IMG/VR virus record: IMGVR_UViG_3300032245_001860
Coordinates: 1 to 64,000 of that record
Reading direction: 5' to 3' (one strand)
Length of the DNA stretch: 64,000 bases
Of this stretch, positions 1 to 64,000 are shown piece by piece (position 1 is the first letter of the stretch; each line of letters starts with the position of its first letter). The notes under the pieces were generated by a model. That model was given only the letters and a program-made list of their open reading frames with translations, was not told the origin of the DNA and made no database searches. Made by a program: the position numbers and the translations under genes.

Positions 1-1
1 T

Positions 2-1045
2 GTCAAGCCAGAATCTGATGTACGCCTTCAGGACGCTTCGACCCTGACCAATGGCATGACCCTTACAAAGTCTGGTCTCAATTCGCTTCGGTCATTCACT
101 GACATTCCATCGTCCATGGTTTCGTTCTTGGAAGAGCGTGGGTTTGAAGAAGACTTGACCCGTTTTGTCAATTCCGAATTGAACCGCCGGGAACAAGACT
201 GGTCAAACGATGGCAAGGAATCAAGAGAATTCCGTGTCCGTGTCCGCCAAGATGAGAATGGCAACGATGCTGTACGGGCTGTTGTATCTGGTCGATATGG
301 TGTGATTGATAACCATGAGGCTATGGAAATGATTGCAAATTCTTTGCCTTCATTGTCTGATGCGCTTGCATCCCACATATCCAATGATGGAGATGATATC
401 TTTGGTAACGTGCTTTTACCAGACTACATGAAGAGTGAACCAGACTCTGATTATGGGGTAGGCATTGCATTCCGCAACAGCGAGATTAAGAATTCTACCT
501 TCAACATCTCACCGTTCCTGTTCCGTGCCATCTGCCTTAACGGTATGATTTGGGGTCGGCAGGATTCCAGTATCCAAATTAACCAAAAGCATCTTGGCAA
601 CATTGACCGTGCGGAATTGCAACATAAGGTTAACCATGCCGTCAAGGTTGCATTGACACAAGGCAATGACCTTTTGACTTTGCTTGGACATTCCAAGAAA
701 GTTAAGGTTGACAACCCATTGCAGGTGATTGCACAACTCTCCCGTGATAATGGTATGACCATTGAACAAGGACGTGCATGGCACAAGGGATACTTGGAAT
801 CCCTTGGTGAGGCTAACGGTCAACTACATGACCGTTCTGCATTCGGTATTGTCAACGGTTTGACCCGTTCTGCCCAACTTTACAAGGGTTCTACCCGTGA
901 AAGCATGGAAACAACCGCTTCTTTGATACTTTCACCTGCTATTGATGCAGATTTGCAGGCAATAAGCAAAAGATGGGGCAGAATTGCCGATAATGCATCA
1001 CAATTGAAGGAAAAAGTGGTGCAACAGTACGCTTATATAGGCTAA
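2..1045 (+). CDS. DUF932-family phage protein (5' end outside window)
   Basis: Frame is open from position 2; NSEI..STFNISPFLFRAICLNGMI motif and C-terminal F.IVNGLT resemble DUF932. Confidence 0.65.
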   Translation, partial: VKPESDVRLQDASTLTNGMTLTKSGLNSLRSFTDIPSSMVSFLEERGFEEDLTRFVNSELNRREQDWSNDGKESREFRVRVRQDENGNDAVRAVVSGRYGVIDNHEAMEMIANSLPSLSDALASHISNDGDDIFGNVLLPDYMKSEPDSDYGVGIAFRNSEIKNSTFNISPFLFRAICLNGMIWGRQDSSIQINQKHLGNIDRAELQHKVNHAVKVALTQGNDLLTLLGHSKKVKVDNPLQVIAQLSRDNGMTIEQGRAWHKGYLESLGEANGQLHDRSAFGIVNGLTRSAQLYKGSTRESMETTASLILSPAIDADLQAISKRWGRIADNASQLKEKVVQQYAYIG

Positions 1046-1233
1046 AACCTGCATAAGTGACACTAAATCCCCTTATAACACGCTTATAAGGGGATTATTC
1101 TACTTAAATAATTTATTTGCAGCTCCTCCCCTTGGGGTGGTAGACCTACCACCCCAAAATATCCATGTCAAATAAAATAATTTTTCTTGCATCCCTTGTA
1201 TGAGGTGATATAATTCAGATTGAGGAAACCACT

Positions 1234-3219
1234 ATGATAGTTGATGACATGAGAGCCACAGTTTTGGTCAATGGAACGATGACAGAATCGTTCTTTACTG
1301 TAAAGCAAGAGAACCTTGCACATATCTTTTCTATTCTACGCAACAATTTGTATTCTGATAAGGCTGGCGCAATCATCCGTGAATATTGCACAAATGCCTA
1401 TGATGCTCACGTTCAAGCTGGCATCAAAGATACTCCAATTTCAATCAAGTGTCCAACATCATTCCACCAATTGCTTTGCATTCGTGACTATGGTTATGGT
1501 TTGTCAGAAGATGAGATTTTCAACATCTATGCATCCTATGGTGAATCCACAAAGCGTAACACAAATGACCAAGTAGGAATGATGGGTTTGGGTTCCAAGT
1601 CTGCATTCTCTTACACTGATTCATTCACCATCATATCTTACAATCAAGGTATGCAGAAAAATTACCTTGCATACATTGATGATTCTGGCATTGGTAAGGT
1701 CATGAAGGTAGAAGAGAATCCAACCACTGAGACTGGAATTGAAATTCAAATTCCTGTAGCACGTTTTGATTGTTACAAGTTTGAGAATGCCATCACCAAA
1801 CAATTGAAATTTTTCAGTCCAAAGCCTGTTATCAATCTCGCATATGTCCAAAGGTCTTTAGAAGAGAATCTCAATATTCACATCCATGGTGATGGGTACG
1901 ATATCATCAATTCCTACGACACACATTTTGTTGTGATGGGGAATGTTGCATATCCTTTTACCACTGAGACATTTGAGAATCACCCGCATTTCAAAGATGC
2001 AATTAACAGCTTAACTGAACATTCATTAAAAATTGTTCTGTATGCAAAGATAGGTGATGTAATACCATCTGCTTCCCGTGAATCTCTTGACTTATGTGAG
2101 AAGACCATCAATTGGATTGGTAATGCGTTAATCAATGTATCTGATGACGTTAAGCAAAACCTTGTCAGCCAAATGGATGCTTCCGACACAATCTGGAATA
2201 CAAAAGTAAGATTCTCAAATCTGAAATCCAAATTCCAAAGATTATTGACTGGCTACACAAAAGATGGCATTCTGTGTGATTCAAACCAGACTGATGTACC
2301 AAAGATTCCACTCATCACCGCCAAGAGACTGAATGAGAATAAGTTTGAGACTGTTGAGAAAATTTACAATACATCCCGGACTGTAATCTATGTTAGTAAA
2401 GGTGACGTAACATCTGGCTCAATCAAAAAGCGGATTAAGTTGGACAATCATTCATCTGATTTGTTGTATGCTGTTGAATGCAAAGATAGAGCCACATACA
2501 ATGAATTTATCAATCATCCTGAAATCATCGGCGCAAACATCATAGACCTTGCGACAATTGAACTACCAAAGATTGAACGTGAGAAAACAGCCTCCAATCA
2601 TGATGCTTATCAGTTTGTAGGTGACAGATATAACAATCAACCAAGAGATGCATGGCAAAAGACCCGTGTTAATTTCAAACTTGGAACAGGCGTATACATC
2701 AAGATTAGCAATTATAATGTCGAAGGCTTCTCTCCACATATGATGTACAAGGTACTTGAATCTCTTAAGGACTTGGGACATGAAATCACCTTGTATGGCA
2801 TTCGAGATAGTGATTCATCAAAATTGGGTGCTGGCTGGAAACACCTTAAAGTTTACGTGCAAGAGGTCATAGATAATTTGCCACAATCATTCAAGGATAG
2901 TGCTTCCAGAGGTTACATCCATGATTATATTGATATTGATACACGCTCTTTGTACGATTCATTTGCTCACTTAGATAATGACCCATTCAACTTTAAGGAC
3001 ATTGTAGACTTTGATAACTACAATTATGATGACACTAAAGCAATTCAAACGATAAGTTTGTTCATTAACTGTAATTTCAGATATGATTTGACAAAAGAGA
3101 AGCAAATTGTCAATGAATTGAAAGAATTACGGTCAAAGTATCCCTTAATTAAGTATACACAGATACATAGCGGTTCAATACCGTACATTAAGGAGTACAT
3201 TGAGGCTATGAACAGGTAG
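1234..3219 (+). CDS. rIIA: rIIA-like protein with N-terminal GHKL/HATPase domain
   Basis: LYSDK..IIREYCTNAYDAH, IRDYGYGLS and GMMGLGSKSAFSY motifs; directly upstream of rIIB-like gene. Confidence 0.88.
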   Translation: MIVDDMRATVLVNGTMTESFFTVKQENLAHIFSILRNNLYSDKAGAIIREYCTNAYDAHVQAGIKDTPISIKCPTSFHQLLCIRDYGYGLSEDEIFNIYASYGESTKRNTNDQVGMMGLGSKSAFSYTDSFTIISYNQGMQKNYLAYIDDSGIGKVMKVEENPTTETGIEIQIPVARFDCYKFENAITKQLKFFSPKPVINLAYVQRSLEENLNIHIHGDGYDIINSYDTHFVVMGNVAYPFTTETFENHPHFKDAINSLTEHSLKIVLYAKIGDVIPSASRESLDLCEKTINWIGNALINVSDDVKQNLVSQMDASDTIWNTKVRFSNLKSKFQRLLTGYTKDGILCDSNQTDVPKIPLITAKRLNENKFETVEKIYNTSRTVIYVSKGDVTSGSIKKRIKLDNHSSDLLYAVECKDRATYNEFINHPEIIGANIIDLATIELPKIEREKTASNHDAYQFVGDRYNNQPRDAWQKTRVNFKLGTGVYIKISNYNVEGFSPHMMYKVLESLKDLGHEITLYGIRDSDSSKLGAGWKHLKVYVQEVIDNLPQSFKDSASRGYIHDYIDIDTRSLYDSFAHLDNDPFNFKDIVDFDNYNYDDTKAIQTISLFINCNFRYDLTKEKQIVNELKELRSKYPLIKYTQIHSGSIPYIKEYIEAMNR

Positions 3220-3410
3220 GTTTCCTCAAATAATACCTGTTCAGAAGGGTGGAGCTTTTCCACCCTTTTTTTATTTGTCAACCCAGATGTGGGGTGGTAG
3301 TCTTACCACCCCAATGAGACAGATTGCAAATAAAATAAATTTTCCTATATAAAAAATATTTTGTTGCAGTGGTATAAAGAGATATGGTATGATTCTCTGT
3401 TAGCAAATTA

Positions 3411-4613
3411 ATGGAGAGAAAAATGGATAATATACCAGTCATTCACAACACCGACCCAGTATCAGGGTCTCTAACTGTATTTCTTGATGGCAAGCAATAC
3501 AAGATTTTTGTATCTGAGCCAAATTTCCAATCTGCTCTTACCGCATATAAAAGCAAAGACTGGGAATCTCTTCGCAATATTGTAAACCCTGCTGAAGCCT
3601 TCAAGAAACTCTATGCCAAATATGAGCAGATTGAGGTTAAGGATGGCAATGTCTTTGTCAGCGGTGAACCAATCTCTACCCTTGTCGCAAACCGAATCCT
3701 TGATTACTTGTCAATGGAACTTGACTGTGTCCCTGTATTCAAGTTTATCACCAAGTTGAATTTGAATCCAAGTAAACGTGCAGTCGATGAACTGTACACC
3801 TTCCTTGAGCATAAGTTCTTGCCAATCACTGAGAATGGTAATTTTCTTGCTTACAAGGCTTTACGCTCGGACTACACCGATGTTCACACTGGTAAATTTT
3901 TAAACACTGTAGATTCGGTGTTGGAAATGCCACGGAACAAAGTGGATGATAACAAAGAGGTAGGATGTTCTTACGGCTTCCATGCTGGCACTCTTGAATA
4001 CGCCAGAGATTTCCGACCTTCCAATGGTAAGTTGGTTGTAGTGGAAATCAACCCAGCAGATGTGGTTTCGATTCCGACTGATTGTCAATGTCAGAAATTG
4101 CGTACCTGCAAGTACAAGGTTCATTCCGAGTATGAGGTTCCGCTTGAAGACCTCACCTATGAATCACGCTACACCACAGAGTATGATGATGATGTAGACC
4201 GAGAATGGGATGATGATGGTAAATTTGCCTGTTCTGGTTGTGGATGGAATCGCCATATGTGTGAAGAGTGCGACTATTGTGTGGATTGTTGCGACTGTCC
4301 ACAAGATGATAATGGTTATGAAGAACCCGAAGGTGGCTGTATGGGTGACCCTGATGCACCAAAAATAGAAATACAGCTCGAATTGAATCTTGATAATAAG
4401 ATGACCTCAAATTGGGCAGATGCGAGATTTCAATATCTTGTAATGTTGCCTTGGCTTTATGCTCATCAACGTCCTGCTGTAGCCAATGCCTTGAGGCGAT
4501 TTTATGCTGATGTTGATGACCAGAATAAAATAAATCCTATATTTGCTATCCTTAAGCAATTCACATCTGATGAGGATGCTTATAAGATTTACAAGGAATT
4601 CACAAATTCATAA
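3411..4613 (+). CDS. rIIB: rIIB-like protein with Cys-rich/acidic C-terminal extension
   Basis: LNLNPS..AVDELYTFL, LPITENGNFLAYK, CSYGFHAG and VEINPADVVSIPTD..KLRTCKY motifs. Confidence 0.88.
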   Translation: MERKMDNIPVIHNTDPVSGSLTVFLDGKQYKIFVSEPNFQSALTAYKSKDWESLRNIVNPAEAFKKLYAKYEQIEVKDGNVFVSGEPISTLVANRILDYLSMELDCVPVFKFITKLNLNPSKRAVDELYTFLEHKFLPITENGNFLAYKALRSDYTDVHTGKFLNTVDSVLEMPRNKVDDNKEVGCSYGFHAGTLEYARDFRPSNGKLVVVEINPADVVSIPTDCQCQKLRTCKYKVHSEYEVPLEDLTYESRYTTEYDDDVDREWDDDGKFACSGCGWNRHMCEECDYCVDCCDCPQDDNGYEEPEGGCMGDPDAPKIEIQLELNLDNKMTSNWADARFQYLVMLPWLYAHQRPAVANALRRFYADVDDQNKINPIFAILKQFTSDEDAYKIYKEFTNS

Positions 4614-4772
4614 GAATTGTGATTTGTCAAGAGTATCCCCGGAGAAATCTGGGGATATTTTTTTATTTGAAGCTTTACCCTTGGGGTGATAATATTATCA
4701 CCCCAAATCTTTCATTAAATAACAAAAATAAATGTTTCAAACTGGCTTATTTTAGATATAATATGATAGAGT

Positions 4773-5423
4773 TTGATATCCAACAAAGGGGATAAAAAAA
4801 TAGTGGAACAAAAGTATGTGAATGAAGTACTTGGTGCAATAGGAGAAAAAGTAGTATCCAGCACCAAAGATTTAGATTTTGAAGCAGCGAAGGCTTTTGC
4901 GGATATAGGTTTATTGATTAAGAATTTTAATCATTTGAATATGCCTAAATTTCCTGAAACAATAGATTTAAAGAATGAAGACCACATCAATCTTAATCTT
5001 CCAGTTTCAAATCTTCAATTAGCATTGGAAGATTTGTTACCTAAGCAAGAATCTACTCCAGTTAAAAAAACATCACGACAAAGGACATCTACTAAGAGAA
5101 AACCACGTCGAAATATGGTATTTGGAGTTAGTGAATTAGAGACAGAAAATTTTATCATTGCTTGCCTACAAAAAACCAATGGCAAAGGAATGGGAAATGA
5201 GATAGCTGATACATTTGGTGAACACTATAAATCTCAATTCACTGAAGATGATTTGTCAATATCAGAGTTTCCTGACAACAATGGTAAATCATTAACCAGA
5301 CGAATCATGTGGAGACAAAGGTTCTTTTATGTTGTTTCTTCCATGCGTAAAAGAAACATTATTGTAAGCAGCACCCCAAATTTCTATGTTTTACATGAAG
5401 ATTATCTCTTGAGTAAGGTATAA
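4773..5423 (+). CDS. Hypothetical protein, possible C-terminal winged-helix (Mrr_N-like); start uncertain
   Basis: WRQRFFYVVSSMRKRNII..PNFYVL pattern; own promoter after palindrome 4682. Confidence 0.45.
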   Translation: MISNKGDKKIVEQKYVNEVLGAIGEKVVSSTKDLDFEAAKAFADIGLLIKNFNHLNMPKFPETIDLKNEDHINLNLPVSNLQLALEDLLPKQESTPVKKTSRQRTSTKRKPRRNMVFGVSELETENFIIACLQKTNGKGMGNEIADTFGEHYKSQFTEDDLSISEFPDNNGKSLTRRIMWRQRFFYVVSSMRKRNIIVSSTPNFYVLHEDYLLSKV

Positions 5424-5485
5424 TGTATATGTTGCTGGTAATCACAAACTTGCCAGCAACATATTTTGATGGTATAATAGATTAT

Positions 5486-5566
5486 CCTCCGGTGGTGGAA
5501 CGGTATACACGACGGACTTAAAATCCGTTGGCGCAAGCCTTACGAGTTCGAATCTCGTCTGGAGGA
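5486..5566 (+). tRNA. tRNA-Leu(TAA)
   Basis: Acceptor CCTCCGG/CTGGAGG, anticodon arm ACGGA-CTTAAAA-TCCGT, long variable arm, TTCGAAT T-loop. Confidence 0.93.
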
Positions 5567-5570
5567 CTTT

Positions 5571-5642
5571 GGGTTGGTAGCTCAGTGGTAGAGCAGTGCC
5601 CTTTTAAGGCATTGGTCGTGGGTTCAAATCCCACCCAACCCA
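5571..5642 (+). tRNA. tRNA-Lys(TTT)
   Basis: Acceptor GGGTTGG/CCAACCC, anticodon loop CTTTTAA, TTCAAAT T-loop. Confidence 0.95.
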
Positions 5643-5803
5643 TTTCACTTGGATTGTTTCATGCCTTTCTTACCAAGTGAAAACCAATCCCCCTCTTTCA
5701 GGCAGAGGGGGATTTCCTTATTTATGGGGTTATAATATTATAACCCCAAGATCTTGTTCTAAATAAAATTTGCACAGATTTAATTTATGTGATATAAAAG
5801 GAT

Positions 5804-6295
5804 ATGGAAAACACTACTATTGTTCCCACATTTGAGATTCATGTCCAGTTTAGTTGGAAATATCCCGGCAAGCCTTTTAAAAATATAGTCAAGGATGGCT
5901 ATATTCAATCTATTAATACAGAAGACAAATTGATTGCCGAAGAGTTTATCAATACCTTTGTCAGCAACTATGAGATTGGTATTTGTGAAGTGAAGGATAT
6001 GAAAATTCTATCCATCAAGAGAGTATTTACTTTTGATGAATGGGTGGAGAAATACAAGCCAATTCAGAATCATATAGAAGAATCAAGCACATTTGAGGGC
6101 TATGCTTTCGAGACATATGGTGAAGAGTTTGATTTCGTATGCAATCAATCTCCAGACAAAATTTGGACATTGAGAAACTTAGGTCATCGAGAAGTTATTA
6201 CATTTGGCTTGGGATGGGTTGACAGAGACTTTTATTTTGTCACTGAGAAGCCATGTGAAAAAGAAGATGAATTGAAACAAATCGTTGTGATATAA
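5804..6295 (+). CDS. Hypothetical phage protein
   Basis: 163-aa ORF; ATG 5 nt after TGA-TATAAA -10 box; FETYGEE motif common in phage proteins. Confidence 0.7.
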   Translation: MENTTIVPTFEIHVQFSWKYPGKPFKNIVKDGYIQSINTEDKLIAEEFINTFVSNYEIGICEVKDMKILSIKRVFTFDEWVEKYKPIQNHIEESSTFEGYAFETYGEEFDFVCNQSPDKIWTLRNLGHREVITFGLGWVDRDFYFVTEKPCEKEDELKQIVVI

Positions 6296-6309
6296 TTTGA
6301 GGAAACAAA

Positions 6310-6651
6310 ATGGGACTTGATAATTTTTGGAAGAAGAACCCAGATGAATTTGGTATTGTTAAAGCTAAGTTGAAAGTTTGTGGTTCAATGCTAAATGATG
6401 ATGATGATGAAAACTATTCATTTCGTGGCAAAGTATATTCTAATATAATTCAAGATGTTTCTATGGTTAATCTTTATGATGATATAATACCTCATGAAAC
6501 AGTGAAACAGATAGCAGATGATTTGGAATCTGTAACATTCATTCCAGAGTACATTGTTCATTATGACATTGAAGAAGATGAGTTTATAGACCTTGCCAAG
6601 ATGTTCAGACTCCATGCTGATGCTGGTCATTATCTTGTAAGTAGTTGGTGA
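6310..6651 (+). CDS. Hypothetical phage protein (MGLD...SW type)
   Basis: GAGG RBS; MGLD N-terminus, SFRGKVY motif. Confidence 0.7.
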   Translation: MGLDNFWKKNPDEFGIVKAKLKVCGSMLNDDDDENYSFRGKVYSNIIQDVSMVNLYDDIIPHETVKQIADDLESVTFIPEYIVHYDIEEDEFIDLAKMFRLHADAGHYLVSSW

Positions 6652-6656
6652 AAAAT

Positions 6657-6860
6657 ATGCCCCAAGATACATTAAATTATTTATCTGAAAAAACCGAGCA
6701 TGATTTGTTAGTCATACTTGAAGGATTTCGAATGCTTTTGGCTGATGCTGAATTGTTTGATATGTTAGCTGAAAAGTTAGATTACAATGATGATTGTCTA
6801 ATGGAATTGAGAGATGATGTTCAAAATTATCTTGAAGATGTTCTTGTAGATGTGGTATAA
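6657..6860 (+). CDS. Small acidic hypothetical protein
   Basis: ORF in operon with upstream genes, D/E-rich. Confidence 0.6.
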   Translation: MPQDTLNYLSEKTEHDLLVILEGFRMLLADAELFDMLAEKLDYNDDCLMELRDDVQNYLEDVLVDVV

Positions 6861-6870
6861 TTAGTTTGTT

Positions 6871-6955
6871 GGAGAGGTGGCTGAGTGGTCGATAGCGACT
6901 GTCTTGAAAACAGTTAACGTGAAAGCGTTCGCAGGTTCGAATCCTGTCCTCTCCT
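6871..6955 (+). tRNA. tRNA-Ser(TGA)
   Basis: Acceptor GGAGAGG/CCTCTCC, anticodon arm ACTGT-CTTGAAA-ACAGT, long variable arm AACG-TGAAAG-CGTT, TTCGAAT T-loop. Confidence 0.94.
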
Positions 6956-6968
6956 TTTTTAAAACACC

Positions 6969-7274
6969 ATGACTAAAGAACAAGCAGAAGAAATTAAAAC
7001 AACAATAGATGGTTTTAATAAGCTTTATCATCCTATAACTTTGTCTTTTGATATGTATAGAAATCCAAAAGAAGACCATGATGATAATTGGTTTGTCACT
7101 ATTGTTTATCATGTTACTCCAGATGATTGGTTTACTTTTGTTAGCTTAAGTTTTAATTTTGAAATGGTATCAGATAAGCTTAAAGGATATCAGTTTGCTT
7201 TGGAAGCAGTGCAAGCATATCAAGAAGAATATGGAAATTTAAAATTTTCTCATTCTGGCTTGCCTTTGGGGTAG
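6969..7274 (+). CDS. Hypothetical protein
   Basis: 101-aa ORF between tRNA-Ser and a terminator. Confidence 0.65.
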   Translation: MTKEQAEEIKTTIDGFNKLYHPITLSFDMYRNPKEDHDDNWFVTIVYHVTPDDWFTFVSLSFNFEMVSDKLKGYQFALEAVQAYQEEYGNLKFSHSGLPLG

Positions 7275-7438
7275 GAGTCAATATTGAAACAGAATGAGAG
7301 CTATCCCCCAGTTTAGTAGTGTTTTCTGGGGGATTTTTTATGCATGGGGTTATAATATTATAACCCCAATTCTCTTACTCAAAATAAAATTTGCATTTCA
7401 AGATATTGTGATATAATGAGCCATCAGAGGTAAATACA

Positions 7439-7816
7439 ATGTCGAAATCTATCAATGTTGTTTATATTGAAACTCCACGTCATGGCTATCTCAAGGTAGA
7501 TGGTGATGATGTTCGTGCAAGAAATATCAGTCAATCATTTTCAGACTATTCTTATTATGATGAAGACAATGATATTTTTTATCTTGAAGAAGACCGTGAT
7601 GCTTCAATGTTTTCTAAGCGATGTGAACTTGATGGTGTTACAACAATAGAAACAGATGAATACATGGATTCTGATGAAGAAGCAAAAAATATCCTTTGCC
7701 ATAATGATGCTCTTGGCGGTGATGTGGGATATTTTGGCGAACTTGAACAAAACCATGTAGGATTAGAAAAATTCTTCAGTGACGAAGATGATGATGACGA
7801 AGAAGATGAAGAGTAA
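7439..7816 (+). CDS. Acidic hypothetical phage protein
   Basis: GAGG RBS; TPRHGYLKV and FYLEEDRDA motifs, poly-D/E tail. Confidence 0.7.
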   Translation: MSKSINVVYIETPRHGYLKVDGDDVRARNISQSFSDYSYYDEDNDIFYLEEDRDASMFSKRCELDGVTTIETDEYMDSDEEAKNILCHNDALGGDVGYFGELEQNHVGLEKFFSDEDDDDEEDEE

Positions 7817-7945
7817 AATCTTTTCATTTTTAGAAATGGTGTATTTTATGATTTATTTCCTAATTGCTATCATTGCTGGTATCATACTTTATCCATTGTC
7901 TTTTCTTATTAAAAAAGAGCATTACGAAGAAAGTGGATATGATGT

Positions 7946-8176
7946 ATGAAATATGTGCTTTATGAAGTGACAGAAAATTATGATGTAGTAATCAAATTAT
8001 CTTTTGAGAATCACACATATTTAAATGCTTTTATTGAACAGCATACAACAGAAAAATCATATGAGCCAAAATTTCTTGTATTAGAATTTGATTCAAATGA
8101 TGATATTGAATATCTTTCTGAATATCAAGGAACTGAACAAAAAAGTCGAAAATATGTGGCGAAGATTATAGATTAA
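7946..8176 (+). CDS. Hypothetical protein
   Basis: 76-aa ORF in cassette. Confidence 0.55.
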   Translation: MKYVLYEVTENYDVVIKLSFENHTYLNAFIEQHTTEKSYEPKFLVLEFDSNDDIEYLSEYQGTEQKSRKYVAKIID

Positions 8177-8191
8177 AGGTATTATTAGTTT

Positions 8192-8312
8192 GTTCAAGAT
8201 GTCTTCAGCATCAAGAACAAAATCCAGAAGGTGGTGCTTCTGGAAAACCATGAGAAGGATGTATCTAAACCTCCTTTGCCAGTTCGTATCTCCTTGGTAC
8301 ATTCTTCTCATG
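8192..8312 (+). ncRNA. Putative structured small RNA with CU-rich anti-SD loop
   Basis: Hairpin TCCAGAAG/CTTCTGGA at 8223-8244; 15-bp stem 8249-8312 enclosing CCTCCTT and TCTCCTT. Confidence 0.5.
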
Positions 8313-8315
8313 ATT

Positions 8316-8383
8316 TGGTGGATAGCTTAAGTAGAGCAGAGGAACATAAGCCTTTGATATGGGTGCAAATCCCATTCCACCTT
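8316..8383 (+). tRNA. Degenerate tRNA-like element, CAT anticodon
   Basis: GGTGGA/TCCACC acceptor, ATGGG-TGCAAAT-CCCAT T arm, irregular anticodon arm. Confidence 0.5.
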
Positions 8384-8385
8384 TT

Positions 8386-8458
8386 GGGCGATTAGCTTAA
8401 TGGTTAAAGCAGGGGACTCATAATCCCTTGAGTGGGGGTTCGAGTCCCTCATCGCCCA
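8386..8458 (+). tRNA. tRNA with CAT anticodon (Ile2 likely, or Met)
   Basis: Acceptor GGGCGAT/ATCGCCC, anticodon arm GGGGA-CTCATAA-TCCCT, TTCGAGT T-loop. Confidence 0.92.
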
Positions 8459-8711
8459 TTGTTTCTGGTTGGTTGGTGTTTTGCATGTCCTATCTCTTCC
8501 CTCCATTAAAATTTCCAGAGAGAAATTATGGAGGGATTTTTTTATTTGAAAATCGAGCTTGGGGTGATTGAATAATCACCCCAATATTTCGAGATAAAAC
8601 ATACCACAATTGCCAGTTAAAGAATAAATTAGTTGATATAAATACACGCATTAGGTATACTATATTACGTGATGAAAATCACACAATGACAAAAGAAAGT
8701 CCTACAATAAA

Positions 8712-9071
8712 ATGTCAATTGTTCATGAAATGCAGGTAGCGGTTCAGGAACAGAAGCGTCATCGTGGTAACCCTAAATTGGGCGTTTCTCTTCCTTATTC
8801 TGTTGTGAGAGAAGCAATAAAATCACATCAATTCAAAAACTTCAAGCAATATCAGGATTGGGTTCGTGAGAATAATCCTGAAGGTTTTCCATTACATCCC
8901 AAGATGACCTACTCAAGGAAGAATGAATGGATAAGCAAGGCTCATTTTCTTGGTAAAACAGAAGACATCACTCCAGAGATTGTCGCACAAGAAGATAAGA
9001 CCATTGAAACCCCGATTGCTTTTGGTGGATTGAGACGTATTATAAGGCAAATACTGGGGATAAGCAAGTGA
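8712..9071 (+). CDS. Protein with a phage integrase-repeat-like unit
   Basis: Y..W...NP.GFPLHP..TY....EWIS..HFLG pattern. Confidence 0.6.
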   Translation: MSIVHEMQVAVQEQKRHRGNPKLGVSLPYSVVREAIKSHQFKNFKQYQDWVRENNPEGFPLHPKMTYSRKNEWISKAHFLGKTEDITPEIVAQEDKTIETPIAFGGLRRIIRQILGISK

Positions 9072-9230
9072 TTCTAAAGGGGAGAGTAAAATCTCCCCTT
9101 TTTTATTTGTCATGGCAAGCTGGGGTGATAATATTATCACCCCAAAAGAGAACAAATAATTTTAATTTTTTGTACCTAATTCTTTTACCAATCTCTTGCA
9201 AGTTATACTACATTATGTTATTATTAGTCA

Positions 9231-9782
9231 GTGGTTGATAAACAAAAACAATCAATCAAGGAGAAGAAGTTGAAAAGTACGCTTTCACTTTCAGATGCTA
9301 TGAGCATCATTGTTGGTTCAAAGATTCGCTACAAGTCAGAGTATGAGAAGTTTGTTAGAGATAACAACCTCAAGGAAATCGGTTTACCTCTCTACCCTGT
9401 TATCTCTTACGGTAGTGCATTTCCGGGCTGGGATGCATTCCTTGGCAATCCAGAAGGCACAGCGAAAGCCACTGTTTCTGCTATAAGAGTCAACTCAGCA
9501 AACAACTCTAAGTTCTGGAAGAAATCATTAACACATACTGGTGTTTCTAAGCCAAAGTCATCATACCAGAAGCCTCAACCTGTAGTTGTTGTTCAAGATA
9601 TGAGTATGGCAAATATTCTCCAGACTCTTCACAATGATTTTGGAATTGCTTTGCCAACCTTGTATCGTTTGAATGAAGAAGCCAAACAAACCTCATTAAT
9701 GAAGGTCGAAGCAATCAATGAAACCCTTACTGTCCTATTGAAGATAGCAATAGAGAAAAGTAACACTAAAGTCAAGGTCTGA
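9231..9782 (+). CDS. Protein with a phage integrase-repeat-like unit (start probably TTG at 9270)
   Basis: EYEKF...LPLYP...YG..FPGWDAFLG pattern; AAGGAG RBS before 9270. Confidence 0.55.
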   Translation: MVDKQKQSIKEKKLKSTLSLSDAMSIIVGSKIRYKSEYEKFVRDNNLKEIGLPLYPVISYGSAFPGWDAFLGNPEGTAKATVSAIRVNSANNSKFWKKSLTHTGVSKPKSSYQKPQPVVVVQDMSMANILQTLHNDFGIALPTLYRLNEEAKQTSLMKVEAINETLTVLLKIAIEKSNTKVKV

Positions 9783-9802
9783 TACTTGACAAACCTCATT
9801 CG

Positions 9803-10644
9803 TTGACTATAATAGTATTGCAGTTCGCTGTAATACTATTTTTTTATAGGTATGTAATGAAGAAGATTCATATTTCCAATTTCAGGAAGAAGCATGGTGT
9901 AGAGTTGTTTGCACAAGTGTCAGAAGCAGTCAAGAAGTCTAACTGCGATAGTCATGTAATGAAGAATTCCTTTGTAAACATTTCAAAGATTATTCAACAG
10001 CTACCAGAAAATGAAATCAAAACCAAGTTTGTGAATTGGGCCTCAGGTTATGATTTCGCTGTTATTGATGTAGTGTAATTTATTTACAAGATCTTCATGG
10101 GGTGGTAAGATTACCACCCCATTTTTCTATGTCAAATAAATTTTTATGTGATACAATGTGCTATGAACAAACTTATGCATCTTACCAGTGAATTAGATTC
10201 GCACATCAGTATGGTTGATTTTTTTGAAACCCTTGAGAAATGTCATGAGTATGGCAAAGTGATAGTTCAAGACAAGCAAGGACAAAATTATAAAATTCAT
10301 TCTGTACAGGAAGATGACAATCTCAATACTATCTTGATGATAGTACCAGAGTATAATCCAGATGAAGATGAAGATTGGGAAGAATGAAACCTATTACAAT
10401 AAGAAAAACATTAGCCAGATTTGCTTTTTATGCAAGTGAAATTAAATCAGGTAAAGAACATAAGATGATATTGGAATCTATGGATTTTACTGAAGATGAT
10501 TTCCAATATATGATAGAGCAATCATTGAAAATCGCTAACAGTGATGATTATGATTTAGATGTTGTTCTCACTGACCACACGCACAAAAGTCCTATTGGTG
10601 GATGTTATATTTCAAAAGATGGTACCAATCTTGCATGGTTGTAA
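9803..10644 (+). CDS. Three small hypothetical genes (ending 10078, 10387 and 10644)
   Basis: Co-oriented ORFs with sigma70-like promoters; true starts likely downstream of the ORF-track starts. Confidence 0.55.
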
Positions 10645-10664
10645 TTTTTGTGTATAAAAAATTC

Positions 10665-10760
10665 AACGCAGATGACATTCCCCTTTCTTCATCTGCCAGT
10701 GTTGTACAGGTCTGCAACACAACAAAACAGGCAAGAATCCTCCACTTGCCTGTTTTTATT
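10665..10760 (+). ncRNA. Putative three-hairpin small RNA with anti-SD loops
   Basis: Promoter TTGCAT-N16-TATAAA (10631-10658); hairpins GCAGATGA/TCATCTGC (loop CATTCCCCTTTCT), GTGTTG/CAACAC, and terminator AAAACAGGCAAG/CTTGCCTGTTTT (loop AATCCTCCA). Confidence 0.6.
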
Positions 10761-10794
10761 TGACTATTCCAGTATACAACGATATAATGGTTAT

Positions 10795-11190
10795 ATGAAA
10801 ATCGCTATTAGTGCTTTTTCCAATCAAGAAGACTTGACTGCATTTTTTGTCATTGATTGCAGTAACAGTTTGCATTTAGACTTGGAAGATTTTATCTCTA
10901 ATCATAAATCTGAAGAATTTATGTCTTTCAAAACTGATGATGTTTATTTAATTACCGGAACATATCATTATCTGAGAAAAAAAGTAAGTTTTTCTGAAAT
11001 CTTTAAAAATCAATACACAAACAAAGTGACTGATTTCAATTATTCAAAGAAGCAACCTGAATCAATCAAGATTTATGCAAATCGTTTTTTGTGCTATTTT
11101 TATGCTGAAAAAGATGGCATTGTATACCAATCTCATGATATGACAGTAGATATAGTTAAAGATTGGTGCAAGGAGTTAGTAGTTGTCTGA
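10795..11190 (+). CDS. Hypothetical protein (leaderless start)
   Basis: ATG 6 nt after TATAAT (10783-10788); the ORF-track extension to 10648 runs through a terminator. Confidence 0.65.
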   Translation: MKIAISAFSNQEDLTAFFVIDCSNSLHLDLEDFISNHKSEEFMSFKTDDVYLITGTYHYLRKKVSFSEIFKNQYTNKVTDFNYSKKQPESIKIYANRFLCYFYAEKDGIVYQSHDMTVDIVKDWCKELVVV

Positions 11191-11512
11191 CCAAGTATGG
11201 ATTTATTTTTCAAAGACTGGCACAGGATATGAAATCAAAGGTTCTGATGCTATTTCTGGATTTGATGCATTTATAAACATGGATGGTACATATCTTGTTG
11301 AGTATTGCTATTCTGACTTGAAAGACTCAATGCATTTCTTTATCTATGAATGGGATAATTCTCAAAAGAAACGCAGAACAGTTTTTGAGGGATATCAAAG
11401 ACAAAACATCCTTGTGAACTTTGCCAAGAATGTTCATGTTTGTCATAATGTTAGACAAGCAATCTACAAAGAATACATGATGGATTTGGAAGAACAAGAT
11501 GCAAACTCGTGA
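11183..11512 (+). CDS. Hypothetical protein
   Basis: AAGGAG RBS, TTG start, coupled to neighbours. Confidence 0.6.
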   Translation: MSDQVWIYFSKTGTGYEIKGSDAISGFDAFINMDGTYLVEYCYSDLKDSMHFFIYEWDNSQKKRRTVFEGYQRQNILVNFAKNVHVCHNVRQAIYKEYMMDLEEQDANS

Positions 11513-12011
11513 ACAGAGACTTAAGTATTTAAATAAAACCATAGACACACTTTGGCATGGTGTTCAAGAAACAAAGACTGGTGATTATCCAAAGATTGTC
11601 AACCTGTATAAAGAAGTGCTGAAAATCGAACCAAAAGACAGAGATGCTTGGGAAAATATGGTTTGGTTGATGTGGAGCTTGGCTATTAATAATAAAGATA
11701 CTGCTTGGCTTTTAGAGGCTGAAAAGTTTGTAAAAAGATATCTTTCTATTATGCCAAATGGATACCGTTCTTATGAATATGTTGGTATGTTTTATCGCTC
11801 AATGATAAAAGATGAAAAGTTAGCGGTGAGATATTATGAATCTGCAATTAGATGGAAAGATGCTCCAAAGAGCACTCATCATTCTCTTATTAACTTGTGC
11901 GTTAAATCTAATGACAAAATAAAAGCCATTGGGTATTGCAAAATGACTCTTGCCAGATTCCCCAATGACCCTTATACGAAATCGAAACTACAATCTTTAC
12001 TTAAGAATTAA
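11499..12011 (+). CDS. TPR-repeat protein
   Basis: Helical repeats YKEVLKIEP, A..YYESAI and LARFPND. Confidence 0.65.
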   Translation: MQTREQRLKYLNKTIDTLWHGVQETKTGDYPKIVNLYKEVLKIEPKDRDAWENMVWLMWSLAINNKDTAWLLEAEKFVKRYLSIMPNGYRSYEYVGMFYRSMIKDEKLAVRYYESAIRWKDAPKSTHHSLINLCVKSNDKIKAIGYCKMTLARFPNDPYTKSKLQSLLKN

Positions 12012-12368
12012 TTTTTCATATGGAATTGAAATAGGAGCACCTTGGGTCTTTCCATCTTTTAAGCGGATAACAACAACATAAACTTTACCATTATGTCTGT
12101 AATCATCAAGAACGCTACCTGTTTCAATTTCTTTATGTTTATCGAGCCATGTAATTTGCTTTCCAACATCAATGATTCTGTCTTCGTTTCGAGCTATTAA
12201 CTCAGAATGAAGCATAGCATTTTTTGTTTTCAATTCATTTACATCTTCGTCTAACTTATTGTTTAACTCTATCAGGTTATTATTATTGTCTTTGAGATTT
12301 GTGTACATTAATGCCAACACGCCACAAAGAAATAATAACAAAGTGAACAATATACTCATTACTATCAT
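11997..12368 (-). CDS. Membrane-anchored coiled-coil protein
   Basis: N-terminal hydrophobic helix followed by coiled coil; AGGAGG RBS. Confidence 0.65.
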   Translation of the reverse strand: MIVMSILFTLLLFLCGVLALMYTNLKDNNNNLIELNNKLDEDVNELKTKNAMLHSELIARNEDRIIDVGKQITWLDKHKEIETGSVLDDYRHNGKVYVVVIRLKDGKTQGAPISIPYEKLILK

Positions 12369-12385
12369 TTTATCCGCCTCCTAAA

Positions 12386-12670
12386 TTGTATTATACTCAT
12401 ATGAAAGAAATAATAACTGCAATAGCCAAAAATGGAACCTTTAAGGAAAATAAGATCCTTAGGCCTCATCTCATGGACAGGTTAGGTTTGAGATTAATTT
12501 TTCCTGAAGGCGCACAATGTATTCTCTGGACTAATGGTAGAAAATATTACGCCAGGTGTGAAGCTTTTGGTTCTTTATTTACTGTAAACATTCCACAAAA
12601 AATAGGTGATGATATCTGGTTAAGATTCAAAACTCAATTTGAAGGAAATTATTCTTATGAGGACATTTGA
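12386..12670 (+). CDS. Hypothetical protein (start likely 12401)
   Basis: ORF ends immediately before palindrome 12671. Confidence 0.55.
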   Translation: MYYTHMKEIITAIAKNGTFKENKILRPHLMDRLGLRLIFPEGAQCILWTNGRKYYARCEAFGSLFTVNIPQKIGDDIWLRFKTQFEGNYSYEDI

Positions 12671-12774
12671 TGGGGTGATAATATTATCACCCCAAGATCC
12701 TTTTAGCAAATAATTAATTTTTCTTGCATCAGTATACCATTTGTGATATAAAAGAGTATCGAAAGGTTACTACA

Positions 12775-13116
12775 ATGAACAAGAACGAAATCATCTCCAA
12801 GTTTATGTCTATTGTCGAAAAGCACGTTGATGCTATTGACAACACTGCTCAAGCAAAAGTCAATTATAACAATGCTTCTTTCGCATTAACTGACAAAGTA
12901 AATGCAATCTATCTAAACCATGATTCAAAAGAACTTGGTAGCAATGCAGAAATTCGTGGTGCTAAAATTGCATCTTTGACCAGTGCAGAACAACAAGCAA
13001 TTCGTACACTGGAAAACGAACTTGAAATTGCTCGTGCTAAGGAAGCCAGAACCAAAGCAGAAGTAGAGCAAATGAAGTACATTATTCGTGCTTTAGAAGC
13101 CAAAGCAGAAGCCTAA
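12775..13116 (+). CDS. Coiled-coil hypothetical protein
   Basis: GAAAGG RBS; LGSNAEIR motif followed by heptad repeats. Confidence 0.7.
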   Translation: MNKNEIISKFMSIVEKHVDAIDNTAQAKVNYNNASFALTDKVNAIYLNHDSKELGSNAEIRGAKIASLTSAEQQAIRTLENELEIARAKEARTKAEVEQMKYIIRALEAKAEA

Positions 13117-13177
13117 TCACAAGGGGGATTGAAAAATCCCCCTTGACATACTTAATTATATCAGGTATCATTAACCC

Positions 13178-13450
13178 ATGAAGAAACCACATATCCTTAT
13201 TGAGCGTTTTCAGCCAACAACAGACAACACCATTTATCAGGTGTACTTTGCTAATGGCTCATCAAAAACAATCCTCTCTTCCAGTCCTTTCAAACAAGGT
13301 GCATATCAGAATGCTCACCGTGAAGCAAAGAAGAACAATGTTCCCTTGTATGAAACGTACTATGTAAAAACCATTGACCGAAATGGCTTTGAGAGCATCG
13401 TTCCTACCAAAGTTGTTGAAGTACCATTGGAGAAAACAACAACCAACTAA
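13178..13450 (+). CDS. Hypothetical protein (leaderless start)
   Basis: TTGACA-N17-TATCAT-N6-ATG. Confidence 0.65.
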   Translation: MKKPHILIERFQPTTDNTIYQVYFANGSSKTILSSSPFKQGAYQNAHREAKKNNVPLYETYYVKTIDRNGFESIVPTKVVEVPLEKTTTN

Positions 13451-13587
13451 TCACATCCCTTGGCTTTTGTCAAGGGATATTTTTTATTTGTCAAGCTCTC
13501 CCTTGGGGTGGTAATCTTACCACCCCATTTTATTTTGTCAAATAAATTAATTTTTGTTGCAAGGTTAGTATATTGTGATATACTTTT

Positions 13588-13917
13588 ATGTGTAAGGAGA
13601 TGGAGATGGAACTTTCGATTCGTGGTATATTGACAGCCAACTTTGAGTTGACAATTGATGAAGCAGATTTTTCTGATGCTTGTGAGAGTGTAGAACTTGA
13701 CCCAGAAAAGTTCAAGAAATTCACTTTCGCACAATGGCAAAAACTCCGTGATGCTTTGATTGACACCACTTGCAACATGGAAAGTGAAATTGACTATGTG
13801 GAAATCCATGAGCAAAACACTGTGTCTGTGGATGAGATTCACATTGATGACACTGACAACATGACCATTGTGACTTATCAACATGATGGTAAAGTAGATT
13901 CAGTAGATATCCAATAA
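13588..13917 (+). CDS. Acidic hypothetical protein
   Basis: AAGGAG RBS, D/E-rich, followed by terminator. Confidence 0.65.
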   Translation: MCKEMEMELSIRGILTANFELTIDEADFSDACESVELDPEKFKKFTFAQWQKLRDALIDTTCNMESEIDYVEIHEQNTVSVDEIHIDDTDNMTIVTYQHDGKVDSVDIQ

Positions 13918-14198
13918 AGAAAGGATGGGTGGGATTTTCCCACCCTACTTTAATCAAATGTTCTTTGATGATTATCCTATAGTAATCTGGTTTGTTCGCA
14001 AAATCAAAAACAGTTATTGTTTATATGATTCTTGTGGGCAACTTGTAATGCGACGAGATGAAAAAAGAAAAAAAGACATATACCAATACTGTGAAGATAA
14101 TGGTATTGATTTACAAGAAGAATTCTAACCAGCTCAGACTGGTTTTTTTATTTGACAAGTGAATCTGGGGTGATAATATTATCACCCCAGAGGGTGGA

Positions 14199-14813
14199 TT
14201 ACCCACCCTCTTTTATAAAATCTTTTGAAATTACTTGATTGAACTTTCTTGGGTCATACCAGAAACATCCAAAACAAGTACCAAGATAGTTTTCGTTACC
14301 TGTAATCCAACCAGCAGAATAACCTAATCTTCTTGCATCATACCTTTTGTTTGTTTGTTCGCAGATATTACAATGTGTTCTTTTTGTATCATTGCAAGTT
14401 TTGTGTAAAGGTTGAAAATCATCTTCTTTTTGTTTGCTGATGTCTTCGTAAGTCTCAGGTGAATATCTACCATCCTTATGGTCACATTCTATTCGAGCGG
14501 CAGAATCTACAATTCTACATCTTTGTTTTTTTATGGATTTTCTAATATCACTTCGTATATTAGATTCTTTAGATTTATCTACAAAGCCATCAAGTTTTAT
14601 TGCAGTAAGTTTTCCACCAACAATAGTTTTTCTCAAAACATAGTCTTTGAGAGGCCCTCTGTCATCTTGTGCCCAACTACCATTTGTTGTATGGAAACTT
14701 ACACCAAAGTGATTCTGCAACTCTTCGAATGTTATCCATTCAGTTATTCCATCAACAGGCTTCGCATATTCAAAAAACATACGACCATATTCTGCTGGTT
14801 TTAGATTAGCCAT
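14199..14813 (-). CDS. HNH-type restriction endonuclease, NlaIII/IceA family
   Basis: IECDHKDGR, DFQPLHKTCNDTKR.HC..C, RYDA and C.GCFWYDP match the IceA1/R.NlaIII pattern; overlaps the MTase stop codon. Confidence 0.75.
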   Translation of the reverse strand: MANLKPAEYGRMFFEYAKPVDGITEWITFEELQNHFGVSFHTTNGSWAQDDRGPLKDYVLRKTIVGGKLTAIKLDGFVDKSKESNIRSDIRKSIKKQRCRIVDSAARIECDHKDGRYSPETYEDISKQKEDDFQPLHKTCNDTKRTHCNICEQTNKRYDARRLGYSAGWITGNENYLGTCFGCFWYDPRKFNQVISKDFIKEGG

Positions 14814-15510
14814 TTAGTTTACCGATTCTTTCTGTTGCTTTTGTAAAGTATGTTTCGTCCAACTCACAGCCAATGAATTTACGTTTGGTGTTATGACAAG
14901 CCACAGCACAAGAAGCAGAGCCAGCAAAACAATCCAAAACTAAATCACCTTCATTGGAATGTTTAGTAATTAAAGCTTGAAGTAGATTGAGAGGCTTTTG
15001 GGTAGGATGGAATCTATCTCTTTCATGACAGATTGCAAATTCATATATACCCTTATCATATTCGGAATGAAATGTTGGTTTCGAGCCTTTGATTGCAGTG
15101 AGAGCAATTTCTCTTGAATTAGTGAGGTAATTGATTTTCGAATTGATTGGAACTGGATTTGTCTTGACCCATTCTATAAATCTCAACTGCTTAAACTTAG
15201 CATCTTCAATCCATTTTTTAAGTGTTTCAATTTTCCAAAGGTCATAGAAACAAATAATCGTTCCACCGGGTTTTAGAATGCGATAACATTCTTCCATTAC
15301 CTTATCAAGAGCAAAAATCTCATTGTCCCATTCTCCAAACTCGTAGGACATTTTGAATCTTTCCACACCTTTTTCACCACAAGATTCAAAACCTGTAGGG
15401 CGAGAAATTGTATATGGTGGGTCAATCAAAACAAGATTGACACTTTTATCTTCTACTGTTGGCAAAAAATCCAAACAAGATTGATTTACCAGAGATATGT
15501 TTTCATTCAT
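14806..15510 (-). CDS. Beta-class N6-adenine/N4-cytosine DNA methyltransferase
   Basis: IDPPY, HPTQKP and VLDCFAGS motifs in beta order. Confidence 0.93.
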   Translation of the reverse strand: MNENISLVNQSCLDFLPTVEDKSVNLVLIDPPYTISRPTGFESCGEKGVERFKMSYEFGEWDNEIFALDKVMEECYRILKPGGTIICFYDLWKIETLKKWIEDAKFKQLRFIEWVKTNPVPINSKINYLTNSREIALTAIKGSKPTFHSEYDKGIYEFAICHERDRFHPTQKPLNLLQALITKHSNEGDLVLDCFAGSASCAVACHNTKRKFIGCELDETYFTKATERIGKLNG

Positions 15511-15588
15511 AATGAATTATACCATACGATATAGGATGCAAGAAATTAATTTTTTTATTTGACATCTGATCTTGGGGTGATAATATTA

Positions 15589-15759
15589 TCACCCCATAAA
15601 TAAAGAATCGCCAGAACTTTTATCCTGGCGATTTTTGTGCTTATCTTTTCGAGTGTATTTAGTTTTATCTTTAAACACTATGGGTCTTTGCCTACTTGCT
15701 CGCATCATTTCTGTTCCTGATGCAAGATTCAGCTCCTCAACATACTTTCTCTTTTTCAT
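15589..15759 (-). CDS. ArfA/BrfA-like alternative ribosome rescue factor, 56 aa (not in ORF track)
   Basis: AGGAG RBS; MKKRKYVEELNLASGTEMMRASRQRPIVFKDKTKYTRKDKHKNRQDKSSGDSLFMG; terminator hairpin lies inside the ORF before the stop. Confidence 0.65.
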   Translation of the reverse strand: MKKRKYVEELNLASGTEMMRASRQRPIVFKDKTKYTRKDKHKNRQDKSSGDSLFMG

Positions 15760-16069
15760 TTTGAACTCCTATCCAGCCATATGTTTCTGAGTGGTTTTTA
15801 AAATCTTCCACTAACTTATAGTATTCATTCTCGTATATTGTATACAAAGACTTGAATCTTTTTTGGTATTTTGTTTCTGATAATCTTTTTGCCATGTATT
15901 TGACAGTAGTACTACATAAATCCTCTGACATGGTAAAGCCTGTAATATCTTGCACTAAAATTTCATAATGATGAAAATGATTCCATTGCCCTAAACAATC
16001 ACCATTAGAAGTCATCCAGAAAACTTTCTTCATCTCTGCTCTCCCACTACAATATACCAAACTATACAC
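15737..16069 (-). CDS. Hypothetical protein (start likely MKKVFW)
   Basis: ORF in cassette, upstream of the ArfA-like gene. Confidence 0.55.
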   Translation of the reverse strand: MYSLVYCSGRAEMKKVFWMTSNGDCLGQWNHFHHYEILVQDITGFTMSEDLCSTTVKYMAKRLSETKYQKRFKSLYTIYENEYYKLVEDFKNHSETYGWIGVQNEKEKVC

Positions 16070-16196
16070 AAATCTGCAACAAAATTAATTTATTTGACAT
16101 TATGTCTTGGGGTGATAATATTATCACCCCAGATTCAATATTTGTCCATAAAATAATATAATGATACAATAGGTCATCAACTATAAGGAGATTCTT

Positions 16197-16884
16197 GTGT
16201 TTGACCCATCCAACATTGTCAACCCAGAGTATTGGTTTGACAAGCCGCTTATATATACAAACCATGCCAGAGAAAGATGTTTAGAACGTGCAATATTGTT
16301 TTATGATTTTATTCCGATAAATTCTAAACTTATGGATTGCGAAAAAGATAACAACAATAACATCACTTTTTTATGTTTCAAGATAAATGAACGAGGAGAT
16401 TGTTTTATTGTAACTCATGATGGTGTGGTAATTACAGTGTTCAACTGCCATGATAGAGGTTTTAATAAATACACTCATAGAAAGAACTTAAGAAGGCAAC
16501 ATAAGAATAATCTGATTGCTTATTTTGGAGATAGCACACACAGATTAATCCCAAGGAAATTTGCCAAGAGATGAGGACAAAATGAATATAAATCTTACTG
16601 AATTTGGAGACTGTATAGTTGTTAGAGGTACATATAAAGAAACTGGCCATTTGTCTGTTTTGATTACAGATTTAGAAAATAAAGTATTGGCACAAATTTC
16701 AAAAGATTTACCTAATGCATCTACATTATCTGAGGATGAATTTTATTTTGATTCAAAAGAATACAGTGGTTTATCTTCTCAACTTTTAGCGTTACCAGAG
16801 TTTACAAAAACTACAAGGAAAACTAAATCTTCAAGTTTGTTTGATGATACTGTTTATTATATTTGGAAATTTACTGGAGCATAA
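16197..16884 (+). CDS. Two hypothetical genes (16197-16574 and ~16582-16884)
   Basis: AAGGAG RBS with GTG start; first has YTNHARER...VVITV motif; terminator at 16885-16912. Confidence 0.6.
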
Positions 16885-16913
16885 AAAAATCCCTCTTCGG
16901 AGGGATTTTTCTT

Positions 16914-17120
16914 TTAACTGTACTTTATATTCTCTACTAAAACATAAAACTCCATGGGTGTTTTGTTCAATACATTACACAACTTAACCAAGTTTTTAGA
17001 ACTTGGAATCCTCTGACCTGATAACCAGCTACTAACATGAGGCTGAGAAGTGCCTACTCTTTCTGCTATTTCCTTCTGAGTTAAACCATTCTGTAGTTCC
17101 GATATAAAAAATCTTTTCAC
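16914..17120 (-). CDS. XRE-family HTH transcriptional regulator
   Basis: GLTQKEIAERVGTSQPHVSSWLSGQRIPS; GGAGG RBS before GTG at 17120. Confidence 0.88.
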   Translation of the reverse strand: MKRFFISELQNGLTQKEIAERVGTSQPHVSSWLSGQRIPSSKNLVKLCNVLNKTPMEFYVLVENIKYS

Positions 17121-17275
17121 ATTACAAACCTCCAAGCATAATAATACCACAATATACCACTGTAGACAAATATTATTTATGGGGTGATAATATTATCACC
17201 CCAAGCTGAGTAAATAAAGTAAATTCCATTATGACATATGTGATATAATTGGATATCAAAGACTGGGAGAATCAA

Positions 17276-17488
17276 ATGGATAAAAGGATGGAAGTTATCA
17301 TCTTACAAAAAGGTATGACACAAAAAGAGATAGCAGAGAGAGTGGGAGTACATCAACCCAAAGTTTCAGAATGGCTTAGAGGAGTAAGAATTCCAAATTC
17401 GAAGTTATTATATAAACTTGCTGAAGTCTTAGAAGAAGAACCAGCAGTGTTAGTAGATAAGTTAAAGCAAATATCAGAGTTAGAATAG
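17276..17488 (+). CDS. XRE-family HTH transcriptional regulator (paralogue, divergent)
   Basis: GMTQKEIAERVGVHQPKVSEWLRGVRIPN; GGGAG RBS. Confidence 0.88.
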   Translation: MDKRMEVIILQKGMTQKEIAERVGVHQPKVSEWLRGVRIPNSKLLYKLAEVLEEEPAVLVDKLKQISELE

Positions 17489-17517
17489 AAAATCCCCCAG
17501 AAATGGGGGATTTTAGT

Positions 17518-17829
17518 TTAGTCCATGATTACGCTGAGTCTGTCTTCTTTTGTCTTTATATGACCAGAAAACCAGCCATTTTTAGAAGGCTCAATCTCAG
17601 ACACAGATTCAACCAGATTCAATTGGTGCTTGTACACCTCTTCAAGTGATACAATCTGCTGTTGGATGTTTTCTGCTATTGCTTTGTTTATTGCAAGCAT
17701 CTCAATCTTGATATCTTGAAGAGCGACAATCTGATTGCGAGTTGACAAAAGAATCTCACGAAGCCTGTCCGAATTTTTAGTAGTTCTCATAACTACCTCC
17801 TTATGATAGAAGTATATCACAATATACAA
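17518..17829 (-). CDS. Hypothetical coiled-coil protein (start likely MRTTKN)
   Basis: AAGGAGG RBS. Confidence 0.6.
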   Translation of the reverse strand: MYIVIYFYHKEVVMRTTKNSDRLREILLSTRNQIVALQDIKIEMLAINKAIAENIQQQIVSLEEVYKHQLNLVESVSEIEPSKNGWFSGHIKTKEDRLSVIMD

Positions 17830-17955
17830 GCCTCACCACTAAATTAATAATTTATTTTTGTATTGAATCTGGGGTTATAATATTATAACCCCAAGAGCTA
17901 TTATGCAAATAAAAAAATATCCCTTGACTTTCGTCAAGGGATATGGTTGTGGAGT

Positions 17956-18156
17956 TTAGTAATCGTCTCCGTCATAACCACCATAGTCTTCATCGGTTCC
18001 GAAACCAGCAGAAGCCAATGCATCAGCATCCATCCAAGATTCATCCTCATAAGGCTCATCGCATTCCTGTTCTTCAAAGTCCTCTTCCCAATCTCTTGGG
18101 TCGAGGTCAACGCTTGGGAAAATTCTTGCTTCCAGTTCTGCTTCAGTGTAATCCAT
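17956..18156 (-). CDS. Very acidic 66-aa protein
   Basis: AAGGAG RBS; MDYTEAELE...DADALASAGFGTDEDY. Confidence 0.7.
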   Translation of the reverse strand: MDYTEAELEARIFPSVDLDPRDWEEDFEEQECDEPYEDESWMDADALASAGFGTDEDYGGYDGDDY

Positions 18157-18187
18157 CTCTATCTCCTTACTCCTAAAGTATACCACA

Positions 18188-18538
18188 TTATACTGAGGTG
18201 TCAACTGTATCCCAGCCAGCTGGAGCACCTTTCTTCCAATCAATTTCTTTTGTATCATTCCAAGTTGCAGGGCAATTAGATTCTACGAATAAAGCAAAGT
18301 CTGATGCCTCTTCGTCATCTCTAAGGTAATATACTACCGCTTCGTAGTATGACCCGTAATCGCTACCATCTTCACGCTTAATGCCAAACCAAGCACCTTC
18401 AGGAACATTAAGAAATATGTCCTTGAGCATCTGTACATACTTGCGAACCTCTGCTACATGAGCAGAATAATCATGCATATCCACACATTCTTCTTCGCAT
18501 GGGTTTGGTCCAAGGTAAAACCAGTTCTTTTTATCCAT
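18188..18538 (-). CDS. Hypothetical phage protein (leaderless start)
   Basis: LGPNPCEEEC and DYGSYYEAVVYY motifs; TATACT-N6-ATG. Confidence 0.7.
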   Translation of the reverse strand: MDKKNWFYLGPNPCEEECVDMHDYSAHVAEVRKYVQMLKDIFLNVPEGAWFGIKREDGSDYGSYYEAVVYYLRDDEEASDFALFVESNCPATWNDTKEIDWKKGAPAGWDTVDTSV

Positions 18539-18625
18539 GACGTAAGTATACCATAATATACTACCTGTTCAAGAAAAATTAATTTATTTGACAAAATTAT
18601 TTGGGGTGATTTTTATATCACCCCA

Positions 18626-18706
18626 AAAAAAGCCCAGCAATAAATTACTGAGCTTTTTCTGAAGGAGTTTGAAATGAATAACAAGTTGAAAATGAAAGGT
18701 TCAACA
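18626..18706 (-). ncRNA. Putative small antisense RNA complementary to an RBS+AUG
   Basis: TTGACA-N16-TATACT promoter (18739-18712), no sense ORF, terminator at 18626-18658; complementary to GAAGGAGTTTGAAATG. Confidence 0.6.
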
Positions 18707-18761
18707 TGTTAAGTATACCTGTTTTTCAAATAATGTCAAGGGGAATTTCTTCCCCTTGTTT

Positions 18762-19100
18762 TTAGTTTAATTTAGATGATTGGCAAATTATGCATTTACC
18801 AATAATGCCTACCTCATCAGTACCGTATGCCTCACGGTACATATTGGTGGCAATCATATTCACTACAGGATATGCTCTAAGCAATGCCTCTTCGTCGCAA
18901 ATAAGAATCAAGTCATCCTTAAGATTTACCACTTGGATAAGTTCACAACCTAATGCTTCGTATAGGGAATCAAGCGTAAACTCACCCTTGTATTCATAAA
19001 CGTCACGACTTGGCGTGATAACAAATGACTTGCCAGATTTAATCTGGTCAAGCATCACATTCAAAGCCAACACTGGAAGTCCAATCATCGTATACCTCAC
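18762..19100 (-). CDS. DUF3846-like protein
   Basis: LYEALGCELIQVV, LICDEEALL..PVVN.IAT and IIGKCII motifs. Confidence 0.65.
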   Translation of the reverse strand: MRYTMIGLPVLALNVMLDQIKSGKSFVITPSRDVYEYKGEFTLDSLYEALGCELIQVVNLKDDLILICDEEALLRAYPVVNMIATNMYREAYGTDEVGIIGKCIICQSSKLN

Positions 19101-19198
19101 TTACAGAATAAGTATACCAGATTATATCAGCGATGCAAATTTATTTAATTATTTGACAAAAGGATCTGGGGTGATAATATTATCACCCCAAGGTACAG

Positions 19199-19981
19199 TT
19201 AATAACCGTACCAAGGAATAATTTTTTCTGAAAAAACAAAGAGCTGGACTTCATCATTGACTACTTTATATCTCATAATGCAATAATTACTACCACATTG
19301 ACAAAAAGGCGCCCAAGCATTCCATCCTAAACAATCAGGCAGACAGGCATCACTCTCAAAGTGATGCCATTTCTCTTCAGCCAAAAGTTCAGAATATTTC
19401 TTGAGAAATTCATGGCGGTAAGTTCTCAAATTATCCCTCAACAATTTCTACATGGTCTTTGAGTCTGAACACTGGATATTCACACCAACCTGATTGATGT
19501 GATTTGCCTGTGTCTTCAAAATGTCCAGAATTCAAAACTTCTTCTTTCATGGAGCCAGCATCATTACTGTTAAAATGAAACTCTCTTGGCTCAATGTCTG
19601 TGTCTGGAAGGTTAGCTGAGATTTTTACAAGTGGCATACCATCTTGAAACAATTGGATGCCGACATGACCATTGGTATATCTACCAATCTTTGCAGTAGC
19701 CCAACCATATCTTGTAATGAGTTCAATTTTTTGCATTATACTAACTGCTCCATGTTTTCTTTTGCTCTGTTAAAGATAGTATACCAGTCAATAGTAGCCC
19801 ATGCAGAATAAAACATATCCCTGCCATATAAATTCATGTCTTCTGGTTTGCAAAAATCTTTAATCTGAAACTTAATAAATTCTTCGCTATTTCCTTTATT
19901 CAACATCTCAACAATTGTTTCCATATGAAGGACATTGACAGACCAAGTAGCCTGATTCTTCCAGCCGTTGTAATCGCTCAT
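19199..19981 (-). CDS. Three-gene cassette: 19736-19981 (YNGWKN.ATW protein), 19431-19736 (DUF4313-like) and 19199-19444 (Cys-rich)
   Basis: Coupled ORFs; DUF4313-like Y.NG..GIQL..ISANLP...SGWCEYP motif. Confidence 0.6.
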
Positions 19982-20114
19982 AGGAAAAGTATATCATAAT
20001 ATACCAACGATGCTACAAATATTTAATTATTTGACAAATTATTTTGGGGTGGTAATAATACCACCCCAATTTGATGATGATAAATAAAAAAGAGGGAGCT
20101 TTTGCTCCCTTTCA

Positions 20115-20267
20115 CTACTTTTTTTTCCGCTCTTCTTTTTTCTCTTGGAAACAATCTTCACAGGCTCCCTACCACCTGTTAGTCTCCTCCCATCTCCAAC
20201 ATCTACCTTCACCTGCTCCAACATAGCAAGCACAATAACAACATTGTTTTCCATACTTGTTTTTCAT
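20115..20267 (-). pseudogene. Zn-ribbon small protein interrupted by an in-frame TAG at 20169-20171
   Basis: GGAGG RBS; MKNKYGKQCCYCACYVGAGEGRCWRWEETNRW*GACEDCFQEKKEERKKK. Confidence 0.6.
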
Positions 20268-20322
20268 AACTACCTCCAAAGTAAATATACCAGTATATAC
20301 TTCAGATGTCAAGAAAATTTAT

Positions 20323-21919
20323 CTACTTTGCGTAATCTATGCTTTGGAATGTTGACTGCTTGAACATATCTGCTATCTTGTATGCCTCTGAAAGAAATGC
20401 ATAGATAGCACTTGAAAGAACCAAAAAACTACTTTGGTCATATGTCAGGTCTTTTGGCAAGATTTGATAGCACTGTTCATTTCCATTATTGAGAAATGTA
20501 TAAACTGTGCCTGAAATCTGCAATTTTTGTTTATTATATTGAACTTGAATTTGTCCAACATCATGAGTAATGACTAATACTAAATCTTGAGTGGCAAAAG
20601 AATCTATTGATTCTTTAACAAATGTTTCAGAGTCATAAATAAACTTTGCATTATTACTGTAAATCATTAGATTACTCTTCTCTTTTCATTCTCATCAGCG
20701 TTACTTATCATACAGCACAAAAAATAATAAAACAATACTGCAAAACAAGCAAGCATACCATTACTAAACAACCAGTATGCGGTTTTGCCATCACCTGTAA
20801 AAATCCACTCAAACAAACCATACACCAATGAAAGAGGAGTGGCACAAGCAAGAATGGTAAGAATGTTTTTCAATACTTTCAGACCTGTTGTGGTGTAAAG
20901 TCTCATATGGGCAAAAAAGACAAGCAATCCGCCACCCCAAACCACAACATACAATAATCTATTAACCATATCTAAAGTCATCCTGCTACCTCCCAATTTT
21001 CTGCCATTACATCTTCTGTCTTCAGAGTATAATATGCCCAATTAACTACATCACCATTTGAAAAAATAATCTTGAATTTCAATCGCTCATTTTCTAACTT
21101 GACAAATAGAATTGTGCTTTTATGTTCATATGGTTTTGTTCTTGTGATTGTTTGACCATCACGTAATGCTGGTAATACCTGTTCAAGTTTCATGATTAGA
21201 GTATACCATAGTATACTATCGTTGCAACAAAAATTAATTTATTTGACAAGATTATTTGGGGTGGTATTATTACCACCCCAAAAAGAAAACCCCAAGATAA
21301 ATTTCCTGGGGTTTTATATTATGCTTCTACGTTTACATACTTGGCTTCGGGATACCAGTGTTGAACCATCAGGACAGCTTCTTTTGGTTCCTGATCATCA
21401 AGATTATTTACAAAGTCTTTCAACAATGTAAAAAACTTGTATCTGGAAACCAATGTCAATGAAGTGTTTTCATCACCTGTAGTGAACTTTTCCAAAAACT
21501 GTTCCTGTTCATCATCACCCAATTCAATACTTTCAAAGATATATGAAGCATTCCAATAACCAACAGTTTCAACCGCCATTATTTCACCTCAACTTTCTTT
21601 GACAACATTCCAAATGCGATAGACAACAACGCCAAAGTTACAAGCACAGACATTACAATACTATCCATTACTTTGCCTCCTCTGCAAACGGGTCACCAAT
21701 CTCATCCTGTTCATCAAAAGCCTTGCCAATCGCTTCCAACTCTGCATCAAGTTTTGCAAGGTCTTCGGTAATCCAAGCCAACCTTTGTTCTGGTGTTGCA
21801 ATCTCGACTGAAAGAGAGGCTGAAACTTGGCACTTGAATGCCGTCTTTGCTACTTCACACTTGATAATGTAATCTTGATATGTCATCTCTATCCCCTTAC
21901 ACTTAGAAGTATACCACAA
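20323..21919 (-). CDS. Small hypothetical genes (20323-20667, 20667-~20981 membrane protein, 20978-21193, 21319-21579, 21668-~21886)
   Basis: Coupled minus-strand ORFs inside palindrome-delimited cassettes. Confidence 0.55.
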
Positions 21920-21994
21920 TATACTACCATTGCAAGAAAAATTAATTTATTTGACAAAATACTTTGGGGTGATATCAATATCACCCCAAATAAC

Positions 21995-22330
21995 AAATAA
22001 ACCCCCAAGAAAATTCTTAGGGGGTTTATTTGATGGTTACACTATAGAGGATTGATTTGTGGTTAGCTGGACTTCAACCAGTACGGAACACAAGGGCAGT
22101 TCTTTCGATGGTCTCTGCCTCCGATGTTATCCTTGTCCTTAAAGGAGCATGATACCCAACCACAAATCATTATACTTGGAGATATTGTTTGCGTCAATAG
22201 TCTCCAAGGTTTCAGTAAAAGATTGTGGACTAAACCACTCCAAGGTTGCTACCCTTATTTGGACTACGCAATTAGTCCGAGCCGTTCTGGTCTTTTACTG
22301 GATGAAGGTTGCTAATTACTTCAACCTTAC
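21995..22330 (-). ncRNA. Putative ~335-nt multi-stem non-coding RNA
   Basis: TTGACA-N17-TATTAT promoter (22365-22337), at least five helices, terminator at 21995-22031. Confidence 0.6.
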
Positions 22331-22797
22331 TTTGTTATAATACTGGAATAATCTTCGTTTGTCAAGGAGTAGACTGGAAGAAATTCCTTAACTAATTTCC
22401 ATCCTTGTTCTTCATGGGCAAAATCTAAGACCCACCATTGACCACCAGAATAAAGATAATAAAAGTCAGCCATAGTAGAATAGAAAGGTTTCATCCATTC
22501 ATCCAGTGAGACAACCTCAGCAATGACTTCTGATGAATCCTCTCCACGGTCTCTGCCATATGCTACACATACATAGGCTTGAGGCTTATCGAAAGAATGC
22601 TCACCTGTAGGATTGAGATTTTGAGCCAATTGTGAAAGGTCACCAAGCTCTAAGAGTGCATCAATATTTTCTTCAGTGTTATAATACTCTACAAGAGTTT
22701 CACCTACACCACCCTCAATATATCCATCCCAATGACAATAAATTTGTTTGATTGTGCCATCAGGTAACATTTTGCCGATTCTTGAATTGGTTGCCAT
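22327..22797 (-). CDS. Conserved phage protein (MATxSRIG...IYCHWDGY family)
   Basis: IYCHWDGY, LLELGDLS.L and AYGRDRGE motifs. Confidence 0.75.
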   Translation of the reverse strand: MATNSRIGKMLPDGTIKQIYCHWDGYIEGGVGETLVEYYNTEENIDALLELGDLSQLAQNLNPTGEHSFDKPQAYVCVAYGRDRGEDSSEVIAEVVSLDEWMKPFYSTMADFYYLYSGGQWWVLDFAHEEQGWKLVKEFLPVYSLTNEDYSSIITK

Positions 22798-22824
22798 GAT
22801 TGTTCTCCGTTATATTATATCAGG

Positions 22825-24043
22825 TTATTTCCACATATTTTTAGGCTTGGTAGACCTTTCACCGGGCATATAGAATTTCTTAATCTTATTCTTGTTGTAT
22901 GTCCAGCGTCCAACCAATTCGCCTAAGGGATTTTCATCAGTAGCCTTGTAAATAGCAAAATACCAGCCTTCAAGCGCATATTTCTTTGCTGTTTCCTTAG
23001 CCTGAATCAAAGTGGTGCAAGGCGTTAAAGATTTGGTTTTATCCCAAGTTTCGCCGATAACGATTCTGTATAGTGTCATAGGTTAAGTATATCAGTTTAT
23101 ATCAAAAATGCAAGGAAAATTATTTTATTTGACATAAAAAAATGGGGTGGTTTTTATACCACCCCAAAATCCTGCCAACAATATAAATTATTAGCAGGAT
23201 AGAACTTTTTTCTAATTTACTCCAGTTTCCAGTCTGACGGAATATGATTTGTTTTTAGCCCATTGCATTCCAAACAAATCAAAAATTCCAATTACTAATA
23301 ACGCAATATGCCATTCTTCAAACTGACTATGAATATCAACTACACTGCCAAAAGTAAATTTGGTGTTTTCATAAAAGATTGAAAACATCAGAGCTGCAAC
23401 AAAAACCTGAACATACAAACATAACTTTTCATAACTCTTTAACTTCATAACTTTTCTCCTACACAGGTAGTATACCACAATATACTACCTGTGTTAATTA
23501 ATTTTAAGGAAGATTTGCGACAAAGTCACTCAGGAAGGAATCGTAATTTCTTTTAGAGTTATCCTTAAGAATACGCTCTATGGTCATGCGACTTTCGAGT
23601 AATTTGTAATGGGAATCATTGTTTTGTTTTTCGATGAGTTTTTCGATGGATTCTTTAAGCTCTTCTGACTTAACATAGAATGAAGCATCAATATCATCCA
23701 GTGTTGCGATAAAGTCTTCAGCAACCAAACCACCATGTTGAGATTTCTTGCCATGAGAGAGACGAGCAACCTCAGTAACAGGAACAAGCATCCAATCAAT
23801 CTTAGAATCAAGTGTGCCAATTCCAAGCAGATGAATTGCCATGTTGATAGTTTCCATCTGATTGAAGTTTTGCACAGAACTGTTAAGGTCAGTTACAGAA
23901 ACTTTCAATTGATAATCTTCACCATTGTAAACAAAATATTTAATCTTGTTCTTGATAATAAGAGAGTCACCCAAAATTTCTTTGAGCGATTCAAGACCAT
24001 AAGTGTTAATGCTTCGGTTTTTCATAACTGGATTGTATCTCAC
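22825..24043 (-). CDS. Hypothetical genes (22825-23079, 23212-~23448 membrane protein, 23504-~24025)
   Basis: Each has its own extended -10 promoter. Confidence 0.55.
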
Positions 24044-24061
24044 TTTATATCAGAGCGCAAG

Positions 24062-24113
24062 AAAAAAAGACCAGATATTTCTACCTGGTCTGAATGAAAG
24101 ACAAACTATGAGC
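24062..24113 (-). ncRNA. Putative ~50-nt antisense RNA complementary to an RBS+AUG
   Basis: TTGCAT-N16-TATAAT extended promoter (24147-24120); complementary to GAATGAAAGACAAACTATG; terminator AGACCAG/CTGGTCT. Confidence 0.55.
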
Positions 24114-24254
24114 ACACTTATTATATCAAAATATATTTATCATGCAAATTAATTTATTTCTTTATTCTGGGGTTATAATATTATAACCCCATGAGCTGTT
24201 TCGCAAATAAAAAAATATCCCTTGACAAGTGCCAAGGGATGTGATAGTGGAGTT

Positions 24255-24851
24255 TTAGTCTTTGAAGCGGTCTGCGTTGGTCTCGATGACTCGCTTGGCT
24301 TCCGCTACCGTCATGAGGTCAATCAATGCTTTTTCAATGACCTTTTCCATCTGTTCAATTTCAAAGTCACCATTCTTTGTGTAGATGGCGTTTGTGCCGT
24401 ATCGGGTTGTATTGAATCCGACATTGTTCTTGAAATTGTTTACCACAATATGGAAATTGCGGATGAGGTCTTCGTACACTTCATCATTGTTTGAGGAGAT
24501 GAAGGTAAGGTGCGTAAAGTGTTGATTCTTGCGGTCACGGGTATTCTCATACCAGTAATTCTTGTGGAACCACTTGCGAGATGCGTCTGAACCCTTCTCG
24601 GCATGAATGCGGGTAACCAAGAGAATTGGCGTACCATTGTAAGAGAACAAGTAATCGCCAGTATGCTTGAAATCTAAAATACCCAAGCCACCATCAAACA
24701 TATCTGCGGTAATCTTGTTTGTGCCTGTGAGAAGGCTGTTAAGTTCATTGTACTTTGTTACCAGTACGCTGTTGACAACAAACAAGCTATCTTGTTGAGC
24801 CTGAGATTGAGGGGTTGTTGCACCGTGAGAACCAATTTGAATACCTTGCAT
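24255..24851 (-). CDS. Hypothetical protein
   Basis: 198 aa, AAGGAGG RBS, sole gene of its cassette. Confidence 0.7.
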   Translation of the reverse strand: MQGIQIGSHGATTPQSQAQQDSLFVVNSVLVTKYNELNSLLTGTNKITADMFDGGLGILDFKHTGDYLFSYNGTPILLVTRIHAEKGSDASRKWFHKNYWYENTRDRKNQHFTHLTFISSNNDEVYEDLIRNFHIVVNNFKNNVGFNTTRYGTNAIYTKNGDFEIEQMEKVIEKALIDLMTVAEAKRVIETNADRFKD

Positions 24852-25071
24852 CGTATTCCTCCTTGTTGATAGTATACCACATTATCAACCCTGTGCAAGA
24901 AAAAACTTTTTATTTGACAGGTGATTTTTGGGGTGGTACAACTACCACCCCAATCCAGGCTTTGTAAATAAAAAAATATTTTTTATTTTTTCTTGACAAA
25001 AACCTGGAAAGATGGTAGCTGAAAAATATATTAAAGCATCCCTTGACTTTCATCAAGGGATGTGGTGCAGG

Positions 25072-25952
25072 TCAGGCGCATACCTCACGTTTGCGCAGAA
25101 CATTAACCAATCTGCTGTTTTCCGCTTCAATGTCACCTCTTGAGATAAGGTTCTTAATTGCATTCTCAGGCGTATCATCGCACAGGTTAGAATGAATCTC
25201 AAGAGTGTTACCGAAACTGTAAAGGTATTGAATTGGGAAGCGATACAGTTGATTGTGTACACGCTCTCGCATTGAATCAGAGAAAGGTTGATAATACATA
25301 CGGTCTTCCTTGCCGTTTCCAAGTTTGGCATATGCCATTGCCTTTCCAACGGATTGAAAGAACTCCAAAGCCCAAAGGAAGGTATCGACAATGCCTTCAT
25401 ATGCAAAGACATACAGTTCGCTTGAATTCCAAGCGCAGGCAATACAATCCTGCCCGTTGGCTGTTCGACCTACAAAGAGAGACTTGACCGACGATGATTG
25501 GAAATTCTTGATTTCCCAGAGGTGCATAGTGTTTTCCATGGCTTAAATATACCACCTTATACCAGCAGTTCGCAAGTAATTAGGTGTGAAAAAATACACT
25601 AAAAATAAATTTGACAAACTGAAAAAAGTGTGATAGAAAAATATTTAATTTGACATTTTTTCTGGGGTGGTATTTGTACCACCCCAATTGAGGCTTTGCA
25701 AAATAAAAAAATAAATTTAAAAATCCCTTGACATCTGCCAAGGGATATGGTAGCTGTCTACTCTGCGTAGATTTTTAGTTGATTGGTTTCAGGAATAAAC
25801 CTTGTTTCAAATTCATCATTGTTGATGAAATCTGCAATTTTTGCATTGAATTCTTCTTCGGTCATACCTTCTGTGTAACCAAGGTCAGACATGGAGAGTT
25901 CCCAGAATCGATTGGTAGAAAAGGTGAGTTCTACTTGTGTATCTTTGTTCAT
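25072..25952 (-). CDS. Two single-gene cassettes (25072-25539 and 25758-25952)
   Basis: Leaderless-type starts, ATCCCTTGAC-type terminators. Confidence 0.6.
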
Positions 25953-26965
25953 GTCTATATATTACAGTATAAAGTGGTATGATGTCAAATTTATTAATGT
26001 AAGAATTAATAACTAATTAGCCCTTGCATCTGATTATATAAAGTGGTATATTATGTACATGAACGATATGTACCGACCAACAGCCTACGTCATCGAAGCC
26101 GGTATGCAAAAAGCATATGTGCTAATCCTCCACAGAATCATCAAGAACAGCATCAAGAATAAATTTGTTCTTGCTGAAGCAGACCGCATACTTGAAGAAT
26201 CAAACACTGCCTATGAACGTGCAAAGGCTAAAGCAATAGAGATGTAGGCTCTATCATATAACCAGAGTTTTGTCAAGTAAAAAATTATTTTATTTGATAA
26301 AACTTTGGGGTGGTTTGTGTACCACCCCAAAACCCCTAATGCAATATAAATTTTACATTAGGGGTTTTTATTTACTAAGGGTAAAGTATGTAACCTACTA
26401 AACCATAACGACGTAGACAATGTGTAATTCCTGCCATGGAATTCGTTGTTGCCAATAGCTCACCATTTGGGTGATATAACTCATACAGCATATTTCTGTA
26501 TTTGACTGTGCCTGTTTTCATAACAGGCACATTATATCATTTTAGAATGTTACTTGGCAACAATTCCCCTTTGTGTATAGAATTTACTTCCATCATTGAG
26601 AATCCACTCTGTGTTATATTGGCGAGCATACTTCTCACCCAGTTCTTGTGCATTGCTACCAGATGCAAGCAACAATCCATTCCGGAATGCAGAGAATTTC
26701 ATCTTTGGCATATTGGTGACAAAGGTAACAATAATCTTGTCTGTAGTGTTCATGTCAATAGTATACCACAATATACTATCTAAACAAATTAAATTAACTT
26801 GCTGTGGATCCATTGCAATCGTTATATAAGATGGTATACTTACTCTATGAACATAATCATCTCCATCATCGGCATCATCTTGAGTGCTATTCTATTGCTG
26901 GGTACTATCACAATCAACAAAGAAAAGTAATTTGCAAAGTCTATATAAGGTGGTATACTTAACCT

Positions 26966-27136
26966 ATGAACGAAAACGATGACCCAATGTTTACAATGTT
27001 CGTCTCCCAAGCCCTTCAGGAACTTGCCAAACAAAAGCCTGATGTGTCGCAAGAAGACCTCTACGAAGAGGCTATTGAACTTGCATACGAGCGATGGGAT
27101 TCCTACTGCGAATCACAATACTTTCAGGGAGAGTAA
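26966..27136 (+). CDS. Small acidic 56-aa protein (not in ORF track)
   Basis: TGG-TATACT-N6-ATG; MNENDDPMF...YFQGE. Confidence 0.55.
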   Translation: MNENDDPMFTMFVSQALQELAKQKPDVSQEDLYEEAIELAYERWDSYCESQYFQGE

Positions 27137-27239
27137 AATCTCCCTACCACACAATCTCTTTCTTGTCAAATTAAATTATTTTATTTTCAAGAAAGGGATT
27201 GGGGTGATAATATTATCACCCCATAATACAAGATATAAT

Positions 27240-27309
27240 AAAAAAAAGACCAGACAAATAAATCATCTGGTCTATAAAAAGTACCTTTTAGAAAGATAAC
27301 CAATGTATC
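27240..27309 (-). ncRNA. Putative antisense RNA, paralogue of 24062-24113
   Basis: TTGCAG-N17-TAGAAT promoter; complementary to AGAAAGATAACCAATG; same AGACCAG/CTGGTCT terminator stem. Confidence 0.5.
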
Positions 27310-27453
27310 AACACTATTCTACCCAATCATCGTTATCTCTGCAAGGTTTTCCCCATGATTTTATTGTCAAAGTCATAAGAAGACCGAAGCCGATAAAACT
27401 AACAGCGCAAATGATGATGATAGCGTGTACAATAGGGTTCATGTTTATATGAT

Positions 27454-28223
27454 ATGGTATATTTGCTGGGTTGTCAATTAAATACCAGTATAATTGCCTA
27501 TAGCGAAATAAGGAGAAAGGATATGGAAATCAAAGAAAATCCAACAGAACAAATACAAGATTTAGACCCATTACCAGAAGTATTTTTGTTTGTTAATGTT
27601 CTTACTGGTAGACATGCACAAACAACTGATACAAATAAGTTAGCTGTGTTTAAAAATGAGAATGTAGCAAGAATATGGGAAGAAAAATCTAAAGCATTGA
27701 AAGGTATGGTGGGTTATTGGGCTGCTTGGAAAGAAATGTTAGACATAGCCAAGAAACAAACAGGTGGTCAATATGAATACTTTGGAACTGGTAACTAATG
27801 GTCTGTTGGTTGCTTTTATAATATGGTTTGTAGTATTTAGTTATATGGTGGGAAAAAATAAGAAAGATGACGATAGTAAACAAGACTGACCACGTAGTAG
27901 CTTTGTGGGTAAATGATGCCTGGACTACTATTATGCCTTATGGTTTGTGTTCTAAGCTAAAAGAAGAAAAGCAGCTAATAGAAACAAGAAATGGTGTAAC
28001 ATTGAAGAAGCTTATAGTTCATGGGGTTATAGAGTTGCCTGATAGAAAACCAGATACTATATATATTGTTGAGCCAGAAGTTGCCCGATATGTTTGGAAG
28101 TCATCTTATAGAGAAGATGTATGTTATTTAGATAATCCAGTAGTAAGAGATGATAAATACAGAACCTTAGCTGCTATGTCTCTTGTTTGTTTTCATGAAG
28201 TATTATTATCTTATTGCTTGTAG
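27454..28223 (+). CDS. Two hypothetical genes (~27523-27798 and 27867-28223)
   Basis: Second has IVNKTDH, LPDRKPDTIYIV and REDV motifs of a common phage family. Confidence 0.6.
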
Positions 28224-28392
28224 GGGGTAGTTAAAAACACTTGACGGGGGGTACTTAAACTTTTGGGTCCCATATGGATCCGCACCCCCTATCAAAAAAA
28301 GGCCATAGGTGGAGAAATCGTCAGCTATATTTTTAAAATCACATAGGGGGTATACTATTTTTTTCGAATTCTCAAAAAAGTAACCATCCTTT

Positions 28393-28788
28393 TTATCTAT
28401 AACTTGCTACTAAATTTTCTGCATATTTTACTACTGTTTCATTTCTTAGATATATATGTTGTTTTCTGTGACAATTAGCACATAACATCATACATTTATC
28501 TAATTCGTTTTTGACATCTTCCCATTTACGTGATTCTATCTTGTCGCCAAGTTCAAAAGATTTATTATTTCTGTCAATATGATGAAAATCAAACATTTCA
28601 AGATCATCAATTGTTTTTCTTTCAATACCACAAATTTCGCATTTGTTATTTTTGTAATTTGATGCTGATATTCTTCTTGCAAGTCTTTTTGATTTTCTTT
28701 TGCAAATGATACATAGTTGAATAGCATCTGTTTTATGTTTTATTTCCCTATTGCAACATTTACAAAAAGAATTATAATAAACTATCAT
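28393..28788 (-). CDS. HNH endonuclease
   Basis: KCEICG, FDFHHID and ELDKCMMLCANCHRKQH motifs. Confidence 0.88.
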   Translation of the reverse strand: MIVYYNSFCKCCNREIKHKTDAIQLCIICKRKSKRLARRISASNYKNNKCEICGIERKTIDDLEMFDFHHIDRNNKSFELGDKIESRKWEDVKNELDKCMMLCANCHRKQHIYLRNETVVKYAENLVASYR

Positions 28789-28878
28789 ATCTATTTTTTA
28801 CAGAAACTATATGGGGGTGGTTAATTTTTTTTGATTTTGCCCAGAAATAACCATCCTTTTTTGGATGGTTATATTTAT

Positions 28879-30405
28879 TTAATTAATTTGATTACCATTT
28901 TCGTCTAATAATGGCAGGTTATATTTTGCTGCTAAATCTTCCGCAGACATTATTTGATCAAATTTTGTAGCAGATTCATTTCCATAACTTTTTACAATTG
29001 CTATAGGTTTCCAGTTTACTAAAACAAATTCATTAAATTCATCTTCAATAAAATCTTTTTCATCTACTATAAGAGGTAATCTATCTGTCCATCTCATTTG
29101 TCTTTGTCTTGGAGCAAAAACATATTGATTTGTTTGTAGGTCATGGTTTGCTGCTAATGTAACGTGTCCTTTTAGCATTATTCCAGCATTGCCCACCCAT
29201 CTATTTTTGTATGGTGGTTTTTTGTAAGCTATGCATGACATTTCTACATTTGACAGATTCATTCTTGGATCTAATTTTGAAGCTTGTCCATAATGTATAT
29301 ATGTAAGAGAGTTTAAGAATTCTCTATTAGCTTTTTGGTTCCATGTAGCTTTGATGTCATGCATTACATCTCTTTGATCTTCTACCATACCGGGTTGAAA
29401 TTTTTCATTCCATTCTTTTAATTTATCTTCACCGGCCCATTCTGCAGTGTTATCAGGTTGTTTAGTAGTGTTTTGTGTATCTGGTAGTGCAGCTATCTTG
29501 ATTTGATTTGTAATTTGATCAGCTAATTCTAACAATCCATTTTCATCTAAATTATTAGCTATTTTAATTAGTGATGCAATGATTTGTTTTTTCTTTATAT
29601 TTTTTGCAACTGAGGTTTTTTGTAAATTTTCTATTTCTTCTTCTGTTGGTGTTAGGTAATCTTTTAGTTCTTCGTGAGCATTTAATTTATCTTCATACCT
29701 TGGTTTATATGCTCTTTCTGCATCATAAATTTCTGTTTCATTTGTCCATTGTTGTTCAAGCCATTCGTTCATGGCTTGCACTTCGGATCTGAATTCTGTA
29801 GGTAATATTTCACTTATTTTGAGTAGTGCAGGAAGAACACGTCTTATATTAGTTTTATTTGTATCTCTATAAACACTTTTAAGTTTTTTGAATTCTCTTC
29901 TTAGTCTATATGTTAATGCAAACTCGCCTTTTTCAATCATTTCTTTGAATTGATCTTTGAGTCTTGTGTTGCCTTCTTTCTTGGTAAATATATAATCATG
30001 AAGAAGATTGACAAACTTTGGAGAATCGATTAGTAGGTCTTGAAAATCATTATTAATATGTCCAGTGCCTTCATAGTCTCTTATAACGTCTGCAAAGAAT
30101 TTATCAGGTGTCCAGTCAATTTTAGTTTCTGGAAAAAATGGTAATTTGACTTTTGGTAATGGTTTTCCATATCCTGCAACATCTTGGTATAGTGTTTCTA
30201 ATAAATTTTGTGGTGGTAATGGTTCTAAATAATTTCTTTTTAAGTCATAAGTTCCAGGATGGTCAAGTCTTTGTGGAGGTAAGTTGAGGATAGCAAGTCT
30301 TGTAGCAAGATTTTGTATTTCATCACTATATCTGTATTGTTCTTGTTGATCAAGAGTATCAGAAATATCATATAAATTAGCTATTACTTGTCTATTATTC
30401 ATCAT
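28879..30405 (-). CDS. Putative virion protein with two copies of the helical tag
   Basis: RQVIANLYDISDTLD and internal KQIIASLIKIANNLDENGLLELADQIT. Confidence 0.7.
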   Translation of the reverse strand: MMNNRQVIANLYDISDTLDQQEQYRYSDEIQNLATRLAILNLPPQRLDHPGTYDLKRNYLEPLPPQNLLETLYQDVAGYGKPLPKVKLPFFPETKIDWTPDKFFADVIRDYEGTGHINNDFQDLLIDSPKFVNLLHDYIFTKKEGNTRLKDQFKEMIEKGEFALTYRLRREFKKLKSVYRDTNKTNIRRVLPALLKISEILPTEFRSEVQAMNEWLEQQWTNETEIYDAERAYKPRYEDKLNAHEELKDYLTPTEEEIENLQKTSVAKNIKKKQIIASLIKIANNLDENGLLELADQITNQIKIAALPDTQNTTKQPDNTAEWAGEDKLKEWNEKFQPGMVEDQRDVMHDIKATWNQKANREFLNSLTYIHYGQASKLDPRMNLSNVEMSCIAYKKPPYKNRWVGNAGIMLKGHVTLAANHDLQTNQYVFAPRQRQMRWTDRLPLIVDEKDFIEDEFNEFVLVNWKPIAIVKSYGNESATKFDQIMSAEDLAAKYNLPLLDENGNQIN

Positions 30406-30806
30406 TGATCCAACTTATCGTCTAAATCTCTTGCGCTATCAAAATCCATATTTTCTACAAGTAATGAAGATATTTTGTTTCCAGCTTCTTGTAGATTTTG
30501 TATTAGATCTCTTCTATGATAATAAAACATAGAGTCATCAGGGCCTTCTTCATTTTCAAGCAATTCTGGTAATGAATTTGCGGTATTGATGATTGTTAGG
30601 ATTTGTGATTTTAGGTTATCTAAAATCACATCAACATTACTAAAATCTTGTTGTATTTCTGGTTTTTGATCACCTGGCATAATAATATCGTCAGGAGAAA
30701 CATCATAAGCTAATTTAGTAAGAGAATTAGCTTCTTTATAATAGCCAGAATTATCAAGTGTATTTGCTATTTTAATTAGTGATGATACTATTTGTTTATT
30801 ATTCAT
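30402..30806 (-). CDS. Putative virion protein with N-terminal helical tag
   Basis: MNNKQIVSSLIKIANTLDNSGYYKEANSLTKLA. Confidence 0.7.
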   Translation of the reverse strand: MNNKQIVSSLIKIANTLDNSGYYKEANSLTKLAYDVSPDDIIMPGDQKPEIQQDFSNVDVILDNLKSQILTIINTANSLPELLENEEGPDDSMFYYHRRDLIQNLQEAGNKISSLLVENMDFDSARDLDDKLDQ

Positions 30807-30860
30807 TTTATTATAGAAACAAGTGGTAAGTAAAATTACCACTTGTTTTTGTTATTTAAA

Positions 30861-31352
30861 TTATCTTAAAGAATTCATTATTTGATTTTTAATTTCTTCG
30901 TATCTATTTTTTTGTTCTCTATTCATTGTCATATTTTCTGCAACTAAATCATCTAAATCTCTGAACACATCTCCCATTTCTGAATGAGTTGGGTTATTGT
31001 AATCTTTGGAGTAATCTTCACGCAGTTTGTCAGCAGGATGATTTCCATGCATATCCATCATACTGCTAATTTCATCTAATCCATTTGAAAGATCCATAGT
31101 TGAATCATTTTCATCTTCGCCATATCCACAGTCAAAACATACACCATCTTCATCAAGATATTCACCACAATCTGGGCAGATACCATAATCTTCTGTGTTA
31201 TATTCATCGTCCTTAGCGATTCTTGACATCACTTTTGTCACTGTGTTGGCTTCTGTAAAAAGGCCAGTATTATCGAGTTCATTTGCGATCTTGTTTAAGG
31301 ATGCAACTATTTGTCTTTTGTTCATATTTTTTTCCTTTTGAGAGGGGTTCAT
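30861..31352 (-). CDS. Putative virion protein: helical tag plus Zn ribbon
   Basis: KRQIVASLNKIANELDNTGLFTEANTVT; CPDCG..CFDCG. Confidence 0.7.
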   Translation of the reverse strand: MNPSQKEKNMNKRQIVASLNKIANELDNTGLFTEANTVTKVMSRIAKDDEYNTEDYGICPDCGEYLDEDGVCFDCGYGEDENDSTMDLSNGLDEISSMMDMHGNHPADKLREDYSKDYNNPTHSEMGDVFRDLDDLVAENMTMNREQKNRYEEIKNQIMNSLR

Positions 31353-31779
31353 TATATTTTTACAATTATAGAAAAGTAATCCCTTTCTCTTTTATAATTA
31401 GGATATGTTTTTAATTTTTGGTGTTGAGTTTTTGACATATACATTTTTTGCTTACACTTCTGAAAATTTTGTAGCTTGGTTTTTGTATATTTTATGTTTA
31501 TGGATAAGTGGTTATTATTGTTGGAAGTATATTTTTGAGAAAGTGAAAACATATAGGTTGGCTTATGTATTTTTATCTAATATTATTTTTTCATTTATAT
31601 TAGTGTGTAAGCTTCTTGATATGTGGTACTCAAATTTATAAACATCTTGTATCAATTAGAACCGCCATTTATAGGCTAAATAGTGAAAAAAGTTGCGACG
31701 GATTGTAGATGACGCAGTAGATAAATAAAAAAGAGGGGCAAAAACCCCTCTTTTTTATTTATAGTATGCGGCAGATAGT

Positions 31780-32730
31780 TTGTACAAGAAGAATATGGAT
31801 CAAACAAAAAGAGTGTTGATTAATGTTCAAAATAATATAAGCATTTACATTGAATTATTAAACGCAATAGAAGCAAATATTTTAGCAATTGATAAAGATG
31901 GTAATGAATCAAGAAAAAAGTTTGAAGATTCAATTTCTTATGTTAGTGGTAATCATAAGTTTAAAATGAAGTATGCTGATTTTTGCAATTTGTTATTGAA
32001 AAATAATCAATCTCTTTCTTTGAATTTGATAATTGAAAGAGCTGAAAAGTGCAATAAGACAATTATATTTTATCATGGCAAAAATAAGAAAAATGAGCAA
32101 GTTTGGGGAGTCAAGTGTTTGTTGTGTGGGCATGAGGCTAAAAAGTTTGCAAGATGGTTTAATCAATGTTCTGGTTGCAATAATTTATATAAAGTCACTT
32201 GTCATGATGAATTTATAGTTGCAGCGAATGAAAAACATATAAATAAATATTTATATGATGATCTTTACATAAATGCTGTTACTAAAATAAATATTTTTTG
32301 CACTATGTGTAAAACATTTTTCAAGCAAACACCTCACAATCATTTAAAAGGAACAGGTTGTCCTAAGTGTAAAATATCCAAAGGCGAATTAAGGATAGAA
32401 AAATACTTAATTAAGAGAAAAAGAAATTATACTTGGCAAAAAGATTTTGATGATTTGAGACATAAACTTAAATTGAAACTTGATTTTTTTTGTCCTGATG
32501 AAAAAACTATAATTGAGTTTGATGGTGAAGGGCATTATCTTCTTTCTTTTTATATTGCCAAGAGAGTGAAAGATCCTGAAAAAGCTTTGAGAGAAGTAAA
32601 ATTAAGGGATGAAATAAAAAATGCTTGGGCAAAAGCAAATGGTTACACAATTATTAGGATACCATATTGGGATTTTGATAGAATTGAAGAGATATTAGAT
32701 GCGCATTTTGAGGGAAAATATGCAAAGTAA
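31780..32730 (+). CDS. Homing-endonuclease-like protein (DUF723-type Zn motifs plus Vsr/DUF559-like nuclease)
   Basis: QTPHNHLKGTGCPKC, SKGE, LDFF, IEFDGEGHY, RDEIKN and IIRIPYW motifs. Confidence 0.8.
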   Translation: MYKKNMDQTKRVLINVQNNISIYIELLNAIEANILAIDKDGNESRKKFEDSISYVSGNHKFKMKYADFCNLLLKNNQSLSLNLIIERAEKCNKTIIFYHGKNKKNEQVWGVKCLLCGHEAKKFARWFNQCSGCNNLYKVTCHDEFIVAANEKHINKYLYDDLYINAVTKINIFCTMCKTFFKQTPHNHLKGTGCPKCKISKGELRIEKYLIKRKRNYTWQKDFDDLRHKLKLKLDFFCPDEKTIIEFDGEGHYLLSFYIAKRVKDPEKALREVKLRDEIKNAWAKANGYTIIRIPYWDFDRIEEILDAHFEGKYAK

Positions 32731-32944
32731 AGAAGTGTATCAAGGTTTAAGTTTTGTAAATAATTTTATTGCGCTTGTTAATATTTTAATATGGCGAGAT
32801 TTATTTTTAATGTTTTTGTGTGGGTTTAATTGTTGTGTATTTGCTTTAAAAATATATTACCCCAATCATACAACAACAAAAGTTATTAGTACAGTTGGGG
32901 CAATTACAATATTTTTAGTATTTGCTTTTAGAATATTTTTCTAA

Positions 32945-33295
32945 TTATTTATTTGTATGTCTGGATTTTAACTTTTGTTGGATATGTCTTTCATCTACAC
33001 CTTTATTTGTAGAGTCCACCATAAATCCAAGAGGTTGATCATATGAACCTCTTCTTGAATATAATCCAGCTTTGTCTAAAAGATCTTCAAAAAACTCATC
33101 ATATTCATTATGATGTAATTTTTTAAGTCTATCTTGAATATGTTCAGTCACTTCATCATGATATTTATTTAGACCATCTTGAAGTGTTTCATAAGTTTCT
33201 TCAGTTCTCACTTCTTCAAGTTGTTCTTCTTTATTATCCATTCTTTCTTTTTGTTGTAATAATGCAGTTTTTATAAATTTAGCCATAAGAATCAC
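32945..33295 (-). CDS. Hypothetical protein
   Basis: GAGGTG RBS; MAKFIKTA start. Confidence 0.6.
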   Translation of the reverse strand: MILMAKFIKTALLQQKERMDNKEEQLEEVRTEETYETLQDGLNKYHDEVTEHIQDRLKKLHHNEYDEFFEDLLDKAGLYSRRGSYDQPLGFMVDSTNKGVDERHIQQKLKSRHTNK

Positions 33296-33525
33296 CTCTT
33301 CTTAATTATTCTTTTTCTTTTTCCAATAATACTTTGAGTCGAACCTCATTTGTATAAATTTGGTATGTTATATTCTTTCATTTTATTTATAAAATTTCTT
33401 TTATTTTTGATTTTATCTTTTTCAGCATTGTTTATTTTGTCTATGGCAATGATCTCTAATTATATTTGTCAAGGGCTTTTAGATTCGGATTATGAATAAA
33501 ACTATAGTTTTTTAGGAGAAAAAAA

Positions 33526-33894
33526 ATGAAAGATGTAATTGCAAAGTTATTAAAAACTGCGAATGATTTAGATGCTATTGGTATGTTCAGTGATGCTAAT
33601 TCTTTAACAAGGTTAGCTTATGATTTTAACAATCCAGAAAAAGAAGAGATAGTGGATGATTCTTTTGTCAATGCGGATGAGCATGAAGAGTTGATGAGAG
33701 TATTAGATGAGATGTCTAACTCTGGCGAAATCGATGACACTCAAGTTCAGCATATTATGGAAATTATTCAAGAAGGCAATCCATCAGCTCATTCTTGGGA
33801 AAAAGAAGAGTTAGTAGATGATTCATTAGCTATGGATATGCCAGTAAAGCAATTTTCAGATAAGAAGAAAAATTACAGTATCAAGGTTTTATAA
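33526..33894 (+). CDS. Putative virion protein with N-terminal helical tag
   Basis: MKDVIAKLLKTANDLDAIGMFSDANSLTRLAY. Confidence 0.7.
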   Translation: MKDVIAKLLKTANDLDAIGMFSDANSLTRLAYDFNNPEKEEIVDDSFVNADEHEELMRVLDEMSNSGEIDDTQVQHIMEIIQEGNPSAHSWEKEELVDDSLAMDMPVKQFSDKKKNYSIKVL

Positions 33895-34139
33895 TGAATA
33901 GAAATTTTGTTATTTTTGATGTAAGTGAAATTCCATTAATTGATTTTACTACAGTTATGGAAACTTCTCCAGATACATTGAGATTGTCAGTCGATGGCAC
34001 TAAAACATTTGTCAAGTGGGAAAATGAAGAACCTGCTTGTATTTCTCTTTTAACTACAAAAACACAAATTTATTCCTACGAAGAAATTTTAGAAATTTTA
34101 GCTGGACCTGAATGGACTCCAGTTATGCCTCCAGTGTAA
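33894..34139 (+). CDS. Conserved small phage protein
   Basis: IDF..VMETS..TLRLSVDGTKTFVKW...EW pattern common in aquatic phages. Confidence 0.7.
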   Translation: MNRNFVIFDVSEIPLIDFTTVMETSPDTLRLSVDGTKTFVKWENEEPACISLLTTKTQIYSYEEILEILAGPEWTPVMPPV

Positions 34140-34140
34140 A

Positions 34141-37134
34141 ATGAAAAAATTAAGTTATAGAATTGTAATATCTGGTATCAAAGAAGATATTGAAGCGCTT
34201 TGCAAACATATTGGCTTTACTGATCCTGAATATATAAAAGTTGTTAGGCAAAAAGTTGATGACTACAAAGGTTATCAAGTTTTTGCTGCTTGGTTATATA
34301 TTAGGGATGTTGAACCTGAATCATATGTTGTTGCATTGAATAAATATGTTAAAGCCAGACAATTAGATCCTTCAAAAATAAAAGTCACTAAAGATGCTGT
34401 TTCTATTAATGACAATGTTTTTAAGGATAAAATTGAGCTTACTGAATATATCCATTCTACATTCCCCATTATGCAAGTTGAGCAAAAAAAAGATAATGAG
34501 GAAGTAAAAAGCGAAGATCCAGTAATTGTCAACAAAGATAATTCTATAAAAATATATGAAGTTAATAGTGCAGATGATGGTAGAAGATTAGTTGGTGATG
34601 ACACTTCTTGGTGTATTGGGTACAAAGGCCCAAGTAATATGTGGCAGGGTTATAGAGACACCAAAGAATCTTCATTTTTTATTGTTTTTGATAATAATCC
34701 TCCTACTCCTGATCAAAGAAAAGTTGCGATTGATTTTACTTTTAGAGGTGTAGAACTTACTGATATACCTAATCGCACAGGTACACAATTGACTAATGGT
34801 ATGGATTGGGATGCTTATTCTAATTATCTTAAAAGTAGAGGGATTAATTTAGAAGCAAAAAGAGTTAATCCTAATACTGGTCAAGAAGAAAAGATACTTC
34901 AAAATAAACCTGTATCTCCTGAAGAAAAAATTCAAAAAGCAACATTTTCTACTGTAAATATGACTTCTGCCAGAATATTAGAAAAAAATACTGTTATGTT
35001 ATGGCAGTCTGGTAAATGCGAAATATATACGGGTACTCTTAACAGAAATTTTTTAGTTGAGCACGTTTTTCCTAAAGACCCAAAACAAACTTATCTTCAA
35101 TATCCTGATGACCGCACTGATTTTTTGATTACTATTGACAATCCAGATGCTATTTATTACACAGCAAGATGGATGTCTCAAGGAAAACCATTTACAGATG
35201 AAATATTAACATTTCTTATGAAATCTGTTGGTGGTGAAGATGTTTTATCAAAATTCTTAAACTCTGGCGCTGAAGTTCAAGACTCTCAATACAAAATTAT
35301 AAGAGAAAATAAAAGCTTATGGAAAACATACATAAGAACACAAATAATTAAGGCTGAGCAAACTGGGTACTATACACTTCCTTTTGAATATTTCAAAGAC
35401 TTAATGAATTCTGGCAACGATAAACTGATTACATATTATTTATCACTTGGCCTTAATGCAAGCCGAGAATTTGATGTCAAATTATTAAGAGATGAATTTC
35501 CAAATTACCTAAAATTATTATTGATGAGTTCGATGGGAGAAAATAAATCAAATCAATTTGCTCCATCAGTGCAACAAATAATAGTTGATACAAAAGATAA
35601 AGAAATTATTCAAAAATTTGTTCAAGTAGCAACAAATGTAACACCAGATATTGCCTCACAAATACAATCTGATCCAGAATTGTTTTTATTTTATAGTAAA
35701 GCTAATTTGGCGAAACCAGGCAGGAATGCATTTTTTGGTGAATTGGGCAATAAAATGGTTGATGCTGTTTTGAGATCTGGTGATAGAGAAGCAGTAAAAA
35801 AGGCAGCTCTTGGTAGGGGCTTTGAATATCGTGATTTTGCCCTGGCTAAAGAAATGGGTGTTTATGATGAAGCAAAGTTATCCATTTTAAATCCTAATAC
35901 TGTTGATCCAGATATATATCAATTATATGATCCTTCCAATCCTTATGATGTGTCATTAGTAGAGCAAATTCAAGATGTAAATGTTTTATCTTATTTGCAT
36001 CCTGAGTGGAGATCAAATTCAAAAGTTTCGATGGCTAATGCAATAATTAATTTTGAAAATAGACCTCATTCTCAAGAAAAACCAATACCTGATTCTGTTT
36101 ATGAACTAATGTTATATTTGATCAATGACAGTGATTATATGGCTTTTATAAGTCAATATGAATTAAGCGAAAGTGAACAAAATAAACTCAAATCTCTTTA
36201 TTCAGAATTGCAAAATTCATTAAAAAATCCAGAATTTGTAAAAACCTTTTTTACCAATTTCCAATTGATTAAGGGCAATACTCCTGGAATCAGTAGAATG
36301 TTTTCAATGATATATAATAATGTATCCGATGTTTTAAATATTCTACCGAGTGAAGCTTTATCAATTCCAGAAGTAAAAGAATATATTGAAGAGTATATAG
36401 AAGATATTAAATTTGAAAGTCTTTTAAAACATATTGATGTACCTTGGTTGTATGAAGAATTTGTGGAAAGTTGCGCTAAAGACCAAGACTTCTTAAGGCA
36501 AAAATTTAATGATTTTTACAATAAAGACAAAGAATTTGCTTTCCATTTTTTAGGTGATTGTTTTGAAAAACAAAAACCAGATTTAGGTTATTTTATTGCT
36601 ATTCCAGTGAACGTAAAAATTAAGGTAGCTTCTATTTATTTTGAAATTTATCCTGACGAAAAAGAAAGTGAAGAGACCTTAAAAAATAATTTTTTTGATT
36701 CTTTACTGATGAATAAAGGAAATAGAAGTTCTATCACTGAACAGCTTTACATATTAAGAAATTTTCCTAAATTATTCTATTATAAAATAGTACATGGTCT
36801 TCTTATGTTAAGATACATTTATCCAGAAATAAGATCTGCATTAAGACAAATGTATCCTAATATAGCCAATTTAATTCTTCAATATGAAACTGAAACAAAA
36901 TATGGAAGTGATTATTTTGATGAAAATACTGAAGAAGTAATGAGAGGGAAAAGACCAGATGAAGTTGAACCAGAACAACAAGATACATTCTATGATGGTC
37001 CCTCTGAAGAAGATTGGCCAAAGCAAGCTTCAATAAAACTTATGGTAAAAGTTGCCCAAAAACTTGATTTAAAAAAGAAATATAAGTTAGCAGATAAGTT
37101 TACAAATATATTGAGAAAATACAATGTTCAATAA
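34141..37134 (+). CDS. Large paralogous protein 1 (TxWCI domain, C-terminal tag)
   Basis: GDDTSWCIGYKGPSNMW..Y; C-terminal MVKVAQKLDLKKKYKLADKFT. Confidence 0.8.
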   Translation: MKKLSYRIVISGIKEDIEALCKHIGFTDPEYIKVVRQKVDDYKGYQVFAAWLYIRDVEPESYVVALNKYVKARQLDPSKIKVTKDAVSINDNVFKDKIELTEYIHSTFPIMQVEQKKDNEEVKSEDPVIVNKDNSIKIYEVNSADDGRRLVGDDTSWCIGYKGPSNMWQGYRDTKESSFFIVFDNNPPTPDQRKVAIDFTFRGVELTDIPNRTGTQLTNGMDWDAYSNYLKSRGINLEAKRVNPNTGQEEKILQNKPVSPEEKIQKATFSTVNMTSARILEKNTVMLWQSGKCEIYTGTLNRNFLVEHVFPKDPKQTYLQYPDDRTDFLITIDNPDAIYYTARWMSQGKPFTDEILTFLMKSVGGEDVLSKFLNSGAEVQDSQYKIIRENKSLWKTYIRTQIIKAEQTGYYTLPFEYFKDLMNSGNDKLITYYLSLGLNASREFDVKLLRDEFPNYLKLLLMSSMGENKSNQFAPSVQQIIVDTKDKEIIQKFVQVATNVTPDIASQIQSDPELFLFYSKANLAKPGRNAFFGELGNKMVDAVLRSGDREAVKKAALGRGFEYRDFALAKEMGVYDEAKLSILNPNTVDPDIYQLYDPSNPYDVSLVEQIQDVNVLSYLHPEWRSNSKVSMANAIINFENRPHSQEKPIPDSVYELMLYLINDSDYMAFISQYELSESEQNKLKSLYSELQNSLKNPEFVKTFFTNFQLIKGNTPGISRMFSMIYNNVSDVLNILPSEALSIPEVKEYIEEYIEDIKFESLLKHIDVPWLYEEFVESCAKDQDFLRQKFNDFYNKDKEFAFHFLGDCFEKQKPDLGYFIAIPVNVKIKVASIYFEIYPDEKESEETLKNNFFDSLLMNKGNRSSITEQLYILRNFPKLFYYKIVHGLLMLRYIYPEIRSALRQMYPNIANLILQYETETKYGSDYFDENTEEVMRGKRPDEVEPEQQDTFYDGPSEEDWPKQASIKLMVKVAQKLDLKKKYKLADKFTNILRKYNVQ

Positions 37135-39853
37135 TCGTATAGTAGTTGCGCAAGCTGAATTATTAAGACAAATCTTTCTTGCCAAAGAAAAAGATTATAG
37201 TGAGTTTAGAGATTTAGTTCAATCATATCAAGGCCCATATAAACTTTTGTCTGCTTGGTTATTTGCAAGAGATTTTCAAAAACCTCAAGTGGATGATATT
37301 GTTAGACATTTAGATCCATATATCAGAAAAGGTCATTTGAAGCCTGGTGAAATAAATGTTTCACCTAATGCAGTAAAAATCAGAGACAGTCAAGCTTTTG
37401 AGGAAATAGTTCCTTTCACAGATTATATTCATGCGCAATTTCCAGTAGCAACAAAAGAATCTAAAGAACCTGTAAAACAACAAGTTGAAGATATTCCTGT
37501 AGCCACCGGAGATGGAATAAAAATATATCAAATCAATAGTGCAGATGATGGAAGAAGATTAGTTGGCGGCGATACAAAATGGTGTATTGGTTATCCTGGT
37601 CCTAATAATATGTGGCCTCATTATAGACAAAATCAAGCTTCCACATTTTTTGTTGTATATGATGAAAATCCTCCAACTTCTGATCAAAGAAAAGTAGCTA
37701 TTGATTTTACTAAAAATGATATTCTATTAACAGATATACCTAACACAACTGGACATCAATTGTCTAATGGTATGGACTGGGAAGATTATTCTAAATATCT
37801 TATGAAAAAGGGCGTAAATTTAGATGCTACAAGAATAAACCCTGAAACCAATGAAGAAGAAAAGATTTTTCAAAATAAACCAGTTACACCACAAGAAAAA
37901 TTAGTAACTACTTTATTTAATTTGACAAGAAATCAAAGTAAATATCAACCCAATTTAGGTCTTACTCCAGAAGATATAAAAATGTGGTCTACTGGTAAGT
38001 TTCAAATAAGATCTGATATGGAAAACCAAACTGTCATTCAAGCAGATGATAATGATCCAAATTATTTTTATTTTAGAAAAAATTCCAGATCAACTCCAAT
38101 AAATCTTCCAACAGAAGAAGAAATTCCTGGCATAAGCATTTCAAAAGAGCCTATGGATAATCCTTCAGGTGATGGAAGAACCCTATATAGTTCTATCACC
38201 ATAAATACAGATGAAACAAAAACATTTCTATCAAAATTTATTGGTATGGGATGGATTTTACCAGATCCAATATTTGATTATGTTATTGATTTACCTGATG
38301 GCAAAGATATCATAATTCAATATATAGACACAGGATTAAAACTTCCAAAACAGCAACTGGACAAAATAAAAAATGTACCAAGTTTCATAAAAAGCTATGT
38401 TCGTAAACAACTTCAAGCTGTAGAAAGAGCTGGTTCTACAGATTTAGAATTTTTAGAATTTGCAGATCCAAATGACCTAAAAATCAGAAATCAAGTTTTA
38501 GACGCACTTTATTCAAGATATGAAAATCAATCATATGACGATATGAATATTTTCTTTGAAAATACTCCATTAGAATGGTACAAAATACCTCAAATAGGTT
38601 TATTCTTAACAGATAAAACTGATTATATTGATTTCAATGATGAGTTAGCTATAAAAGTTGCCCTTGCTAAAGGTATGTGGTTTTATCTTAATGAAAATCC
38701 AACACTTGAAAATGCTCTAATATATTTGCATGATTTAAATGCTATAAATTCATTTAAAGACAAAGCAATAGCAGAAAAATATCATCCAACATTTTTTGAA
38801 GCTCCTTATTTTTTAGGAGTATGGAAAAAATTGTGGGATAAAGTTCCTGATTCTTTAAAAAAACTTCCTGAACTAAATCAATATAAAGCAGTGGGTGAAT
38901 TTGAACCATATGGTGGTTTACATCTTGAGCAACCATATCCCGGCGATGACATTGAATTATTATATGAAACAGCTGCAATTAATATTTTGGCTGGTAATGC
39001 ACAAAGAACTTATTTATATAAAAATAAACCTGAATTTTGGATGTATTTAATAAAGAATTTTAACAAATTGATGGAAGGTGTTTTCAGGAATATTAATTAT
39101 ATAACTCTTGAATCTGAAACTGATGAAGATGGCAATGATACTGAAACTAAAACTTATAGTAGACATGATCAAAGAGAAAAATTTTTAAAGTATTTTTCTT
39201 ATGCTTTGTCAACTAATATTTTAAGTAATCCTGAAATCATATCAGCTATAAAAGACAATTTTAAGGAAAATGAAACAGATTATATATTATCTGGTTTTAT
39301 GAATGTTCCACAAGTATTAGATTATTTCGTTGAAAAAATAAATACTTTTTCAGATGCATATCAAATAGCTGATTTTAGGTTTTCAAATTTATTTATGAAA
39401 GAAAACCCTATTTTAAGAAAAATTACACAAAATGGTTTTGATGTTGATAATTTCTTAAATGTTACATTTCAGCCTTTGCATCTTATTTATAATGCATACA
39501 AATGGTATCCAGAAATAATTGATAAGATTAGCGATGAAGGTTTCCTTAAAATTTTAAAATCTCCAAGAGACAGTACTATTGCAAGAGAATATTTCAGTTT
39601 CTTGCTTGAAAAAAGACCTAATGTTATATGGACTTTATTTGAAGAAGGTTCAAGAATATTTACCTACGAGCAAAGAGTTTTCCTGACACAAAAGAAAAAA
39701 GAAATGTCTCAACAACCACAAGAACCAATTGAAGAAGAACCTACTACAGCTTTTGTAAAATCAATAGTGAAGGTGGCTAATAAACTTGACAGCAAAAATA
39801 AATACAAGTTAGCGGACAAGTTTACAAATATCTTGAGAAAATACAATGTTTAA
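37124..39853 (+). CDS. Large paralogous protein 2
   Basis: GGDTKWCIGYPGPNNMW..Y; C-terminal IVKVANKLDSKNKYKLADKFT. Confidence 0.8.
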   Translation: MFNNRIVVAQAELLRQIFLAKEKDYSEFRDLVQSYQGPYKLLSAWLFARDFQKPQVDDIVRHLDPYIRKGHLKPGEINVSPNAVKIRDSQAFEEIVPFTDYIHAQFPVATKESKEPVKQQVEDIPVATGDGIKIYQINSADDGRRLVGGDTKWCIGYPGPNNMWPHYRQNQASTFFVVYDENPPTSDQRKVAIDFTKNDILLTDIPNTTGHQLSNGMDWEDYSKYLMKKGVNLDATRINPETNEEEKIFQNKPVTPQEKLVTTLFNLTRNQSKYQPNLGLTPEDIKMWSTGKFQIRSDMENQTVIQADDNDPNYFYFRKNSRSTPINLPTEEEIPGISISKEPMDNPSGDGRTLYSSITINTDETKTFLSKFIGMGWILPDPIFDYVIDLPDGKDIIIQYIDTGLKLPKQQLDKIKNVPSFIKSYVRKQLQAVERAGSTDLEFLEFADPNDLKIRNQVLDALYSRYENQSYDDMNIFFENTPLEWYKIPQIGLFLTDKTDYIDFNDELAIKVALAKGMWFYLNENPTLENALIYLHDLNAINSFKDKAIAEKYHPTFFEAPYFLGVWKKLWDKVPDSLKKLPELNQYKAVGEFEPYGGLHLEQPYPGDDIELLYETAAINILAGNAQRTYLYKNKPEFWMYLIKNFNKLMEGVFRNINYITLESETDEDGNDTETKTYSRHDQREKFLKYFSYALSTNILSNPEIISAIKDNFKENETDYILSGFMNVPQVLDYFVEKINTFSDAYQIADFRFSNLFMKENPILRKITQNGFDVDNFLNVTFQPLHLIYNAYKWYPEIIDKISDEGFLKILKSPRDSTIAREYFSFLLEKRPNVIWTLFEEGSRIFTYEQRVFLTQKKKEMSQQPQEPIEEEPTTAFVKSIVKVANKLDSKNKYKLADKFTNILRKYNV

Positions 39854-42563
39854 TTATCGCATAGTAGTAGCAAATAAAGATTTATTCATTTCAATCTTTA
39901 GATCTGTTGGTAAAGATTACAACAACTATAAAGAAACAATTAATAACTATAATTCTGTTTTCAAATCTATTGCTGCTTGGATGCTTGCAAGAGACTCCAA
40001 TGAATTTGCAATTAACGATATAGTTAGCCATCTTACCGAATATATAAATCGTAAAAAATTAAACCCTGCTAATATCAAAGTATCTATAGCTAATATTGTA
40101 ATTAATGACAAATCTATTCCTGATTTAGAAGAATTATTCAACTATGTCCATGCCACCTTTCCAATAGTAAAGAAACAAGAAGAACAACCAGCTGAAGAAA
40201 TAATAGAACGTACTCCTATTCTCACTGGCGATGGAATACAGATATTCAAAGTAGATAGGGCTCAAGATAGTAAAGAACTTGCAGCTGATACTTCTTGGTG
40301 CATAGCTTATAAAGGCCCAAATAATATGTGGCAAAGCTATAGGAGTAACCAAGCTGCTACTTTCTTCATTGTATGGGATGAAAATCCACCAACACCTAAT
40401 CAAAGAAAAGTGGCTTTGCAATATAATAAAAATAATGTCCAAATCACTGATATTGTAAACAGAACAGGTTTTAATTTAACTAACGACATTACTTTTGAAT
40501 ATCAAGGACAAACTATTACAGGCAGAGATATACCTACTTATCTTACATATTTGAAAAGTAAGGGAGTGGATATTGATGCCACAACTATTAACCCTGAAAC
40601 TGGCCAAGAAGAAAAAATACTTAAAAACAAACCTATCACTCCTGAAGAAGCAATGGAGACAGAGATTGGCGCATATGTAAGATATAATTCTTCAGATATT
40701 AGTGTTGATAATATTAAAAGTTGGGCTACAGGAGAGTTTACTCTTACCATTCCTCAAGGTTTCATCAACAAAGTCCGTGATGGAGAATATCAAGTTTTTA
40801 CTAAAGATAATTACTCTGGAAGAAGTTTTAAAGTTCCTTATGATTTTGTAACTGAAGAAATACCATTTGATGATCACCCCCGGAACGCTTTACCTTTGCC
40901 ATTAAAATCCGTCACTTTTGAATCAGAAAATATAAAAACATACCTTGCCAAATTCATCGGAATGGGATGGATTATGTCTGATGAAATTGTAGATTATTTG
41001 ATGGAAGTTCCTGGTGGTAAAGATTACTTAATTCAATATGTAAATACTGGCTTACAATTACCTAAAAGTCAAGTTGATAAATTAAGCACTAATAAACAAC
41101 TTTTTAATTCCTATTTGAAACAACAACTGACAGCATTCGAATTAGGGCACAACAATGGAGAGTTTTTACAATATATTGATACTGATAATGAAGAAGTAAA
41201 AAATAAAATTCTTGAAAGATATAAGAAAAATTCATTTATCAATATTCCCTTAAAATGGCTTAAAGTATTACCACAAATAGGTGTTTTTAAGTTTACAGGT
41301 CCTAACTTTGATTTTGGAGATGAATTTATAAATCAATTGGCTATTTCTCATGGTAATACTGACATTTATGAACAATTTCCAACTCTTGAAAATACAAAAA
41401 TTTTACTTCAATTTCCTGAAGCAATTGATAAACTAAAACCAAGAGCTGAAGCAGAAGGATATTCTTCAAATGTATTTAGTGAGATTGATCAATTAAGTGA
41501 TTGGACTGTTAGATGGAAATCCGTGCCAGAAATATTTCACGACAATCCTGAATTTCAAATATATAAATCCGCTGCTTTAGCTGGTCAAAATTCATATGAC
41601 AGAATGGATCTCAAGAAACACGAAGGTAATAATCCAGATGATTTCTTATATTACACAATTCTTTTGATGAATGATGAAATACAACATGAAGAAAAAAATT
41701 CTCCGATAATCAAAAACCCTGAATTTTGGAAATTTGCAATTAATAACTTTGATCATTTGATAGATACAGTATTTAAAAAAATCAAAATATGGCATAGAGA
41801 TTTACCTGATAATTTTGATGAAGATAATGATGACGAAGAAAATTTTGATGAAATAGAAGACAAAGATAAACAAAGGGTAGAACTTGCTGGTTTCTTAAAA
41901 AATATGCCACCTGAAATATTCTTCTCCCCTGAAATGGTTGAATTGATCAAGAGCAAGTTTGACCTTGAAATAATAAACAATGCATTAGTAAACTATTTGC
42001 AAAAAGGTTGGAATCTTGACGCATTTTCAGCATACATAAAAGATTTTGCTGATTTAGCTCAGTTTTCTAATTATGGATTTATATTTTTTACTCATCCAAA
42101 TAATTTAATTAAAACATTAGTGAGAGATCATTACGATGAACAAAAATTCTTATATGCTTTGAGTAATTTAGCTGGCTTTAAATCAAGTGTTTTTGTAGAA
42201 CTTACTAAATGGCTTCCAGAATTATTTCTAAAAGTATCTGATGAAGCAATATTGAAAATGCTTACCAATATTCGTGGCACAATACCAAGAGAATTTTTAG
42301 ATCATATCTTAGAATATAAACCAGATTTCATAAAAAAATATTCTGATCGATTAATACCTAAAATGCATTCACAAGATGTATGGTATTATCTTACTGAAGA
42401 ATTGAGAAAACAACAAGAAGAAGCAGATAAAACAATTGAAGAAGAAGATAAGTTTGCTTCTGTAAAAATTATGGTGAAAGTGGCACAAAAGCTTGATATT
42501 AAAAAGAAATATGAGTTAGCAGATAAACTAACTCATATTCTAAAGGTAAAAACCTCTCAATAG
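39846..42563 (+). CDS. Large paralogous protein 3
   Basis: ADTSWCIAYKGPNNMW..Y; C-terminal MVKVAQKLDIKKKYELADKLT. Confidence 0.8.
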   Translation: MFNYRIVVANKDLFISIFRSVGKDYNNYKETINNYNSVFKSIAAWMLARDSNEFAINDIVSHLTEYINRKKLNPANIKVSIANIVINDKSIPDLEELFNYVHATFPIVKKQEEQPAEEIIERTPILTGDGIQIFKVDRAQDSKELAADTSWCIAYKGPNNMWQSYRSNQAATFFIVWDENPPTPNQRKVALQYNKNNVQITDIVNRTGFNLTNDITFEYQGQTITGRDIPTYLTYLKSKGVDIDATTINPETGQEEKILKNKPITPEEAMETEIGAYVRYNSSDISVDNIKSWATGEFTLTIPQGFINKVRDGEYQVFTKDNYSGRSFKVPYDFVTEEIPFDDHPRNALPLPLKSVTFESENIKTYLAKFIGMGWIMSDEIVDYLMEVPGGKDYLIQYVNTGLQLPKSQVDKLSTNKQLFNSYLKQQLTAFELGHNNGEFLQYIDTDNEEVKNKILERYKKNSFINIPLKWLKVLPQIGVFKFTGPNFDFGDEFINQLAISHGNTDIYEQFPTLENTKILLQFPEAIDKLKPRAEAEGYSSNVFSEIDQLSDWTVRWKSVPEIFHDNPEFQIYKSAALAGQNSYDRMDLKKHEGNNPDDFLYYTILLMNDEIQHEEKNSPIIKNPEFWKFAINNFDHLIDTVFKKIKIWHRDLPDNFDEDNDDEENFDEIEDKDKQRVELAGFLKNMPPEIFFSPEMVELIKSKFDLEIINNALVNYLQKGWNLDAFSAYIKDFADLAQFSNYGFIFFTHPNNLIKTLVRDHYDEQKFLYALSNLAGFKSSVFVELTKWLPELFLKVSDEAILKMLTNIRGTIPREFLDHILEYKPDFIKKYSDRLIPKMHSQDVWYYLTEELRKQQEEADKTIEEEDKFASVKIMVKVAQKLDIKKKYELADKLTHILKVKTSQ

Positions 42564-42575
42564 AGAGGTTTTTTA

Positions 42576-42938
42576 TTATCGAAGTGGTTTTACTTGTTCT
42601 ACGTTTTTAGCAACAGTAGAAGCCCATTTTTCAGCTAATTTTTGAGCTGAAGAATTGTGAACCTTTGCATCAGATTTAGTAACAGATACTAAAACCTTGT
42701 CACCTACCAATACACACCATGTATTGTTCACCTTCTTGACATTTACATCAGAAGCTTTTACATCTGCATTCAAGCAAAGAGCATTGAAACGATCATAGAG
42801 ATCATCTAATCTTTTGCCATCATCTACAACAGAAAGATATCTTACACCACTAAATGAAAGTGATCTAACATATTTCACTGAACTTCCCATTGTATTTAGA
42901 CTGCATACAGCCAATAAACCAATCATTAGAGTTTTCAT
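42576..42938 (-). CDS. Secreted small protein
   Basis: Signal-peptide-like N-terminus; LVSVT..DA......LA.KW motif. Confidence 0.6.
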   Translation of the reverse strand: MKTLMIGLLAVCSLNTMGSSVKYVRSLSFSGVRYLSVVDDGKRLDDLYDRFNALCLNADVKASDVNVKKVNNTWCVLVGDKVLVSVTKSDAKVHNSSAQKLAEKWASTVAKNVEQVKPLR

Positions 42939-42975
42939 ATTTTTATTTTACCTCTTATATTTTTATTTGCAAATT

Positions 42976-43938
42976 TTAATCAATATTTTCAGCTACAAGT
43001 TCAGCTCTATTTGTCCAGCCTTTTCCATATATATCTGCTTGTTCATCAGATTTATACCTATGGATCTGTGCATCAAGAATTTGCTTCGTAAATGTTTTAT
43101 CATCTTTTTTGCATTTTGACCAGATAGCAGCAAGAGTTTTAGGACCCATAAAACCAGTTTGTTCAATATTTAATAATCTTTGAACAAATCTAATTGAATC
43201 TTGTGGGCCATCAGTTAAAGCCATTGACATCATAGCTTTAGCAACATTATGAGGAAGTTGATCACCTTTTATCACTCCCCAAAATAATTTTCTATAAATT
43301 TTCAATGCTCTTGTCTTTGATATCTTAAAGACATCAGAAGACTTGATTTTGTTCTGTTTTGCCCAATCATTATATGTTCTTTGGGTGATGCCAAAATTAG
43401 TTCTACCGCCTCTATCTGATTTTTCATCAGTTTTTCCACCTTCAAGATTTAACATCAACTTCATTGTTTCGTCAAAATTGCCTTTAGGTAACTGTGAAGC
43501 TTTGAATGGTTCAGGTTTTTTTACTTCTTGCTCTTTTACAGGTTCAAATTTAGGTCTTGGAGCAGGTTGAACTCTTCTGCGTAATCTTTTTTGAACAGGT
43601 TTTTCTACTGGGGTTTCAATTTGTTTTGGAGCTGGTTTTGCTTGTGGCTTGACATATGTATCTTCAACAAATTCAGAATCTTCCCCATATTGATCCATGA
43701 AAGCTTGTTGGTCCATCATTCTTTGTTCAGCAGCAGGAGGTTTAGTTGGTAAAGGACTGACAACATTCCCTAAAGTTCCAATACCAACTGCTAATGGAAG
43801 TGCTTTTAAGAAATCAACAGGTCTGAAAGTTTTTTCGCCAGCTAATTTTATAAGTTGATCAAGATTGTCTGCTGTTTGAAAATCTCCAATATCATCGTAG
43901 ATTCTTGCAGCAATTCTTATATTATTTACAGAGGTCAT
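42976..43938 (-). CDS. Glycoside hydrolase family 108 lysozyme with N-terminal tag and hydrophobic segment
   Basis: LEGG..D..SDRGGRTNFGITQ; C-terminal peptidoglycan-binding G.MGPKTL and YGKGWTNR. Confidence 0.88.
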   Translation of the reverse strand: MTSVNNIRIAARIYDDIGDFQTADNLDQLIKLAGEKTFRPVDFLKALPLAVGIGTLGNVVSPLPTKPPAAEQRMMDQQAFMDQYGEDSEFVEDTYVKPQAKPAPKQIETPVEKPVQKRLRRRVQPAPRPKFEPVKEQEVKKPEPFKASQLPKGNFDETMKLMLNLEGGKTDEKSDRGGRTNFGITQRTYNDWAKQNKIKSSDVFKISKTRALKIYRKLFWGVIKGDQLPHNVAKAMMSMALTDGPQDSIRFVQRLLNIEQTGFMGPKTLAAIWSKCKKDDKTFTKQILDAQIHRYKSDEQADIYGKGWTNRAELVAENID

Positions 43939-44134
43939 AAAGTAATTTTACTTTTATGAGCCTTACTTACCTCTTGATCCGCTTCTTCTGATTTGTGGCT
44001 TTAAGGCATTTGAATTAGCTTTTTGATTATTGTTTGTATTTAAGGGTAAAGCTTTTTCATTAACATTATTTTGAAATTTAGCCAAGAGTTTTTCTTGCTC
44101 TGGTGATAATAAAGATTTGCGATTCGCCATTGAA

Positions 44135-45868
44135 TTAGTTTCCTTTTTTATAGTTTTTATTATTATACACACCTGCATAGGCCCAATTTTCATCTTTATC
44201 AGTCATTGGCCTTTCAGTGAGCTTGTCTATTGTTTGATTGTTATTTTCTTCTATTTCGTGTTTAGGAGCAAATAATCTTAATTGTGATCTGTTATTTTCT
44301 ATTTGTTTTTCATGAAGATCAAGAAGTGGTTGTGTTTTTAAGAACGGGATTATTTCATCATCACTGTAGAAATTTTTTCTATATCCACTTGGTATTCTAA
44401 AATCATTGCCTGTCTTTTCTTTATATTGAAATGCAAATTTACTTTTCTCAAAGAAATTTTCTATTTTATTTGCCACTAAAAAATAAAGATATTCAGGTTG
44501 TTTTTGATACCAAGACATGAATGGTTCTTTTGATTCTGAATCTTTATATTTTTCTTTTGCTTCTTCAAACTTTTTTGTAGCTGTTTCAAGTACACCATTG
44601 ACATCTAAATATCTTTCAAAATTGTGTGTAGTAAATGATTTTTTTAATGCTAATTCTGCTTTGTGTTCTAATGCAGTGTAGAAAGTGTTAGCGTAATCAT
44701 CAAGAGGATAATCTTCTATTGTATATGCTTCATTATCCCAATTAAATGCACTACCTGATCTTTGTAATCCATCATGCATTTCACTAATTGCAGCATCTAT
44801 AATATCTGGAATATGTGAGCCATAAAGATTTGATTCAGCGAATTGTTCATGATTCCAAACAGGAGATATAATTCCAAATCTGTTAAAATCTTCTGTTACA
44901 TCATCATCAATAGCATCATATTCTGATTCATCTGGGCCATAAATAGATTCTGTTATAGCGTATCCAATTTGATCAGGTTCATATGTCCAATAAATTCTTT
45001 CTTGCCAATCTTCAAAATGATCAGCTACAGGATTTATATTAGATTGTTTTTTGATATCTTCTCTGTCGTCAAAAAATTCTCTAATTTTTTCCACTAAATC
45101 ATCATCTTCAACTTTAGCATTATTTGGGCCCTTGATTTGAATTACTTTATCACCTTGTATTTCAATTGTTGCTTTAGGTTGATTTTGTGGATCTCTTAAG
45201 GAATAGATTCTTGAATGTCCTCTTCTCACTGCATCCCAATATCCAGCAACACAGTGATGCATTTTTGCACCTTCAACATCAAGATCATTTTCTGATTTGA
45301 CATTTACCATATTCCAACCATCAGGATATGCCATTACTACTTCTCGGTCAGCTGGATTGTAAAATTTACCTCCACCTTTACCTATAAGTATTTGCTCCCA
45401 TTCATCTGTGTCTTCAACCACTTGTTCCCAGGACTTCAATCCAAGATTATAATCAGGGTCATTTGTTTCAATATTGTTGACAAAATCTTGCATATGGAGA
45501 GCTTGTTCTAAAAAATTAGCATGCTCACCATTCATACCACCTGAAGGAATATTATGATCATATTCACCATTAGGTTTTTGAGGTTGTATTCTCCAGCCTT
45601 TTAATTTATGAAATAACCAGTTTTTAAATCTTTCATTTGTGAAGTTGTCTAATATGAATTTTTCTTCTCTTGTTGGTCTATTTTGACTTGAAAGATTTTC
45701 TAATTCTTGCAATGTGATATTTGGATTTTGTTTGATTGCGCCTAACATTTTACCTTTGGCAGCATTATCAAATTTGGGGTCAGAAAAAACAGCTAAAATA
45801 GATTCATTTATGCCTTGAGTTCTAAGCTTTTCTACTTCATCTTGTAAACTTGCAAATCTGTACCACAT
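44135..45868 (-). CDS. PcfJ-like domain protein with MWYR N-terminus
   Basis: LDVEGAKMHHCVAGY...IYSLRD..QPKATIEI...QIKGPNN. Confidence 0.78.
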   Translation of the reverse strand: MWYRFASLQDEVEKLRTQGINESILAVFSDPKFDNAAKGKMLGAIKQNPNITLQELENLSSQNRPTREEKFILDNFTNERFKNWLFHKLKGWRIQPQKPNGEYDHNIPSGGMNGEHANFLEQALHMQDFVNNIETNDPDYNLGLKSWEQVVEDTDEWEQILIGKGGGKFYNPADREVVMAYPDGWNMVNVKSENDLDVEGAKMHHCVAGYWDAVRRGHSRIYSLRDPQNQPKATIEIQGDKVIQIKGPNNAKVEDDDLVEKIREFFDDREDIKKQSNINPVADHFEDWQERIYWTYEPDQIGYAITESIYGPDESEYDAIDDDVTEDFNRFGIISPVWNHEQFAESNLYGSHIPDIIDAAISEMHDGLQRSGSAFNWDNEAYTIEDYPLDDYANTFYTALEHKAELALKKSFTTHNFERYLDVNGVLETATKKFEEAKEKYKDSESKEPFMSWYQKQPEYLYFLVANKIENFFEKSKFAFQYKEKTGNDFRIPSGYRKNFYSDDEIIPFLKTQPLLDLHEKQIENNRSQLRLFAPKHEIEENNNQTIDKLTERPMTDKDENWAYAGVYNNKNYKKGN

Positions 45869-45871
45869 AGT

Positions 45872-47680
45872 TTAAGCCTTGTTCGCCAATCTAAATCTTT
45901 TATTATTGAATGAATATCTCCACTCATTCACGCCTTCAGTAAATAATTTTTGCTGTTGTCTTCTACTTAAGAAATCTTGGTAATAATCTTCTGTTCCTCT
46001 ATACAATGCTTCACTTGGAGTAACTGGTGAAACATCTAAATTAATAGATAGTTTATTTGCAATATCATAAAACTCTTTTGGCATATTGTTTCTTATATAG
46101 GTATACAAAGCTCTATAAAAATAAACAGGATAAACATCATAAATATTTTCATATTCTTTGAGTTGATGATAACCTCTTGAATCTGGCCTCTCATATGGTT
46201 GATTTGCTAATTCATTTATTTCATCATCACTCATATTTTCAAGATTTAATTTGACAGGTTTGTTTCCAGGATTAAATTCTTCACTTACTGCTGCTTCTTT
46301 ATAATCTCTAATTTTTTCTAATTCTTCTGAGAGAGCTTCTTTGTATTTATGTCTTATATCATCTATATTAAGACCGCTTATTATAATTTCTCTGTTTGTT
46401 CCTAAAGTACCAACTTGAGATGCATAGTCCTTAATTTTTTCTAAATCTTTACGAATATACATATCGCCAAGTAAAGAAATTAATTCATCAAATCTATCAT
46501 CATCAGGTATTTCTTGATAAGTTTTATAATAACCAGCATTATCTACCCCGACTTGACTGATTAAATATTCAACTGGCAAGTCTCTGTAAAGGTCATCATA
46601 ATCTCTTTCAATTGGCCTGTAACGAACACCCAATTCGTCAGTCATTGTTTCATCATTTTCAGGATTTAAATAATCTGCAATTGCATACAAAGCATCTTGT
46701 TCAGACATATTCTGATTCAGGTTCAGGTCTTCATTGAGATCATGTTTAGAATAAAAATTATTTTGTTCAATCCAGTAAAGAGCTAATTTTTTATACTCTG
46801 GTTTGGGTGGTTTATTGCCTTTGCCTTGAATTTGCTTTACTTTGTCAGGCAATCCTATTTCTATAGTAACATGTGGTTTGTTTGATTCATCTCTTAAAGA
46901 ATAAGTGTCGCTAATGCCTTGTTCATATAAGCCATGGTAATTATTTGTGCCTGTACAGTGACCCATATTTTGACCTTCAGCATCAAAATCTCTTTCTTGG
47001 GTAAGTTTGACCATCATCCAATCATTGTATTCTTCAGGTAATCCTAAAGATTTAACTGTCTGTGCATCAAAAATCATTACTACATTTGGGTCAACTATTT
47101 TGCCATTTTCTTTCTTGATTTTAGAATATGTTGCACCTGGTTCTTGATTACTTAATTCTTCATGCCATATTTCACTGGCTCTACTTGCTTGATCTAAATT
47201 CATAGAAAAAATATTGAATCTTGGGTTTTCACTTACATATTCAACATACCAATCTAAAATATGATAAAGCTCATTTGTAACACCGATAATTGGTCCTATA
47301 GCAATATGTGAAAATTTAGGATAACTGAATTTTTCTGGGTCATGTTGATTTGGTCTGTAAGAAGGTAAAGCTACTCTTTCAACCCATTTATAAAAATTAG
47401 CTTTTTGTTCTTCGGAAATATTCATTCCTGATAATCTTGTGTCTAAATCTGCTAATAATCTTAATTCGTCATTAGATACTTTTTGTAATTGATTAGTTTG
47501 GAATTTGCCTTGTAATTCATCCCAAGGCATAAGAGGATTTTGCATCAAGGCTCCAATATATTTACCTCTTAATGGTATATCGGTCATTGCTTGTAGGTTA
47601 TCAATTGTGTCATCGCTTACACCTTTAGATTTAAGTGTTTCAAAAGCTCGTTCTACGTTTTGTGCAAGTCTATACCACAT
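45872..47680 (-). CDS. PcfJ-like domain protein (paralogue) with MWYR N-terminus
   Basis: EGQNMGHCTG...YSLRDESNKPHVTIEI...QIQGKGN. Confidence 0.78.
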   Translation of the reverse strand: MWYRLAQNVERAFETLKSKGVSDDTIDNLQAMTDIPLRGKYIGALMQNPLMPWDELQGKFQTNQLQKVSNDELRLLADLDTRLSGMNISEEQKANFYKWVERVALPSYRPNQHDPEKFSYPKFSHIAIGPIIGVTNELYHILDWYVEYVSENPRFNIFSMNLDQASRASEIWHEELSNQEPGATYSKIKKENGKIVDPNVVMIFDAQTVKSLGLPEEYNDWMMVKLTQERDFDAEGQNMGHCTGTNNYHGLYEQGISDTYSLRDESNKPHVTIEIGLPDKVKQIQGKGNKPPKPEYKKLALYWIEQNNFYSKHDLNEDLNLNQNMSEQDALYAIADYLNPENDETMTDELGVRYRPIERDYDDLYRDLPVEYLISQVGVDNAGYYKTYQEIPDDDRFDELISLLGDMYIRKDLEKIKDYASQVGTLGTNREIIISGLNIDDIRHKYKEALSEELEKIRDYKEAAVSEEFNPGNKPVKLNLENMSDDEINELANQPYERPDSRGYHQLKEYENIYDVYPVYFYRALYTYIRNNMPKEFYDIANKLSINLDVSPVTPSEALYRGTEDYYQDFLSRRQQQKLFTEGVNEWRYSFNNKRFRLANKA

Positions 47681-47797
47681 GTGTCTTATTCCTCAATATA
47701 CAAATTATTATAAGAATTTAGCTTACGAACCTGTAATTAATCAATTTTTCATTTTTGGTGCGTATAATAGAGTACTTGTGAAAGGAAAAATAAAAAA

Positions 47798-48097
47798 ATG
47801 AACAAGATTTTAGTTTCTATTGCAGCTTTTATGGTTGTACTTGGTGTAGTATTCGCTCAAAGTCCTGGTGGATTTCAAGATCCACAAGAGGCACCACGTC
47901 CAGGTCAAGTTCCAACATTTGGTGGTGGACGAAATGGTGGAAATGGTGGTGGTGTAGTTGTTACAGCAAATGAAAAGTATCTTTTTGTTGTTACAGGTGG
48001 CACTATCTATAAGTATGATGTTGATAGCATGATCCTAAAGGGTAGAACAGAGGTGCCATCTAACCAAAATCGTAGACCTGAAAGACCAAATAACTAA
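47798..48097 (+). CDS. Secreted Gly-rich small protein
   Basis: Signal peptide ending VFA-Q. Confidence 0.65.
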   Translation: MNKILVSIAAFMVVLGVVFAQSPGGFQDPQEAPRPGQVPTFGGGRNGGNGGGVVVTANEKYLFVVTGGTIYKYDVDSMILKGRTEVPSNQNRRPERPNN

Positions 48098-48216
48098 ACA
48101 AATAAAGAGTGGAAAAATCTTCCACTCTTTATTATTTAACATTCACTTAACATAACTTGTTAATAAATACATAATAATAATTGTGTTTGCAGACTTTTCT
48201 TTCAAAGGTTTATAAA

Positions 48217-49116
48217 ATGAAAAAAGCTTTTACCTTAATTGAACTTCTCGTAGTTATTGCCATCATTGCTATTTTGGCTGCTATTCTCTTCCCTGTCTTC
48301 GCTCAGGCTCGTGATAAGGCTCGTGGTGCTTCTTGTCTTTCCAACCTTAAGCAAATCGGAACATCCACCATGATGTATGTTCAAGATTACGATGAGAGCT
48401 ATTATCCTCACCGCTTCAACTGCCGTGATGCATCTGGTGCTTTCCAAGTTTGCCCTCAATATGTTGGCGATCCTGCTGCTGCAGCCTATGATTCTAACTC
48501 TTCAATGCGTTATTATTGGGTTTACTTGCTTCAACCATATGTAAAGAACTACCAACTGTTTAAGTGTCCAAGTAATCCAACAGCATTTGTCCCTGGCGAC
48601 AAGGCGAAGGTTAACTTCAACGCTCCAGGTGCCCTCGGAACAAACTATGGTGGACAGAACTCATATGGTCACAATGATGCTTGGATGAGCCCTGCAGGTG
48701 CTTTCGCTGATGCAAGTGGCAACCCAGCAACTGTTGCTGGTGCAAGTGTTTCCCGTCCAGCTGGTGTTATTCTTGTCACTGATGCATCTTATTATGGTGT
48801 TGTTCCTGACATTATGAACGAATCAGGTCTCCTTGAAACCAACAAGTTTACAGCTGATGAACTTGCTGCAATCCAAAACTATGTCAATGGTCAAGGTTCT
48901 CAATACAAGTCTTACTGGAAAAACCTTGGTAATGGGGGCTGGAGTGCAAATGGCGGAACTGTAACTGCTGCTACTGCTCTTTCAAGAATGTCTGGTCGTC
49001 ACACTGGTGTCTTGAATGCAATCTTTGTTGATGGACATGCTAAGGCTGTTCAATATAAGAAGGCTGTTGGTGACCTTTGTCTGTGGACTACTGCCGAGTA
49101 TGCTGGCTGTAACTAA
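48217..49116 (+). CDS. Prepilin-type N-methylation / DUF1559 protein with H-X9-DG motif
   Basis: [41 protein letters not shown]...MYVQDYDE; [16 protein letters not shown]. Confidence 0.92.
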
Positions 49117-49177
49117 TCTTTAGTTACTCAAAAAAGAGAGGAGAAATCCTCTCTTTTTTTATTAGTATAAAAAGAAT

Positions 49178-49903
49178 ATGGAAAAATTAAGAGGTTTGTT
49201 AATTTTAAGAGGAACAAGTTTTCGGCATAAGAATACAACAGGTCATTGGAAATCAGTATATCAACAAATTGCCTGTACACTGAGCCATCTTAAGTTAGTC
49301 AAAACTACAATAAAAAAATATGGCTGTAATTTTGATATTGCATTAGATACATTAAGCACACCTTACGATCTAATTATATTATTTATCTTGAGAAAGTATT
49401 TAGTTTACAGAAACATCATGTCCTGGCCTGATTACAGTCAGATAGATGGAATATTGAGATTTTTCTGTCAAATAGAATCAAAACTGTTTGAATATGATTT
49501 TATTTTAATTGCTCGAAACGATATTATTTTATTTGATGAATTTATTAATAAATTTAATCCTAATGATGATAAAATTAAGTTTCCTTTCATTCATTCTTAC
49601 AGAACAAGAAGAGTTTATGGAACAAGTGAGTTTCCTATAGTTGGAGATGCTTTCATGTATTTTCCAAAAAAATATTTCTTCACATTAGCTATAATCAACA
49701 TAATTGCTTCTGGATTTCACATGCATGATATTGTTCACTTGATGAAAGAAGCAAACTTTGATTTTGAATTTGATGTATATTGTAATACCTATCATGATAC
49801 AAACTCAGAACTTGAATGGAATCCTTTATATAAGATGAGTGGCAGACCTCAATCTAAAGTAATTGGCTCTGATTTAAATTTGAAATATCCAGAAGATTTT
49901 TAA
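49178..49903 (+). CDS. Uncharacterised protein, possible glycosyltransferase-like; paralogue of 57473 and 58228
   Basis: GL.I.RG.SFR, RND and HDTN..WNPLYK..RP...NLKYPEDF motifs. Confidence 0.6.
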   Translation: MEKLRGLLILRGTSFRHKNTTGHWKSVYQQIACTLSHLKLVKTTIKKYGCNFDIALDTLSTPYDLIILFILRKYLVYRNIMSWPDYSQIDGILRFFCQIESKLFEYDFILIARNDIILFDEFINKFNPNDDKIKFPFIHSYRTRRVYGTSEFPIVGDAFMYFPKKYFFTLAIINIIASGFHMHDIVHLMKEANFDFEFDVYCNTYHDTNSELEWNPLYKMSGRPQSKVIGSDLNLKYPEDF

Positions 49904-49962
49904 TCCAATATGTCAAAAAAACGATAAGATTATCCTATTTTTTTATTGGTATAATATGCAAA

Positions 49963-50820
49963 ATGAGTAACATAAAACTTGGATTGTCAGGATGCAAAAT
50001 TGAGTTGCTATCAAAAAATATAATAAGAAAGCACTCCAAGGATTTATCTTACAATGCAAGATTAGTTTCTCAAGCAAATAAACAAAAATATTTTAATAGC
50101 TTATATATACCAAACATAAGTTCGCCTCAAGTTTATTCTATAAATCAAAATAATTTATATTATTTTGATATGGAATATTGTACTGGTAAGAACTATTTTC
50201 AATTTTTAGACAATTGTTCAATTAAAGACTCTCAGGATATTTTATGTACACTTTTTCGATATTTTGACTTTATAATAAATAACTCTCAACCGCTTGAATA
50301 TAACTACGTTAAGGATAAAATTATCCAAAAACTGCAATCTTTAGCCTCAAAAAGTGAGTATTCAAAAATTATAAATTGTATTATTGAGACGTATGATGAG
50401 TTAGGCATTAATAATGTAAGAAGTTCTTTTTGCCATGGAGATTTGACTTTTAGCAACATTTTATTTTCTAAAGGCCACATCTACTTTATAGATTTTTTGG
50501 ACTCTTTTATTGATTCTTATTATATTGATTTTGCAAAAGTAAAACAAGATATTTATTATCACTGGGCTATCAATATCAATCATGATGAATCTTTGAGAAT
50601 TTTGCAAAACTTTTCTTTCTTTTGGTATAATATATGTGAAAGATACAGTGAAATTATATCTTCAGAAACATTTGATTTATTTGATTTCTTAAACCTAATT
50701 AGAATAGAGCCCTACGCAAATGAAACACATCGTGAAATCTTGAGACACTGTATAAGAAAACACAAGTATTATGTCAACTTTAATAGTACCAATGGCAGGT
50801 CAGTCATCCAGATTTCCTAA
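49963..50820 (+). CDS. Phosphotransferase (APH/choline-kinase-like) of sugar cluster
   Basis: GLSG, FDMEY, CHGDLTFSNILF and YFIDF motifs. Confidence 0.8.
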   Translation: MSNIKLGLSGCKIELLSKNIIRKHSKDLSYNARLVSQANKQKYFNSLYIPNISSPQVYSINQNNLYYFDMEYCTGKNYFQFLDNCSIKDSQDILCTLFRYFDFIINNSQPLEYNYVKDKIIQKLQSLASKSEYSKIINCIIETYDELGINNVRSSFCHGDLTFSNILFSKGHIYFIDFLDSFIDSYYIDFAKVKQDIYYHWAININHDESLRILQNFSFFWYNICERYSEIISSETFDLFDFLNLIRIEPYANETHREILRHCIRKHKYYVNFNSTNGRSVIQIS

Positions 50821-51829
50821 TAGTAGACCGAAATGGATGTTGTCTCATCCAGTAACTAAAACTTACATGGTTTTAGAATCTATTTCAGGCATTAATTTAG
50901 ATTTTTTCGATAAGATTATTTTTGTTGTCTTGAGAGAACAAATTGAAAAATATGATGTTTTGCCTTTTTTCAATAAAGAATTATCAAAACTCGGATTACA
51001 AGATAAGAGTGAAATTTGCATTCTCGATAAACAAACCAAATCCCAGTCAGAAACAGTAGCTAATGCAATTAAAATTCACAATATTAAAGGTTTTATTTAC
51101 ATCAAAGATTGTGATAGTTTTTTCAAGGTAAAACTTACAGAGAAGAAAAATCTTGTTTCGTATTTTGATTTACACAATATTAAATATATAAATGCAATTT
51201 CTAAAAGTTATATTGATATTGATTCAAATCATAAAATTATAAATATTGTTGAAAAAAAGATTATAAGTACTTATTTCAATGTTGGCGGTTATGCTTTTGA
51301 GAATGCTGAGGAATTTTTGAGTCATTTTCAAAAAATAAACTCTTTTGAAAAAGAATGTTTTATTTCTAATGTCATTTACGAAATGATGCTTTCAAATAAT
51401 GATTTTCATGGACTTCTGACTACAGACTATATTGACTGGGGAACTTCAGAAGATTGGGAAAATTATACTAAAAAATTCAAAACATTATTTGTAGATCTTG
51501 ATGGAACTTTAGTTCAAAATTCTTCACATTTGATCCCTCCCAGTATTGGTGAAGGACTACCATTATTGAAAAATATTGAAACTCTCAGGAAGCTTTACAA
51601 AGATAAAAAAACCTATGTTGTAATAACTACTTCAAGACCAGAAGAATTTTATAAAGAGACTATTCAAGAACTATCAAGAAACAACATTCCGTTTGACAAA
51701 TTAATTATGGGATTGCCACATTCCCAAAGAATTATAATTAATGACTTTGCGAATTCTAACAAATATCCGTCATGTTCTGCCATAAATGTTCCGAGAAATA
51801 GTGAGACACTTGAGGATTTCCTAAAATGA
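50771..51829 (+). CDS. Nucleotidyltransferase fused to HAD phosphatase
   Basis: IVPMAGQSSRF..PK, IKDCD, DWGT; C-terminal FVDLDGTL and TTSR. Confidence 0.85.
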   Translation: MSTLIVPMAGQSSRFPNSRPKWMLSHPVTKTYMVLESISGINLDFFDKIIFVVLREQIEKYDVLPFFNKELSKLGLQDKSEICILDKQTKSQSETVANAIKIHNIKGFIYIKDCDSFFKVKLTEKKNLVSYFDLHNIKYINAISKSYIDIDSNHKIINIVEKKIISTYFNVGGYAFENAEEFLSHFQKINSFEKECFISNVIYEMMLSNNDFHGLLTTDYIDWGTSEDWENYTKKFKTLFVDLDGTLVQNSSHLIPPSIGEGLPLLKNIETLRKLYKDKKTYVVITTSRPEEFYKETIQELSRNNIPFDKLIMGLPHSQRIIINDFANSNKYPSCSAINVPRNSETLEDFLK

Positions 51830-52830
51830 AAATATTGATTACTGGGGCTGCTGGTGGTATTGGTTCTCTAATATGTGAATCCTTGGGTGAACATTTTGAA
51901 TTAGTTTTGGTTGATAACTTTAGAAATGGATTTCGTGAAAATTTACCAAATCATTGCATTCATGAAATTGATATTTGTTCAAAAGAATTTATTGATCTAA
52001 CAAAAAATGTTAAACCTGATGTTATATTGCATTTAGCAGCTATCACATCTCTGCCAGATTGTGAGTCAAATAAATCAGAGTGTATTCAAGTAAATGTCAA
52101 TGGGACTGTAAATGTTTTAGAGGCAGCCAGACATGCAAATGTGGAAAAAATAATCTTTGCTTCTACATCAGCTGTTTATGAAAACAATTTATCAACTGAA
52201 TCTCCTTTTATTGAAAGTTTACAAGTAAGTCCATTATTGTTTTATAGTTTGTCTAAAAAGATGGCTGAAGATGTTTGCAATTCATATATAAAAAATTATG
52301 ATATGAATATTATTACATTAAGATTTTTCAATATTTTTGGACCAAATCAAGATACTAAAAGGAAATCCCCTCCTTTACTTAATTATTTGGTCAAAAGTGT
52401 TATTGATCAAGTTCAACCAGTTTTACATTCAGATGGAAAGCAAGAAAGAGACTATGTATCGGCATATGATTTAGTTGAGTTGATTAAGACTATTTTACAA
52501 AATGATACTTTTGAAAGTGATTGTTACAATGTAGCATCAGGTGCAACTTTGTCTGTCAAAGATATTGTTCATTTTGTCGAAGTTTCTTTAGGTACTAAAG
52601 TAAATCCAATTTTCAGATCTCCAAGTATGTTGTGGGACAACTATCCTGCATTGTTTGAAACCAATAAGCCTCTTAATAAAAACGTTATAAGTAAAGAAGC
52701 AAACAAATTTAGTCTTGGTTGCAACAAAAAACTTTTCAAAAAATTTGGATGGAAGCCTACTACTGAATTTCAAAAAGAATTTGAAAAAGTTATAATAAAA
52801 TTGTCTGAGAGAATAAAAAATGAAGATTGA
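51826..52830 (+). CDS. NAD-dependent epimerase/dehydratase
   Basis: ITGAAGGIGS, HLAA, ASTSAVY, YSLSK, LRFFNIFGP and RDYV motifs. Confidence 0.93.
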   Translation: MKILITGAAGGIGSLICESLGEHFELVLVDNFRNGFRENLPNHCIHEIDICSKEFIDLTKNVKPDVILHLAAITSLPDCESNKSECIQVNVNGTVNVLEAARHANVEKIIFASTSAVYENNLSTESPFIESLQVSPLLFYSLSKKMAEDVCNSYIKNYDMNIITLRFFNIFGPNQDTKRKSPPLLNYLVKSVIDQVQPVLHSDGKQERDYVSAYDLVELIKTILQNDTFESDCYNVASGATLSVKDIVHFVEVSLGTKVNPIFRSPSMLWDNYPALFETNKPLNKNVISKEANKFSLGCNKKLFKKFGWKPTTEFQKEFEKVIIKLSERIKNED

Positions 52831-53671
52831 CATTTTGATGCAAGGTAGATTTCATGACTACACTTTTGATTTTGCATACGATTATGCTGATTTAGATTAC
52901 GTTAATAAAGTAATTATTTCTACTTGGAAAAATCATAATGAACCATTTACCTGGCTTGAATCACATCCTAAGATAGAATATGTATTTTCTGAAGATGTTG
53001 ACTTTGCTGCAGACAACAGAAATAGACAAATTTATAGCACTCTTGCTGGATTAAGGAAATGTAAATCTGAGTTTACATTGAAAACAAGGACAGACCAATT
53101 CATATACCTTAAGTGTATTGACAAACTTGTAGATTTTTATGACAAACATAAAGAACCAGTGATGCACTATCACGACAATCCCTCTATGCCTCACAATAGA
53201 ATGTGCGTAGCTGGGATGTATAAAACTTATCCTTATTGTCCAAGAGACCACTTTATGTTAGGTAATACAAAAGACTTAATTGAATTCTTTGATATCCCTT
53301 TAGATTATCAATTCCAATTTACCCCAGAGAGACAAAAAGAATTTAATGAAAAAGGAAGAGTAATGCTTGAAGACTTCGAGTGGAACACAAGATGTGAAGT
53401 CTATATGGGCGCTTGGTATTGTGCAAAATTTGACAAAAGGGTATATAATCATTTATGGAATTATAAAAAATATCTTACAGATTTAGCTCCTAACTTGCAT
53501 GAGTCAATAGATCTATCAAAAGAAATAGTTACCAAAATCATGAAACCATTTCCAAGACAAGGCGTAGACTTTATGTGGCCATCGCACGGAATCAAAAATT
53601 ATTATTATGATTATCAAGCTGAACATGGTCAATTTTGGGCAGAAGATGATTCTGAATGGAACAAAGATTAA
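52820..53671 (+). CDS. WavE-like LPS synthesis protein
   Basis: ILMQG, IISTW, NRNRQIYSTLAGL, KTRTD and RDHFMLG motifs. Confidence 0.78.
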   Translation: MKIDILMQGRFHDYTFDFAYDYADLDYVNKVIISTWKNHNEPFTWLESHPKIEYVFSEDVDFAADNRNRQIYSTLAGLRKCKSEFTLKTRTDQFIYLKCIDKLVDFYDKHKEPVMHYHDNPSMPHNRMCVAGMYKTYPYCPRDHFMLGNTKDLIEFFDIPLDYQFQFTPERQKEFNEKGRVMLEDFEWNTRCEVYMGAWYCAKFDKRVYNHLWNYKKYLTDLAPNLHESIDLSKEIVTKIMKPFPRQGVDFMWPSHGIKNYYYDYQAEHGQFWAEDDSEWNKD

Positions 53672-54891
53672 TGAAAAAATATTTATCAATGGGATCACAT
53701 TATGTATCTGATTTCATTAAGAATGAAAACGAATACAATAGAGAAAAATATTCATTAGATTTATATTTTGATGAAAGTATTGGTGCATTAAGACTCAATG
53801 AAACAGCTCCTCATGACACAATGTGGGGTACTTATTGGTATAGATCTGGTATCAATGAGTCTATGCCATTAGAACTTAAAAGTATTGTTGAGCAGGTTAC
53901 TAAACGAGTAAAACACAATTCTGGTGACATTTGGCTTGACATTGCCTGTAATGATGGGACAATGTTTAAATTTATTCCTGATTCTTTCACTAAAATTGGA
54001 ATAGATCCAAGTGATGATTCTTATTACTCTGAGTCATCAAAATTGGCCACTGTGGTACAAGATTATTTTTCATATGAAGCTTACAATAAGACAGGTTTTG
54101 CTGATCAAAAATGTAAGATTATTACATCCATAGCAATGTTTTATGATTTGGAAAATCCTCATATTTTCATCAAAGATATTTGCAGAATCTTAGACAATGA
54201 TGGAGTGTGGGTTATGCAACTTTCATACACCCCATTGATGTTAAAGCAAATGGCTTTTGACAATATCTGTCACGAACATGTATATTACTATTCTTTGCAA
54301 AGCTTGAAGAATTTATTTGAACAACATGATCTTAAAATAGTTGATGCTGAAATCAATGACGCTAATGGTGGTAGTGTTAGAGTTTATATCCAAAAAAATA
54401 CAGCTTCATTAACAAGTTTTGGAACAGCTCATTTAAGAGATGTATGTGAATTCAAAATCAATGCATTATTGGATTATGAATTGAAACATTACGACATAAC
54501 TTCAGAAGAAAATTGGATTAGATTTTCAGAAAAACTCCATGATCTTAAGAATCAAACTGTTGATTTCATAAAAAAAGAAAAAGAATTAGGCAAGAAGATT
54601 TATGGATATGGAGCTTCTACAAAAGGTAATACTTTATTGCAATTTTATGGTTTAGATCATAATCATATTGATGCAATAGCAGAAAGGTCACCATATAAGT
54701 TTGGTTTGAAAACTGTGGGTTCTAACATCCCAATTGTTTCTGAATCTGAAATGAGGGCTGCAAAACCTGATTATTTACTTATTTTGCCTTGGTGTTTTGT
54801 TTCTGAATTTGTAGAAAGAGAAAAAGAATTCTTGGAAAATGGAGGCAAATTTATTGTCCCATGTCCAGATTTTCAAATAATAGGATTATAA
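53656..54891 (+). CDS. NDP-hexose C-methyltransferase-like protein
   Basis: YWYRSG, LDIACNDG, FDNICHEH, NGGSVR, YGASTKGNTLL and LILPW motifs. Confidence 0.88.
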   Translation: MEQRLMKKYLSMGSHYVSDFIKNENEYNREKYSLDLYFDESIGALRLNETAPHDTMWGTYWYRSGINESMPLELKSIVEQVTKRVKHNSGDIWLDIACNDGTMFKFIPDSFTKIGIDPSDDSYYSESSKLATVVQDYFSYEAYNKTGFADQKCKIITSIAMFYDLENPHIFIKDICRILDNDGVWVMQLSYTPLMLKQMAFDNICHEHVYYYSLQSLKNLFEQHDLKIVDAEINDANGGSVRVYIQKNTASLTSFGTAHLRDVCEFKINALLDYELKHYDITSEENWIRFSEKLHDLKNQTVDFIKKEKELGKKIYGYGASTKGNTLLQFYGLDHNHIDAIAERSPYKFGLKTVGSNIPIVSESEMRAAKPDYLLILPWCFVSEFVEREKEFLENGGKFIVPCPDFQIIGL

Positions 54892-54892
54892 T

Positions 54893-55513
54893 ATGAAGAA
54901 TGTATTTTATGATGGTGATGGTCCTGTTGGTGAATACTTGAGGAACAATTATTTTTTAGATTATGATTACAAAGGTATTTTGCTTGAAGTAGGTGGGGGA
55001 CATCCAGAACAGTATTCATTTTCTAAACATTTTATTGACAATGGCTGGAGAGGTATTATTTTCGAACCAAATCCAAAATATGCTCAAATGCATAGAGAAT
55101 TGGGAAATGAAATTTATCAAGTAGCAGTTTCGACCAAAGATGAAGAAAATGTAGATTTTCAAATATTAACAAAATTTGGTGATTTTGAAATGTCTGGTAG
55201 TGCGTTAAGTGTCAAATATCAAAATGAATTTTCACCAGGTACAACAGTAAGTTCAATCAAGGTTGATGTAATAACACTAAATTCTTTTTTTGAAAAAAAT
55301 AATCTAAAAGAAGTTGACATTATCTCAGTTGACACCGAAGGATGGGAATTAGAAGTCATGGAAGGCTTTGATACATCTAAATATTATTCAAGATTTGTTG
55401 TCTTGGAAAATTTGAAATATAGTCCAAAGTATAATAAATTTATGAGAGAAAAAGGATATAAACTCCTTACAAATTTGGGTATTAACTATATTTACGAATT
55501 TGTAAAAAAATAA
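54893..55513 (+). CDS. FkbM-family methyltransferase
   Basis: EVGG, GWRGIIFEPNP and SVDTEGWELEV motifs. Confidence 0.85.
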   Translation: MKNVFYDGDGPVGEYLRNNYFLDYDYKGILLEVGGGHPEQYSFSKHFIDNGWRGIIFEPNPKYAQMHRELGNEIYQVAVSTKDEENVDFQILTKFGDFEMSGSALSVKYQNEFSPGTTVSSIKVDVITLNSFFEKNNLKEVDIISVDTEGWELEVMEGFDTSKYYSRFVVLENLKYSPKYNKFMREKGYKLLTNLGINYIYEFVKK

Positions 55514-55549
55514 TCATTACAATAAAAAACCCTCCTTTCGGAGGGTTTT

Positions 55550-55876
55550 TTATCTTTTATAAGCTCTAATACTTTTTATCTTATTATCTTCATCAAACTC
55601 TAAAATATCAACTACAAAAAGCTGAGTATTACTATTGATCAAAATATCAATTTCTGCAAATACATTTTTATCATTAGATCCAATTCTTTTTACTAATATA
55701 TTTACAGATTGAACAGAATCAAATAAGTTTTTATTTGCAGATAATACTTGTTCTTTTCCATCAAAAAATAAAGGCTCCCAATCTGCGAGAGTAACATCAT
55801 CTGAGTAAAGTTCAGAAAGTTTTTCTAAATCTTTATTAGAGAATGCTTCAAAATAATTACAAGCTTTTTCAATCAT
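55550..55876 (-). CDS. SnoaL/NTF2-like protein
   Basis: YFEAFSNKDL..LYSDDV.L.DW...VVDILEF..KIKSIRAY. Confidence 0.8.
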   Translation of the reverse strand: MIEKACNYFEAFSNKDLEKLSELYSDDVTLADWEPLFFDGKEQVLSANKNLFDSVQSVNILVKRIGSNDKNVFAEIDILINSNTQLFVVDILEFDEDNKIKSIRAYKR

Positions 55877-56321
55877 AAATTGTTTCCTTTAGTGAATAAA
55901 ATTCAAGATAATCATCAACTTTATTAACAACATCACAGCAAGTACTATAAAAATCTTCCAAAGAAAACTCAACTAATGAATCAAGTCTCAAGGTGTCAAT
56001 AATTTCAGATAAATTATATGGAGGTGGGATGTCTTTCATATCCTTTGGCTTCCAACAATTATCTTTGTCTAAAATATATTCTCTATTGTATTCAGATAAT
56101 GAAAATGCATGAATAGCATCTTCACAGTTGTCATCAAAATATTCATATTGTTCATCTAATCTTTGAGTGCGTAAAAGTGTTTTAAAATCTTTCTCTGAAA
56201 AGATTCGATCATTAAAAACCATACATTCGATAAAGATATATGAAAGAAATTCAATTTTCTCTTGCATGATTTTATTATACCTTGCTCTGTATAAAGTTAC
56301 TATGCAAAAAACTTCATGCAT
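55869..56321 (-). CDS. Hypothetical protein (start likely MQEKIE)
   Basis: ORF upstream of the SnoaL-like gene. Confidence 0.55.
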   Translation of the reverse strand: MHEVFCIVTLYRARYNKIMQEKIEFLSYIFIECMVFNDRIFSEKDFKTLLRTQRLDEQYEYFDDNCEDAIHAFSLSEYNREYILDKDNCWKPKDMKDIPPPYNLSEIIDTLRLDSLVEFSLEDFYSTCCDVVNKVDDYLEFYSLKETIYD

Positions 56322-56670
56322 TGTCCATAAACCCTTTTCTGCAAATCAAATGTATGTTCCAATAGCTCGTGGAAAAATGATTAAGTCCAGAAAATACAAT
56401 GCATGGATAGATAAAAATCTTCCTTTGATGAAAGAAGAAATGTTACCAGCTTATCAGTTTCCAATAAATGTAGAATTACTTGTTATGGCTAATCATTTAT
56501 GGAGAATGAAAAATGATTCTGATAACTTAGTAAAACCATTAATTGATCTTTTAGTTAGAGCTGAAATCATTCCTGATGACACCTCAAGATATATTGAAAA
56601 TGTACATATAAGGTATTTATACATTCCGGGCGATCCAATGGTAAGAATTTCATATGAACCTGTGGAATAA
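56302..56670 (+). CDS. rusA: RusA-family Holliday junction resolvase
   Basis: PFSANQMY and DSDNLVKPLIDLL...IIPDD motifs. Confidence 0.82.
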   Translation: MQKTSCIVHKPFSANQMYVPIARGKMIKSRKYNAWIDKNLPLMKEEMLPAYQFPINVELLVMANHLWRMKNDSDNLVKPLIDLLVRAEIIPDDTSRYIENVHIRYLYIPGDPMVRISYEPVE

Positions 56671-56679
56671 ATAAATACT

Positions 56680-57456
56680 ATGTGGTATAGACTTTCCAAA
56701 AAAATTATCAAAGCAGAAGACGAAAAAGATCCATTAGGTATAAGTGAAATTAAACCTACTCAAATTTCTGATGACCCATATATAAAGAAACTCAATTCAT
56801 TGATCAAGTCTGGGCTAATGACAGAGTCAGAATTTTTTGATGAACTTATATTAGAAAGACCTGATTTGATGCAAAGTATGGTTTCAACATCAAATATTCC
56901 TAATGATCAAGAAATAGATAGAATAGTTTCACATGTTAAAAGTCAAGGTGTTAAAGTAAATGCAAAAGACAGAGATGCTTTGGCTAAATTTTACGATATA
57001 ACAGCATATGTATATATTGATTTCATAAAAGAACTCGAAACAAATTTTTCTTTTATCTTGAGAAATTTAGCAAGCAAAAATTTATTGCCACAACAATATT
57101 TTAACAATATAGATGATCATGATGCTGGAATGTTATTAGGAGAGTTGATAGAACCATCAACAATTGAACAGTATCTTTCAAGAGAATATCTTGAGTTAAG
57201 ATCTGCTGGTATTGATATTAATGAAGCAATAAAAATGATTTCTGATGGTGATTTTAGCACAATAGAAGAAGCATTTAATGATTTCATTGAAAGATATATT
57301 TCTGTATTAGCTCAAAAAGTTACAAGAGCTACAGGCGTTCAATATCATGAAGAAGATATTGCAAGAAAATTTGAAGAAAAACAAATTAATTTAGACAATT
57401 TAAATTTTACAGTTGAAGATACATTAGCGGAACTTTATTACATATATAAGAATTGA
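56680..57456 (+). CDS. Hypothetical protein with MWYR N-terminus
   Basis: MWYRLSKKIIKAE. Confidence 0.65.
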   Translation: MWYRLSKKIIKAEDEKDPLGISEIKPTQISDDPYIKKLNSLIKSGLMTESEFFDELILERPDLMQSMVSTSNIPNDQEIDRIVSHVKSQGVKVNAKDRDALAKFYDITAYVYIDFIKELETNFSFILRNLASKNLLPQQYFNNIDDHDAGMLLGELIEPSTIEQYLSREYLELRSAGIDINEAIKMISDGDFSTIEEAFNDFIERYISVLAQKVTRATGVQYHEEDIARKFEEKQINLDNLNFTVEDTLAELYYIYKN

Positions 57457-57472
57457 TTGTACAATTGCCTTT

Positions 57473-58195
57473 ATGAAGGGTTTAATTTTATTTCGAGGAT
57501 TGACTTTTAGAGGTTTTGGCAAAAGTAGAGATATTGATTTATCTGATCATTCTTATTCTAATCAATTAAGTGCAACAAAATCGCACGTTTCTTTAGTTAA
57601 GCATCTTGAATCACAAGGTCATGAAATAGATGTTGCATTTGATACTGTTGAATGCGAAAAAACTTACGATCTTATAAGATTGTTTGGTTCCAATCTTAAA
57701 TATTACGCACTTAAAAATGTAATAGATTTAGATATGCAATTTTCTTTTTATAGATCTGTAAGAAGTTTAGAACCAATTTTCTTTTATGTTGATTATGATT
57801 TCTTTTTAGTTGTTAGAAACGACTTAATGTTCAAAGAAAATTTTTTTGAAATGTTTGATCCCAGTTGCCAAGAGTTGAAATTTATTTCTGTTTTGTGGCA
57901 TATAAATAGAAAAACTGAAAATAATAATCCAAGAGTTAATGATTGTGTGTTCTTTTTTCCCAAAAAATATTTTCACCTAATCAGTTCAATACCTGAACCT
58001 GGTGGGTGCGATTTTCACAACATTTTAGATAATTGGAATAAGCCTGAAAATAAATTAAACTTTAATTTTTATTTAGATAGATATCATGATTCAAACACTC
58101 ATTTAGACTGGAATCCTCTATACAAATTAGTAAATAGACCTGAGGCTGATAAGCAATTTAGTGATCCTAATTTGAAATACCCAGATGATTTTTAA
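57473..58195 (+). CDS. Paralogue of 49178 and 58228
   Basis: MKGLILFRGLTFR...VRND...NPLYKLVNRP..DPNLKYPDDF. Confidence 0.7.
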   Translation: MKGLILFRGLTFRGFGKSRDIDLSDHSYSNQLSATKSHVSLVKHLESQGHEIDVAFDTVECEKTYDLIRLFGSNLKYYALKNVIDLDMQFSFYRSVRSLEPIFFYVDYDFFLVVRNDLMFKENFFEMFDPSCQELKFISVLWHINRKTENNNPRVNDCVFFFPKKYFHLISSIPEPGGCDFHNILDNWNKPENKLNFNFYLDRYHDSNTHLDWNPLYKLVNRPEADKQFSDPNLKYPDDF

Positions 58196-58227
58196 TTGTT
58201 TGAAACCTTAATTGTACAAAAGACTTT

Positions 58228-58950
58228 ATGAAGGGTTTAATTTTATTTCGTGGTTTGACTTTTAGAGAGTTTGATTCAAAGAGAAGGTTTGCAGAATCTT
58301 TAGAATCATATAATAATCAAATAAGTGCAACACTTTCTCATGTGAAATTTGTCAAGCATTTAAAATCTCAAGGTCATGATATTGATGTTGCATTTGACAC
58401 TATTCAAACACAACATACTACCGACTTAACTAATTTATTTGAAGATAATCTAAAATTTTGTTCTTTGAAAAATGTTATGGACGTTCATACACATTATTCA
58501 CTTTATAGAGCTGTAACTAACCTTGAGCCTGTGTTTTATAATGTGTTTTATGATTTTTTTGTCATTGTAAGAAATGATATGTTTTTGAAAGATCAATTTT
58601 TCGAAGTTTTTAACCCTGATGATGATAAATTAAAATTTATGTCCATCACATGGTACAAACATAGAAAAACACCTAAAAACAATCCAAGAGTCAATGATTG
58701 TATGTTTTTTATACCACGACAATATTTCAATATTATGAGATTTTTGCCAACTGATCCTGGGTCAGATCATCATGATATTTTAGATATTTGGTTAAAGGAA
58801 TTTCCAAAATTAGAATTCGATTGTTATCTTAAGGGGTATTTTGATTCTAATACAAAAAATGACCAAAACCCTCTTTATAAATTAGTAGACAGACCTGAAG
58901 CTCAAAATCAGGATAGTGACCCAAATCTTAAGTTTCCAGATGATTTCTAA
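58228..58950 (+). CDS. Tandem paralogue of 57473
   Basis: Same length (240 aa) and same motifs. Confidence 0.7.
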   Translation: MKGLILFRGLTFREFDSKRRFAESLESYNNQISATLSHVKFVKHLKSQGHDIDVAFDTIQTQHTTDLTNLFEDNLKFCSLKNVMDVHTHYSLYRAVTNLEPVFYNVFYDFFVIVRNDMFLKDQFFEVFNPDDDKLKFMSITWYKHRKTPKNNPRVNDCMFFIPRQYFNIMRFLPTDPGSDHHDILDIWLKEFPKLEFDCYLKGYFDSNTKNDQNPLYKLVDRPEAQNQDSDPNLKFPDDF

Positions 58951-59210
58951 TTTCTCAACATTCTTTCTATTGCTATTTGCTTTGATGTCTTAACTGGTCT
59001 GTGTGGAAAACTTTGCTTCATACTGGATAAAGTATATAAAGCTTTATGACATAGCTCTTGTTGTTGAATTACTGCGCTTTGAAGTTCTTTTGCTCTTTGA
59101 TCAGGTCCAGCTTGATACCCAAAGCCATAACCTATCACACCGAAGGCAAAACAACTGAATACAAATATAGGTAAATTCTTCAAAAATTGATTCTTCATCA
59201 TTTTCTCCAA
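58947..59210 (-). CDS. Small membrane-anchored protein
   Basis: N-terminal hydrophobic segment. Confidence 0.55.
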   Translation of the reverse strand: MEKMMKNQFLKNLPIFVFSCFAFGVIGYGFGYQAGPDQRAKELQSAVIQQQELCHKALYTLSSMKQSFPHRPVKTSKQIAIERMLRN

Positions 59211-59288
59211 TTAAAAAAGCCCTATCCATTTTAGGATAGGGCTTCTGTGCTCTATTTATATAATACAATATTTGAAGAAAAGTTCCTA

Positions 59289-60053
59289 TTAGATTTTAGA
59301 TACTTGAAAATTTTTACCTGTCAATTCTGTATATCTTGCTAATGAAAGTTCAAAATATTCATCGTCAAGTTCGCAACCTTTGAAATTTCTTCCAGTATTA
59401 TCGCAAGCAATCATAACAGAAGCTGCCCCTGAAAATATATCCAGAACAACATCTCCAGGATTTGTGTATGCCTTTATCAATCTTTCTAAGATTTCTAATG
59501 GCTTTTGTGTTGGATGCCAATTACAGTATTCTTTTGAAGTTGTATGATTATTCTTTTCCCATACACAAGTTGGGATAGTGCCTTTTTCATATTCTTTGCC
59601 TGTACGAATATTAATTTTTTGTTTACGAGCTACATTGACATCATCAGCATTAAACAAGAATTGCTTATCTTTTGAATAGCACCAAATATATTCATGCTTT
59701 CTGGCAAAATTCTTTTTTGATCTTCCTCCCCAATTGTAAGACCAAATAATTTCTTCATTACTAAAGAAATTAGGAATTTTATTGAGGATATCAAGTTTAT
59801 ATTTGAGAAATGTGTCATATTTCAGAGTTCCAAAAACACACATCATTCTGTTAGGCTTCAAAACTCTAAAACATTCTTTTGTCCAGAGTTCGCACCAATC
59901 AAGATAATCTTTTTCAGAAGCCCATTGAGAATCCCAACCTTTACCTCCATCATATCCAAGAAAATATGGAGGGTCAGTAAGAATCATATCTACACTGTTA
60001 TCAGGCAATGTCTTGAGATATTGAAGGCAATCAATGTTTTTGTACTCGTGCAT
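59289..60053 (-). CDS. Beta-class N6/N4 DNA methyltransferase (orphan)
   Basis: TDPPY, HPTQKP and VLDIFSG motifs. Confidence 0.93.
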   Translation of the reverse strand: MHEYKNIDCLQYLKTLPDNSVDMILTDPPYFLGYDGGKGWDSQWASEKDYLDWCELWTKECFRVLKPNRMMCVFGTLKYDTFLKYKLDILNKIPNFFSNEEIIWSYNWGGRSKKNFARKHEYIWCYSKDKQFLFNADDVNVARKQKINIRTGKEYEKGTIPTCVWEKNNHTTSKEYCNWHPTQKPLEILERLIKAYTNPGDVVLDIFSGAASVMIACDNTGRNFKGCELDDEYFELSLARYTELTGKNFQVSKI

Positions 60054-60137
60054 AGTTGCTATTATACCATAAGAAGGTTCAATATTTTTAATTGTAGAAA
60101 AAGAATGTAACTGTTTTTCAGATAAGGATTTTTTATC

Positions 60138-61436
60138 ATGGATAGAGATGAACTTGATATTTATTTAGAGCTCGCCAATGAAGCTGAAAATGCTGGCGAT
60201 TATAGAACTGCTGACAAAATTGATGGCATGATTAGAGAAGCGCAAGCTGGCGTAATGGAAAGATTGAGAAGAAGACTCAGAAATACCAAACTCCCAAGTG
60301 AAAGACGTGAGCTTGAAAGACAAATTCGCCAAACAACAAATGGACCTTCCTTTGTTGATAGATTTATGAGAAGACAACCGTCATTTTCTGATGCACAAGC
60401 AACAATTGATGCTGGACAAAACATAAGTGGTGGATTTGAAAAGAAAAATCTTAATATGGATAAATCTTTGCTTGGAAGATTAAGAAATGCTTTTCAATCA
60501 GTTTATTCTCAAGAAATGAAATTGAGAGATCAGTTTCCACAAGCTTTTGAAGCCTGGGATGCTGACATCCGAAGACAAGTCCAGACACAAATTAATGATG
60601 AGATTGCAAAAAGAACACAACATAATGATGCATTAGCTGCTTGGAGAGCTGCAAACCCTGGCAAAGGAGCAACAGCAGCAAATGGCTGGGTTTCTCCTGT
60701 ACCTGCGTATGGGAGCAAAAATAATACTTTTAATTTATCTCCAACTACAGTTGAAGAATATCTAACAAGAAAAAGTATGCTTTCTAAAATAGACGATCCG
60801 AATAATCCATTAGTTACATTAAGAGATGCCCATCTTGATACAATTCAACGTGCAATTGGTCTTGCAAGAGCTGCTGGACACTCAACTCCAAGAGATATTC
60901 TTGCATTTATAGCCTCCGATAGGCAGCTTAGAGGTTTTCTATACGATAACTCTTCTATTACAGATGGTATGGTTAAGGAAGTTATCAGAACTAATTCTCT
61001 TCCAATGAGTGAATTCTGCAATAACTACAAGGCATTCAAGAAAAGAATGTCTCCTGGTGCAGCTTGGTTAATTGGAGCTGCAGTCGCTGGCGGAGTTACA
61101 ACTATAATAAGACCTAAGGGCGAAGATAAAGTTGTTTATGTTCCAGTACCTGGCAAACCTGAAGCCTTAAAGATTGATAATGAATTGGAAGCTGACAGAA
61201 GGAAAGCAAGACAGTTTGACACTCCTATTGCAGATCTTGAAGCATATCTTAATTTTAAGAAATCCAAGGGTGTTTACACACAAGGCAAAACTACTAAGAA
61301 AGAGCTTTACAATATGGCACTTCAAGAAAAGGGTGGGCACTTTGCAAACAACTTAATTCAATATGTATTGAAAAAATATGGATTGTATACACCTGCAGGT
61401 GGTGGAGCCGAGCCAGACGCAGCAATTGGAGTATAA
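60138..61436 (+). CDS. Putative virion protein with N-terminal tag and one TM segment
   Basis: LELANEAENAGDYRTADKID..IREAQ; AAWLIGAAVAGGVTTII. Confidence 0.65.
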   Translation: MDRDELDIYLELANEAENAGDYRTADKIDGMIREAQAGVMERLRRRLRNTKLPSERRELERQIRQTTNGPSFVDRFMRRQPSFSDAQATIDAGQNISGGFEKKNLNMDKSLLGRLRNAFQSVYSQEMKLRDQFPQAFEAWDADIRRQVQTQINDEIAKRTQHNDALAAWRAANPGKGATAANGWVSPVPAYGSKNNTFNLSPTTVEEYLTRKSMLSKIDDPNNPLVTLRDAHLDTIQRAIGLARAAGHSTPRDILAFIASDRQLRGFLYDNSSITDGMVKEVIRTNSLPMSEFCNNYKAFKKRMSPGAAWLIGAAVAGGVTTIIRPKGEDKVVYVPVPGKPEALKIDNELEADRRKARQFDTPIADLEAYLNFKKSKGVYTQGKTTKKELYNMALQEKGGHFANNLIQYVLKKYGLYTPAGGGAEPDAAIGV

Positions 61437-61464
61437 CAAAAAACCCCTCAAAAGAGGGGTTTTT

Positions 61465-61722
61465 TTATTTAACTTGTGAAATCTTTAAAAATATTTCATG
61501 TAAAGTTGAAGCTTCTTTTTCAAAACCTTTTTCTTCAAGAGCTGTGATAACTTTATTAAGTTCATTCAAGCTCTTCTTTTTTCTTTTCTTAGTCTTTTTC
61601 TTTTTGAATTTTGACCAAGCTATTGCCCAAGCAATTGATTCTTTTTGTTTATCGCTTTTGTCAGGATAAAATTCAGGATCAGCAATTAAGGCATCATGTA
61701 TTTCGTCAACTTTCTTTGGCAT
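61465..61722 (-). CDS. Small basic protein with C-terminal tag
   Basis: MPKKV..AWAIAWS; LNKVITALEEKGFEKEASTL. Confidence 0.6.
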   Translation of the reverse strand: MPKKVDEIHDALIADPEFYPDKSDKQKESIAWAIAWSKFKKKKTKKRKKKSLNELNKVITALEEKGFEKEASTLHEIFLKISQVK

Positions 61723-61723
61723 A

Positions 61724-62626
61724 TTATTCTCCTTTCAAAATTTTGATTGCTTTATCAACATCATTTTGAGTCAAGCCTTGTTTGTCTTTTGTTTTTACAA
61801 AGTTAGGGTTGTCAAAATCTTCATCTGTACTTAAATGATCATCATCTAATATCACATAACGCTCAGGTGAATATTCTTTAATTATTTTATTTATTTGTTT
61901 CCATCTGTCATCATGCTCAACTCCACCTTTTTCAGTTGCGCATTCCAATTCACCTTTGAATCCTTTATCTTCAAATATTTTTTGCATTTCTTTGATAGAT
62001 AAAACATTTCTCCAAGCAGATGAAATAACTATAGTAGGATTTACTTCTTCAACTATTTGATTTAATAGTTTGATTTTATCTTTTTGAATATATTTTGAAA
62101 GTTTGCCTTGATCAAAATCTTCTGGATGTTTCATTATATGTAAATGCGGATCTGTATTTAAAACTCCATCACAATCCAAGAATAACATTTTTGTTTGAGA
62201 TGCATAAAGTTTAGAAACAGCTTCTAAAATATGTTTTTTGCCATCCCATAAAATTTCAGGAAGATCATTTACATCAAACCATTTTAAAGCTTCACAATCA
62301 CTATCAGCTACTGGCTCTTTGTCATCTTTGTATTTGTAAGCATAAATATCGCAAAATCTTCCGTCTGATTCTGATTTGAACGATTTTTCAATTGTGTGTA
62401 GTTTTTTCTTTTTAAGCTTAAGATGAGTTTCTTCTTTGATTTCTCTGACAGCTGCTGATTCTGATGACTCTCCTGATTCTATTTTTCCACCAGGTATTGC
62501 ATATTTTGTTGAAGTTTTTTGCTCTAATAAAACTTCAACTTTGTCATCTTCTTTTCTAAATACAATAACACAAGCTACTGATTTGCTGTCACTCATTGTT
62601 CCACTTTGAGCTATTTTGTACCACAT
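61724..62626 (-). CDS. Nudix hydrolase fused to HAD (Swiss-army-knife RNA-repair-like) domain, MWYK N-terminus
   Basis: GGKIESGESSESAAVREIKEETHL Nudix box; FLDCDGVLN, VISSAWR and YVILDD motifs. Confidence 0.85.
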   Translation of the reverse strand: MWYKIAQSGTMSDSKSVACVIVFRKEDDKVEVLLEQKTSTKYAIPGGKIESGESSESAAVREIKEETHLKLKKKKLHTIEKSFKSESDGRFCDIYAYKYKDDKEPVADSDCEALKWFDVNDLPEILWDGKKHILEAVSKLYASQTKMLFLDCDGVLNTDPHLHIMKHPEDFDQGKLSKYIQKDKIKLLNQIVEEVNPTIVISSAWRNVLSIKEMQKIFEDKGFKGELECATEKGGVEHDDRWKQINKIIKEYSPERYVILDDDHLSTDEDFDNPNFVKTKDKQGLTQNDVDKAIKILKGE

Positions 62627-62696
62627 GCTAATTTTATTCTGCCTTACTTGCTTTTTTTCTTGTTATTGTGTATTATCTAATTTGAGGTGATATAAA

Positions 62697-63305
62697 ATGT
62701 TTGTACCAGAAAGCAGATCCTGGAAAGAATTGTTTGTTTATGAAAGCAATTTGATAGATCCACAACCAGGCTATATAGGAAACTCTCCTGGTTGTCCGAT
62801 GTTTGAAAATCACATGAATGCTATTAATTTTTGCCTAAGTAATGGCTGGGAGTTAAATGAAAATACTCCACTTGACATACATAGATTTTTAACTCGTGGC
62901 ATACCTTTTTTTGAAGATCATAATTCATCAGGTAAATATAGAACAGTGGATGTTTGGATTGGCCATGATTTATGTCCTAATCCTATTTTAATTCCTAATC
63001 TTATGAATCAATGGTTTAAGATTACCAATAAAATGATGAATAGTTTTATTAACAAATGTGGCAATGAATCAGAAGCTCGTAAAATAGCTTGGATTTCGCA
63101 TCATATTTTTGAAACCATACATCCTTTTATAGATGGGAATGGAAGAACTGGTAGGCTTTTATTGGCCAAAATTTTACATGATTTAGGTCATGATCCAATT
63201 GTTGTAAGATTTGATGATAGATTTGAATATTATGATGCTATTCAAAGTTTTAGAGATCAATATTGGACTGGCAAGCAATTCATAATTACTGACTTCGAAA
63301 TGTAA
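62697..63305 (+). CDS. Fic-domain protein
   Basis: HPFIDGNGRTGR motif. Confidence 0.92.
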   Translation: MFVPESRSWKELFVYESNLIDPQPGYIGNSPGCPMFENHMNAINFCLSNGWELNENTPLDIHRFLTRGIPFFEDHNSSGKYRTVDVWIGHDLCPNPILIPNLMNQWFKITNKMMNSFINKCGNESEARKIAWISHHIFETIHPFIDGNGRTGRLLLAKILHDLGHDPIVVRFDDRFEYYDAIQSFRDQYWTGKQFIITDFEM

Positions 63306-63330
63306 AAAACCGGGGTTTTTCCCCGGTTTT

Positions 63331-63999
63331 TTATAAGATTCTTACTGGTCCTGAAGATAAGTTGCTTGATGGTGTGCTTGGTGAAGAAATATTTTCATTT
63401 TCATTTTTTTCACCACCTGTAAAATCTTTTACTTTATCTTTGACAAATTTACCAGCTGTTCCAATTTTTTCTTCAATAGCTTGTACTAAATTTTCAAGCA
63501 TACCCTTGTCTTTATTGTCAAGATTCATTTTTTCAATTTCTTTTAATAGTTCAGAAGATTTTTCCACAAGTGTATTTGCAAGATTAATATCTATTTGCTC
63601 TAATGCATCTGACATTTTAGATATTTTATAAGATAAATCTTTTGATTGGAGATAAGCTTTTCCAGTGTTAGAAATATTTCTATACCAAAGATCTTCAGCG
63701 CCTTTTGTAAGTACATTTCCAGCCCCACCAGTTAGACTTCCAACTAATGCTCCAATTGGTCCACCTATAACACCACCAGCTGCACCCCCTGCTAAAGCAC
63801 CAGTAAAAAACTCTCTTAAGTAACCCGGCATTTCTTCTTCAATATTTCCTCTTATTGCCAGTTTTTGAGTTTTTGCATTGTAAACTTTTCTGAAATTAAT
63901 ATTACAAGCAGTTTTTACTGTTTCTTTGCCTTCATCAAACTTTTTCATTCCTTCTTTTGCCAATTCTTTAATTTGATCTGTAAGTTGAGAAACTGTTGG
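63331..63999 (-). CDS. Glycine-zipper protein (5' end outside window)
   Basis: Frame open to window edge; GALAGGAAGGVIGGPIGALVGSLTGGAG. Confidence 0.65.
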   Translation of the reverse strand, partial: PTVSQLTDQIKELAKEGMKKFDEGKETVKTACNINFRKVYNAKTQKLAIRGNIEEEMPGYLREFFTGALAGGAAGGVIGGPIGALVGSLTGGAGNVLTKGAEDLWYRNISNTGKAYLQSKDLSYKISKMSDALEQIDINLANTLVEKSSELLKEIEKMNLDNKDKGMLENLVQAIEEKIGTAGKFVKDKVKDFTGGEKNENENISSPSTPSSNLSSGPVRIL

Positions 64000-64000
64000 T

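What the first reader, a model, noticed from the sequence alone, without database searches (positions are those of the whole stretch)
28879..61722. Portable ~30-aa helical tag on at least ten proteins
Seen: consensus (I/L)xKxANxLDxxGxxxxA(D/N)x(L/I)T, often followed by [RK]xA. It is N-terminal in 28879, 30402, 30861, 33526, 42976 (lysozyme) and 60138, internal in 28879, and C-terminal in 34141, 37124, 39846 and 61465. It is absent from the early region. Inference: a capsid-targeting or scaffold-docking signal for loading injected cargo, with [RK]xA as a prohead-protease site, analogous to the T4 capsid-targeting sequence.
Basis: partly seen in the sequence, partly recalled or inferred. Interest (0 to 1): 0.72.

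Follow-up and report, generated by a model that had tools for sequence, protein, structure and literature searches.

The report
Portable two-helix tag in huge phage
About twenty otherwise unrelated proteins of an uncultured 316-kb marine phage carry the same ~35-residue two-helix tag at one end; it is an undescribed docking module, possibly a signal that loads proteins into the virion, but its partner is still unknown.

Summary
The window is the first 64 kb of a 316-kb uncultured huge phage. A profile built only from other genomes finds 19 tag copies (E<0.01) in this genome's ORFs, and none in reversed or shuffled ORFs. Three (lysozyme 42976, 60138, 61465) are weak but plausible. About twelve more tagged genes lie outside the window.

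- **Position:** 19 of 21 copies are terminal, against 3.1 expected. None lies in the 66-gene early region.
- **Conservation:** it is at protein level, because paralogous tags are only 35-63% identical in DNA.
- **Spread:** 845 protein clusters in public metagenomes carry the tag, and the top hits fall into 92 unrelated protein groups. No Pfam, PHROG or PDB family matches, and no GenBank phage carries it.
- **Fold:** two helices joined by a short turn, resembling a single TPR repeat.

My best reading is a shared docking module, most likely a virion-loading signal like the T4 capsid-targeting sequence (confidence about 0.4). [KR]-hydrophobic-A is a conserved end of the tag, but cleavage there is unproven. 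An MCP-tag co-fold gave no answer. Tags are nearly absent next to the major capsid gene, and sister clades lack them. Self-association and a non-capsid hub remain live rivals.

The parts
30861..31352 (-). Small tagged protein. The tag is MNKRQIVASLNKIANELDNTGLFTEANTVTKVMSRIA, encoded at 31212-31325. Translation probably starts at the ATG at 31325, not 31352. An acidic linker and a Cys-rich zinc-ribbon-like segment follow.
   Evidence: iE 3e-20 with a profile free of this genome's sequences. AF2 gives two helices at residues 3-20 and 23-40. Orthologues are 72-82% identical in IMG/VR contigs.
30402..30842 (-). Small tagged protein. The tag is encoded at 30693-30806, and the likely start is the ATG at 30806. 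Its second helix is one turn shorter and ends in KLA.
   Evidence: iE 1e-16. Sequence shown.
28879..30405 (-). 508-aa protein with a degenerate N-terminal tag (30289-30402) and a strong internal tag (29485-29598). It is a fusion of two tag-led units.
   Evidence: iE 5e-6 and 4e-13. In relative L030 the C-terminal half is a separate ORF that begins with the tag.
33526..33894 (+). 122-aa acidic protein with an N-terminal tag (33526-33633).
   Evidence: iE 4e-10. Orthologues occur in L028 and L030.
34141..37134 (+). 997-aa protein, first of three tandem paralogues. The C-terminal tag (37015-37128) follows an acidic linker.
   Evidence: iE 3e-10. Paralogy was shown with phmmer, E 1e-92. No Pfam or PHROG family matches.
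37124..39853 (+). 909-aa paralogue with a C-terminal tag (39740-39850) that ends at the stop codon.
   Evidence: iE 9e-13.
39846..42563 (+). 905-aa paralogue with a C-terminal tag (42444-42557).
   Evidence: iE 1e-7.
42976..43938 (-). GH108 lysozyme with a PG_binding_3 domain. It carries a degenerate N-terminal tag (43831-43932), then a Gly/Ala-rich hydrophobic stretch and a Pro/Lys-rich linker.
   Evidence: Pfam PF05838 at 1e-20. The tag is not significant alone (iE 1.2), but orthologues in G003 and G004 carry clear N-terminal tags.
60138..61436 (+). 432-aa basic protein with a weak N-terminal tag (60144-60257) and one hydrophobic segment near residue 307.
   Evidence: iE 0.003.
61465..61722 (-). 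85-aa protein with a weak C-terminal tag (61468-61581) after a poly-Lys linker.
   Evidence: iE 0.03. Sequence shown.
1..26100 (.). Tag-free early region. It holds about 17 units, each a GC-rich hairpin followed by TGTCAAATAAA, TTGCA (-35) and a TATAAT-like -10, in front of small ORFs.
   Evidence: k-mer enrichment and motif listing. 0 of 66 genes tagged, p=0.006.

Best explanation
The motif is a self-contained docking module of about 35 residues. It consists of helix 1, a turn ending in Gly, and helix 2, and it resembles a single TPR repeat.

- The phage fuses it, through a flexible and usually acidic linker, to either end of about 7% of its proteins.
- The carriers are mostly lineage-specific ORFans encoded in variable tandem arrays. 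They also include two peptidoglycan hydrolases and three ~900-aa paralogues.
- All copies are kept alike by selection on the protein, which implies that they all fit one shared partner.
- The most likely partner is a component of the assembling head. On that reading the tag would act like the T4 capsid-targeting sequence or an encapsulin or scaffold-type cargo-loading peptide. It would load accessory proteins into the virion for delivery with the DNA.

Shown: the module, its portability, its terminal position, its protein-level conservation, its exclusion from the early region, and its restriction to certain lineages. Inferred: that it binds a common partner. Speculative: that the partner is in the prohead, and that N-terminal tags are cut off after [KR]-hydrophobic-A.
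For: **Reality and portability**
- 19 copies in this genome with a profile free of its sequences, against 0 in reversed or shuffled ORFs.
- 845 protein clusters among 1.84 billion representatives.
- After masking the tag, 142 top hits fall into 92 unrelated groups. They carry almost no known domains.

**Selection on the protein**
- Paralogous tags are 35-63% identical in DNA, with many synonymous differences.
- Positions 1-37 carry 2-4.3 bits of information each, then conservation drops sharply.
- Orthologous families (lysozyme, 124170, 229886, 302607) keep a tag at the same end in genomes whose MCP is 76-91% identical, although the tag sequence itself has drifted.

**Terminal bias and timing**
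- 19 of 21 copies are terminal, and none lies in the 66-gene early region.
- That early region carries sigma-70-like promoters.

**Fold**
- Two helices.

**Link to the head**
- The arrays of tag-led ORFs hold 3-4 genes here and 5-7 in close relatives. This matches the T4 internal-protein loci, which share only a CTS (PMC3012670).
- A GH108 lysozyme and a glucosaminidase are tagged.
- The tagged gene 124170 is syntenic inside the TerL-portal-protease-MCP block in three genomes.
- In the distant contig L032, a 3-tag protein and a 1-tag protein lie between the prohead protease and the MCP.
- A prohead protease is present.
Against: - There is no direct evidence of any partner. The MCP+tag co-fold scored 0.00, which the tool reports as 'no answer'.
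- Within 10 kb of the MCP gene in 80 related contigs (1.4 Mb) only one contig has tags. The core head proteins, including the scaffold-like ones, therefore lack the tag.
- Eleven relatives with 54-65% identical MCP have no tags. Three of them were checked and share the portal and protease families: G005 by BLASTP, and G013 and G016 at their MCP loci. The receptor therefore cannot simply be a conserved core head surface.
- C-terminal, internal and multiple copies do not fit a T4-type cleavable N-terminal propeptide.
- [KR]-hydrophobic-A lies inside the predicted helix 2, and P1' is not conserved.
- The tagged gene 229886 lies directly upstream of the topoisomerase genes.
- The L032 tagged protein has an AP2 domain. 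It may therefore be a mobile-element gene inserted in the head block.
- The phage is uncultured, so no virion proteome exists.
Confidence: 0.4

Rival explanations
1. The tag is a self-associating module. Single TPR-like hairpins pair or stack with each other, so tagged proteins form homo- or hetero-oligomers. Proteins with several tags would act as cross-linkers, for example in an intracellular assembly or condensate. No separate receptor is needed.
For: - The tag resembles one TPR repeat. Eight of the top 150 profile hits are TPR_10/12-type arrays with NNLAxxLDxQGKYxEAE.
- 33 of the top 150 hits have 2-3 copies, sometimes adjacent (P0114, P0094).
- The natural two-tag protein P0114 folds as four helices with pLDDT about 80.
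- No tag-specific receptor emerged.
- The patchy phyletic distribution is easier to explain for a self-sufficient module.
Against: - Nearly every position is conserved, including polar surface positions (N11, N15, D18, E25, N27, T30). That is more than a simple hydrophobic dimer interface needs.
- Promiscuous cross-association of 20 unrelated proteins, including lytic enzymes, has no obvious benefit.
Confidence: 0.25
2. The tag docks on a hub that is not the head. Candidates are a tail or baseplate component, a membrane or envelope complex, a chaperone or export machine, or a host protein. It would then set location or timing inside the infected cell rather than packaging.
For: - Several tagged proteins have a Gly/Ala-rich hydrophobic stretch just after the tag (lysozyme 42976, 301321, 301864). 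Two are cell-wall hydrolases.
- Tags are depleted around the MCP gene.
- Tagged genes cluster beside the fibre/virion-structural blocks at 245-307 kb.
- One tagged gene sits beside the topoisomerase genes.
Against: - None of the 142 top tagged proteins has a strong transmembrane segment.
- No hub candidate was identified.
- The array architecture and the head-block copies fit the virion-cargo model better.
Confidence: 0.2
3. The tag is a small nucleic-acid-binding helix-extension-helix motif (SAP/HeH-like) that tethers proteins to phage DNA.
For: - Its length and its helix-Gly-helix layout resemble SAP/HeH motifs (my own recollection of those families).
- The copies in this genome are basic: about +3 for N-terminal tags and up to +8 for the C-terminal tags of the three paralogues. 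Poly-Lys linkers precede two copies.
Against: - Net charge is not conserved across the family. The L032 type is about +1 and the P0004 type about -2.
- No Pfam SAP, HeH or Rho_N hit appeared at E<0.1.
- The profile recovers TPR arrays, not SAP proteins.
Confidence: 0.05
4. The pattern is a chance similarity, low-complexity sequence or a DNA-level repeat with no function at the protein level.
For: The genome is AT-rich (33% GC), and Lys/Asn/Ile-rich helices are common in it.
Against: - E-values reach 1e-20, with 0 hits in reversed or shuffled ORFs.
- DNA identity between copies is low while the protein is conserved.
- The tag is conserved at the same terminus in orthologues.
- 845 clusters carry it elsewhere.
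Confidence: 0.01

Closest known systems
T4 capsid-targeting sequence (CTS) of the internal proteins IPI-III and Alt
   Same: It is the only conserved element on an otherwise highly diverse set of accessory or defence proteins, which are encoded in variable loci. It is portable and N-terminal, and it works with a prohead protease (PMC3012670, PMC5694885). The phage here also encodes a prohead protease.
   Different: - The T4 CTS is 10-20 residues, strictly N-terminal and removed by cleavage after Glu.
- The tag here is about 35 residues and forms a folded two-helix hairpin.
- It also occurs at C-termini, internally and in several copies.
- No sequence similarity exists.
- Cleavage and encapsidation are untested.
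Long N-terminal propeptides of ejection proteins in phiKZ/SPN3US-type giant phages
   Same: They occur in giant phages, on many inner-head or ejection proteins, and paralogues with diverged bodies keep conserved N-termini (PMC5694885).
   Different: Those propeptides are 80-160 residues and family-specific. They are cut at S/A/G-X-E motifs. The phage here belongs to an unrelated lineage: its TerL is at most about 26% identical to any GenBank phage.
Scaffolding-protein coat-binding helix-turn-helix (P22 gp8 type) and encapsulin cargo-loading peptides
   Same: They are short terminal elements on a flexible linker that bind the inner face of an HK97-fold shell. They can carry foreign cargo and work at a C-terminus (my own knowledge of those systems).
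   Different: Here the scaffold-position proteins lack the tag. No MCP binding could be shown. There is no sequence or fold match in PDB.
Tetratricopeptide repeat (TPR_10/TPR_12 type)
   Same: It has the same length and the same register of small and large residues: L-N-x-[IL]-A-x-x-L-x-x-x-G-x-Y-x-E-A. TPR arrays are the only non-phage hits of the profile. One of 142 tagged proteins hits Pfam TPR_8.
   Different: - The tag is solitary, not in arrays of three or more.
- Each TPR repeat scores only 12-22 bits, against 45-60 bits for true tags.
- Pfam TPR models do not hit this genome.
- D18 and T30 are tag-specific.

Membership tests
T4-type capsid-targeting sequence | Short (10-20 aa) strictly N-terminal propeptide | tested here: not met
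   The tag is about 35-37 aa. Five of 21 copies are C-terminal and two are internal.
T4-type capsid-targeting sequence | Sole conserved element on otherwise unrelated accessory proteins in variable loci | tested here: met
   92 unrelated groups among 142 tagged proteins. Arrays hold 3-7 tag-led ORFs and differ between close relatives.
T4-type capsid-targeting sequence | Removed by the prohead protease at a defined site | not testable with these tools
   A prohead protease domain exists and [KR]-hydrophobic-A ends the tag, but there is no proteome for this uncultured phage.
T4-type capsid-targeting sequence | Necessary and sufficient for encapsidation | not testable with these tools
   This needs a packaging assay. 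The only in-silico attempt (MCP+tag) gave no answer.
Tetratricopeptide repeat proteins | Match to curated TPR models | tested here: not met
   No TPR family at E<0.1 on the ten window proteins. PF13424 finds nothing in the genome at E<=10. One of 142 relatives hits TPR_8 at 2e-4.
Tetratricopeptide repeat proteins | Tandem array of three or more repeats forming a superhelix | tested here: not met
   103 of the top 150 hits have a single N-terminal copy. Where there are several copies they are usually about 200 aa apart.
Tetratricopeptide repeat proteins | 34-aa helix-turn-helix with the TPR residue register | tested here: inconclusive
   AF2 gives two helices at pLDDT 60-75. The profile cross-hits TPR_10/12 arrays at 12-22 bits per repeat. 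There is no significant PDB or Foldseek match.
Scaffolding-protein coat-binding domain | Carried by the scaffolding protein encoded between portal/protease and MCP | tested here: not met
   The protease-fusion (133072), the acidic protein (137421) and 139052 have no tag. Only 1 of 80 MCP loci has a tag within 10 kb. The exception is the distant contig L032.
Scaffolding-protein coat-binding domain | Binds the major capsid protein | tested here: inconclusive
   The co-fold of the MCP (alignment A4) with the tag (A1) scored 0.00. The tool states that this is no evidence either way.

The most novel reading that the evidence does not exclude
This lineage of huge marine phages has a natural, modular cargo-loading system. 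One 35-residue hairpin, usable at either end of a protein, loads more than 20 different proteins into the capsid. The cargo would include cell-wall hydrolases, three ~900-aa paralogues and fast-turning arrays of small effectors. The variable tag-led arrays would then be an injected anti-defence or take-over arsenal, the functional equivalent of the T4 internal proteins but built on an unrelated, folded tag.
Probability: 0.35. Interest if true: 0.85.

Novelty: new variant of a known kind. Interest (0 to 1): 0.64.

Why it matters
If the tag is a loading or docking signal, it labels a whole set of proteins (about 7% of the genome, and at least 845 protein clusters in metagenomes) that share a destination. 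That would turn hundreds of 'hypothetical' ORFans of uncultured huge phages into a defined class that can be tested. It would also give a compact natural tag, working at either terminus, for loading foreign proteins into large capsids. Even if the destination is not the head, it is an undescribed domain family under strong constraint, and one pull-down could identify its single partner. Tag-led arrays would also mark the fast-evolving accessory loci of these phages.

Tried and rejected
- **Family and structure searches on the tagged proteins.** Pfam and PHROGs return only the two hydrolase domains. The tag profile has no significant match among PDB sequences. Foldseek of the two-tag model gave nothing below E=1. 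ESM Atlas look-ups of 137421 and 37124 gave no usable lead.
- **GenBank phages.** There was no DNA match, no match to the tag, and no match to 28879 or 137421.
- **Finding the MCP.** PF05065, PF07068, PF03864, PF09950 and PF20036 all failed. It was found through homology to contig L032 and phrog_2522. I first guessed 137421 (it is a hyper-acidic zinc-ribbon protein) and then 122962 (it is a UDP-galactopyranose mutase).
- **Co-fold of MCP and tag.** It gave no answer.
- **Phyletic profiling for a receptor.** I compared G003 and G004 (tag-positive) with G005 (tag-negative). It was too coarse: 74 genes share the pattern, and G005 shares only about 25 genes with this genome.
- **Contexts of distant multi-tag proteins.** Most lie on contigs under 6 kb.
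- **pI of tagged against untagged proteins.** No difference.
- **Late-promoter motif shared by tagged and structural genes.** None was convincing by eye.
- **DNA-repeat or gene-conversion origin.** Rejected on low nucleotide identity.
- **TPR arrays as a hub in this genome.** None exist.

Full report
**What the window is**

The window is the first 64 kb of a single 315,852-bp contig (33% GC) that IMG/VR holds as a linear virus record, estimated 88% complete. It is a tailed phage.
- Identified genes outside the window are a large terminase (119776-121893), a portal (130575-132917), a DNA polymerase and both topoisomerase II subunits.
- A 1405-aa protein (133072-137289) carries a head-maturation protease domain at residues 52-244.
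- The major capsid protein is at 139757-140611 (phrog_2522, E 5e-67).
- There is no DNA match in GenBank phages. The terminase is at most about 26% identical to any deposited phage; the best hit is an uncultured 485-kb phage.
- The MCP family is large. 346 IMG/VR contigs encode a relative, on contigs estimated complete from about 83 kb up to 548 kb.

Yes.
- A strict regex finds seven copies at the stated genes.
- An iterated HMM on all 1346 ORFs of the genome reaches 15 proteins at domain E below 1e-4.
- To avoid circularity I built a profile from 205 tags taken only from other sources. It finds 19 domains at iE<0.01 in this genome. Reversed ORFs and three shuffles each give none.
60138 (iE 0.003) and 61465 (iE 0.03) are weak.
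- The lysozyme 42976 is not significant alone. Its orthologues in two related genomes do carry clear tags at the same end.
Further tagged genes lie at 70264, 124170, 229886, 239438, 245695, 248233, 298044, 301321, 301864, 302607, 306576 and perhaps 304170.
- The total is about 22 of 329 genes.

**Anatomy of the tag**

- In 94 proteins from other phages that begin with the tag, every one of positions 1-37 carries 1.5-4.3 bits of information (32 of the 37 carry 2.4 bits or more). The consensus is MNKRQIIASLNKIANELDNSGLYKEANSVTKVMKRLA.
- Position 35 is R/K (98%), position 36 is L/I/V (99%) and position 37 is A/S (96%). Information then falls below 1.4 bits, and Asp/Glu dominate the next dozen positions.
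- Across the wider family the near-invariant residues are A14, L17, D18 and A26, together with G21, D/N27 and T30.
- AlphaFold2 with 85 sequences gives two helices, at residues 3-20 and 23-40, at moderate confidence (pLDDT about 60-75).
- A natural protein with two adjacent tags (P0114) gives four helices at pLDDT about 80.
- 19 of 21 copies in this genome start within 16 residues of the N-terminus or end within 8 residues of the C-terminus, against 3.1 expected.
- The one strong internal copy, in 28879, is a gene fusion. In relative L030 the C-terminal half is a separate ORF that starts with the tag.

**The conservation is at protein level**

- Tag-coding DNA of paralogues in the window is only 35-63% identical, with many synonymous differences at conserved residues. 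The pattern is therefore not a DNA repeat or recent gene conversion.
- Four orthologous families keep a tag at the same terminus in genomes G003 and G004, whose MCPs are 91% and 76% identical. These families are the lysozyme, 124170, 229886 and 302607.
- In those orthologues the tag sequence has drifted, yet [KR]-hydrophobic-[A/S] still ends every N-terminal copy.

**Portability and spread**

- The 15-tag profile, run against 1.84 billion representative proteins, finds 845 at E<=0.001.
- Of the best 150 hits, 103 have one N-terminal copy, 8 have a C-terminal copy and 33 have two or three copies.
- Eight of the 150 are eukaryote-type NLR/TPR arrays whose repeats read NNLAxxLDxQGKYxEAE. Each repeat scores only 12-22 bits.
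- With the tags masked, the other 142 proteins fall into 92 groups that are unrelated by BLASTP.
- Pfam recognises almost nothing in them: FHA twice, and AP2, ferritin-like and a few others once each.
- Every source is a metagenome, and every name given is 'hypothetical' or a likely mis-annotation. One source contig comes from a Tara Oceans sample.
- No Pfam, PHROG or PDB family matches the tag, and tblastn finds it in no GenBank phage.

**Distribution among relatives**

| Genome | MCP identity to this phage | Tag matches |
|---|---|---|
| G001 | 98% | 22 |
| G002 | 96% | 7 |
| G003 | 91% | 13-15 |
| G004 | 76% | 5 |
| G012 (fragment) | 75% | 1 |
| Eleven records, G005-G011 and G013-G016 (83-548 kb) | 54-65% | 0 |

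The tag reappears in a distant contig, L032, whose MCP is only 39% identical. It is therefore a lineage-restricted system with a patchy wider distribution.

**Where the tagged genes sit**

- None lies in the first 26-28 kb of the window. That region is a typical early region. It holds about 17 repeats of a GC-rich hairpin followed by TGTCAAATAAA, a TTGCA -35 and a TATAAT-like -10, each in front of small ORFs. 0 of its 66 genes are tagged (p=0.006).
- In the window, three tag-led ORFs are in tandem (30861, 30402, 28879) opposite a fourth (33526) and the three large paralogues.
- The matching loci of close relatives hold five to seven tag-led ORFs. [quoted passage not shown]
- Two cell-wall hydrolases are tagged: GH108 lysozyme 42976 and glucosaminidase 239438. 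No clear holin flanks the lysozyme.
- The tagged gene 124170 is syntenic inside the TerL-to-MCP block in G000, G003 and G004. It is missing from the tag-free G005.
- In L032 a one-tag protein and a three-tag protein lie between the protease-fusion and the MCP. The three-tag protein has an AP2 domain, and the neighbouring portal shows a faint LAGLIDADG signal. Mobile-element insertion is therefore an alternative reading of that locus.

**Evidence that cuts against a simple capsid or scaffold docking model**

- Within 10 kb of the MCP gene in 80 relatives (1.4 Mb) only one contig has tags. A uniform density like that of G000 would give roughly 90.
- The proteins in the scaffold position lack the tag: the C-terminal 1150 aa of the protease-fusion, the hyper-acidic zinc-ribbon protein 137421, and 139052.
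- Sister clades with the same capsid gene families have no tag.
- The single complex prediction, MCP alignment A4 with tag alignment A1, scored 0.00. The tool itself says this is no evidence either way.
- 229886 is co-oriented directly upstream of the topoisomerase genes.
- [KR]-hydrophobic-A lies within the predicted second helix and has no conserved P1' residue. C-terminal tags end at the equivalent position, at the stop codon. The motif may therefore simply be the end of the fold.
- One observation mildly favours a role of its own for the motif. Two window tags (30402 and 33526) have a second helix one turn shorter yet keep K/R-L-A at the junction.

**Interpretation**

What is shown is a folded, portable, terminal module under strong protein-level constraint, carried on many unrelated non-early proteins. 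The simplest inference is one shared binding partner.
- I rank virion loading first (about 0.4). The reasons are the T4-like gene logic, the tagged hydrolases, the head-block copies and the presence of a prohead protease.
- Self-association of TPR-like hairpins comes second (about 0.25), and a non-head hub third (about 0.2).
- A DNA-binding role is unlikely, because net charge is not conserved.
- Chance is excluded.

**Comparison with known systems**

The tag works most like the T4 CTS in logic, but it fails the defining features of that family (short, strictly N-terminal). It looks most like one TPR repeat, but it fails TPR membership (no model hit, no array). It is not the scaffold's coat-binding domain in this genome. 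I therefore file it as a new variant of a known kind, the portable targeting or docking tag, and as an undescribed domain family.

Noticed in passing
window 1-26100: There are about 17 near-identical regulatory units. Each is a GC-rich hairpin (GGGGTG...CACCCC) followed within about 10 nt by TGTCAAATAAA, a TTGCA -35 and a TATAAT-like -10, in front of small ORFs on both strands. This looks like a battery of strong host-type early promoters, each preceded by a terminator.
   Followed up: partly
window 48181-49116 (+): The protein has a prepilin-type N-terminal methylation motif plus DUF1559 (SBP_bac_10). That combination is typical of Planctomycetota-type pilin-like proteins and may be a clue to the host.
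   Followed up: no
window 49963-55513 (+) and G000 122962-124083: A sugar-nucleotide and modification cluster holds a nucleotide-sugar epimerase, methyltransferases and a HAD/PNK-like protein. A UDP-galactopyranose mutase sits between the terminase and portal genes. Together these suggest glycan or DNA-sugar modification.
   Followed up: no
window 44135-47680 (-), 56-1045 (+), 1234-3219 (+): There are two PcfJ-like proteins, a DUF932 protein and a GHKL-ATPase (HATPase_c_3) protein. These families are better known from conjugative elements.
   Followed up: no
window 61724-62626 (-): A NUDIX domain is fused to the HAD domain of 'Swiss army knife' RNA-repair proteins, directly beside the weakly tagged 61465.
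   Followed up: no
G000 133072-139022: The prohead protease domain is fused to about 1150 further residues that include two zinc-ribbon motifs. It is followed by a 533-aa protein with a long Asp/Glu run and another zinc ribbon. This is an unusual candidate scaffold pair. G003 and G004 share the acidic protein, but the tag-free G005 has no detectable homologue.
   Followed up: partly
loci L039-L118 (IMG/VR): One MCP family (54-100% identical) spans contigs rated complete at 83-97 kb and at 461-548 kb. Capsid-gene kinship therefore crosses a six-fold range of genome size.
   Followed up: no
G000 302607-303173 (L023:18607-19173): The C-terminal domain of this tagged protein (RRKNFRARHNCDNPGP..YWSC.MW) occurs without the tag in Pelagibacter, Roseobacter and Synechococcus phages and in Nitrosopumilaceae spindle-shaped viruses. 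It is annotated 'HVA1 family' or hypothetical.
   Followed up: partly
G000 139757-140611 vs 140385-141434: The MCP ORF overlaps the mechanically called start of the next ORF by 226 nt. The PHROG match of that next ORF begins at residue 110, so its true start is probably downstream.
   Followed up: no
window 42576-42938 (-): The small protein just downstream of the tagged lysozyme has a signal-peptide or lipobox-like N-terminus (MKTLMIGLLAVCSLN). It could be a spanin-like or periplasmic partner.
   Followed up: no

Follow-up and report, generated by a model that had tools for sequence, protein, structure and literature searches.

The window analysed here, a stretch of 64,000 nucleotides, opens a jumbo phage record of 315,852 bp and about 329 genes, of which it covers the first 64 kb. 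Four genes of the window encode proteins that begin with the same seven-residue tag, of consensus MWY-[KR]-x-[AS]-[QK], and three paralogous genes begin with degenerate versions of it. These genes, together with the MWY[RK] starts found elsewhere by scanning the whole record, are as follows:

34141-37134, 37124-39853 and 39846-42563 (34141..42563 overall), plus strand: three paralogous genes, 900-1000 aa, with degenerate tags
44135-45868, minus strand: PcfJ-like protein A, 577 aa (PF14284, 48.9 bits); tag MWYRFAS at 45848-45868
45872-47680, minus strand: PcfJ-like protein B, 602 aa (PF14284, 33.9 bits); tag MWYRLAQ at 47660-47680
56680-57456, plus strand: tagged protein of 258 aa (from translation), of a family without match; tag MWYRLSK at 56680-56700
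61724-62626, minus strand: Nudix + HAD_SAK_2 fusion, 300 aa (Pfam); tag MWYKIAQ at 62606-62626
66166 (+), 105217 (-), 130051 (+), 147687 (+), 240331 (+) and 242323 (-): further MWY[RK] starts in the record

A sequence-only reading of this DNA had pointed out the four starts in the window, and all of them are confirmed: MWYRFASL at 45868 (-), MWYRLAQN at 47680 (-), MWYRLSKK at 56680 (+) and MWYKIAQS at 62626 (-), each with an ATG 1-12 codons past the preceding stop and opening ORFs of 577, 602, 258 and 300 aa, respectively. The kinds of protein it had named also agree with Pfam: two PcfJ-like proteins, both passing the PF14284 gathering cut-off of 25 bits, a fusion of NUDIX (61.4 bits) and HAD_SAK_2 (87.9 bits), both above the gathering score, and one protein without a family, the 258-aa product having no match in Pfam, PHROG or Atlas. 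PcfJ-like proteins A and B are paralogues (E 2e-18); orthologues of A start with MWYRFA[NG]LQDE, and those of B in contigs L104, L161 and L162 with MWYKLAQN. The 61724-62626 protein has both domains of the 'Swiss army knife' RNA-repair-type Nudix + HAD_SAK_2 fusion, and residues M1, W2, Y3 and A6 are invariant across 10 of its homologues, with identity down to 29%.

The proteome-wide motif count that had been proposed revealed the tag to be commoner than first noted. Translation and a six-frame scan, for which no alternative genetic code was needed, place MWY[RK] at the start of 10 of the ~329 genes in the record, against 0.018 expected from the proteome's own residue frequencies (Poisson P ~9e-25); internal WY[RK] occurs near chance (9 seen, ~5.5 expected). 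Variants also exist. Some have one extra residue before the tryptophan (MSWYRLAQ, MGWYKQAS, MNWYSRAK), and the record itself contains MSWYRLAQ at 290962 (+) and MWNYKRSKRIV at 118160 (-). The triplicated genes start with MKKLSYRIVIS, MFNNRIVVAQ and MFNYRIVVAN. Since their 780-790-aa homologues in L099, L161 and L162 start with canonical MWYKHSKIV or MWYKFSKI, the earlier suggestion that the YRIV starts are related to the tag is supported. A C-terminal motif had been proposed as well. The similarity between the ends of the 44135 and 45872 genes, W.Y..(Y/F)NNK.(Y/F)(K/R), is real but confined to the PcfJ-like family, and the 'KLA' motif of 63331 is an internal EYIKLAQ, unsupported as a signal.

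In related phage contigs the tag heads at least 35 unrelated families; 100 unique tagged proteins fall into 35 of them. Apart from the pair of PcfJ-like paralogues, tagged proteins share nothing past residue 7, and the linker that follows the tag is variable and polar or charged. The tag is conserved among orthologues down to 29-42% identity. In a family of 156 aa, all 29 full-length homologues are tagged, with indels of 0-8 residues between tag and domain; its confident fold model has no PDB match at E <0.001. Two AlphaFold2 models combine confident domains with a pLDDT below 50 at residues 1-9 and 1-13, the latter being that of the Nudix-HAD fusion, in which the Nudix fold begins at about residue 16. 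A helical turn is modeled at residues 2-6, and the tag as a whole is predicted to be a flexible N-terminal extension.

The distribution of the tag is narrow. Five related records of 257-379 kb, with portal proteins 45-70% identical, have 2-12 copies each, compared to 0-1 copies of a reversed control pattern. Unrelated phage loci (1.39 Mb) gave 2 weak cases only. In 596 Gbp of prokaryote genomes there are 17 matches to the corresponding 21-nt pattern, mostly in tiny ORFs or at internal sites, while a far smaller viral collection gave 35 stretches, nearly all of them real gene starts. A signal of host type was rejected on the grounds that the tag is nearly absent from prokaryote genomes. The nearest cultured relative, Bacillus phage G (by portal, at 30% identity), has 0 MWY starts. 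When PcfJ-like protein B and the 156-aa family were compared by tblastn with 50,697 phage records, there were no matches, and the Nudix-HAD protein matched cultured phage records through its HAD half only; among these 50,697 records and phage G, no cultured relative has the tag. The tag is specific to one clade of jumbo phages, an uncultured one. Searching the literature for the peptide strings as such returned irrelevant matches only and no earlier description, and no such motif is mentioned in a jumbo-phage comparative paper or in the paper on polyvalent proteins (PMC5512222).

What the tag is attached to offers clues to its role. The tagged proteins, mostly single-domain and 74-400 aa long, include ART-PolyVal and InPase families (PF18760 and PF18823), GNAT families, Nudix, AAA_33/zeta-like kinase, NlpC/P60, PcfJ-like and Nudix-HAD_SAK_2 proteins. 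Three of these domains, ART, InPase and GNAT, also occur in 'polyvalent proteins', for which packaging and injection have been predicted (PMC5512222). By sequence, many tagged proteins appear to be enzymes of the kind that phages use against host defences. The NlpC/P60 protein is tagged in 29-30 of 31 close relatives and in none of 89 bacterial homologues, about 59 of which have signal-peptide-like, hydrophobic N-termini in place of the tag; PHROG matches of its lysin domain are tail and virion proteins. Tagged genes form islands (9 within 13 kb in L161, 8 in L162, 5 consecutive ones in L163), and their cassettes differ between close relatives. One tagged gene, of 171 aa, lies directly upstream of the portal gene, an arrangement kept in G003 and G004. 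Complex prediction for the portal (780 aa) and this neighbour gave no answer (a score of 0.00, the fold of the partner being uncertain) and speaks neither for nor against an interaction.

Modular, peptide-level and clade-specific, present in at least 35 families, arranged in tandem islands and conserved among orthologues, the tag strongly supports the view that a shared N-terminal leader addresses unrelated proteins to a common fate. The most plausible destination, which we rate at about an even chance, is the virion: the MWY-tag may be a capsid- or virion-targeting address, with the cargo packaged and delivered to the next host with the DNA. We favour this reading because the cargo domains are of the 'polyvalent' injected kinds, because in NlpC/P60 the tag takes the place of the signal peptides of bacterial homologues, because one tagged gene adjoins the portal gene and because the arrangement parallels the T4 capsid targeting sequence (CTS). 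The tag itself is a short, exposed and probably helical peptide at the extreme N-terminus, with a variable linker behind it, and the proteins that bear it form a changing set without other kinship. A conserved head or virion component would recognise it during assembly, so that tagged proteins would be incorporated into the particle and then delivered into the next host cell along with the DNA. The logic would be that of the T4 CTS on internal proteins and Alt, with another sequence and apparently no proteolytic removal. We infer head-component recognition, packaging, ejection and the absence of cleavage alike. The sequence-only reading had spoken of a packaging/cleavage leader. Its short common N-terminal leader on unrelated proteins holds and its packaging is likewise our deduction, but cleavage finds no support: behind the tag there is no common cleavage motif, neither Peptidase_S77 nor S78, the prohead protease families, turned up in the 88%-complete record, and small Nudix proteins have their domain beginning at about residue 10 already. 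The role envisaged for a packaged Nudix-HAD protein, namely, destroying defence signalling nucleotides or repairing RNA at the onset of infection, seems reasonable. In its fullest form, to which we give slightly less than an even chance, the packaging reading would be that of an uncleaved seven-residue 'zip code' read by a conserved head component, with which a widespread uncultured jumbo clade, possibly with Planctomycetota/PVC hosts, loads dozens of interchangeable enzymes into the capsid for co-injection. If so, this would be natural programmable protein delivery, with effector cassettes swapped behind a constant tag.

Several observations count against packaging. Tagged proteins are acidic (median pI 4.9 vs 5.8), most of their genes lie outside the recognisable head module, and no cultured relative has the tag. 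Part of the cargo, such as the AAA_33 kinase and P0012, a Nudix-thymidylate kinase, looks metabolic; for these proteins a tag for recruitment within the cell would be just as fitting. No receptor was identified among the proteins searched. The major capsid protein, scaffold and prohead protease went unrecognised, 20 head- or tail-region proteins having no PHROG or Pfam match; BLAST and phmmer searches with phage G head proteins matched only the portal and a gp19-like domain, which lies in a 1405-aa protein downstream of the portal.

Instead of directing proteins to the virion, the tag might gather enzymes inside the infected cell, at some hub or compartment built by the phage; a factory for replication or nucleotide metabolism, a site on the membrane and a chaperone are examples. 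Such a role would suit the nucleotide-handling cargo (Nudix, Nudix-HAD, Nudix-thymidylate kinase, InPase and AAA_33 kinase) and the location of most tagged genes outside the head module, and a W-Y-K/R start is also typical of interfacial or amphipathic anchors. However, it does not readily accommodate a tagged NlpC/P60 peptidoglycan peptidase with secreted homologues, ART-PolyVal, InPase and GNAT domains typical of proteins predicted to be injected, or a tagged gene adjoining that of the portal. Moreover, the hypervariable cassette islands look more like effector loci than a fixed enzyme complex, and the conserved small Ala6 together with Gln7 suggests protein recognition over lipid binding. 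We regard intracellular recruitment as unlikely.

A signal for stability or modification, in which the N-terminus would be read by a protease or unfoldase of phage or host (as a degron) or by an N-terminal modifying enzyme and would time effector activity, seems quite improbable. Strict confinement to the N-terminus is usual for degrons and for N-terminal modification substrates, and the cargo resembles effectors of potential toxicity, whose removal might have to be timed. Yet the shifted starts MSWYRLAQ, MGWYKQAS and MNWYSRAK oppose recognition of an exact N-terminal residue, and no partner among phage proteases or unfoldases was identified, the S77 and S78 families being absent from the 88%-complete record. 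Methionine before tryptophan is not expected to be removed, so that no ClpS-type N-degron would be exposed; with Met retained and shifted variants tolerated, a ClpS N-degron was rejected. A Sec/Tat signal peptide was rejected too: it would have a hydrophobic h-region (~10-15 residues) behind a basic n-region, with twin-Arg for Tat, whereas the linkers after the tag are polar or charged.

The peptide might also be a by-product of a nucleic-acid-level element, the 21 nt at the start codon serving as a translational operator, a promoter-like element or a recombination site. T4 RegA-type repressors do bind at start codons, the DNA ATGTGGTATAAA resembles the extended -10-like motif TGGTATAMT enriched in intergenic regions of the genome, and a common 21 nt might promote cassette exchange within islands. 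The codons say otherwise. In the Ala6 codon the first two bases are conserved, while the third is free and matches genome codon usage (A 41%, T 45%, C 9%, G 5%), which led us to reject the -10-like element. Tyrosine is encoded by TAT in 65% and TAC in 35% of cases (74% and 26% genome-wide), and this share of TAC breaks the TATA. Lysine and arginine alternate, upstream positions hold no information, no base being conserved there, and the tag is kept across genomes of 27-44% GC. Promoter analysis found no upstream motif common to the tagged genes, most of which lie within operons. With third positions behaving as elsewhere in the genome and no conservation upstream, the signal lies in the peptide, where it is selected, and not in the DNA; the codon analysis largely refutes a nucleic-acid element, which we consider very improbable. 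Finally, although PcfJ-like proteins A and B are paralogues, chance or common descent of the four window proteins is already refuted by P ~1e-24, the 35 families and the lack of likeness past residue 7 in the other tagged proteins.

Should the tag indeed direct packaging, sequence alone would reveal which 'first-strike' proteins a large group of uncultured huge phages injects: 35 or more families, mostly of unknown function, which would offer many candidates for anti-defence roles. The tag would then be only the second clear short linear capsid-targeting peptide, after the T4 CTS. Being shorter than the latter and apparently uncleaved, it would be attractive for loading foreign proteins into phage particles. 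Whatever the destination, a heptapeptide more strongly conserved than the enzymes behind it points to a conserved receptor in these phages.

The T4 CTS, present on IPI-III and Alt, is likewise one short N-terminal peptide, found on proteins that evolve fast, are otherwise unrelated and in several cases are enzymes that counter defence or modify the host; Alt is an ADP-ribosyltransferase, and ART-PolyVal proteins are tagged in the present phages. Internal proteins of T-even phages are described as diverse defence proteins with only the conserved CTS in common (PMC3012670). The clustering of tagged genes in hypervariable loci, a feature of CTS-type systems, recurs here as runs of 5-9 genes and differences between cassettes. 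The two differ in other respects. By eye, which makes for a weak comparison, MWY[KR]xA[QK] does not resemble the T4 leader; it has 7 residues against about 10. In T4 the prohead protease gp21 cuts off the leader behind a conserved Glu, whereas no (L/I)xE-type cleavage site is conserved here and no gp21-type S77 protease was detected. T4 internal proteins are basic, whereas the tagged cargo is acidic. The phage lineage is also another one, with phage G as the nearest cultured relative, and packaging is here a proposal.

Polyvalent proteins and MuF- or portal-fused effectors have the same domains as the tagged set (ART-PolyVal, InPase, GNAT, Nudix, peptidases) and the same presumed purpose, that of early effectors delivered with DNA; there, however, 2-15 domains are chained in a giant polypeptide or fused to MuF or portal (PMC5512222), whereas here the proteins are separate, small and tagged. 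The Dar proteins of phage P1 and the ejection proteins of P22 and T7 are virion-internal and ejected into the host, and include anti-restriction functions. To our knowledge, they share no linear tag and are incorporated via specific protein-protein hierarchies. Encapsulins and microcompartments take up diverse cargo by way of a short peptide at one terminus, which sits on a flexible linker and binds the inside of the protein shell; the encapsulin shell has the same HK97 fold as a phage capsid. The encapsulin cargo-loading peptide, however, is usually C-terminal and of another consensus, and the present phages have no encapsulin. The MIX marker of T6SS and the N-terminal signals of eCIS/PVC likewise mark polymorphic effectors in variable islands with a common N-terminal element; they are, however, tens of residues long, either domains or disordered regions, and are read by secretion machines, whereas the present tag is a heptapeptide encoded by a tailed phage.

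The starts of the form MWY[RK]x[AS] that a sequence-only reading had picked out on four proteins are all exact, each ATG lying 1–12 codons past the preceding in-frame stop:

45868 (−), MWYRFASL, opens a 577-aa ORF, PcfJ-like (Pfam)
47680 (−), MWYRLAQN, opens a 602-aa ORF, PcfJ-like (Pfam)
56680 (+), MWYRLSKK, opens a 258-aa ORF without any Pfam family
62626 (−), MWYKIAQS, opens a 300-aa ORF, a NUDIX and HAD_SAK_2 fusion (Pfam)

The window covers the opening 64 kb of one 315,852-bp virus record (33% GC, an estimated ~88% complete), in which MWY[RK] opens six further whole-record ORFs, at 66166 (+), 105217 (−), 130051 (+), 147687 (+), 240331 (+) and 242323 (−). The proteome-wide count is therefore ten starts, against 0.018 expected among 329 genes from the proteome's own residue frequencies (P ~9e-25; gene calls outside the ORF lists come from a simple greedy ORF picker). 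Internal WY[RK] is close to expectation (9 seen, 5.5 expected). Only the two PcfJ-like proteins are paralogous; the other tagged proteins of this genome show no similarity past residue 7. Variant starts include MSWYRLAQ (290962, +), with one residue inserted before W, and MWNYKRSKRIV (118160, −), whose orthologue in contig L133 begins MWYSRIIES. The window's three triplicated 900-aa genes begin MKKLSYRIVIS, MFNNRIVVAQ and MFNYRIVVAN, and their homologues in related contigs have canonical MWYKHSKIV or MWYKFSKI starts.

The tag has the consensus M1-W2-Y3-(K/R)4-(L/F/I, sometimes T/K)5-(A, sometimes S)6-(Q/K)7, and a single added residue ahead of W is allowed (MSWY, MGWY, MNWY). Nudix-HAD orthologues all keep M1, W2, Y3 and A6, even at only 29% identity, which puts these positions above most of the enzyme in conservation. 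The most widespread tagged family, of 156 aa (whole record 104747–105217 (−); homologues P0013–P0042), has the tag in 29 of 29 full-length homologues, with indels of 0–8 residues between tag and domain. AlphaFold2 models of this family and of Nudix-HAD have confident domains (pLDDT 87.5 and 81.2), pLDDT below 50 at residues 1–9 and 1–13, respectively, and a helical turn at residues 2–6; in these models the tag resembles an exposed peptide with a flexible linker behind it. The 156-aa model has no significant match in the PDB, the weak top hits being Cas4-/PD-(D/E)xK-like nucleases (probability ≤0.16). The proposal that the tag is a cleavage leader found no support: the region after it holds no common cleavage motif across the tagged proteins, searches of the 88%-complete record turned up neither an S77 nor an S78 prohead protease, and the fold of 125-aa Nudix proteins starts at about residue 10.

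Outside this genome, the tag proved clade-specific. Five related jumbo phage records (257–379 kb, 45–70% portal identity) hold 2–12 copies of ATGTGGTAYARR each, against 0–1 in the reversed control, and two fragment contigs of 52 and 66 kb hold 8 and 10 tag copies inside 10–12 kb. The nearest cultured relative, Bacillus phage G (portal identity 29.6%), has no tag starts, and 1.39 Mb of unrelated phage loci, fetched via the HAD domain, gave only two weak MWY cases. An exact scan with a 21-nt pattern encoding MWY[RK](L/F)AQ matched 35 stretches in a viral collection, nearly all of them true gene starts and most with more MWY starts close by. The same pattern matched only 17 times in 596 Gbp of prokaryote genomes, mostly internally or in ORFs of at most 45 codons; the tag is therefore no host-type signal.

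The cargo of this modular N-terminal peptide is polymorphic and largely effector-like. With residues 1–12 cut off beforehand, 100 unique tagged proteins cluster into 35 sequence families. The recognisable kinds are PcfJ-like proteins, Nudix, Nudix-HAD_SAK_2, a Nudix-thymidylate kinase fusion, NlpC/P60 peptidase, AAA_33/zeta-toxin-like kinase, ART-PolyVal, InPase and GNAT; the others have no known family. ART, InPase and GNAT domains typify the 'polyvalent proteins', for which Iyer et al. (PMC5512222) predicted packaging and injection together with the DNA. Among close relatives of the NlpC/P60 protein, 29 of 31 plainly start with the tag and the start of a further one is miscalled, whereas none of 89 bacterial homologues carries the tag and about two-thirds of them have a signal-peptide-like N-terminus, as judged by a crude regular expression. 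In PHROGs, the tagged protein's lysin domain matches lysin modules from tail and virion proteins of phages; the genome also encodes a GH108 protein (42976–43938) that bears a peptidoglycan-binding domain and could be the endolysin. The Nudix-thymidylate kinase fusion, starting MWYRTAK, is found in L098, a 9.5-kb ENA contig of phage or host DNA, beside HldE-like, DUF1501 and P-II genes. An untagged Fic/DOC gene (62697–63305, +) is the divergent neighbour of the Nudix-HAD gene (61724–62626, −), and the order Fic, Nudix-HAD, small 85–99-aa ORF is kept in contigs whose Nudix-HAD is just 42–61% identical.

Tagged genes tend to form islands. In contig L161 the tag opens 9 of 11 consecutive genes; L162 has eight tagged genes in the same synteny frame, with cassettes differing at two positions, and L163 has five in succession. 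The looser island of this genome (44–67 kb) comprises five canonical tags and the triplicated genes. Amid tagged genes lies a sugar/small-molecule modification cluster (49963–55513, +) encoding an APH-like kinase, HAD-like hydrolase, NAD-dependent epimerase/dehydratase, WavE-like protein, C-methyltransferase and FkbM methyltransferase. A 240-aa gene of no known family is tandemly duplicated (57473–58195 and 58228–58950, +), the first 13 residues, MKGLILFRGLTFR, being identical. A second N-terminal element, ~h-x-x-L-A-x-x-L-D-x-x-G-x-Y-x-E-A-D, recurs in proteins that are often neighbours of the islands, and may be the other 'signal' of the sequence-only reading. It occurs at 63331–64407 (−) in the window, at 245695–246393 and 301864–302607 in the whole record, in L163 and in L164, where four tandem paralogues begin MNKRQILASLNNIAN.LD.

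One tagged gene adjoins the head module:

119776–121893, large terminase subunit
130051–130566, tagged 171-aa gene, ending 8 bp ahead of the portal start
130575–132917 (+), portal

Tagged homologues of the 171-aa gene occupy the same place beside the portal in two related genomes. A 1405-aa protein downstream of the portal has a domain in common with phage G gp19; most structural proteins are too diverged for naming. At its C-terminus the portal matches an HNH endonuclease PHROG over ~100 residues (666–762), and this C-terminal piece is kept in the portals of genomes G002 and G005. A gene series at 261728–284524 of the whole record has MG[LV]K..P.I[VI]..GL starts at 266416, 267108, 267740, 269178, 271851, 272537 and 283838, probably marking paralogous fibre-like proteins with a common N-terminal attachment region. 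The genome's only tRNA genes are four at 5486–8459 (+): Leu-TAA, Lys-TTT, Ser-TGA and Met-CAT. A prepilin-like protein (48217–49116, +) combines an N_methyl motif with DUF1559 (SBP_bac_10), and similar genes occur in the related contigs L096 and L164. Since DUF1559 is hugely expanded in Planctomycetota, these genes hint at a Planctomycetota/PVC host.

The kinds of tagged domain, the contrast between NlpC/P60 proteins and their bacterial homologues, and the tagged gene adjoining the portal favour the virion as the destination. We infer that a conserved phage component would recognise the tag and, with middling confidence, that tagged proteins would enter the virion and be delivered into the next host; this is the most likely destination. 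Recruitment within the infected cell, which the nucleotide-handling cargo favours, is a distinctly weaker contender, and a stability or modification signal is weaker again, to be considered improbable. A nucleic-acid element is very hard to sustain, being contradicted by the codon data. Among 74 aligned non-identical start regions, part of them found with the pattern itself, upstream positions carry no information except a weak purine-rich stretch; in the ten genes of this genome, which are free of that bias, Ala occupies position 6 in eight. The Ala6 codon hardly varies at bases 1–2, while its third base (A 41%, T 45%, C 9%, G 5%) agrees with Ala codon usage in the genome as a whole. For Tyr3, 65% of tags use TAT and 35% TAC, against 74% and 26% genome-wide. 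Judging from these sequences, the signal is at the peptide level, not the DNA level. An extended −10-like motif, TGGTATA(A/C)T, intergenic in 14 of 21 copies where intergenic DNA is only 4% of the genome, looks like tag DNA, but we rejected a link because the TAC common in tags disrupts the match. A second enriched intergenic motif, TTATCACCCCAAG, is intergenic in 12 of 18 copies. Chance or common descent is scarcely credible beside the start counts.

Delivery in the virion, the reading we prefer, invites comparison with the internal proteins of T4. These are basic, whereas the tagged proteins here are acidic, with a median pI of 4.9 against 5.8 for the remaining proteome.
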